Virus record (IMG/VR): IMGVR_UViG_3300033074_002207
Length of the DNA: 23,492 nt
Reading direction: 5' to 3' (one strand)
Source of the DNA: a virus
Taxonomy: Duplodnaviria > Heunggongvirae > Uroviricota > Caudoviricetes
Shown: positions 1-23,492 of the stretch, piece after piece
Position numbering within the stretch: the stretch's first letter is position 1
How the letters are laid out: each line of letters begins with the position of its first letter
Translations under genes and position numbers: made by a program
The notes under the pieces: model-generated
Databases searched by the model: none
What the model was told of the DNA's origin: nothing
Seen by the model: only the letters and a program-made list of their open reading frames with translations

Positions 1-37
1 TCTGCCAGCCTAAGCAAAATTCGTTAAAGAGGATTTC

Positions 38-75
38 GAGGGACTTGGCAGAAAAAGCCAAGTCCCTCTTTTTTT
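38..75 (+). terminator. Rho-independent terminator
   Basis: 12-bp stem GAGGGACTTGGC/GCCAAGTCCCTC followed by T7. Confidence 0.85.
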
Positions 76-180
76 ACATTACTCATCGACAAACTGCACT
101 TTGAAAACTTTATATTGTATGCGTTAAAAAGAATGGGGGCAGAAGAATAGCCAGCTTCTGCCCCAAGGTGAAAGATTTAT

Positions 181-256
181 GCGGATGTGGCACAGTGGCT
201 ACTGCGTTTCGTTGCCAACGAAAAATTCGAGGGTTCGAGTCCCTTCATCCGCTCCA
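181..256 (+). tRNA. tRNA-Gly(GCC)
   Basis: Acceptor GCGGATG/CATCCGC, anticodon arm TTTCG-TT-GCC-AA-CGAAA, T-loop TTCGAGT, T73 then CCA. Confidence 0.93.
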
Positions 257-262
257 ATTCAT

Positions 263-303
263 GCCGATTGAGGGTAAAAGCTTGACACCCGATATCGGCT
301 CCA
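263..303 (+). ncRNA. 41-nt tRNA-like minihelix ending in TCCA (Thr-like acceptor)
   Basis: GCCGAT/ATCGGC stem then T-CCA, inner GGGT/ACCC hairpin; no T or D arm; packed between two tRNAs. Confidence 0.5.
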
Positions 304-306
304 AGC

Positions 307-382
307 GGGTCTATAGCTCAACGGCTAGAGCAATGCGTTGTCTGCGCAAAGGTTGCGGGTTCGAATCCCGTTAGGCTCGCCA
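307..382 (+). tRNA. tRNA-Asp(GTC)
   Basis: Acceptor GGGTCTA/TAGGCTC, G73, CCA; anticodon arm TGCG-TT-GTC-TG-CGCA (atypical T37). Confidence 0.88.
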
Positions 383-410
383 AAATTTTATAACGCTGAG
401 AGAAACAAGT

Positions 411-494
411 GGAGGTAGTCCGGCATGGACGAGGACATTGTTTTGAAAACAACTGGGCTGAAAGGCTTCACGAGTTCGATTCTCGTTGCCTCCG
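411..494 (+). tRNA. tRNA-Ser(TGA), no encoded CCA
   Basis: Acceptor GGAGGTA/TGCCTCC, G73, loop TT-TGA-AA, long variable arm, T arm ACGAG-TTCGATT-CTCGT. Confidence 0.85.
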
Positions 495-512
495 CTGGTT
501 TCTCTCTAAAAT

Positions 513-584
513 GCCGAGTGTTCCGAAGAACGACCGTCACTTGTAATGATAGTTTGAGGGGTTTGACTCCCCTACTCGGCTCCA
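513..584 (+). tRNA. tRNA-Thr(TGT), degenerate D arm
   Basis: Acceptor GCCGAGT/ACTCGGC, T-CCA, loop CT-TGT-AA, T arm AGGGG-TTTGACT-CCCCT. Confidence 0.75.
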
Positions 585-590
585 GTTTAT

Positions 591-670
591 GGCCTGTGGG
601 ACTGCATGGTGTGGTCGCTTCCCTGTCACGGAAGAGAGTCAGGAGGGTTCGATACCCTTACAGGTCGCCA
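591..670 (+). tRNA. tRNA-Asp(GTC)
   Basis: Acceptor GGCCTGT/ACAGGTC, G73, CCA; anticodon arm CTTCC-CT-GTC-AC-GGAAG. Confidence 0.9.
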
Positions 671-674
671 TTTT

Positions 675-707
675 TCCTCAATATACTCCTATGAAGTATA
701 TTGAGGA
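675..707. promoter_or_regulatory. Palindromic two-strand copy of the TCCTCA-N17-ATA motif
   Basis: TCCTCAATATACT...AGTATATTGAGGA inverted repeat; motif with exact 17-nt spacer reads on both strands. Confidence 0.6.
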
Positions 708-815
708 TACTCCAAGAAAGCAGGCACGCTAGAGACGTGATGTGATTGCTTTAAAAGACGAATAATGACCCGTTTCACGAATTCAAGTCATTATGAAGGC
801 GTCAACTTGGTGTAT
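707..815 (+). ncRNA. Candidate ~110-nt three-way-junction ncRNA
   Basis: Closing stem ATAC-T-CCAAG/CTTGG-T-GTAT; arms AAAGCA/TGCTTT with CACG/CGTG, and GACG+ATAATGAC/GTCATTAT+CGTC; begins at the predicted start site of the 675 motif. Confidence 0.5.
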
Positions 816-825
816 TTTTGTTTTT

Positions 826-910
826 GCGAGAGTGTCTCTAATGGTATGAGTGCAGGTTTCCACCCTGCTGCCTTTGCGCCTTGCGGGTTCGAGTCCCGTC
901 TCTCGCTCCA
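826..910 (+). tRNA. tRNA-Gly(TCC) with 14-nt variable region
   Basis: Acceptor GCGAGAG/CTCTCGC, T-CCA; anticodon arm GCAGG-TT-TCC-AC-CCTGC. Confidence 0.87.
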
Positions 911-913
911 AGT

Positions 914-1002
914 TTCTGAAGATTAGTATGGGCAAGGATAAATAGCAACTCCGTACCTGTACTACCAAAGGGGTTGCTACTGGATGGTAGGAGTCTTCAG
1001 AA
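914..1002 (+). ncRNA. Candidate pseudoknotted RNA in tRNA spacer
   Basis: P1 TTCTGAAGATT/AGTCTTCAGAA; P2 TAGCAACTCC/GGGGTTGCTA; loop CTACCA (962-967) complementary to TGGTAG (985-990). Confidence 0.5.
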
Positions 1003-1006
1003 TTAT

Positions 1007-1088
1007 GCCACCTTCGCATAATGGGATTGCACTTTCTTGGTAAGAAAGTCCTTCGGGGGAACGAGTTCGATTCTCGTAGGTGGCTCCA
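1007..1088 (+). tRNA. tRNA-Thr(GGT) with extended variable arm
   Basis: Acceptor GCCACCT/AGGTGGC, T-CCA; anticodon arm CTTTC-TT-GGT-AA-GAAAG; variable region TCCTTCGGGGGA. Confidence 0.87.
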
Positions 1089-1095
1089 GTTTTTT

Positions 1096-1124
1096 TTGAC
1101 ATTTCCAATATTTCGAGGTATAAT
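1096..1124 (+). promoter_or_regulatory. Consensus sigma70 promoter
   Basis: TTGACA (1096-1101), 17 nt, TATAAT (1119-1124). Confidence 0.85.
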
Positions 1125-1133
1125 ATTGGAGTT

Positions 1134-1502
1134 ATGTCTGATTCGATTCACACACCTGAAGAAAAGGCTGAAGCACTTGGCGGCTGTGGGCTGCTCATGA
1201 TTTTGATTGTTTTGGCTCCTTTTGCCACCTGGTGGCACGCATGGGTGACACTTACGATGTACAACTGGTTCATTTTACCATTTGTGGCAGGTGCTCCGGC
1301 TATGAGTATCATACCCTTTATTGGGTTGTCGAGTATTATGGGGATGTTCACCTATCATCTCGCAAATCTTGACAACACCAAGAAAGATGGCACTAAAATC
1401 AAGGCATCGGATATGTTCACAAAAGCTTTGACACGAATGTTTTTTTATCCGCTTGTTGCCCTTGGATTTGCTTGGGTGTATCAGTTCATTTTCATTCGTT
1501 AA
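1134..1502 (+). CDS. Hypothetical multi-pass membrane protein
   Basis: ATG 1134 lies after the sigma70 promoter and GGAG; the track start at 1080 is inside a tRNA; 3-4 hydrophobic segments. Confidence 0.8.
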   Translation: MSDSIHTPEEKAEALGGCGLLMILIVLAPFATWWHAWVTLTMYNWFILPFVAGAPAMSIIPFIGLSSIMGMFTYHLANLDNTKKDGTKIKASDMFTKALTRMFFYPLVALGFAWVYQFIFIR

Positions 1503-1509
1503 CATAAAT

Positions 1510-1586
1510 CGGTCTGTAGCTCAGTTGGTTAGAGCGTTGCCCTGTCACGGCAGAGGTCGCGGGTTCAAGTCCCGTCAGGCTGACCA
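1510..1586 (+). tRNA. tRNA with Asp anticodon (GTC) but Pro-like acceptor (C1-G72, A73)
   Basis: Acceptor CGGTCTG/CAGGCTG, A-CCA; anticodon arm TTGCC-CT-GTC-AC-GGCAG; canonical D and T arms. Confidence 0.9.
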
Positions 1587-1595
1587 GATTTAAAC

Positions 1596-1670
1596 GCGGG
1601 GTTGGTCTATTGGTTGTGGCCCTAGCCTTCCAAGCTTGAGAAAGGGGTTCGATTCCCCTACCCCGCTCCA
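1596..1670 (+). tRNA. tRNA-Gly(TCC)
   Basis: Acceptor GCGGGGT/ACCCCGC, T-CCA; loop CT-TCC-AA. Confidence 0.9.
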
Positions 1671-1675
1671 CTTTC

Positions 1676-1749
1676 GCGGCTGTATTTTAATGGTAGAATC
1701 TCTGCATGCCACGCAGAGGATGCGGGTTCGATTCCCGCCAGCCGCTCCA
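1676..1749 (+). tRNA. tRNA-Gly(GCC)
   Basis: Acceptor GCGGCTG/CAGCCGC, T-CCA; anticodon arm TCTGC-AT-GCC-AC-GCAGA. Confidence 0.92.
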
Positions 1750-1769
1750 GTTTATGGTATACTGGACGC

Positions 1770-2120
1770 ATGTCAGAACCAACATTGACAGGAACAAACT
1801 TTAAAGCACTTGCACATTTGCATCTGGGTACAATACCGGACTACAGCAGAAATGCAGAGCGTGCTTTGGTACTCTATCACTCTATTCATCTTGGTTTAGG
1901 GCACCCACAAGCAAAACTCAAGCGCGACATAAGCGAAACCATTGGTGCAATGACGATTTCTATTCCAAAAGGCACTGTTGTAAGATGCTTGTCATTCAAA
2001 AATGGATGGCGACGAAGGACTAATATTGAATTTCTCAACAAAGTACACGTGGTTGTACACGCAGACCATATGCCACACATCACTATGGCAGTCCCGTTGT
2101 CGATGTTAGAACCACTCTAA
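1770..2120 (+). CDS. Hypothetical protein, probably leaderless
   Basis: 116-aa ORF; TGG-TATACT extended -10 lies 6 nt before the ATG. Confidence 0.7.
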   Translation: MSEPTLTGTNFKALAHLHLGTIPDYSRNAERALVLYHSIHLGLGHPQAKLKRDISETIGAMTISIPKGTVVRCLSFKNGWRRRTNIEFLNKVHVVVHADHMPHITMAVPLSMLEPL

Positions 2121-2131
2121 GACTAGTCCTG

Positions 2132-2144
2132 GCCAGCCGCTCCA
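2132..2144 (+). repeat. 13-bp duplicate of the tRNA-Gly 3' end
   Basis: GCCAGCCGCTCCA identical to 1737-1749. Confidence 0.75.
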
Positions 2145-2248
2145 ATTTGAAAAATCCTCAAAATCAAATTCCGCCCCATAGAGAATCATGGCATCCGAGA
2201 GGGAAAGACAGAATTTCCTCAAATCGGTAGACCAGGAGATAAAAAACT

Positions 2249-2794
2249 ATGGCAGGAAAACGAAAAAACTTTCTTAACTACGCGGCGGCTCAAGCGTTCG
2301 TCGCCACTCTCGCTCTCACGTCCATGCAGGACTGGATTGCCTACTCGAAGGGTAAAGACCCGCAGGGTCGTACTCGACCGGAAGACATCCCGTCGAATCC
2401 GTGGACTGTCTACAAGGCTGAACTCACTGCGATGGGCAAGAAGTTCTCCATCAACGAGTTCATCGGGTGCAAGCTCCCTCGCAAGCCCCGAACGAAGAAG
2501 GCTGATGGCGCACCGAAGGCAACTCGCAAGCCGAAGGCTGATGCAGTTACCGTGACCGATGCTCCGGCTGATGTCCCTGTGGCGTCTCAGACTCCGTTCG
2601 AGATTGCGCGAACTGCGATTCAGGCTCTCAAGCTTCCGAATCGTGACGCCTTCTACGACCTGAAGCGCAAGAATATGCTTCCGGCTGGAGTTCCTCGCAA
2701 GCCCGAAGACACCTTTAAGGGTGAGTGGCAGGGTTGGGGCGACTTCCTCGGCAACGGCAACAAGCAGGTCGCCAAGAACACCGCTGACGCCTAA
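2249..2794 (+). CDS. Protein with two phage 'integrase repeat'-like units and a Lys/Ala/Pro-rich linker
   Basis: IPSNPWTVYK and LPAGVPRKPEDTFKGEWQGWGDFLG resemble the PxxPxxxYxxxWxGWxDFLG repeat; ATG 27 nt after TCCTCA. Confidence 0.75.
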   Translation: MAGKRKNFLNYAAAQAFVATLALTSMQDWIAYSKGKDPQGRTRPEDIPSNPWTVYKAELTAMGKKFSINEFIGCKLPRKPRTKKADGAPKATRKPKADAVTVTDAPADVPVASQTPFEIARTAIQALKLPNRDAFYDLKRKNMLPAGVPRKPEDTFKGEWQGWGDFLGNGNKQVAKNTADA

Positions 2795-2816
2795 AGAGCG
2801 CAAGCTCTCATGACTC

Positions 2817-2856
2817 GAAACGCAAGGGACAAAGGAATCCCTTGCGTTTCCAATTT
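2817..2856 (+). terminator. Hairpin, probable terminator
   Basis: 13-bp stem GAAACGCAAGGGA/TCCCTTGCGTTTC, weak T tail. Confidence 0.55.
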
Positions 2857-2888
2857 CCTCATTCACAAGGGTGATGGCATATAGAATC

Positions 2889-3053
2889 ATGGTTACAATC
2901 AAGGTTATGCTTGAACTCGAAGTGGAATGTCCCGAGGATATGGGCGCGGAAGAACTGGTGGACAAAATCATCATTAACGCCCATATTCCCAACCGACCCG
3001 ATATCGTTGTCAACGACTCCATTATCAATCTTGACTGGGAGGAGGAAGACTAA
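2889..3053 (+). CDS. Small acidic hypothetical protein
   Basis: ATG 2889 is 27 nt after TCCTCA 2856; MVTIKVMLELEVECP... Confidence 0.75.
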   Translation: MVTIKVMLELEVECPEDMGAEELVDKIIINAHIPNRPDIVVNDSIINLDWEEED

Positions 3054-3229
3054 TGGCGCGAAAAGTCACAATCGACGTGAAAGTACGACTGCACATTCGC
3101 GCAGATGACGACCAGAGTATTGACGAAGTGCTCCAGGAGATGGACTATAACTTCACAGCGAATGAAAGCACGGATGCTGACATCGAAGACACCGAAATTG
3201 TTGATTGGGAAATCTTGGACAGCAAGTAA
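3053..3229 (+). CDS. Small acidic hypothetical protein (58 aa, not in ORF track)
   Basis: TAATG coupling, GGAGG upstream; MARKVTIDVKVRLHIRADDDQSIDEVLQEMDYNF...DSK*. Confidence 0.75.
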   Translation: MARKVTIDVKVRLHIRADDDQSIDEVLQEMDYNFTANESTDADIEDTEIVDWEILDSK

Positions 3230-3278
3230 AAAGCCCATTCAATAAAACAAAATGTGTGGTATAATAACCGCACACAAC

Positions 3279-3354
3279 GCCGACTTAACTCAGTGGCCAG
3301 AGTGGCTGTTTTGTAAACAGCGAGTCAGGAGTTCGAATCTCCTAGTCGGCTCCA
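3279..3354 (+). tRNA. tRNA-Thr(TGT)
   Basis: Acceptor GCCGACT/AGTCGGC, T-CCA; anticodon arm GCTGT-TT-TGT-AA-ACAGC; TGG-TATAAT upstream at 3257-3265. Confidence 0.93.
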
Positions 3355-3364
3355 GTTTCATCAA

Positions 3365-3384
3365 GGAGAGTTGCCGGAGCGGTA
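3365..3384 (+). pseudogene. 5' fragment of a tRNA-Ser (acceptor strand plus D-arm start)
   Basis: GGAGAGT-TG-CCGGAGCGGTA; GGAGAGT pairs perfectly with ACTCTCC at 4038-4044. Confidence 0.7.
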
Positions 3385-3417
3385 GGTTGCCAGAGTTTCC
3401 ACGTAGAATATAACCTA

Positions 3418-3918
3418 GTGGAAACTTATCAACGAAAACCAAACAGCGTCTGTAAAGTGTGCGACAAGCCATTATACAGAAGACCTTCTGAAAAACAGAA
3501 AGGAAATGTCTTCTGTTCTAAGGCATGTTATGGACAATATCAGGCAAAACCAATTCCATGTGTAATATGTGGAAAGATGATTCTAACTAGCAAGAATAAA
3601 AAGACATGTAGCAGAGTATGCTCCAATATAAACCGCGCAGGAATTACATATCACAAACGCGGATATGGGGTGAAGTTTGCAAGTAGCAGCGCTACTCGAT
3701 TATATACTCTTCAACAACAGTTCAATTTTGATTCTTGCATGGTCGAAGGTTGTACATATTCAACCACGTATGATATTCACAGACATATTCCTGGAAAAAA
3801 TGATGGTCAATATGAGATTGGGAATATGTTTGCAATCTGCCCCAATCATCATGCTGAAGTTTCTCGTGGTATAATCAAGCTTGAAAAAATCTCAGATTGT
3901 TGTTTGAGAGTAGTTTGA
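3418..3918 (+). CDS. HNH homing endonuclease with N-terminal Cys-rich zinc-ribbon repeats
   Basis: CxxC...FCSxxC repeats; C-terminal YDIHRHIPG...GNMFAICPNHHAEV. Confidence 0.85.
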   Translation: METYQRKPNSVCKVCDKPLYRRPSEKQKGNVFCSKACYGQYQAKPIPCVICGKMILTSKNKKTCSRVCSNINRAGITYHKRGYGVKFASSSATRLYTLQQQFNFDSCMVEGCTYSTTYDIHRHIPGKNDGQYEIGNMFAICPNHHAEVSRGIIKLEKISDCCLRVV

Positions 3919-3920
3919 GC

Positions 3921-4002
3921 GGAGGATGACCAGTTGGCTCTGGAGCCTGTCTTGAAAACAGGTAGCACTGCAAGGTGTGGGGTTCGATGCCTCCATCCTC
4001 CG
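3921..4002 (+). tRNA. tRNA-Ser(TGA), apparently 8/4 fold, no encoded CCA
   Basis: Acceptor GGAGGATG/CATCCTCC (8 bp), T-stem GGGG/CCTC (4 bp), anticodon arm GCCTGT-CT-TGA-AA-ACAGGT, variable arm GCAC/GTGT. Confidence 0.85.
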
Positions 4003-4005
4003 CTC

Positions 4006-4048
4006 AGGCAGAGATGCTCCGTGGGTTCGAATCCCACACTCTCCTCCA
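4006..4048 (+). pseudogene. 3' fragment of a tRNA-Ser (variable arm, T arm, acceptor strand, TCCA)
   Basis: GGCA-GAGA-TGCT, GTGGG-TTCGAAT-CCCAC, ACTCTCC-T-CCA. Confidence 0.8.
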
Positions 4049-4070
4049 GATTTTGGGTATAATACCATTG

Positions 4071-4382
4071 ATGTTCACATACTTCGTTCAGATGCTCGCA
4101 ACCATGTTTAAAGTTTCACCAGAAGACTTGGTGTGGGCTCGTGAGACAATCGACAATGGACGCACGCTGTTGATAGCGTGGGGATATACAGAAGAAGGAG
4201 CCAAGGAAGCTCTATTCAGCCAACGACGTAAAACAGTCATTGTTCACCCCGATGGTTTGCTGAAGGTGATAATTTCCAATGACGTGGAAGTGATTCCTGA
4301 AGATGTGATTGAATGGGTGTCGAATCACATGGGCTTTCCAATGCCTGTCAAAGAATCCTCAAACACTCAATCGGAAGCATAA
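4071..4382 (+). CDS. Hypothetical protein, probably leaderless
   Basis: TATAAT at 4058-4063, ATG 4071; the track start overlaps tRNA sequence. Confidence 0.7.
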   Translation: MFTYFVQMLATMFKVSPEDLVWARETIDNGRTLLIAWGYTEEGAKEALFSQRRKTVIVHPDGLLKVIISNDVEVIPEDVIEWVSNHMGFPMPVKESSNTQSEA

Positions 4383-4388
4383 TAAAAC

Positions 4389-4835
4389 ATGGCTACTGAA
4401 ACACTCACGCCCAACGAAGTTTATCGGGGATATACAATCGTCACGATGGTTAACCCTGTTGGAGAAATCCGCATTTGCGATGGTGACGGAGAATATCTTG
4501 AGAGTGGTAGTAAGATTGCCACGTTCCTCTCTTATGACCACGCGAAGGGTTTCATTGATGGATGGATTCGCAATGGTGGCATCGACCTTGGTGTTCCGCG
4601 CCAACGAGTCGAGCTTGGCGAAAGCGGGATGAACTTCATTGTGAGCACTCCTGGTGGCGAAATTAGAGCGTTGTCTGTTGGCGACAAAGATTATCCATCT
4701 CTCGACATTATGGTAGAGGGACGTGTCGTCGCCTTTATTGAATGGCACCCCGACTCAAAGCAATTTAACCTTCATGTCTACAGCAAGGACAACGACGACG
4801 AACCCGTCTTTACACTCGAAGACATCACTAACTAA
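4389..4835 (+). CDS. Hypothetical protein
   Basis: 148-aa ORF; ATG 27 nt after TCCTCA 4356. Confidence 0.8.
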   Translation: MATETLTPNEVYRGYTIVTMVNPVGEIRICDGDGEYLESGSKIATFLSYDHAKGFIDGWIRNGGIDLGVPRQRVELGESGMNFIVSTPGGEIRALSVGDKDYPSLDIMVEGRVVAFIEWHPDSKQFNLHVYSKDNDDEPVFTLEDITN

Positions 4836-5035
4836 TGGAAGAGAACATTAACCCTCGTTGGCTCAAGTATTGTGAGGTGCATAACACCACGCTGGAGAAT
4901 GAGCAGAAGCTCTATCCGGGTGGTAGTATGACGGGCTTTACTCTCTGGATTCGTGAACAGCGCAACAAGTGGCTAGAGGCAAACAAGGGGTATTCTTGCG
5001 AAGCTGATTTCGACACCTTCTTAGGTATCGTTTAA
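4835..5035 (+). CDS. Hypothetical protein
   Basis: 66 aa, TAATG coupling to upstream ORF. Confidence 0.75.
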   Translation: MEENINPRWLKYCEVHNTTLENEQKLYPGGSMTGFTLWIREQRNKWLEANKGYSCEADFDTFLGIV

Positions 5036-5045
5036 ACAAGATTGT

Positions 5046-5068
5046 GGGCCTGTAGCTTAAGGGTGAAA
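5046..5068 (+). pseudogene. 5' fragment of a tRNA (Ile-like start GGGCCTG-TA-GCTT)
   Basis: GGGCCTGTAGCTTAAGGGTGAAA, then the sequence breaks off; no matching 3' half seen. Confidence 0.55.
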
Positions 5069-5089
5069 ACATAACCAAAGAGATTTAAT

Positions 5090-5174
5090 GGGCATGCTCC
5101 AGGGGTTGGTCGCCTGGGTCCGGCTCATAACCGGGTGCTTTATGCCGTCGTGGGTTCGATTCCCACCGTGCCCA
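5090..5174 (+). tRNA. tRNA-CAT (Ile2 or Met), 14-nt variable region, no encoded CCA
   Basis: Acceptor GGGCATG/CGTGCCC, A73; anticodon arm TCCGG-CT-CAT-AA-CCGGG; 5-bp D stem CCAGG/CCTGG. Confidence 0.82.
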
Positions 5175-5718
5175 TTAAATCAGGGTTGTGAATCTCAGCA
5201 TGACAGTTTTGGCAAAGTAACTGACATTTGTCTAGTTCTTGGTTTAACACCTCTTGACGGCGATTCGAAAAGGCTCTGATGTCTAAACCAAAACTTTTGT
5301 CTTTAGTGTGATGAAATACCAGTGCTGCCATATTTTTGTTATAACCGCACATTTCACAACACCCTCCTTTGGCTTGTATAGCTGCAAGCTTTCGATTTAA
5401 CCCTCTTGTTCGTTGTGACAAGGTGTTATTTCTGTTGTTAGAGGTATCACAACATTTTGAACAGTATTTCTGGAATCTTGTGTTTGTTATATCGGCTTCA
5501 CAAATAATACAAGATTTTTGATTTTTAGTAAATCTTCTCTCATGCCCATGTCTGCGATTCACTGGAACATTAGCAGCATCTAGTGCATTATTCCAAGAAC
5601 CAAAAGTTCTTTTTGCTGAATTTTTTATACTTACATCTAAAGCTCTAGGCGAAACACCGTGTTTATAATAATATTGTTGAATAATATCTATGATTTCAAG
5701 CTGCCTTTTTGTAAACAT
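5140..5718 (-). CDS. HNH endonuclease with N-terminal homing-endonuclease-associated repeat
   Basis: RTFGSWNNALDAAN repeat; CEMCGYNKNMAALVFHH...ELDKCQLLCQNCHAEIH; minus-strand TATAAT 8 nt before ATG. Confidence 0.85.
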   Translation of the reverse strand: MFTKRQLEIIDIIQQYYYKHGVSPRALDVSIKNSAKRTFGSWNNALDAANVPVNRRHGHERRFTKNQKSCIICEADITNTRFQKYCSKCCDTSNNRNNTLSQRTRGLNRKLAAIQAKGGCCEMCGYNKNMAALVFHHTKDKSFGLDIRAFSNRRQEVLNQELDKCQLLCQNCHAEIHNPDLMGTVGIEPTTA

Positions 5719-5801
5719 AATGAATCATTATACAAAAATGAGCTTTAAACCTCTTTTATTTATGAATATCTTCATAAATAAAAGGTATCATATAATCACA
5801 T

Positions 5802-5896
5802 GCCCGCATAGCTCAATGGCAGAGCAGCACGCTTATAACGTGTATTAGCCCCAGATTAGGGTGAGGTTGAGGGTTCGAGTCCCTCTGCGGGTACCA
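5802..5896 (+). tRNA. tRNA-Ile(TAT) with 25-nt variable-region insertion
   Basis: Acceptor GCCCGCA/TGCGGGT, A-CCA; anticodon arm GCACG-CT-TAT-AA-CGTGT. Confidence 0.85.
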
Positions 5897-5934
5897 TTTT
5901 TCCTCAATAGTCCGTTTTTGAGGATATCATAAAC

Positions 5935-6034
5935 GGGTACGAAGTTCAAAGGCGGGTGACACACGTGGGAATCTCGCGGTCAGAACAGCTAGTGGTCTAG
6001 AAGGTTGCAGGTTAAAATCCTGCCGTGCCCGCCA
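5935..6034 (+). ncRNA. 100-nt tRNA-like RNA with 35-nt D-loop and non-functional anticodon arm
   Basis: Acceptor GGGTACG/CGTGCCC, G-CCA; D stem GTTC/GAAC; CTAG-TGGT-CTAG; T arm GCAGG-TTAAAAT-CCTGC. Confidence 0.7.
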
Positions 6035-6134
6035 ATTTCCCTTAGTTGTTCTCGAAAACAACGAAATGTCGCCTGGTTGTTCTGAAAAACGGACGCTTTC
6101 CTCAAAATCTTAAAGAGAAGTGTAGAATTAGCAC

Positions 6135-6317
6135 ATGGCTCGATACGTGATGAAATCAGAAGCTGGTAAAGGATGGCGCATATGGAACAATCATATGCGT
6201 CGATGGTGGGGAAACTGGTTTCCAACACAACCAGACGAGCTTGTTGAAGAACTTAATGGGAAAAAACGACCAGATGTTCTTGTTGCATTAACTAAGAAGT
6301 ATCAGCAAAAACGATAA
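6135..6317 (+). CDS. Small basic Trp-rich hypothetical protein
   Basis: 60 aa; variant motif TCCTCA 6099 and TAGAAT 6 nt before ATG. Confidence 0.7.
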   Translation: MARYVMKSEAGKGWRIWNNHMRRWWGNWFPTQPDELVEELNGKKRPDVLVALTKKYQQKR

Positions 6318-6682
6318 TGGCTAGCGACATCGAAGTCTATCTCAAGTATCAGAATCAGGATGTACGCTATCCTGAGACTCGCACAGCATTCCTTATGGAG
6401 CTTGAGCCCCTAGTTGTGGGTGAGAAGGTGGTGCATTACAACTATGCCCATAAACCCACCGTTTACAGCATCCTCTCACTCGATGACGTGTTTGACCACG
6501 ATGGCTATGAGCAAGAAGAGGGCACGCCAGAAGTCTACTTCAAAGACACCCACTTTATGTATGGTGTCCCTGGTCGATATGTCGTTGCTACACTGCATTA
6601 TTTCACTCCTGCGAAGAAATTAGAAAGATTTAAGGTAGTGAAGCTACTCATCACAGAAAATGGCTTAGAACGAACATGTTAG
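6317..6682 (+). CDS. Hypothetical protein
   Basis: 121 aa, TAATG coupling. Confidence 0.75.
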   Translation: MASDIEVYLKYQNQDVRYPETRTAFLMELEPLVVGEKVVHYNYAHKPTVYSILSLDDVFDHDGYEQEEGTPEVYFKDTHFMYGVPGRYVVATLHYFTPAKKLERFKVVKLLITENGLERTC

Positions 6683-6833
6683 TCATTTTTCAAAAAAGCA
6701 GAATTATTTCTTGTATTTGACACCCGATATTAAGGCTTAATCAATTACTAAGTAATTGAAGAGCAATTACGTAAATTGTTCAAATCAGTTTTTCGGGTAG
6801 ATAAATTCGTTTTGTATGGATATAATTCCAATT

Positions 6834-6921
6834 GGAGAGTAAACCAGGCTGAGCTTGGAACTGTTTCGAAAACAGATTGGACTATAAAAGGTTTAGGGTT
6901 TGATTCCCTTGCTCTCCTCCA
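6834..6921 (+). tRNA. tRNA-Ser(CGA)
   Basis: Acceptor GGAGAGT/GCTCTCC, T-CCA; CTGT-TT-CGA-AA-ACAG; long variable arm; TATAAT at 6821. Confidence 0.85.
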
Positions 6922-6940
6922 GAATTTGTATAACTATATC

Positions 6941-7153
6941 ATGGCTAAGATATGGTTGCCCAAAGGTGTGAAATGGAACTTCTATTATCGAACTCAGGAA
7001 GAATTCGATAATGAGTGTGCTAATTTAATATATCATCATGGTAATCCGATATTCGAGATGCCTTGGCCGAACAAAAGAATATTCAAGGTTTTTCGAGATA
7101 AGCACGATAATCAAATAGAGATAGATTTCATACCTACGACAATTGGAGGGTAA
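6941..7153 (+). CDS. Hypothetical protein; stop codon inside the next tRNA
   Basis: ATG 6941 after TG-TATAAC; MAKIWLPKGVKW...GG*. Confidence 0.65.
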   Translation: MAKIWLPKGVKWNFYYRTQEEFDNECANLIYHHGNPIFEMPWPNKRIFKVFRDKHDNQIEIDFIPTTIGG

Positions 7154-7233
7154 TCCCAAACGGTGATGGGGTACGCCTGGAAAGCGCTACGAGCGGGAAG
7201 CCGCTTACGGTTCAATTCCGTTGCCTTCCTCCA
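7145..7233 (+). tRNA. tRNA-Ser(GGA)
   Basis: Acceptor GGAGGGT/GCCTTCC, T-CCA; CGC-CT-GGA-AA-GCG; variable arm GAGCGG-GAAG-CCGCTT. Confidence 0.83.
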
Positions 7234-7254
7234 GAATTTATGGTACAATATATC

Positions 7255-7362
7255 ATGTATCCAAACAACTATAAATACATACACTATGCTTTTATATTCG
7301 CAGGTGTTTGTTTTATCATTGTCCAGATTTGTGTGATGATAGCTATGATTTGTTTCAGATAA
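7255..7362 (+). CDS. 35-aa single-TM peptide (not in ORF track)
   Basis: TGG-TACAAT just upstream; MYPNNYKYIHYAFIFAGVCFIIVQICVMIAMICFR*. Confidence 0.5.
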   Translation: MYPNNYKYIHYAFIFAGVCFIIVQICVMIAMICFR

Positions 7363-7446
7363 GAATTCGGTGTAAGTCCTCTGACATGGCTCTCCAGGGC
7401 TATATGTTATGGTGAACACCAGTGGAGTCGTCTATATCCGGTGGGA

Positions 7447-7842
7447 TTAGACTGGGGGAGAAGAGATAACTGGAGAAAAGGCTTCTCCCTCCCACGAATC
7501 CTCATCGAAGAGAGAAGCCTCATCATCCTTATCTTGAGCAAGCATTTGAAGCTGCTTGCGAGTCTTTTCGTAATCCTTATAGCCGGAGCAAAGGAAGCAC
7601 GAACAATTTCGAAGATGCTTAGCGACACGCTTGGCGTTATTAAGAACATCTTGTCGATGTTCGTCTTGGTGTTGGAAGCGTTCCTCGTTAGTTTCCAGAT
7701 AGACTTTATCGTGAAGCCAACGATTGAACTTAAAGGAGTCGTCATCCCAACCCCACTGATACCAATAGACATTGAAAGCATGTTGAATTGCTTTCTCACG
7801 ACGATGGCGACGAATCGCCCGCTTCATGTTTTTAGTTTGCAT
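7447..7842 (-). CDS. Hypothetical protein with Arg-rich N-terminus and CSCxxC motif
   Basis: GAGGT SD upstream; KRAIRRHRREK...NCSCFLCSG; acidic tail. Confidence 0.75.
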   Translation of the reverse strand: MQTKNMKRAIRRHRREKAIQHAFNVYWYQWGWDDDSFKFNRWLHDKVYLETNEERFQHQDEHRQDVLNNAKRVAKHLRNCSCFLCSGYKDYEKTRKQLQMLAQDKDDEASLFDEDSWEGEAFSPVISSPPV

Positions 7843-7857
7843 TCTGACCTCTGTATA

Positions 7858-7946
7858 GCCACAGCAAACTTATCTCGTCAGACTAGATAAATTTGCTATG
7901 GCATGATACGGAGTCCAGTGATTCTTACCATTGTTAGAAACATCAT
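7858..7946 (-). promoter_or_regulatory. Candidate leader-peptide attenuator (16-codon uORF plus 18-bp hairpin)
   Basis: uORF 7946-7896 MMFLTMVRITGLRIMP*; its stop lies in the 5' arm of hairpin 7902-7858, which pairs fully only on the minus strand (2 G-U). Confidence 0.6.
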
Positions 7947-8025
7947 ATTCATTATACTCAAAGATTTATTGATATGAGGAATTTTTCCTTTTTCCTCAAT
8001 CCTGGCCGCATGCTCATACATTTGA

Positions 8026-8145
8026 TGAACTTGAGAGGGTGTCACACCAGGGATGCATCAGGTCGGCACTGTTTGAAGTAGTAACACACCTACTGAGATG
8101 AGAAGCTCAGCAAGGCTCGAAAGTAAATCCAGAAACTCAGGTTCA
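8026..8145 (+). ncRNA. Candidate ~120-nt ncRNA
   Basis: Starts at the predicted start site of motif 7993; 10-bp end-to-end stem TGAACTTGAG/CTCAGGTTCA; inner CTGAG/CTCAG. Confidence 0.5.
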
Positions 8146-8182
8146 AAATTCCTCATTTTGAGTCTATGATTGATATACAATC

Positions 8183-8473
8183 ATGGACAAACTGTATGAT
8201 TCAATGCCTTGTCTGACGAAGACTAAGGAACTCCGATTTGAAGTTACTGGGACAATCGCAGTCCCAAAAGAAGCCACTTTACTCTATGACGCATGGGGCG
8301 GGATTCGAGGCTATGAGATTCAGGGACGAGAGGTAAGTCTAGTTCTTGGATTGGAAGTCACCACGGATGGAATCAAATACGAATATCTGACTGGTGACGG
8401 TGAGATGGGACAACAGGTTGGGAGTCAAGTTCTCAACTATGACGTGACGAGTTTGTCTGAGGAGGATAACTAA
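8183..8473 (+). CDS. Hypothetical protein
   Basis: 96 aa; ATG 27 nt after TCCTCA 8150. Confidence 0.8.
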   Translation: MDKLYDSMPCLTKTKELRFEVTGTIAVPKEATLLYDAWGGIRGYEIQGREVSLVLGLEVTTDGIKYEYLTGDGEMGQQVGSQVLNYDVTSLSEEDN

Positions 8474-8916
8474 TGCCAAAGTTTCTTGTGACACATTATC
8501 TCGACGCGACTTCGATGACGGCAGAGAATGTCGTTGAAGCTGACACGCCGGAAGAGGCACAGGAAAAAGCCGCTGACCTTGTTCGTAGTCAATGGGATAT
8601 TTCGAGTTGGCTCGGTGGAAGTTTTGAAATCACTCTTGGAGATGTTGAGAAGACGGACGATTCATCAGAAGATGCTGGTGGTAAAAGTCCGCTCATGCAA
8701 CTTGAAGAAATTGCGCGAAAGAATCAGGACATCCTGAACGAGTACAATCAAGCCGGAAGAGAAGATGATTTTCGAGCGGCTGACTACGACGACTATGAAA
8801 AGCAAAGTCGAGAAGAACTGCGCCAGAATCTTCTACTTGCTTTCATCAGTCTTCTCAAGAGCGGAAGTTTCAATCCTGAAGAATTCCAAGTTGAAGAGTT
8901 AAAATATGGAGGGTAA
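8473..8916 (+). CDS. Acidic hypothetical protein; stop codon inside the next tRNA
   Basis: GAGGAGG SD and TAATG coupling; N-terminal MPKFLV...VVEADTPEEA module. Confidence 0.8.
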   Translation: MPKFLVTHYLDATSMTAENVVEADTPEEAQEKAADLVRSQWDISSWLGGSFEITLGDVEKTDDSSEDAGGKSPLMQLEEIARKNQDILNEYNQAGREDDFRAADYDDYEKQSREELRQNLLLAFISLLKSGSFNPEEFQVEELKYGG

Positions 8917-8997
8917 TCCCTGACGGTGAGGGGGTGCGCCTGCTAAGCGTCACGGGCTGAAATATTGCTTGCGGTTCAATTCCGCTGCCCTCCTCCA
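8908..8997 (+). tRNA. tRNA-Ser(GCT)
   Basis: Acceptor GGAGGGT/GCCCTCC, T-CCA; GCGC-CT-GCT-AA-GCGT; long variable arm. Confidence 0.85.
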
Positions 8998-9056
8998 GAA
9001 TTTATATCCAGCTTAGGTAGACAAAATCACTCTAAGTTGGATATAATAAACTATCT

Positions 9057-9147
9057 GGAGAGTAAACCCGTCTGGCGTGCGCGGCGTTGTTTGCTAAACA
9101 ATTGGGACTCGAAAGGGTCTGCGGTTCGAGTCCGCTGCTCTCCTCCA
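9057..9147 (+). tRNA. tRNA-Ser(GCT)
   Basis: Acceptor GGAGAGT/GCTCTCC, T-CCA; GTTGT-TT-GCT-AA-ACAAT; variable arm GGACTC-GAAA-GGGTCT; TATAAT at 9042. Confidence 0.87.
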
Positions 9148-9203
9148 TTTTTTGGAATATTCATAAAGGTGCTAAATAAGCAAATGTTGAATATTCCAAT
9201 ATT

Positions 9204-9704
9204 ATGAGAAAGCCAAATTGTTCTTGTCTTCGCTGTGACAAACCGATTTATCGTCGTCCATATCAGTTAGAAGGTGGTAATGTCTATTGTTCTAAATCAT
9301 GCTATCGAGCAGGTAATATTAGAACATCGAAATCGTGCCAAGAGTGTGGTAGTGTTTTTCAACCAAAAAACACTGGTCAAATTTATTGTTCTAAAAAATG
9401 TGCTACTACAAAAATTAGACGCGAGAGCTTTTGGTCTACATCAAAAGCATATGAAAAACACAACAAAACAAAGAGAAGATTGGCACAACTTGAACAAAAT
9501 TTTGGTTTTACATCTTGTATGGTCGAAGGTTGTACATATTCAACCACGTATGACATTCATAGATATATACCCGGTAATCAGGGTGGAGAATATGAAATAG
9601 GAAATATGTTTGCGATATGTCCCAACCATCATGCTGAAGTCACACGTAATATTATTGAGTTTGAAAAAGTCAGTGATTGTATTCTGAGAGTGCTAAAGAA
9701 GTGA
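9204..9704 (+). CDS. HNH homing endonuclease, paralog of 3418-3918
   Basis: Same length (166 aa); SCMVEGCTYSTTYDIHR...YEIGNMFAICPNHHAEV shared. Confidence 0.85.
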   Translation: MRKPNCSCLRCDKPIYRRPYQLEGGNVYCSKSCYRAGNIRTSKSCQECGSVFQPKNTGQIYCSKKCATTKIRRESFWSTSKAYEKHNKTKRRLAQLEQNFGFTSCMVEGCTYSTTYDIHRYIPGNQGGEYEIGNMFAICPNHHAEVTRNIIEFEKVSDCILRVLKK

Positions 9705-9747
9705 GCGTGAAAGCGCTCCGTGGGTTCGAATCCCACCCGCTCCTCCA
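9691..9747 (+). pseudogene. 3' half of a tRNA-Ser, probably (GCT)
   Basis: T-GCT-AA-AGAAG, variable arm GAGCGT-GAAA-GCGCTC, T arm GTGGG-TTCGAAT-CCCAC, CCGCTCC-T-CCA; overlaps the HNH stop. Confidence 0.75.
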
Positions 9748-9760
9748 GAATTTCATAAGA

Positions 9761-9788
9761 ACGGGGCTGTTCTGAGCCCCGTTTTTTT
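9761..9788 (+). terminator. Rho-independent terminator
   Basis: ACGGGGCT/AGCCCCGT stem plus T tract. Confidence 0.85.
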
Positions 9789-9876
9789 GTGTAAGGCTTT
9801 CGTCTTAGCATGTTAAACCGCATGCTAAATTATTCGTCTATACATATGGAAAATAAAAATAGGAGGAAATAGACAA

Positions 9877-10104
9877 ATGGATTTTGTAAAGAGACAAAAT
9901 GAAATCATCGAAGAGATGATGAATGGCGCAGAGTTGGTATCGCGCCCAGGCCGTTTCGGCGGCTACCGTCGAGACTGGTACCTGGTCGATGGCAAGAACG
10001 AACGACCACTAGGCATCGACATGATTAACCTGTTGGTGTCATCGGGTGTCATTCGAATCGACGGTCATCGTGCTATTTTGTTGAAAGAACTCGCCTCGGC
10101 GTAA
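9877..10104 (+). CDS. Hypothetical protein
   Basis: 75 aa; strong SD AGGAGG at 9861. Confidence 0.8.
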   Translation: MDFVKRQNEIIEEMMNGAELVSRPGRFGGYRRDWYLVDGKNERPLGIDMINLLVSSGVIRIDGHRAILLKELASA

Positions 10105-10140
10105 TTTTTCCTCAAAATAGAAAAGCATGGTATAATAGAA

Positions 10141-10715
10141 ATGTCGGAAGGGAAAGCCCCCGTGAGATTTAACTCTCGCAAAAATACATCTTTAGCGGGA
10201 TGGAAAGGCTCCTAGAGGTAGCGTCTAGGCTGACAGTCAAATCGTGCGCACGAAATGACACCAGGTATGGGCTGGATGCAAGCCCGAATATGAGAAGTGT
10301 AAGCAACGACATCACTCACCTGGAAAATTGAACTGGGGAGGGCACCGACGAATCGTCCCCTTGGATGAAGGCGGAACGCTTAACCCCAGTTCAGTTAAGG
10401 TTTGGGGAAACCCATTAACGTTGTAGATGTGACCGGAACACTGACAACGAGAAAGCAGTGCAGTTTTAGAATAAGGCTGGATAAAAACACTGGGGTAAGA
10501 GCCCTCATTTACTCAGGAATCTGTAACTCCGTGAAGGAGTCTGACGAGACGAATGGAAGGATTGTACAGTCCCCGGTAGTCGAAACAGATAGACGGAACG
10601 GCGCGTGTGGAATTGACTGTGCTAAACACGCGAGTAAGGTAACAGTCTGCGGAACCGCTGGATGGTCATAAGGCGAATTCTTAAGATTATTGACTAAGCG
10701 CTTAATCTTGTCGGT
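10141..10715 (+). ncRNA. Candidate large (~575 nt) multi-domain structured ncRNA; 3' end approximate
   Basis: TCCTCA 10109 plus TGG-TATAAT promoter; >15 short helices, including TGTCGG/CTGACA, CCAGGT/ACCTGG, 13-bp AATTGAACTGGGG/CCCCAGTTCAGTT and long-range GTGACC/GGTCAT; no credible ORF. Confidence 0.7.
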
Positions 10716-10800
10716 TGTTTCCTTTCATGGGAACATTCTCCTTGGCTCTGGGAGAGGGTGTTGCTGTTGCTAACATTTGTGGCCCTCTCCCTTCTTTTCT

Positions 10801-11100
10801 ATGAGAACACTATCTCTAAAGAAATATCACAAAAAAGTAGCGGGAAGCTCGAAAGACCCGTGTGTTTTTTGTTCTGCTCCAGCCGTCACCATCGACCACA
10901 TCACTCCCTTGTCGAAAGGCGGACACATGCGAGATTTACAAAACTTGGCTCCCATGTGTTATAAATGTAACAACAACAAAGGCGATTTGTCGATTCTATT
11001 AGCTTTGGCAACACACCCGCAGTTGAAGCGACGGATTAAATACAACATCCAAACCTTCAACAATCAAACCAAACGCAGAAAAAACGCCGCTGTCGCATAG
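10801..11100 (+). CDS. Small HNH endonuclease; stop codon inside the next tRNA
   Basis: CVFC...TIDHITPLSKGG...NLAPMCYKCNNNKG. Confidence 0.85.
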   Translation: MRTLSLKKYHKKVAGSSKDPCVFCSAPAVTIDHITPLSKGGHMRDLQNLAPMCYKCNNNKGDLSILLALATHPQLKRRIKYNIQTFNNQTKRRKNAAVA

Positions 11101-11170
11101 TGGTCAATTGCAGCACTTTCGTAAAGTGATTCCTTTGGATACGCAGGTTCGAATCCTGTCAGCGGCTCCA
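11086..11170 (+). tRNA. tRNA-Thr(CGT) with extended variable arm
   Basis: Acceptor GCCGCTG/CAGCGGC, T-CCA; CACT-TT-CGT-AA-AGTG; variable region TTCCTTTGGATAC. Confidence 0.87.
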
Positions 11171-11205
11171 ATTCCTCATTTCGCACGCCATTCGAATATT
11201 AAACT

Positions 11206-11484
11206 ATGACACAGGCGATGACATGGGCTGTACTCCGGGAATTCTGGCTAGAATATGGCAGTATTGTTCCTTCGAAAGTCCAGGATAACATCAAGGAACT
11301 GTTGGAGTTCTTCAAGCCTAACTATGTTGATGACACCAATCTTGGTGACTCGGGATATGTCTACTTCATTGACGGAAGCACTATCCTTTACGACTGGGAT
11401 GAAGGACATTTCGAATGTGAAGGGCGTAGGCTACAATACCCCTACGACAAAGATGACCCGCTTTTCTGGAAGTCTGACAGCTAA
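11206..11484 (+). CDS. Hypothetical protein
   Basis: 92 aa; ATG 27 nt after TCCTCA 11173. Confidence 0.8.
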   Translation: MTQAMTWAVLREFWLEYGSIVPSKVQDNIKELLEFFKPNYVDDTNLGDSGYVYFIDGSTILYDWDEGHFECEGRRLQYPYDKDDPLFWKSDS

Positions 11485-11547
11485 GCACGCATACAATATA
11501 AAGGGGCTTTAATATCCTCATTTGAACCTGATTCGGCATATATAATC

Positions 11548-11736
11548 ATGCCGAAGTTCAAAGTATTTATCACCGCGATGGCTGTGGTTTCTCAGTCACA
11601 AATCGTAGAGGCGGACGACATGGAATCTGCCCGCGCTCTTGCTGTTAAGCCCGAGACCTATAACAATGGAACTTGGGATTACTGCGGGGTTGAAGACGAC
11701 ACCGTTCAATGCGACGAAGTTGAGGGAGGATACTAA
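11548..11736 (+). CDS. Small acidic hypothetical protein
   Basis: MPKFKVFI...IVEADDMESA; ATG 27 nt after TCCTCA 11515. Confidence 0.8.
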   Translation: MPKFKVFITAMAVVSQSQIVEADDMESARALAVKPETYNNGTWDYCGVEDDTVQCDEVEGGY

Positions 11737-12038
11737 TGGTAAAAATCAAACCAGACAGACAGGATGTCAAGGATATTCTTTATGCTGTGAAATGTGCAGT
11801 CGATTGGCAGAAGGATTACAAAGTTCAAGTAGTAGGACTTAACTCTCATGGCAGGATTGCATGGTATCAAGGCTTTAGTGCCGTTCGAGAATATCGAGTC
11901 ATACCTCTTGCTGTTTACACCACTACCAGACATGGCATCAAGACAGAATATGAAGGTATTGTTGCCAATGACCCCAAACTCTTCGCGCAGTTTGAAGAGG
12001 CGATGAGGGTGGCGATGCTAAATTCCTCAAAAACGTAG
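11736..12038 (+). CDS. Hypothetical protein
   Basis: GGAGG SD and TAATG coupling. Confidence 0.78.
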   Translation: MVKIKPDRQDVKDILYAVKCAVDWQKDYKVQVVGLNSHGRIAWYQGFSAVREYRVIPLAVYTTTRHGIKTEYEGIVANDPKLFAQFEEAMRVAMLNSSKT

Positions 12039-12056
12039 AAACAAACATACGTTATC

Positions 12057-12293
12057 ATGGACAAAATGGTTTTTGAATCAGAAGAGCCCATTACATTAAC
12101 ATCGGAAGATAGTGGTTGTGCGATGTTGGTTGATGAGGGAGAACCCTATTTCGTAGGGGACGACGACGCAGCCATGTGGGTGCGTCTTGGGAGTTGGGAT
12201 GACAACGGTTATAAAAACCCTGAGATTTCTCATACTCAAATCAAAAAACTCGTGGGCAAACGTGTCCGCGTCACTTTGGAGGTGATTGAATAA
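12057..12293 (+). CDS. Hypothetical protein
   Basis: 78 aa; ATG 27 nt after TCCTCA 12024. Confidence 0.8.
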   Translation: MDKMVFESEEPITLTSEDSGCAMLVDEGEPYFVGDDDAAMWVRLGSWDDNGYKNPEISHTQIKKLVGKRVRVTLEVIE

Positions 12294-12655
12294 TGGGTGC
12301 ATGGGGAACCAGACCTTACGACAACGATACAGCCGCCGACTGGTTTGCTGACGCTACTGAAAGCGCAGTGAAGAAAGTCGATGAGCTTATCAAGTTGCCT
12401 ATCGAACAGGCAAACTACGACGAATATCGAGCCGCCGCTTGGTTGCTCACGAAGATTGGACGCACATACGTCTACAGCACTGCTGTTCTGGATACTCACT
12501 TGTCTGAGATTCATACGCGACTGAAGACAATGCGACGTGACGTTGGTTGGATTGCCACTTGGAAGAATCCCACTGAAATCACCGCCGACCTTGATGATTT
12601 AATTCAGCAAATCGAGCGCGTGTGCAAGTGGAACAATGTCGCCATTTCGTTCTAA
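12293..12655 (+). CDS. DUF4259-like protein
   Basis: N-terminal MGAWGTRPYDNDTAADW signature; GGAGG SD. Confidence 0.75.
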   Translation: MGAWGTRPYDNDTAADWFADATESAVKKVDELIKLPIEQANYDEYRAAAWLLTKIGRTYVYSTAVLDTHLSEIHTRLKTMRRDVGWIATWKNPTEITADLDDLIQQIERVCKWNNVAISF

Positions 12656-12688
12656 AGATTTAGGGTCTGTTCATACGATAATGTCTGT

Positions 12689-13327
12689 ATGCGCAGGACA
12701 GACCCACAATCTCCCATCATCCTTGACCGAACCACTGACGAACTAGAAGAATGTCTATTGTTTTGCATTGTGGTTGCGGGTAAAACAGCCGCCACTCAAC
12801 AAAGACTTCTCAAGAATTTTCTTACTTCTTTTCCCAGTCAATCGACATCTCCTTTTGATTTGATTCGGGAGATGGATGCTGCGGGTAAACTTTCCCAGCA
12901 ATTGATGTATTCCAAACTGGGTCAATACACCAGGCTTACGAGTTGTTTCCGAGACCTGGTGGCTTCGAATCTCGATTTGCGCACGTGTACAATTGACGAC
13001 CTGGAAGCGATTCATGGCATTGGCCCCAAAACGGCACGCTTCTTTTTAACTTGTACCAGGTCCGATGTGCGCTTTGCTGTCATCGACACGCACCTACTGA
13101 AATTCATGCGCGATTATCTAGGTGAGCATAATATTCCAGTTACAACACCAGGAAACAAAAAAGAATATAGCAGGCTAGAAAAATTGTATTTGGATTACGT
13201 AGATAGAGTCGGTGTGAATCCTGCGGAACTTGACCTAGCTATCTGGAAAATTTATGCCAACAAGGATAGTGCAGACTTCGATAGACTCACCAAAATTCCT
13301 CAAAATATGATGACGGCTCATAACTAA
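12689..13327 (+). CDS. HhH-GPD superfamily DNA glycosylase/AP lyase (Ogg-like)
   Basis: HhH motif LEAIHGIGPKTARFFL with Lys, then AVIDTH with catalytic Asp; C-terminal ELDLAIW. Confidence 0.8.
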   Translation: MRRTDPQSPIILDRTTDELEECLLFCIVVAGKTAATQQRLLKNFLTSFPSQSTSPFDLIREMDAAGKLSQQLMYSKLGQYTRLTSCFRDLVASNLDLRTCTIDDLEAIHGIGPKTARFFLTCTRSDVRFAVIDTHLLKFMRDYLGEHNIPVTTPGNKKEYSRLEKLYLDYVDRVGVNPAELDLAIWKIYANKDSADFDRLTKIPQNMMTAHN

Positions 13328-13329
13328 GT

Positions 13330-13581
13330 ATGGATAGGAAAACATACCCTCGACACACCAGCATCTTTTCGGGATGCGGTTGCATTCTTCTCATTCTTGC
13401 AATCAACTTGACACTCGGGGCTTACTGCTTCAACTACTGTCTCGGTGTTATCTGGGGTACCCAACTGAGTTTCGGGTTGGCAATCCTTGGCGGATTGTTC
13501 CTCGGAGAAATCGCCATTCCTGCGGCAGTCATCTGCTGGCTCATCACTCTTTCGGGAGTACCAACACCATTCATTCACTAA
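13330..13581 (+). CDS. Small membrane protein
   Basis: Hydrophobic 83 aa; ATG 27 nt after TCCTCA 13297. Confidence 0.78.
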   Translation: MDRKTYPRHTSIFSGCGCILLILAINLTLGAYCFNYCLGVIWGTQLSFGLAILGGLFLGEIAIPAAVICWLITLSGVPTPFIH

Positions 13582-13582
13582 T

Positions 13583-13816
13583 ATGAAAGCAAGATTTGTC
13601 ACCAACGAAGACCTCATTGTGATGCCTTTCAAGTGTCGCATTGATGAAAAGAACTACTGTGCTTTGATGCCGACAACACAATTCACAGAGAACTATGACG
13701 AACCAACAGCTTATTTGGATGGGCATTGGTGCGTCATTAAGATGGATGCCAAGATGCGCTGGTATGGTGACCCAGAAAATCCAGAAGACCCAAGACATCC
13801 AGAGGAGACAGAATGA
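13583..13816 (+). CDS. Hypothetical protein
   Basis: ATG directly after the upstream stop; MKARFVTNEDL... Confidence 0.7.
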   Translation: MKARFVTNEDLIVMPFKCRIDEKNYCALMPTTQFTENYDEPTAYLDGHWCVIKMDAKMRWYGDPENPEDPRHPEETE

Positions 13817-14136
13817 TTAACGAAATTCTCGCGCAGATTCGAGACGGCAAGTTCGACTATATACACAAGCCAACTCATATTTCACGGGTGGGTACCACTA
13901 TTAGTTCTCCAGAGTATCTCCAGAAAATGGATGAAGCCAAAGAGAACCGAGAGTGGAATCGTCAGGCTGAAGCTGGAGTGCGGAATTCATTCCGTAAGAC
14001 GCTGGCTCAAGCATACGGTGTTTCAGAACATCCGAAAGAGGAGAGGCTCTGGGAATTGGCATGGAGTAAAGGACACGCCAATGGATATGCAGAAGTTGCA
14101 TTAGAGTACGACGAACTTGTCACACTAATTACATGA
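13813..14136 (+). CDS. Hypothetical protein
   Basis: GAGGAG SD, ATGA overlap; LWELAWSKGHANGYAEV motif. Confidence 0.8.
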   Translation: MINEILAQIRDGKFDYIHKPTHISRVGTTISSPEYLQKMDEAKENREWNRQAEAGVRNSFRKTLAQAYGVSEHPKEERLWELAWSKGHANGYAEVALEYDELVTLIT

Positions 14137-14411
14137 CCAATCAAATCTGGAAAGACTTCCATGTCGTTGATATAGAGCCGCTCGACCCACAATGGTGTGG
14201 CGTGGTGTTGGCTGATGGCGAAGGGACTGTAATGTCTGCCACTTGTAAGATGGACGATAAACCATTTGACGGTGAACTAATTAGAGTCCCTTACTACTAT
14301 GAGGGAAGCGGTATTCTCAACTTCTACTCATGTGGTTTGTACAGTCCAACAGATGTCACTTCGTTGTTTAAAACCATCTCGGACGATGCTCCAAAAAAAT
14401 CCTCAAAATAA
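14133..14411 (+). CDS. Hypothetical protein
   Basis: ATGA overlap, 92 aa. Confidence 0.72.
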   Translation: MTNQIWKDFHVVDIEPLDPQWCGVVLADGEGTVMSATCKMDDKPFDGELIRVPYYYEGSGILNFYSCGLYSPTDVTSLFKTISDDAPKKSSK

Positions 14412-14432
14412 AATTTCAGTCCATATATAGAC

Positions 14433-14822
14433 ATGGAAACGAAAGACAGGGTTTTAACCGTTCGGTTTCGATGTAAGCATCTCACGGAAAGTCCCGTTTT
14501 GGGAAAAATCACCGATACGATGCTCGAAGTCGCCGCGCTTGAGTTCTTCAAGCTCTACTTCTCTGATAGCGATGAAATCAACCCCGAGGCTGGAGATTTT
14601 TACACGCTCAATCCTGTAAGCGCAATGTTTGAATACACTGTGCCGACAGACCGTGAATCAGTCATGGACTATCTGTCTCTCTGCAACGTCCCCCTCGATG
14701 AACAGAACATCCTCGAAGAAATCCGCACGAGAGAGTTGGAGAACGAAGGCATGACCCGCTCCGATGCCCAAAGCGTGGTGGATGTCGAAGTCAGAACAGG
14801 TAAGTTGAAGGTGGGATTATGA
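14433..14822 (+). CDS. Hypothetical protein
   Basis: 129 aa; ATG 27 nt after TCCTCA 14400. Confidence 0.8.
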   Translation: METKDRVLTVRFRCKHLTESPVLGKITDTMLEVAALEFFKLYFSDSDEINPEAGDFYTLNPVSAMFEYTVPTDRESVMDYLSLCNVPLDEQNILEEIRTRELENEGMTRSDAQSVVDVEVRTGKLKVGL

Positions 14823-15013
14823 AAACAGTCGTCGGACGAGTCATTGAGACATTAACAGTGGTGAAAGATGTAGAGGTAGAAGTGCCTGACAATGCCTCTG
14901 AACAAGAAATCAAAGACGCTCTGAGAGACAAAGCCTATGAAAAACTTGTGTCGGATGGCACAGGATGGGAAGGTGTATGGTCAGACGGCGTAGAGGTAGA
15001 AGTCATCGACTAA
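14819..15013 (+). CDS. Small acidic protein, DpnD/PcfM-like pattern
   Basis: VIETLTVVKDVEVEV pattern; ATGA overlap. Confidence 0.7.
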   Translation: MKTVVGRVIETLTVVKDVEVEVPDNASEQEIKDALRDKAYEKLVSDGTGWEGVWSDGVEVEVID

Positions 15014-15130
15014 AAAACCCTCAAATCCTGAAATCGCCGGATAAATAACTAGGAAAAAACCAGATGGACGCTGTATAAATATAGTGTCCATCTATCGCCC
15101 AAGTGCGAACTCAGGACAAGGAATAAAACA

Positions 15131-16438
15131 ATGGCAGTAATCGAAAAATGGCGTGGCATTTGTGCCAATCTTGCAAACAACAATAACAAGTTCTGGGAAA
15201 TCGAACTTCACGACAATCACGATGTTATCACCCGTTGGGGACGCATCGCAGAAGAGGGCAAAGCCCAATCCAAGATTTTTGCAGGTAGGGGTCGTTCTTT
15301 CTTTGAGCAGAAGATTCACGAGAAGAAGAACAAGTCCAATCCTGACGAGCGATACACCGAAGCGCGAACTCTTGATTCGGTGGGTACTGGCGGTCAATCT
15401 CGCGTCGTTCAATCATCAAATCTTGTCGAAATCGCCAAGCGCGAAATCAACTCAAACTCTGCTGATACTATTCAGTTGATTGAGCGTCTTGCTAACGCAA
15501 ACATTCACAATATCACTTCTCAAACGACTATGACTTATAACAAGGTTACTGGTCTGTTTGAAACTCCGCTCGGAATCGTTACGGCTGATGCTATCGTTGA
15601 AGCCCGTGATTGGCTCCGACAAATCGGTGACTTGGTGGCTGTCAACGACTTTGGAAATCGTGACTTTCCGAACGCAATCAATCAGTATATGCGTTTGATT
15701 CCCTCTGACTTTGGTCGTCGGCGTCTGGAACCACAAGACATTTTCCCTGACCTAACGGCTGTCCGCAACCAGAACGATATTCTGGACTCGCTAGACGGTA
15801 GTTTGCAGATGGTGCTGACGGCTCCTCCGACCACTGGTGATGCTCCTAAGCAACCCAAGTTGTTTGAGACTACTTTGCACCTTTGCAACGACGGTAAGGT
15901 ATATGACAAGATTAAGAAGATGTATGATGCAACTCGTCAAAGTATGCACGCTTCTTCAAAGTTGAATATCCACAAGATTTATGAAGTGGAGATTGCAACA
16001 ATGGATACGGCTTTCCGTCAGTATGGCTTAAAGGTTGGAAACGTCAAGTCGCTTTGGCACGGTACTCGTATCGGCAACTTGCTTTCGATTATGAAGGGTG
16101 GCTTTGTTATTCCGCCGTCGAACGCTGGTCACTGTACGGGTCGTATGTTCGGTAACGGTGTGTACTTCTCTGACCAGTCTACGAAGTCCCTGAACTATGC
16201 TATGGGCTATGCTCCGGGGCAACGTGGTGGCGCGTCTTATGACTGCTTTATGTTCGTCAATGACGTTGCTATGGGCAAGGAATATATTCCCTCCGGTCCG
16301 AACTCAAGCCTCGACCCTCGCAAGATGGGATACGATTCCACTTTTGCTCAGGCGAACCGCTCAGGCGTGATGAACAATGAGATGATTGTTTATGCAACAA
16401 CTCAAATCAATCCGCGCTATCTTGTGGAGTTCAAGTAA
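15131..16438 (+). CDS. WGR-domain poly(ADP-ribose) polymerase-like protein (WGR, regulatory and catalytic domains)
   Basis: NNNKFWEIEL...TRWGRI; LWHGT, GRMFGNGVYFSDQSTKSLNY, NNEMIVY giving the H-Y-E triad; AGGA SD. Confidence 0.92.
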   Translation: MAVIEKWRGICANLANNNNKFWEIELHDNHDVITRWGRIAEEGKAQSKIFAGRGRSFFEQKIHEKKNKSNPDERYTEARTLDSVGTGGQSRVVQSSNLVEIAKREINSNSADTIQLIERLANANIHNITSQTTMTYNKVTGLFETPLGIVTADAIVEARDWLRQIGDLVAVNDFGNRDFPNAINQYMRLIPSDFGRRRLEPQDIFPDLTAVRNQNDILDSLDGSLQMVLTAPPTTGDAPKQPKLFETTLHLCNDGKVYDKIKKMYDATRQSMHASSKLNIHKIYEVEIATMDTAFRQYGLKVGNVKSLWHGTRIGNLLSIMKGGFVIPPSNAGHCTGRMFGNGVYFSDQSTKSLNYAMGYAPGQRGGASYDCFMFVNDVAMGKEYIPSGPNSSLDPRKMGYDSTFAQANRSGVMNNEMIVYATTQINPRYLVEFK

Positions 16439-16636
16439 ATGGTACAAGTTACTTGCGAGAAGAACAAAGTTTCGGTATTCTTCAACGGCAACCTCATTGA
16501 CTCATGGAATGTTGCAAGGCATTATGGCGATGCTATGAAGTATATTCAAAAGCACCCAAATGGACGGCACGGTAAACGATTCTACAGTTGGATGAGAATG
16601 TTTGGTGAAGAAGTACCGCCAAACTTTCGCCTCTAA
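16439..16636 (+). CDS. Small hypothetical protein (paralog of 16705-16941)
   Basis: Abuts the PARP stop; HPNGRHGKRFY motif. Confidence 0.72.
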   Translation: MVQVTCEKNKVSVFFNGNLIDSWNVARHYGDAMKYIQKHPNGRHGKRFYSWMRMFGEEVPPNFRL

Positions 16637-16639
16637 TCT

Positions 16640-16671
16640 TGAGGCGAATAGGGCTGCTATTCGCCTCATTT
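16640..16671 (+). terminator. Probable terminator
   Basis: 12-bp stem TGAGGCGAATAG/CTATTCGCCTCA plus TTT. Confidence 0.65.
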
Positions 16672-16704
16672 CCCTCAAATAAATTTCTAAGAGGATAAAG
16701 AACT

Positions 16705-16941
16705 ATGAAAGTCACTTCTACAAATGGGAACGGAAGCAACGGCATTCGTGGTAGTCGAATCACTATTCGAGCCAACGATGGTGTTGTGATTGACAGGTTT
16801 ATAGTGCCATCTATGTATGGTGGTGTGAACTACTGCAAGCGTTATCCCACCGGGAAATATGGCAAGAGATTCTATGAAGGTCTCCGTAAGTGCTCTGAAT
16901 ATGAGAAGCAAAATTCCTCAAATCAGACTTGCGCGGAATAG
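16705..16941 (+). CDS. Small hypothetical protein (paralog of 16439-16636)
   Basis: YPTGKYGKRFY motif; ATG 27 nt after CCCTCA 16672. Confidence 0.75.
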   Translation: MKVTSTNGNGSNGIRGSRITIRANDGVVIDRFIVPSMYGGVNYCKRYPTGKYGKRFYEGLRKCSEYEKQNSSNQTCAE

Positions 16942-16947
16942 ATAATC

Positions 16948-17247
16948 ATGGACATTTCCGAAACCAAGAAGAAACTCAACGCGGCTTTCCAAGCACTTCG
17001 CAAGGTTGGGTATACAGCCAAGCAGAACTTCTGGTGTTGCCAGAACTGCGCGTGGCACGCTCTCACCGACGAAGAGGCTGATAAAGCAGTATTTTACCAT
17101 CAACAGGACAACGACACTTTCAAGGAAACTGGCGAGTGCTATTTGGCTTGGAGTGGCAATGGTGCTGAAATCGTTGGCATCCTCGAAGAAGCTGGTTTGA
17201 CCGTGACGTGGAACGGCTCAGACACGCAGAGGATTATGGTCAAGTAA
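16948..17247 (+). CDS. DUF6891-like protein
   Basis: LNAAFQALRKVGYTAKQNFWCCQNCAW...FYHQQD...YLAW...WNGS signature. Confidence 0.75.
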   Translation: MDISETKKKLNAAFQALRKVGYTAKQNFWCCQNCAWHALTDEEADKAVFYHQQDNDTFKETGECYLAWSGNGAEIVGILEEAGLTVTWNGSDTQRIMVK

Positions 17248-17280
17248 TCCTCATTTTGAATCCACAAGGAATATAAAATC

Positions 17281-17976
17281 ATGCAAACGCAAATCGAAAA
17301 CCTAGTATCGCAGCTTACGGGAAATGCAACTATGTTCACGGCGTTCGACATCACTATGATGTTGCGTCGGGCAAATCCCACGACCAATATTCGGCATGGA
17401 GAAGTTCGTGACGCAATTCACAATCTCTATTCCAACAACCAAATGAACGGCTTTGTCCGTGACCTTGTGCGAATGGACAATGGTCAGGAAGCCTTCGTCT
17501 ATCATGCCTATGGCACTGATGCGGAGGATTACGACCCGCTTTTTTTCGCCAATACAACCCCGCAGTTTCTGTCAGTCCCCAACGGCTTGACGACGCCTAC
17601 CCCAGCGGTGGCAAGTCCAGTTCCGACGACGAGCCAGAACTTGACGACCTCACCAACTGGTAGCAACAAGCCCAAACGCGCTCGCTACGACCTGAATCAA
17701 GTCCCGCAGGATAAGTTTGGACGAATTCGAGTCCCCGCTTCTGCTCTGCGTTCGGCTGGTTTCAATCCCAACGACACCGTTCGCGTCGTCGTTGACCCCA
17801 ATCTGATTGTTGTCACCAGTGTCAACGACCAGTATGGCGTCCAACGTTCGGGTAAGAAGTACGTTGTTGACCAGTACAACAACATTCGTGTCCATCTTCG
17901 CGGAAAGTTCCAGAGCAATAAGTTTGCAATGCAACCTGCTCCGTCGAACAACATGATTTACATTCGTCCTGTTTAA
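17281..17976 (+). CDS. Putative DNA-binding protein with C-terminal AbrB/SpoVT-like domain
   Basis: DKFGRIRVPASALRSAGFNPNDTVRV pattern after a Pro/Thr-rich linker. Confidence 0.7.
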   Translation: MQTQIENLVSQLTGNATMFTAFDITMMLRRANPTTNIRHGEVRDAIHNLYSNNQMNGFVRDLVRMDNGQEAFVYHAYGTDAEDYDPLFFANTTPQFLSVPNGLTTPTPAVASPVPTTSQNLTTSPTGSNKPKRARYDLNQVPQDKFGRIRVPASALRSAGFNPNDTVRVVVDPNLIVVTSVNDQYGVQRSGKKYVVDQYNNIRVHLRGKFQSNKFAMQPAPSNNMIYIRPV

Positions 17977-18020
17977 AAACGGACAAGGGTGTAAGGGCGT
18001 CAGACATAGAATAGAACTCT

Positions 18021-18464
18021 ATGTCTGACGCTTCAATTACCATCTCATACGAAATCACAACCATCACCAATAATGCCAACGGCATGAGCACGGTTGCCTG
18101 GGAAATGTCAGAAGCTCTGACAGCACTCACAGAAGTCCGCGCAGGTGATAACTTTAAAACCGCGTCCCTGGCTAACGGAGTTTTATCGACAGACTCTGAC
18201 TATGATAAACTAGTGAAGCTCCAAGCAAATTTCGAGGATGCTGCACTGCCATATTTCCAGGCTTTTGCTAAGAGAGTTCGATTAGCGCAAGACCAGGCAT
18301 TCACCGACTTACTCGAAACACAGACAGGCGACGTAGAAGGGCTTTCTGTGGCACCTACAGCGCCTACAGAGGATTATCATGGTGCTCTCCCACCAGCCAC
18401 CGAAACACCAGCCAAGCCCCCTAAAACTTCACTCTTGAAAGGCACAGTGAAAATCGCCAGGTAA
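18021..18464 (+). CDS. Hypothetical protein
   Basis: 147 aa; TAGAAT 8 nt before ATG; start codon buried in a 14-bp hairpin. Confidence 0.75.
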   Translation: MSDASITISYEITTITNNANGMSTVAWEMSEALTALTEVRAGDNFKTASLANGVLSTDSDYDKLVKLQANFEDAALPYFQAFAKRVRLAQDQAFTDLLETQTGDVEGLSVAPTAPTEDYHGALPPATETPAKPPKTSLLKGTVKIAR

Positions 18465-18499
18465 AAATCCTCAAAATCATTTTCCCTGGTATACTATTG

Positions 18500-18766
18500 A
18501 TGTCAGCGGCGTAACGAACCAAAGACAGTCCAAATGGGTGAGGACTCTAATCAGACACCCGTAGAATTAAGGTGGTTACTACGACAGCAAACCCCGCTGG
18601 CGCACGACAGGGAAAGTGGACGTGTACGCTGGAAACTTGCGTTATAAGTCATAAAGAACGGTGCGTGATGTCTGCCCTAAACATCACAGGGTGAGTGCTA
18701 CCATTGCGACGGTAAATGGACAAGGCTCATTAACAGCCCGGAGTGTCGTTAGCTTCGGGCTTTTTT
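18500..18766 (+). ncRNA. Candidate ~265-nt structured ncRNA with its own promoter and terminator
   Basis: TCCTCA 18468 plus TGG-TATACT; P1 TGTCAGCGG/CCGCTGGCG; GGGTG/CACCC, CGTAG/CTACG, GTGATGT/ACATCAC, CCATT/AATGG; terminator at the end. Confidence 0.7.
18735..18766 (+). terminator. Rho-independent terminator
   Basis: AGCCCGGAG/TTCGGGCT stem plus T tract. Confidence 0.75.
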
Positions 18767-18798
18767 CCTCACAAATTGTTCGGCGCGAATATAAAGAT

Positions 18799-19215
18799 AT
18801 GAATGAAGACAAGTTTTTCGAGCACTTCTCGCCCATCAAGAATCATCTCGTTGAAGACGCCCCGCACGGTGGATGTATGTTTGAAACATACGGGCAGGAA
18901 TTAGACTTCGTGCTCGCACAACCCATCAACACTGTTTGGACGGTTGTTGAAGGCGATAACGATACCATGTGGTATTGTAAGGGCTGGCTTCGAGTGAATC
19001 GACTCGGCTATCTTATCACCTCGGTGCCTTGGACAGCAGATGATGAAGATGTTCAATGTGACATGGAAGGCGAGCAAGAGATGTCTGAAGAGGATTTCGA
19101 GTCCTTGGTTGATGAAAAACTTGTTCTTGTGCGTCAAGAATACGGTGAAAGCATCGGACCAGAGGAAGCCTACCGTCTTGCAAGAAATCTTGTTAGGCAA
19201 GACCAGTCCAGCTAA
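18799..19215 (+). CDS. Hypothetical protein
   Basis: ATG 18799 is 27 nt after TCCTCA 18766; FETYGQELDFV...VWTVVEGD...VNRLGYLITSVPW. Confidence 0.82.
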   Translation: MNEDKFFEHFSPIKNHLVEDAPHGGCMFETYGQELDFVLAQPINTVWTVVEGDNDTMWYCKGWLRVNRLGYLITSVPWTADDEDVQCDMEGEQEMSEEDFESLVDEKLVLVRQEYGESIGPEEAYRLARNLVRQDQSS

Positions 19216-19248
19216 TCCTCATATCTTGAATCTGGGGCATATTTAATC

Positions 19249-19476
19249 ATGCCCCATCAAGCAGTTTCAGTTAACATTAAGGTTGATGTCACAGGCGTAG
19301 GCTTGGACGATGAAGACCTGTTTCGACAACGATGCTTCGACCGTCTTCAGGAAATCATGGCGGGCGGAATCGAATCATTCGCGGACCAAGCAACTCTCGA
19401 AGGTTTCGATGAGTTCGATGATGAGGAAGATGAGTTGGCTCAAGACTTTCTCAAGAATAAGGAGTATGGACTATGA
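19249..19476 (+). CDS. Small acidic hypothetical protein
   Basis: ATG 27 nt after TCCTCA 19216. Confidence 0.78.
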   Translation: MPHQAVSVNIKVDVTGVGLDDEDLFRQRCFDRLQEIMAGGIESFADQATLEGFDEFDDEEDELAQDFLKNKEYGL

Positions 19477-19673
19477 TGACGTTTCTTTTCGGTGTTCTTG
19501 TGGGTATTTTGCTGATGCTCGCAGTTGTTGCAGTGTTGTTCTTGCGTTGGCGTAAGGGCTATGGTTTGGTGGGCTATGCTTCCACAACTGAGCAGGCTGC
19601 TGATATGATTATGACGATGCTCAAGGCGAATCGTGCGCTGCGGAATGAAATCGTTCTGCGGCTGAAGCCCTAA
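19473..19673 (+). CDS. Small protein with N-terminal TM helix
   Basis: AAGGAG SD, ATGA overlap, hydrophobic N-terminus. Confidence 0.75.
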   Translation: MMTFLFGVLVGILLMLAVVAVLFLRWRKGYGLVGYASTTEQAADMIMTMLKANRALRNEIVLRLKP

Positions 19674-19709
19674 AATTCCTCATCTTCTACAAGCGCTGGA
19701 TAAATAATC

Positions 19710-20093
19710 ATGGCAACAACGAAACCAATCACCGCTCGGCAGTTTGAATCTTTGCTTGAAAATCTTGATTCGTACAACTGTACGGGCTTTTCTCACAACG
19801 TAGGAAATGAGCCGTCGAAGTGGGATACCTTGCACTTTAAATATGATGGCTCGCCCGAAGTTGGGGTGGGTTTTTATCTGTCACACCCGTTGACTCCTGA
19901 TAAGAGTCGCATTGACTACAATACCATTGAAGTGGGCTTCGGCGCGAAATACCCCATCGAACAGCGCTGGTCATTGCGTGTCACGAACCCTGCTCAAGTG
20001 GAACGACTCACCAAGGCTGTTGCGCCATATCTGGAGCAGTACCGTCAGTCGCTGATTCTTGGACATCGCCCGTCGATGTCTATGTTGGGGTAA
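19710..20093 (+). CDS. Hypothetical protein
   Basis: ATG 27 nt after TCCTCA 19677. Confidence 0.8.
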   Translation: MATTKPITARQFESLLENLDSYNCTGFSHNVGNEPSKWDTLHFKYDGSPEVGVGFYLSHPLTPDKSRIDYNTIEVGFGAKYPIEQRWSLRVTNPAQVERLTKAVAPYLEQYRQSLILGHRPSMSMLG

Positions 20094-20126
20094 TCCTCAT
20101 AATTAGCCATGATTTGATATAGAATC

Positions 20127-20639
20127 ATGGCTAATCCTGTTTTACAACTCGCGGAACACATTGATGAGGTTTGCGGACTTAGCACCACTGGTGGTGTAGC
20201 TTCTTTTTTCGATGAGAGCGGAAATCTGCGCCCGTGCAATCCGGGTGAAAACATTTTCGCTTTCAATGTTGCTTGCAGTCTCAACATTTATGACCCAGAA
20301 GAGCACGATTCATTCATCCAAAATGTATGGAACAACCTTGAGGGAGATTTGTCGGGTCTCAAGCATATTCAAAAAGCTCTGGATGAATTTCAAATGCCCG
20401 AATTGGACACATCTCCGCTGCAAACCATTTATGGTGTCGGCATTACCTTCGAGGATTTGATTCCAGAGGTGGGTGAAGGAGAGGAGCGACAAAACGTGAC
20501 CGTGTACGACGCTGCGGCTGATGAGTATTACCCAGCATCGCTCGCCCGCGCAGGTTTTTCCAACGATGTGCTCGATGAAGGACATATCGTCATCGTCATC
20601 AACCAAATTCCTCAATCTTCTGAAGATAAGGATAACTAA
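20127..20639 (+). CDS. Acidic hypothetical protein
   Basis: ATG 27 nt after TCCTCA 20094. Confidence 0.8.
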   Translation: MANPVLQLAEHIDEVCGLSTTGGVASFFDESGNLRPCNPGENIFAFNVACSLNIYDPEEHDSFIQNVWNNLEGDLSGLKHIQKALDEFQMPELDTSPLQTIYGVGITFEDLIPEVGEGEERQNVTVYDAAADEYYPASLARAGFSNDVLDEGHIVIVINQIPQSSEDKDN

Positions 20640-20641
20640 GT

Positions 20642-20938
20642 ATGTACAAGCTGAAGCACGTTTCTAAGCTGGAGGATATTCCAAAGGAGCCGCACTATGT
20701 CATCGTTGAGATGAACTCGGTGTTTATCCCCGGAGATGAGAGGTCTCGAACTCATCCTGGTCATGGATACCCAGAACGAACCGAATACTATACTTCTATG
20801 TGGGTGACCACCTCACGAGAAGACTGGGAGGAGGAAATCAAGGAACGCTGCGAGCGAGACCTGAAGGAAAAGGAAAAGTTTATCGCTTACCACGTTGACC
20901 ACATTGCGAGTGTATGGCTCAGCGTGGAGGTGATATGA
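20642..20938 (+). CDS. Hypothetical protein
   Basis: ATG 27 nt after TCCTCA 20609; IPGDERSRTHPGHGYPE motif. Confidence 0.8.
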   Translation: MYKLKHVSKLEDIPKEPHYVIVEMNSVFIPGDERSRTHPGHGYPERTEYYTSMWVTTSREDWEEEIKERCERDLKEKEKFIAYHVDHIASVWLSVEVI

Positions 20939-21129
20939 GAGGCAACGGCACGCCGCCCGCAGGCGGCACTCTCATCATGGCTTTTCTGCTGATGCTGCTG
21001 TTTTTTGTGATTATCACAATGATTGGCAACGGATGTGACAACTACAGAAAGAACACATATAAAGAGGGGTACGATAAAGGATATTATGACGGATACTGGA
21101 AAGCCCAGTCCGAACACGGCATCTTTTAA
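20935..21129 (+). CDS. Small TM protein with YxxGY repeats
   Basis: GGAGG SD, ATGA overlap; YKEGYDKGYYDGY. Confidence 0.72.
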   Translation: MRGNGTPPAGGTLIMAFLLMLLFFVIITMIGNGCDNYRKNTYKEGYDKGYYDGYWKAQSEHGIF

Positions 21130-21166
21130 AATTCCTCAAAATCTGATTTGACGAGATACCAGAAAC

Positions 21167-22792
21167 ATGGTACACTCGCACATTCCATTTGAGATGGACC
21201 CGGCACTATTGCTAGCGGTCATTCGTAAACAAGCAGGGAGTCTGGATAAGGCTCTTCTCGAAGCTGTGATGAATTCTATTGATGCTGGTGCATCTTCTGT
21301 TTCTATCACACTCACCCCTGAATTCGTCACGATTGACGATGATGGAAGGGGTTTTCGAGGGGCTGATGAAGTCAGACAGTTCTTTGCGCGATTCGGCACT
21401 CCACACCAAGAGGGCGATTCCATCTATGGCAAGTTTCGCATGGGTCGTGGACAAATGTTTTCATTCGGGCGCAATAGTTGGCGCACGGGAACATTCTTGA
21501 TGGACGTTGACATCAACGTAACCATCGGTTTTGAACTCTTTGAAGAGTTGGAAGATTCTCCGGGTTGTCAAATCAAGATTGACCTGTATGAACATCTTTC
21601 TATACCCGAACTTTACGCTGTCAAAAAGTCGTTGGCTAAGATGGTGAAATACTCACAGATTCCCGTCTATCTCAACGGTGAACAAATCAGCGTAGAAGTC
21701 GAGGAAAAGAACTTCCCGCAGACGATTGAAGAAGCGTTTATCAATACTGAGAAAACCAACACAGGTGGCGTCGAGGTTTATAACCTTGGGGTGTATGTAT
21801 GTACATTCCCTGCTTATCAGTTTGGTATCTCTGGTACGGTGATTAGTCGTAAGCAGTTGGACGTAAACTTTGCGCGAAATCAAGTGTTGGGTAGCTGTCC
21901 TATCTGGAAGCGTATCAAGCAAGTTATTGATTCTTCTGGTGCGAAGAAAGTCACTGAAAAGCAAGAACTTACTCAGGCAGAACGAGAGAATATCATCAAT
22001 CGACTGATGGATGGTTCTCTGAAAGCATATCAAGTGAAGAAATCGAAGTTTCTCACTGATGTTACTGGAAAACATTGGTCGCCTTCGAGCATTAAGCGCA
22101 AGAAGTTTATTCACTACTCCGTTGCTCCAAGTGGTGACGCTATCGGTGATAGAATCATGCAACGTAACCAAGCGTTCGTTCTGAGCCAAGAATGCGCCGA
22201 CCTGTTTGCAGAGTTCGGAGTATCGGTAGACCAGATTATGAATCGGTTGCAAGATTATGATGTTCTACCGTCATATAAACCTTTGGAGTTCTTTTCAGAG
22301 GATATGAATGACGAACACTACATTCTTCCTTCCGATGAATGGAAGAAAGCGGAAAAGGCTTGGATGAAAGTCGCAGAACATATGTTTGCATACTTGCGAC
22401 GTGACAACTATCGAATGCGACGAAGATTCTTTGTGGGTCAGTCCGACGTTGCTGATGGATGGACTGATGGTAGTAGCTATATCGCTATCAATCGAGGCTT
22501 TATGTCTGGACTTAAAATGTTCAAAGACGGTATGGCTAACCCAAGTGCATTCATGTCTATGTTGATGTTGGTGGCGCACGAAATGTGCCATGACACCGAT
22601 AGCCGTGACAACATTCATTCCCCTGACTTCTATCGCGCATTTCACGACTTGGTGAGTCGAGAAGGTCATGTCGCCCTGTCATATACTATGAAGTGGATGA
22701 CTCCGGCTCGATACAAGACGCTCACAGGGGCTTACGAATCGACGGAAGAAGTGGTGATGATTGCCACCGACGAAAATCTAGTCACCGCGTAA
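21167..22792 (+). CDS. GHKL (Hsp90/MutL/MORC-like) ATPase with C-terminal HExxH motif
   Basis: EAVMNSIDAGA, IDDDGRGF, YGKFRMGRG motifs; VAHEMCH...HSPDFY. Confidence 0.85.
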   Translation: MVHSHIPFEMDPALLLAVIRKQAGSLDKALLEAVMNSIDAGASSVSITLTPEFVTIDDDGRGFRGADEVRQFFARFGTPHQEGDSIYGKFRMGRGQMFSFGRNSWRTGTFLMDVDINVTIGFELFEELEDSPGCQIKIDLYEHLSIPELYAVKKSLAKMVKYSQIPVYLNGEQISVEVEEKNFPQTIEEAFINTEKTNTGGVEVYNLGVYVCTFPAYQFGISGTVISRKQLDVNFARNQVLGSCPIWKRIKQVIDSSGAKKVTEKQELTQAERENIINRLMDGSLKAYQVKKSKFLTDVTGKHWSPSSIKRKKFIHYSVAPSGDAIGDRIMQRNQAFVLSQECADLFAEFGVSVDQIMNRLQDYDVLPSYKPLEFFSEDMNDEHYILPSDEWKKAEKAWMKVAEHMFAYLRRDNYRMRRRFFVGQSDVADGWTDGSSYIAINRGFMSGLKMFKDGMANPSAFMSMLMLVAHEMCHDTDSRDNIHSPDFYRAFHDLVSREGHVALSYTMKWMTPARYKTLTGAYESTEEVVMIATDENLVTA

Positions 22793-22828
22793 ATTCCTCA
22801 TTCTCCGGGCGAAGGCAATAGAGTTAAT

Positions 22829-23302
22829 ATGAAAATCGAGTTAAAGAACTTCAAACACTCTGCCTTCGCCTCTCAGGAAACCCTGTGCTATGAAGCGAAG
22901 GTTTACGTCGATGGGAAGCTGTTCGGAACTGCTCGGAATCAAGGAACAGGCGGATGCACGGACATTTGGGTTGAGCCGTCGATGCGCGAACTTGAGCCCA
23001 AGGTTCTGGAATACTGCAAGAATCTTCCGCCCTTTGAAAGCGACGGCATGACTCTGCCGATGGACTTGGAGTTCCACTTGGACTTGCTGGCTCACCGAAA
23101 GGTTGTAGAAGGCGAGTTGAAGCGGATGCTCAAGAAGAAGATTGTCGTTAAGAAGCCTGACGACAATGAGATTTATTACTTCACTCCCCGTGGCACTGTT
23201 TTGACCGAGGCGATTATCAATCAGTTTCAGGCGCAGAATCCCACGTTCACAGTCCTGAATCTCATGCCCTTCGAGAAGGCTTTGGACATTTTTGCGGTAT
23301 AA
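22829..23302 (+). CDS. Hypothetical protein
   Basis: 157 aa; ATG 28 nt after TCCTCA 22795; SQETLCYEAKVYVDGK...ARNQGTGG. Confidence 0.8.
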   Translation: MKIELKNFKHSAFASQETLCYEAKVYVDGKLFGTARNQGTGGCTDIWVEPSMRELEPKVLEYCKNLPPFESDGMTLPMDLEFHLDLLAHRKVVEGELKRMLKKKIVVKKPDDNEIYYFTPRGTVLTEAIINQFQAQNPTFTVLNLMPFEKALDIFAV

Positions 23303-23312
23303 GGAGAATACT

Positions 23313-23492
23313 ATGAACAAAGCACTTGTTTGGTTGTTGATTCTCGTCGCTAGCTGGGTGGGAGTATATCTCCTTTTCAAGTTGGTGGCATTTCTATGGA
23401 ATCTTGTTCCGCTAGTTACGGTTTTGGCAATCGTTGGCGTTGTGGGCTGGTTCCTGTGGCAGACGATTAAGACGAAACCTGCCACCAAGTAA
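23313..23492 (+). CDS. Small two-TM membrane protein
   Basis: AAGGAG SD; two hydrophobic segments. Confidence 0.75.
   Translation: MNKALVWLLILVASWVGVYLLFKLVAFLWNLVPLVTVLAIVGVVGWFLWQTIKTKPATK

Follow-up and report, generated by a model that had tools for sequence, protein, structure and literature searches.

The question raised by this locus is what factor reads a short bipartite signal that recurs before most small genes of an uncultured phage fragment. The stretch of DNA analysed here, referred to as the window, is 23,492 nt long, is part of a 156.6-kb source contig, and falls within a jumbo phage family rich in tRNA genes. A sequence-only reading had described 26 plus-strand copies of the signal with a 17-nt spacer, followed by an ATG at 27 nt in 18 cases and at 28 nt in 2, and the same counts and coordinates were recovered. 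YCCTCA-N17-ATA has 26 plus-strand matches, from 675 to 22795, among 29 plus-strand YCCTCA hexamers. Enrichment and spacing bear the description out: the 26 matches compare with a mean of 0.3 and a maximum of 3 in 200 third-order Markov sequences, and spacers of 16 and 18 nt give none (the 7 matches at 19 nt are ATATA overlaps). At the 26 sites the length of the spacer is constant and its sequence free, and A/T tracts flank the hexamer at positions -38..-34 and -27..-25. On the minus strand the motif is completed at 2 of 15 hexamers, namely 707, which is the other palindrome arm of the 675 site, and 8463, which is intragenic.

Sites with an ATG 27 nt past the hexamer are found at 2155–2190 (ATG 2188, starting an ORF of fewer than 40 codons), 2216–2251 (ATG 2249, for a 181-aa product with a homolog in the array of relative G001), 2856–2891 (2889), 4356–4391 (4389), 8150–8185 (8183), 11173–11208 (11206), 11515–11550 (11548), 12024–12059 (12057), 13297–13332 (13330), 14400–14435 (14433), 16672–16707 (16705, with the hexamer CCCTCA), 16915–16950 (16948, DUF6891), 17248–17283 (17281), 18766–18801 (18799, immediately after a terminator-like hairpin), 19216–19251 (19249), 19677–19712 (19710), 20094–20129 (20127), and 20609–20644 (20642), all on the plus strand. 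The ATG follows at 28 nt in the plus-strand sites 21133–21169 (21167, for a 541-aa GHKL ATPase) and 22795–22831 (22829). The other six plus-strand sites have different surroundings. The site at 675–709 has no ATG and a tRNA-Gly (826) downstream. At 5901–5935 transcription is predicted to begin with G 5935, and a tRNA-like Rfam match (5935–6031) opens on that base. The site at 7993–8027, also without an ATG, precedes a short non-coding stretch, and that at 15018–15051 would give an 80-nt leader to a WGR-PARP gene (15131–16438). Two sites are hybrids: TCCTCA-N16-TATAAT at 10109–10143, before a non-coding stretch partly common to the G001 array start, and TCCTCA-N16-TATACT at 18468–18502, before a 260-nt non-coding unit that ends in a hairpin (18735–18761), has no Rfam match, and folds unremarkably (z -1.06). 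In addition, there are two GTA variants. One, at 6099 (6099–6137, plus strand), overlaps a sigmaA-type TAGAAT-N6-ATG (6123–6137); the other, at 7980 (7955–7980, minus strand), diverges from the 7993 site and is directed at an ORF at 7447–7842. Overall, there is nearly one promoter per gene in the array.

Judged from its geometry, the signal likely directs transcription to begin at the A of the ATG. The gap from the ATA core to the ATG is 7 nt at 18 and 8 nt at 2 of the 26 sites, and a pyrimidine-purine step lies 7 or 8 nt past ATA at all 26. A pyrimidine occupies -1 in 20/20 motif-proximal starts vs 4/12 coupled downstream starts. The claim that motif starts mostly lack a Shine-Dalgarno that coupled genes possess also stands: a strong one (<= -5.9 kcal/mol) precedes 1 of 20 motif-proximal starts and 9 of 12 coupled starts chosen by hand (p 7e-5), or 5/20 and 9/12 at a threshold of -4.5 (p 0.01). 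Against 23 mixed starts, which include sigmaA-type leaderless genes and two wrong coordinates, the difference is not significant (p 0.12). In relatives the gap from TA to ATG stays at 7 nt while the spacer moves from 17 to 18, as leaderless promoters predict, so that the proposed start at the A of ATG is well supported by sequence comparison. In RNA run X20, 0.06 of words were in common, and its contigs, short and of low depth, are uninformative on start, strand or expression. In the variable region, the leading gene of nearly every unit would be expressed without a ribosome-binding site.

The signal does not resemble the housekeeping promoter, in line with the earlier remark that its -35 is not recognisable as that of host sigma70. 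TCCTCA agrees with the sigmaA -35 TTGACA at 3 of 6 positions, and TANNNT is not kept at -12..-7 (T at -12 in 4/26, A at -11 in 5/26, T at -7 in 11/26). If the host is one of the Armatimonadota, the motif is also not abundant upstream of host genes. True TTGACA/TAGACA promoters stand apart in the window at 1096 and 9018; the former is a perfect TTGACA-N17-TATAAT (1096–1124, plus strand). A further sigmaA-type site lies at 6798, and a leaderless TATACT-N6-ATG at 1758. In the sigmaA-type leaderless promoters of the same phage family, TATAAT is placed 6 nt before the ATG, a register other than that of the RTA core. T4 middle promoter systems have phage activator and anti-sigma genes. A consensus sigma-70 -10 behind the box, as in promoters of the T4 middle type, is seen at 2 of the 26 window sites (10109 and 18468) and at 5 sites in G003.

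Relatives carry the same arrangement with variations. Among WW-YCCTCA hexamers, 15 of 23 in L190 are followed by N17-NTA-N7-start (pyrimidine at -1 in 14/14), 15 of 20 in L195 by N18-NTA-N7 (15/15), and 15 and 5 of 27 in L198 by N18 and N17, respectively (21/21). Therefore, the 17-nt spacer described as invariant is so within the window and not across the clade, where relatives mostly have 18. G003, a phage record of 177.7 kb (47% complete), has 23 motif matches vs 3 for the reversed control. Divergent pairs of sites occur both there (174559/174563) and in the window (7980/7993). Sister phages have equivalent arrays with other upstream words, such as YCCCGG and TCCAGG. The arrays of G001 and G002:C5 use the word CGGYCCCRGA, and a TCCCCY array is found in G008, a record of 378.8 kb that CheckV rates at 100% and that lacks end repeats. 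No array was seen in G019. INPHARED contains no close relative of the window phage, the window ATPase, the probe for relatives, found no viral locus as the only query, and IMG/VR scans for the 17-nt spacer gave single, chance-like matches only (among 120 listed of ~280, and 37 in a second scan). The IMG/VR scan for the 18-nt spacer gave 34 loci with one true array (L347, G003).

The sequence-only reading had named a phage sigma factor, RNA polymerase or activator as the reader. A search for such genes found a divergent group-3-like sigma family, A4, in 3 of the 4 sister records with arrays. A4 genes are located 3–4 kb from where the CGGYCCCRGA array begins in G001 and G002:C5, and in G010. The closest solved-structure relatives of A4 are FliA and WhiG, and the best named NCBIfam hit of the G001 sigma is SigI, far below cut-off. 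The A4 profile has no hits in the window or in TCCTCA-bearing metagenome loci, and the window holds no sigma gene. No A4 gene was found in the 177.7 kb of G003 despite its motif; the radical SAM gene that neighbours A4 is missing there too, so the A4 region may be absent from this record. There is likewise none in G008, despite its array. Searches of IMG/VR and plasmids for loci of the sigma family obtained none. Other sigmas are present in these phages, a SigH-like and a 197-aa type in G003, and both plus a 189-aa type in G008. The recognition helices of the SigH-like and 197-aa sigmas stay the same across phages that use four different motifs, and G019 has them too; two universal sigmas that keep one helix whatever the motif cannot set different -35 words. 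The reverse strand of the motif (AGGA-W-tract) is one we take to be SigH-like. An antisense SigH promoter was considered and rejected: no base is conserved within the 45 nt upstream, and AGGA-N15..18-GAAT barely exceeds its control (45 v 36 in G001, 14 v 10 in G003). As to a polymerase, beta (PF00562) has no match in G001, which is complete, or in G003. As in phage sigma regulons, host-type sigmaA promoters are also present in these relatives. A sigma borne by mobile elements is favoured, a phage RNA polymerase is disfavoured, and an activator acting with host sigmaA keeps a smaller place.

A bacterial chromosome offers a further view of the same signal. One relative of the window phage is joined to an Armatimonadota chromosome, and Armatimonadota are the likely hosts of the jumbo phage family, an assignment that comes from a relative with a different motif. 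A literature search found no jumbo phage work for this phylum. In the Armatimonadota genome G352, all four full TCCTCA matches are located within one 26-kb integrated element. On the minus strand of this island NTA stands at N18 after TCCTCA in 7/19 cases vs 0/28 in 74 kb of flank. Among 10 inspected Armatimonadota hits, only the island match opens an ORF of >44 codons. One island match stands before the gene for P0428, which falls in the sigma-70 family (TIGR02937, E 2.6e-10) and is present in 1 of 401 Armatimonadota genomes. P0428 is homologous to the phage A4 family (hhalign 98.9%), but only as a distant member (E 1.4e-9), so that its sharing of a word with the phage is putative. Because the island has a sigma gene behind its own copy of the signal, a sigma borne by mobile elements is the likely reader. 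The motif forms no chromosomal regulon in the 401 genomes, where strict hits number 13 (vs 3 for the control) and no genome has more than 2. The 151 genomes of the G352 family show none either (0–19 loose hits vs 0–26 in controls). Three TCCTCA sites in the G002 recombinase island lack a 7-nt start and were not counted; the single full G002 match is elsewhere. Separately, profile A5 gave weak hits in 5 of the 401 genomes (E 1e-13 to 1e-15), and ESM Atlas lists viral and bacterial sigma clusters for P0428 without alignments, which serves as a lead only.

Taken together, we favour, with a probability of a little under 0.6, a promoter of the form W-tract-TCCTCA-N17-ATA that starts on the ATG and would be read by host core with a divergent group-3-like sigma of a family common to jumbo phages and mobile elements, with a -35 private to each lineage. 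SigmaA-type phage promoters would express the sigma early, and the sigma would then turn on the one-gene cassettes of the variable region as a middle or delayed-early class. A fast-changing sigma region 4 would account for the -35 word peculiar to each lineage, such as TCCTCA here and YCCCGG or TCCAGG in sisters. One detail counts against this reading: if R of RTA is the flipped -11 base, a start on the ATG would come one base sooner than it does in the sigma-28 promoter (PMC12784957).

An unlikely alternative is that host sigmaA reads the signal with a phage activator or sigma-remodelling protein at TCCTCA, relaxing the -10 in the style of T4 MotA/AsiA or PafBC. TCCTCA does occupy the position of the -35 hexamer, and the true TATAAT or TATACT elements at some sites, in hybrids of the form TCCTCA-N16/17-TATAAT-N6-start (10109, 18468 and the 5 in G003), fit sigmaA plus an activator. 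The G008 array without an A4 sigma agrees with this, as would an AbrB/MazE-like domain in the gene at 17281, itself under a motif site (Pfam E 3e-4, below cut-off). However, the sigmaA positions -12 and -7 are lost, the RTA core is out of the TATAAT-N6-ATG register of the same phages, and the sigma gene heading the G352 site set is left unexplained. That TCCTCA-N17/18-RTA is the natural promoter of a host alternative sigma (SigB/SigF-, FliA- or SigI-like), and that the phage borrows this factor, seems improbable. Small-gene cassette arrays often consist of early genes, and their reader would have to be available when infection begins; there is a resemblance to sigmaI promoters (CCCYYAAA and CGWA; PMC4711584), and the host assignment comes via a relative and not the window phage. 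Yet the 401 genomes show no chromosomal regulon, and sister phages place other words at this position, which a host factor would forbid unless the hosts differ widely.

Another phage factor, either the SigH-like, 197-aa or 189-aa sigma or a divergent phage or virion RNA polymerase, is a poor candidate. The motif-bearing G003 does encode the first two sigmas, and virion polymerases of jumbo phages read dense early promoter sets (AR9, PMC5312081), but the invariance of the SigH-like and 197-aa helices and the lack of beta in G001 and G003 count against it. It is hardly credible that the signal works on RNA or as a recombination site instead of as a promoter. The hexamer does look like an anti-Shine-Dalgarno sequence, and the ends of cassette indels fall close to the sites; nevertheless, the same pyrimidine-purine step is present where sites precede non-coding or tRNA-like units, the spacer is fixed in length and not in sequence, and some sites form divergent pairs.

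If the favoured sigma reading is correct, repeated promoters would let cassettes be gained or lost as whole units. Indels end at promoter repeats at run X4 joints 11170–11478, 11501–12009, and 12040–12279, the cassette of the 11173 site being absent from a run X4 contig. The 16672 cassette is missing from L190, and its promoter there stands before the gene that would otherwise follow. Terminator-like hits adjoin only the 18766 and 17248 sites in the window. We regard as rather doubtful a further extension, in which the TCCTCA island eavesdrops on phages: when a TCCTCA-type jumbo phage infects the cell, the island promoters would be activated, including that of its own sigma, recombinase and ArdC-like gene. 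This would make the island a phage-triggered element by promoter mimicry, with fast-evolving sigmas providing private promoter codes for jumbo phages and Armatimonadota islands. If true, the sigma-promoter pairs would be a natural orthogonal, leaderless expression kit.

Among known systems, the group-3 sigma promoters (sigma-28/FliA, SigB/SigF) are likewise bipartite and have a core of ATA or GTA close to -10; the SigB word is GGGTAT. FliA reads TCTAAAG and GCCGATAA with ATA at -11..-9 (PMC12784957), whereas here TCCTCA serves as the -35 and ATA occupies -10..-8 relative to the ATG. Neither a TCTAAAG-like -35 nor a GCCGATAA -10 is found here, and agreement is limited to the ATA core and a bias towards G at -12/-11. 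SigmaI promoters of Bacillus and Clostridium thermocellum (CCCYYAAA, 13–14 nt, CGWA; PMC4711584) share a C-rich -35 followed by A residues, a CGWA-like -10, and private -35 words, which in sigmaI distinguish paralogues. They differ in that the spacing is 1–2 nt longer in N18 relatives (15 nt between the AAA triad and CGTA), the window has ATA in place of CGWA, transcripts here are predicted to be leaderless, and no anti-sigma partner was seen. A class of mostly leaderless transcripts is also described for Thermus phage phiYS40 (PMC3594737) and for Deinococcus-Thermus -10 promoters (PMC12340547); Deinococcus uses the host TANNNT -10, in contrast to the private -35 and shifted three-base -10 here. 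T4-type PeSL cassettes (PMC4122927) resemble the window in that promoter repeats delimit single-gene cassettes of variable regions and coincide with the ends of indels, as at the X4 joints and in L190. PeSL, however, joins an early promoter to a stem-loop, and most window sites have no adjoining hairpin, unlike the sister CGGYCCCRGA array, which often does.

The nearest parallel in organization may be the phage sigma regulons of SPO1 (middle/late) and group 2 jumbo phages, which use host core, sigmaA-type promoters for some genes, and phage sigmas without a polymerase of their own (PMC7824862; see also PMC13401047). The present system differs in its sigma family and promoter word, in having near one promoter per gene with predicted starts on the ATG, in a -35 word that differs between sister lineages, and in the occurrence of the same word and sigma family in a chromosomal island, which would link phage regulon and island. 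For an undescribed family of jumbo phages, with Armatimonadota as likely hosts, it provides a predicted promoter word together with a candidate reader. Sister lineages combine distinct -35 words with diverged sigmas of a single family, which is a route to how region 4 re-codes its target and whether such pairs are orthogonal. The system is likely a variant of the known phage sigma regulons.

The window carries 29 YCCTCA hexamers on its plus strand, among which the 26 copies of YCCTCA-N17-ATA counted in the sequence-only reading are confirmed; 0.3 would be expected, and the maximum in 200 Markov sequences is 3. The 17-nt spacer, called invariant in that reading, is so within the window (0 copies at spacers of 16 or 18) but not across relatives. 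An ATG follows 20 of the sites, at 7 nt past ATA in 18 and at 8 nt in 2, just as claimed, and a pyrimidine-purine step lies 7 or 8 nt past ATA in 26/26. The six sites without an ATG lead to a tRNA-like match (5935), to non-coding sequence or into a leader ahead of the PARP gene. The logo runs from a W-tract through TCCTCA, a further W-tract, a free spacer, a weak G/S at -12/-11, ATA and an A-rich segment to a pyrimidine and ATG, and many hexamers have the upstream stop codon only 1-5 nt ahead of them. The reported scarcity of Shine-Dalgarno sequences also holds, with strong pairing at 1/20 motif-proximal starts versus 9/12 coupled downstream starts chosen by hand; against 23 mixed starts there is no significant difference. 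An opposed pair of TCCTCA-N17-ATA sites makes a palindrome at 675-707.

Alignment with the window's GHKL ATPase fetched 123 loci, 32 of them viral, 11 from genomes and the rest being the top 80 of 202 metagenome loci; six of the 123 bear the TCCTCA class. The spacer is 17 nt in L190 and L191, and mostly 18 nt with GTA in L195, L197, L198 and L199; the gap from TA to ATG is constant at 7 nt in relatives, and a pyrimidine occupies -1 at 14/14, 15/15 and 21/21 sites. Orthologues of the ATPase promoter keep the hexamer, TA and spacing, and their spacer sequence is wholly different. From sequence comparison, a conserved gap with a free spacer appears to be the behaviour expected of a promoter that begins transcription at the ATG. 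Among 41 records, a clear excess is seen only in G003, a family member whose record is 47% complete (23 matches versus 3 controls). Promoter-gene cassettes are gained or lost whole, as seen at three joints in a metagenome run (X4) and in the 16672 cassette compared with L190. The TCCTCA class is real, with a specific, testable candidate reader. Judged on function alone, its sites are very probably promoters with leaderless starts, and it is very unlikely that they are not promoters.

The window is part of a 156,614-nt contig. Runs from sludge, wastewater and freshwater contain DNA almost identical to the window. It encodes 16 tRNAs (ARAGORN), HNH nucleases, an Ogg-like glycosylase, the GHKL ATPase, a WGR-PARP protein and many small genes without known function. 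In 181-11170, Gly, Asp, Thr and Ser tRNAs recur amid HNH genes, and there is a tRNA-Ile(TAT); tRNA-like remnants overlooked by ARAGORN lie at 5935-6031 and 9693-9744. The WGR-PARP regulatory-PARP catalytic protein (15131-16438) shows 77-98% identity across TCCTCA-clade loci, against 38% with that of Xanthomonas jumbo phages. A non-coding unit running from a promoter site to a terminator-like hairpin (18502-18765) is 89% identical in L190/L191 and has a counterpart at the same place in L195; it has no Rfam match and a fold z of -1.06. In the non-coding stretch after a hybrid promoter (10143-10400), 53 nt match the beginning of the promoter array of the related phage G001 at 92% identity.

G001 (478,840 bp) has terminal repeats and encodes about 64 tRNAs as well as a tmRNA. 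It contains one of the ATPase loci; like the window, it has tRNAs in the order Ser-Met-Ile(TAT), and the two have the glycosylase (66%) and array genes in common. ARAGORN also reports tRNA-Pyl(CTA) in G001 and G003 (L308, L312, L363) and, in G001, tRNA-SeC(TCA) beside the tmRNA; these are possible suppressor tRNAs. A second ATPase locus falls within the initial 540 kb of a contig of 1.36 Mb (G002:C5), the rest of which resembles an Armatimonadota chromosome in 20 sampled pieces of 20 kb. This jumbo-phage-like stretch of ~540 kb (1-540 kb) represents either a prophage of very large size or a join introduced by assembly. An Armatimonadota host for the window's phage is only inferred, because the evidence comes from a relative that shares a contig with Armatimonadota-like sequence.

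The homologous variable region of sister phages bears other words. CGGYCCCRGA has 81 plus-strand sites in 320-369 kb of G001 versus 4 controls and recurs in G002:C5; its arrays (L158, L193, L270; G001 320-369 kb) have no clear -10 element, and the word is often one arm of a terminator hairpin ahead of leaderless-looking ATGs. In 187 kb read of G010, 41 of 69 hits of TTTCCAGG have an ATG 32 nt on, and in 319 kb of G008, 28 of 179 loose hits of AAATCCCCY have one 37 nt on; G019 has no array in its 358 kb. An array of TTTTTCCAGGTTTAACA...TATAAT occupies G010 1-80 kb, with TATAAT just 4 nt ahead of ATG, and one of AAAAATCCCCY...GATATATAAA occupies G008 1-60 kb. Locus L204 holds, across its length, ~20 copies of GATCGGGTCCC, another private word, ~35 nt ahead of Shine-Dalgarno-led starts near an ATPase homolog.

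Which factor reads the TCCTCA sites? Canonical sigmaA-type promoters stand alongside them in the window, and these phages have sigmaA-type leaderless promoters with TATAAT 6 nt before ATG; the host lineage therefore likely translates leaderless messages. The TCCTCA register differs from this one, and the sites do not fit the sigmaA class, in keeping with the earlier claim of a non-housekeeping promoter, so that sigmaA plus an activator is an unlikely reader. An alternative sigma of the host is less likely still: 401 Armatimonadota genomes show no chromosomal regulon (13 motif hits versus 3 in the control). Nor do the sites fit sigma-28 promoters as described in PMC12784957, or sigmaI promoters.

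The claim of a phage-encoded sigma factor, RNA polymerase or activator stands best for a sigma factor of the A4 family; no polymerase beta subunit was found in G001. The search for such genes yielded sigma-70-family genes in relatives, four of them in G001, but no A4 gene in the window, nor in TCCTCA metagenome loci or the partial G003. The SigH-like and 197-aa sigmas are common to all these phages, and their recognition helix is unchanged whatever the word. A third type (285 aa) lies 3-4 kb from the array start in G001 and G002:C5; its wider family, A4, is highly divergent, with FliA and WhiG as the nearest solved structures. G010 has a member in the same gene neighbourhood, behind the radical SAM gene as in G001; G008 has an array and no A4 gene was found there. 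The absences from the window, the TCCTCA loci, G003 and G008 count against an A4 reader. That another phage factor reads the TCCTCA sites is improbable, more so than a host alternative sigma.

A 26-kb integrated element in the Armatimonadota genome G352, with serine and tyrosine recombinases and a gene we take to be ArdC-like, contains all 4 full matches of that 2.6-Mb genome. The outermost heads the gene for P0428, a sigma-70-family A4 homologue absent from the other genomes of the 401. Restriction-type cargo accompanies this self-promoted sigma gene (G352:C3 318-344 kb, L441-L443), the promoter being TCCTCA-N18. A sigma gene placed downstream of its own promoter usually marks the cognate factor, a premise found in PMC4711584, which would make P0428 the cognate factor of the island's sites.

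We thus favour, at a probability of roughly 0.58, reading by host core polymerase with an A4-family sigma and starts on ATG. The core would take up the sigma, region 4 would bind TCCTCA within its A/T tracts, region 2 would open DNA at RTA, and RNA would start 8 nt past the A of RTA, on ATG; ribosomes would therefore load without a Shine-Dalgarno, and genes further down a unit would rely on ordinary sites. TATAGT just upstream of the G001 sigma gene suggests a possible cascade from sigmaA to phage sigma.

Literature searches, with subscription journals largely outside coverage, found nothing relevant on the TCCTCA word or the phage family. Going by the available parts of the sources, AR9 differs, its promoters being other words read by phage polymerases (PMC5312081). 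The proposed system resembles phage sigma regulons in its working (PMC7824862, PMC13401047), phiYS40 (PMC3594737) and Deinococcus (PMC12340547) in leaderless starts, and PeSLs in cassette behaviour (PMC4122927, PMC2839356).

Follow-up and report, generated by a model that had tools for sequence, protein, structure and literature searches.

To our knowledge, the job of most bacterial and phage hammerhead ribozymes is unproven, and we know of no function for the large phage RNAs found near tRNA genes. Hammerheads that flank phage genes are described, in the accessible part of PMC3088659, as cutting both in vitro and in E. coli. The cleavage triplet GUA is natural and active in hammerheads (PMC1636495, in the portion available), and the available portion of PMC2632901 describes a loop-loop motif made of a 5′ U of loop 1 and a 3′ A of loop 2. 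Another phage non-coding RNA, the pseudo-ToxI of phage PhiTE, mimics a host antitoxin (PMC3475682, in the part at hand). In what is accessible of this literature, no hammerhead inside a large phage tRNA-island RNA was found, and the alignments of PMC3088659 and PMC5737381 may hold such a subtype.

The locus considered here lies in a stretch of 23,492 nt of viral DNA (Caudoviricetes), the whole of which is called the window. Sixteen tRNA genes are found inside positions 1-11170 (ARAGORN), and the window also encodes HNH nucleases, a DNA glycosylase and a PARP (Pfam), besides short orphan ORFs. Complete phage records of 345-476 kb contain relatives of the PARP, at 36-46% identity, so the source is probably a jumbo phage. 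The sequencing runs containing the stretch carry labels that are mostly sludge, wastewater or freshwater, and by these word shares only, the phage, probably a large one, likely lives in sludge. At least half of the words of the stretch occur in 14 DNA runs. Of 52 loci from a metagenome scan, two (L178 and L195) are homologous to this locus beyond the ribozyme described below.

Between 10105 and 10776 there is a gap of 672 nt that is free of ORFs and tRNAs. It is the longest in the curated gene list of the window (the runner-up has 340 nt), in agreement with a preliminary description, made from the letters alone, that had picked out this region as the longest one lacking a credible gene. The 89-codon ORF within it (10402..10671, + strand) was already doubted there and is judged no gene: it is frameshifted in L178, has lost its start in L195, has no Pfam match and gave one near-identical match only in a database search. 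Downstream come an HNH endonuclease ORF (10777..11100, + strand; Pfam HNH, E 1e-9) and tRNA-Thr(CGU) (11086..11170, + strand; ARAGORN), with which the RNA precursor described below likely ends. The HNH ORF is missing from the corresponding place in L178, where the RNA continues directly into tRNA-Thr.

Several other elements of the window are recorded here for their own sake. A WGR-PARP-type ADP-ribosyltransferase and a GHKL ATPase are seen at 15131-16438 and 21167-22792, amid small phage genes. Two related 166-codon ORFs (3365-4050 and 9150-9748; 78% DNA identity over 203 nt) each have an inverted repeat before them and an orphan 3′ part of tRNA-Ser after them, and at the 3365 copy the matching 5′ acceptor strand precedes the ORF; these units look like nuclease cassettes invading tRNA genes. 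More tRNA-like elements with a T-arm and CCA-like ends, uncalled by ARAGORN, lie at 388-600, 5935-6031 and 7144-7231. Downstream of a TCCTCA site, 8020-8150 is another structured RNA uncalled by ARAGORN and Rfam. With a T-loop-like hairpin and CCA at its end, the homolog in L178 (2330-2450, - strand) suggests that this may be an enlarged tRNA-like RNA.

On balance, we lean towards reading the gap as a modular non-coding precursor whose leader is cut off by a hammerhead, leaving a 3′ decoy or scaffold RNA of about 220-270 nt to accumulate. A promoter-like site would give rise to a precursor of exchangeable RNA modules that runs from about 10142 towards tRNA-Thr, and a type III hammerhead would cut it after A10525 in the infected cell, removing a 5′ leader that varies among strains. 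A 5′-hydroxyl and the stem-I hairpin, which starts at the first base, would protect the 3′ product, while the leader would decay. Both a 5′-hydroxyl and a 5′ hairpin slow decay that depends on the 5′ end, and the 3′ product would therefore accumulate as a hairpin-capped, pseudoknot-like and conserved RNA, its 3′ end set by a stem at 10750-10791 or by tRNA 5′ processing. During infection, this RNA may then work as a decoy or scaffold; this role is the weakest step and is drawn by analogy with pseudo-ToxI and with ROOL and GOLLD.

The promoter-like site (10109..10136, + strand) consists of a TCCTCA box at 10109 and an extended -10 box, TGGTATAAT, at 10128, from which transcription would start at about 10142-10144. 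TCCTCA occurs 26 times on the + strand of the window and 6 times on the - strand, and it stands exactly 27 nt upstream of an ATG in 17 of the 26 sites and 26-28 nt upstream in 22. A strongly strand-biased two-box motif is seen, TCCTCA and an ATA-rich box separated by 16 nt (for example, at 2155, 8150, 11515, 16915 and 20094), and it looks like a phage-specific promoter for leaderless mRNAs. With a matrix trained on the 17 sites, the 10109 site ranks 23 of 23,432 positions, due to its TCCTCA half only, and both of its boxes are retained in L178 and L195; the promoter proposed earlier (TCCTCA plus TGG-TATAAT) is reasonable on these grounds. Over 10141-11085, there is no TCCTCA or GGTATAAT site, and the top matrix score is 2.6, at 11054. 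Given no further promoter motif up to tRNA-Thr, the precursor is read as continuing towards that gene. An internal promoter of the phage's own class at 10502, which would mimic the contig starts described below, was rejected for its poor matrix rank (702). As a separate observation, 10141-10215 is a 24-codon ORF with its ATG at the inferred transcription start, and in L178 an unrelated frame of 19 codons opens with TTG equally far from the promoter, maybe by chance.

The extent given earlier for the structured element, 10141-10715, stands as a structured non-coding region, but structure reaches to about 10800, and a hammerhead inside it (10519..10590, + strand) had been overlooked. As read from the sequence, stem III pairs 10519-24 with 10585-90, the triplet GUA occupies 10523-25, stem I pairs 10526-30 with 10536-40, the core CUGACGA lies at 10541-47, stem II pairs 10548-50 with 10579-81 and bears a 28-nt extension, and GAAA follows at 10582-85, all on the + strand. 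All hammerhead core bases are thus present. We take CUGACGA, GAAA and GUA to be C3-U4-G5-A6-N7-G8-A9, G12-A13-A14-A15.1 and U16.1/H17 in the consensus numbering, and the consensus places the cut after A10525 (predicted self-cleavage site 10525..10526, + strand). Applied to the window and 19 phage loci together, a type III descriptor matched once, and it matched none of 3000 shuffles of the stretch; the match has stems of 5, 3 and 6 pairs, of which I and II are closed and III is open, and a G10.1-C11.1 pair.

Rfam RF00008 (Hammerhead_3) gave a full-model match at 10518-10591 with a 106-nt query (27.3 bits, E 2.2e-4, cut-off 48.5). The score lies below the cut-off, with a loop II of 28 nt here versus 10 in the model, and that threshold belongs to the library and is not biochemical. 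Standard Rfam scans miss hammerheads with a long stem II. In predicted folding, the isolated 73 nt adopts the hammerhead fold. In the full transcript, stem III has a probability of 0.00-0.04 in a nearest-neighbour model that leaves out tertiary contacts, and the penalty for imposing the hammerhead fold is 2.4-3.6 kcal/mol for the window, 2.7-4.0 for L195, 0.8-2.6 for L178 and 1.1-2.3 for L047, a viral contig with a distant copy. Compared with L047, stems I, III and distal II show three double-sided changes (18 of 500 shuffles score as high), a shallow comparison of two sequence types. Loop I, GUGAA, has its U second and not first, loop II ends in GUA, and both are retained in L047; the loops roughly fit the U/A motif in the available portion of PMC2632901. 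By sequence, fold and covariation, the element is a type III hammerhead, and its self-cutting is predicted. Elsewhere, 43 distinct type III hammerhead-like matches with GUA were seen in viral and metagenome contigs (loci L049-L219), mostly right before ORFs and many with long stem II extensions.

The modules around the ribozyme have been exchanged. In L195, 10141-10396 has 1 change in 256 positions, 10419-10723 has 2 in 305, and 70 nt replace 10397-10418. In L178, 10140-10418 is replaced by an unrelated 126 nt, and 10419-10723 is retained. The distant hammerhead copy, in the IMG/VR contig L033/L047, is 76% identical over 72 nt. It belongs to an array of about 2.2 kb without a credible ORF (L047:715-2923) that ends at tRNA-Pro in a 62-kb viral contig and has no Rfam match besides tRNA. 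Only 1 of 12 modules, the hammerhead, aligns to this array. The array itself is hairpin-rich, with tRNA-like pieces and the same extended type III hammerhead; a 13-mer that it has in common with the L178 5′ block is not significant (p about 0.22) and was set aside.

Wider searches added little to these relatives. A blastn search of 50,697 phage records gave nothing beyond L178, L195 and the L033/L047 hammerhead. Pattern scans of IMG/VR gave 1 related locus of 46, then 1 locus and 1 of 13 (both on the same contig), and 0 of 11 and 0 of 60, and a further scan had none related among 120 listed of about 920 stretches. A GTDB scan returned 1 locus, not a hammerhead. No homolog was seen at 19 loci in PARP neighbourhoods or in neighbourhoods of the upstream ORF, and 5 complete large-phage records gave nothing by DNA or RF00008 search. 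A covariance model (R1) found only its 3 training sequences among 88 sources and matched 0 of 20 records, a set without a positive control genome. In the collections searched, then, no distant homologs were found save for the hammerhead.

Comparison with known RNA families was likewise negative. No Rfam match was obtained in the stretch at the gathering score or up to E 10, chance-level rows aside; since the longer Rfam queries missed the hammerhead, the other Rfam blanks prove less. The locus does have traits of ROOL, GOLLD and OLE, namely a phage tRNA neighbourhood and a size of 500-900 nt (the gap measures 672 nt). The earlier suspicion that it is none of ROOL, GOLLD, OLE, RNase P, tmRNA or an intron is borne out by the lack of an Rfam match at the gathering score or up to E 10. 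For RNase P, tmRNA and group I/II introns, neither Rfam nor loose patterns for their hallmark motifs (P4 strands, T-arm with CCA end, P7 strands, domain V) gave a match in 10141-10810. Apparent tmRNA matches at 9700-9774 are really the 3′ half of a tRNA. Theta (HDV-like), twister, pistol and hatchet ribozymes had no match in Rfam, which missed the hammerhead until given the 106-nt query, and core patterns for HDV, twister and pistol were not found. Type III antitoxin RNAs are tandem 35-60-nt pseudoknot repeats that come with a cognate toxin. No such 35-60-nt tandem repeat occurs among the 20 largest of 54 repeat families in 1-12000, and Rfam gave no antitoxin match. Likenesses noticed by eye to RNase P loops, the c-di-GMP riboswitch, twister sister and tmRNA pseudoknots were dropped for want of Rfam support, as was a likeness to Cas13b repeats.

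The alternative nearest to the preliminary description, which we regard as unlikely, is one integrated, ornate RNA of the ROOL or GOLLD kind, variable at its 5′ side and conserved at its 3′ side, into which the hammerhead is inserted, either shut or nicking paired halves, and which self-assembles through palindromic loops. The region had been called tiled with helices, and all of 100 shuffles do fold less well than 10141-10715 as a whole (z -3.24). However, the signal is uneven (z -4.4 at 10326-10416, -1.1 at 10417-10518 and -0.25 at 10592-10717), and adjacent coding stretches reach similarly low values (z -3.5 at 9880-10000 and -2.1 at 10000-10120). The motifs named earlier do exist where they had been placed, on the 5′ side (TGTCGG 10142 with CTGACA 10230, CCAGGT 10261 with ACCTGG 10318, and the 13-bp stem 10326-38/10384-96) as well as on the 3′ side (GTGACC 10429 with GGTCAT 10664, CGCGTGT 10602 with ACACGCG 10626, GACTGT 10615, and ACAGTC at 10566 and 10642). 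The architecture drawn from them does not hold up. The long-range helix of GTGACC and GGTCAT has a pair probability of 0.0, no helix links the ends of 10141-10715, and the closing helix of domain 1 is unstable (probability 0.00-0.04 in 5 of 6 prefixes, 0.60 in one). The predicted folding is that of a variable 5′ block (10141..10418, + strand) of hairpins and multistem domains (10142-10235, 10236-10259, 10261-10323, 10326-10396 and 10403-10414), the last four with pair probabilities of 0.76-0.99. Conserved hairpins follow before the cut (10419..10518, + strand; 10419-49, 10461-79 and 10493-10504), retained in L178 and L195 with 2-3 changes, and the pair probability of 10461-79 is high too.

In favour of an integrated RNA, palindromes of six bases occupy the predicted tips of three hairpins (10245, 10563 and 10680), and the one at 10563 becomes a different palindrome in L047, but the closing pair of the hairpin explains this switch equally well. 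An integrated RNA would also suit a conserved block that begins 100 nt before the cut and an upstream sequence that competes with stem III in the folding model. Against it, an internal hammerhead is predicted to cut after 10525, no Rfam match was found, one relative with a 90% identical neighbouring gene has 126 nt of unrelated sequence in place of the whole 5′ block (279 nt), and the 5′ part is missing from the RNA contigs, which are post-cut only among the matches listed. The stretch is therefore real and structured but probably not one ornate 575-nt RNA. This is a caution that other calls of a "large ornate RNA" may be strings of exchangeable modules.

Returning to the cut precursor, the part behind the predicted cut has features of its own. 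A candidate H-type pseudoknot, A (10602..10647, + strand), would pair 10602-08 with 10626-32 and 10615-20 with 10642-47. It is the pseudoknot proposed earlier with ACAGTC at 10642, and both of its proposed helices are invariant, the three changes of L178 (1 deletion, 2 substitutions) falling in the linker; however, 9 shuffles in 1000 of 10592-10720, and 11 in 150 of the whole stretch, also contain a pseudoknot of 7+6 bp. A candidate compact domain follows (10653..10716, + strand; 10653-58/10711-16, 10664-69/10690-95 and 10677-80/10685-88), with a possible pseudoknot B inside it (10671-75/10699-10703, + strand). Within 10648-10720, 4 of 6 changes in L178 restore or strengthen pairs of this local domain, none of them double-sided, and these changes favour the local fold of GGTCAT over its long-range partner. 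The energy gain from them is not significant, as 21% of random mutants match it, and the minimum-energy fold of 10653-10716 in the window itself is in another register. Over 10594-10720, no double-sided changes are seen among the window, L178 and L195, and there is no covariation outside the hammerhead.

Last comes a 3′ hairpin with a closing stem, 10750-59/10782-91 (10716..10791, + strand; z -3.9), which is terminator-like in the window. The outer stem 10750-91 is retained in L178 around a new interior and leads straight into tRNA-Thr. That interior is worth recording separately: the pre-tRNA-Thr stem of L178 (1270-1345, - strand) encloses a pseudoknot-like element of 5+5 bp that is absent from the window and present in X18, one of the RNA-labelled runs. 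If functional, the 3′ RNA would be one that no catalogued family covers.

Sequence of the 3′ piece also turns up in RNA libraries. Four of six RNA-labelled runs (X16, X17, X18 and X20), chosen for containing part of 10000-10900, were examined. Contigs of X17, X18 and X20 together cover 10536..10759, the strand not being given by the contigs: X17 has 10543-10741 at a depth of 27.6 with no mismatch, X18 has 10536-10759 at a depth of 2.2 and then continues for 28 letters in the L178 form, and X20 has 10545-10706 at a depth of 2.6. In all three, which come from three studies, the match starts with the first or second base of the contig, 10-19 nt past the predicted cut, and the depth over 9771-10511 is zero among the matches listed. 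Assembled DNA, by comparison, spans the predicted cut site in L178 and L195. The contigs disagree at their 3′ ends (10706, 10741 and beyond 10759), and X16 instead covers 10673-10861, reading into the HNH ORF. As these contigs lack strand, true end and level, they give a weak hint of support for cleavage. Apart from this, X16 has one 352-nt contig (depth 10) that matches only the 10417-10460 hairpin, with 5 mismatches in 44 nt, and this may be a distant copy of the hairpin module in another context.

Quite unlikely, in our judgment, is that the hammerhead is mere punctuation on a pre-tRNA transcript, the rest being a patchwork of captured and decayed hairpins whose 3′ piece lingers without a job. 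Precedent exists, since phage hammerheads have been proposed to split long transcripts into units (accessible part of PMC3088659) and theta ribozymes to trim the trailers of phage tRNAs (PMC10879173, in the portion available). A jobless remnant would also fit a 3′ domain with no distant homolog in the collections searched and a 10653-10716 segment that pairs less well in the window than in L178. However, cleavage 560 nt ahead of the tRNA could not make the tRNA end, and the 3′ block is the only part of 1.7 kb to appear in three RNA libraries, among the matches listed and with tRNA-arm cross-matches aside. Conservation points the same way: the 3′ block of L178 has 13 changes in 305 positions (none in the 110 of 10481-10590) compared to 24 in 228 in the upstream ORF, a gene 90% identical (Fisher p 0.006). 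This p is soft because L178 and L195 share one assembly prefix, and are thus not independent samples, and because the locus is mosaic, two flanking ORFs of L195 differing from the window at 1 of 228 and at 47 of 501 positions, so the low divergence may reflect recent exchange, as the punctuation reading would have it.

That the hammerhead stabilises a message, of the 10402-10671 ORF or of the HNH gene, is very improbable: an ATG ORF of at least 60 codons does lie within 100 nt, right behind the ribozyme, in 29 of the 42 distinct type III hammerhead-like matches with at least 250 nt behind them (1 of 43 was dropped for too little flank), and one X16 contig, beginning at 10673, extends into the HNH ORF, but such an ORF is absent for the window and L047, the cut would fall inside the 89-codon ORF, which belongs to no family and carries a frameshift in L178, and L178 keeps the RNA without an HNH gene at that place. 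In L178 the hammerhead is followed by an ORF at 101 nt that runs through tRNA-Thr.

For the cut precursor with its accumulating 3′ RNA, the best single guess at a function is that the RNA is a structural decoy for an RNA-binding defence protein of the host, which it would bind, a tentative idea that is more likely wrong than right. A bolder proposal, and an unlikely one, is that the locus founds a class of ribozyme-matured RNA cassettes in the tRNA islands of jumbo phages, built from plug-and-play modules, in which a portable extended hammerhead, present as well in the non-coding array of the unrelated phage L047, would release a pseudoknotted, palindrome-assembling and protein-free counter-defence decoy. 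A hammerhead and a hint of RNA from the field now meet at one locus, where it can be tested whether ribozymes mature phage small RNAs.

With pseudo-ToxI, the likeness is one of analogy only, as the present RNA has candidate pseudoknots and strain-variable modules, no tandem repeat and no Rfam antitoxin match. Theta (HDV-like) ribozymes, as described in the available portion of PMC10879173, are like this element a self-cleaving type of RNA in a phage tRNA region, the cutting here being predicted. They sit at the 3′ trailer of a tRNA, whereas the present ribozyme has the hammerhead fold and lies 560 nt 5′ of the tRNA. The likeness to GOLLD and ROOL, as far as the accessible parts of PMC5737381 and PMC12286853 describe them, extends to precursor size, a phage tRNA island, candidate pseudoknots and palindromic loops, and, for GOLLD, to a variable 5′ and a conserved 3′ part. 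Unlike GOLLD and ROOL, the present locus has no match to their models, no long-range fold backed by covariation, an internal ribozyme, a 5′ part exchanged wholesale among close relatives, and a narrow distribution in the collections searched.

The closest relatives remain the type III hammerheads of RF00008 and the phage hammerheads in the accessible part of PMC3088659, with which the element has in common the core, three stems, an open stem III, a GUA triplet and a phage setting; the processing of transcripts is the likely role in both. It differs from the known phage hammerheads in its stem II, which is extended by 28 nt and has an internal loop and a hairpin tipped by GUAC, and in its place inside a gene-free stretch of 670 nt, where what follows the ribozyme is not an ORF but a non-coding RNA and a tRNA.
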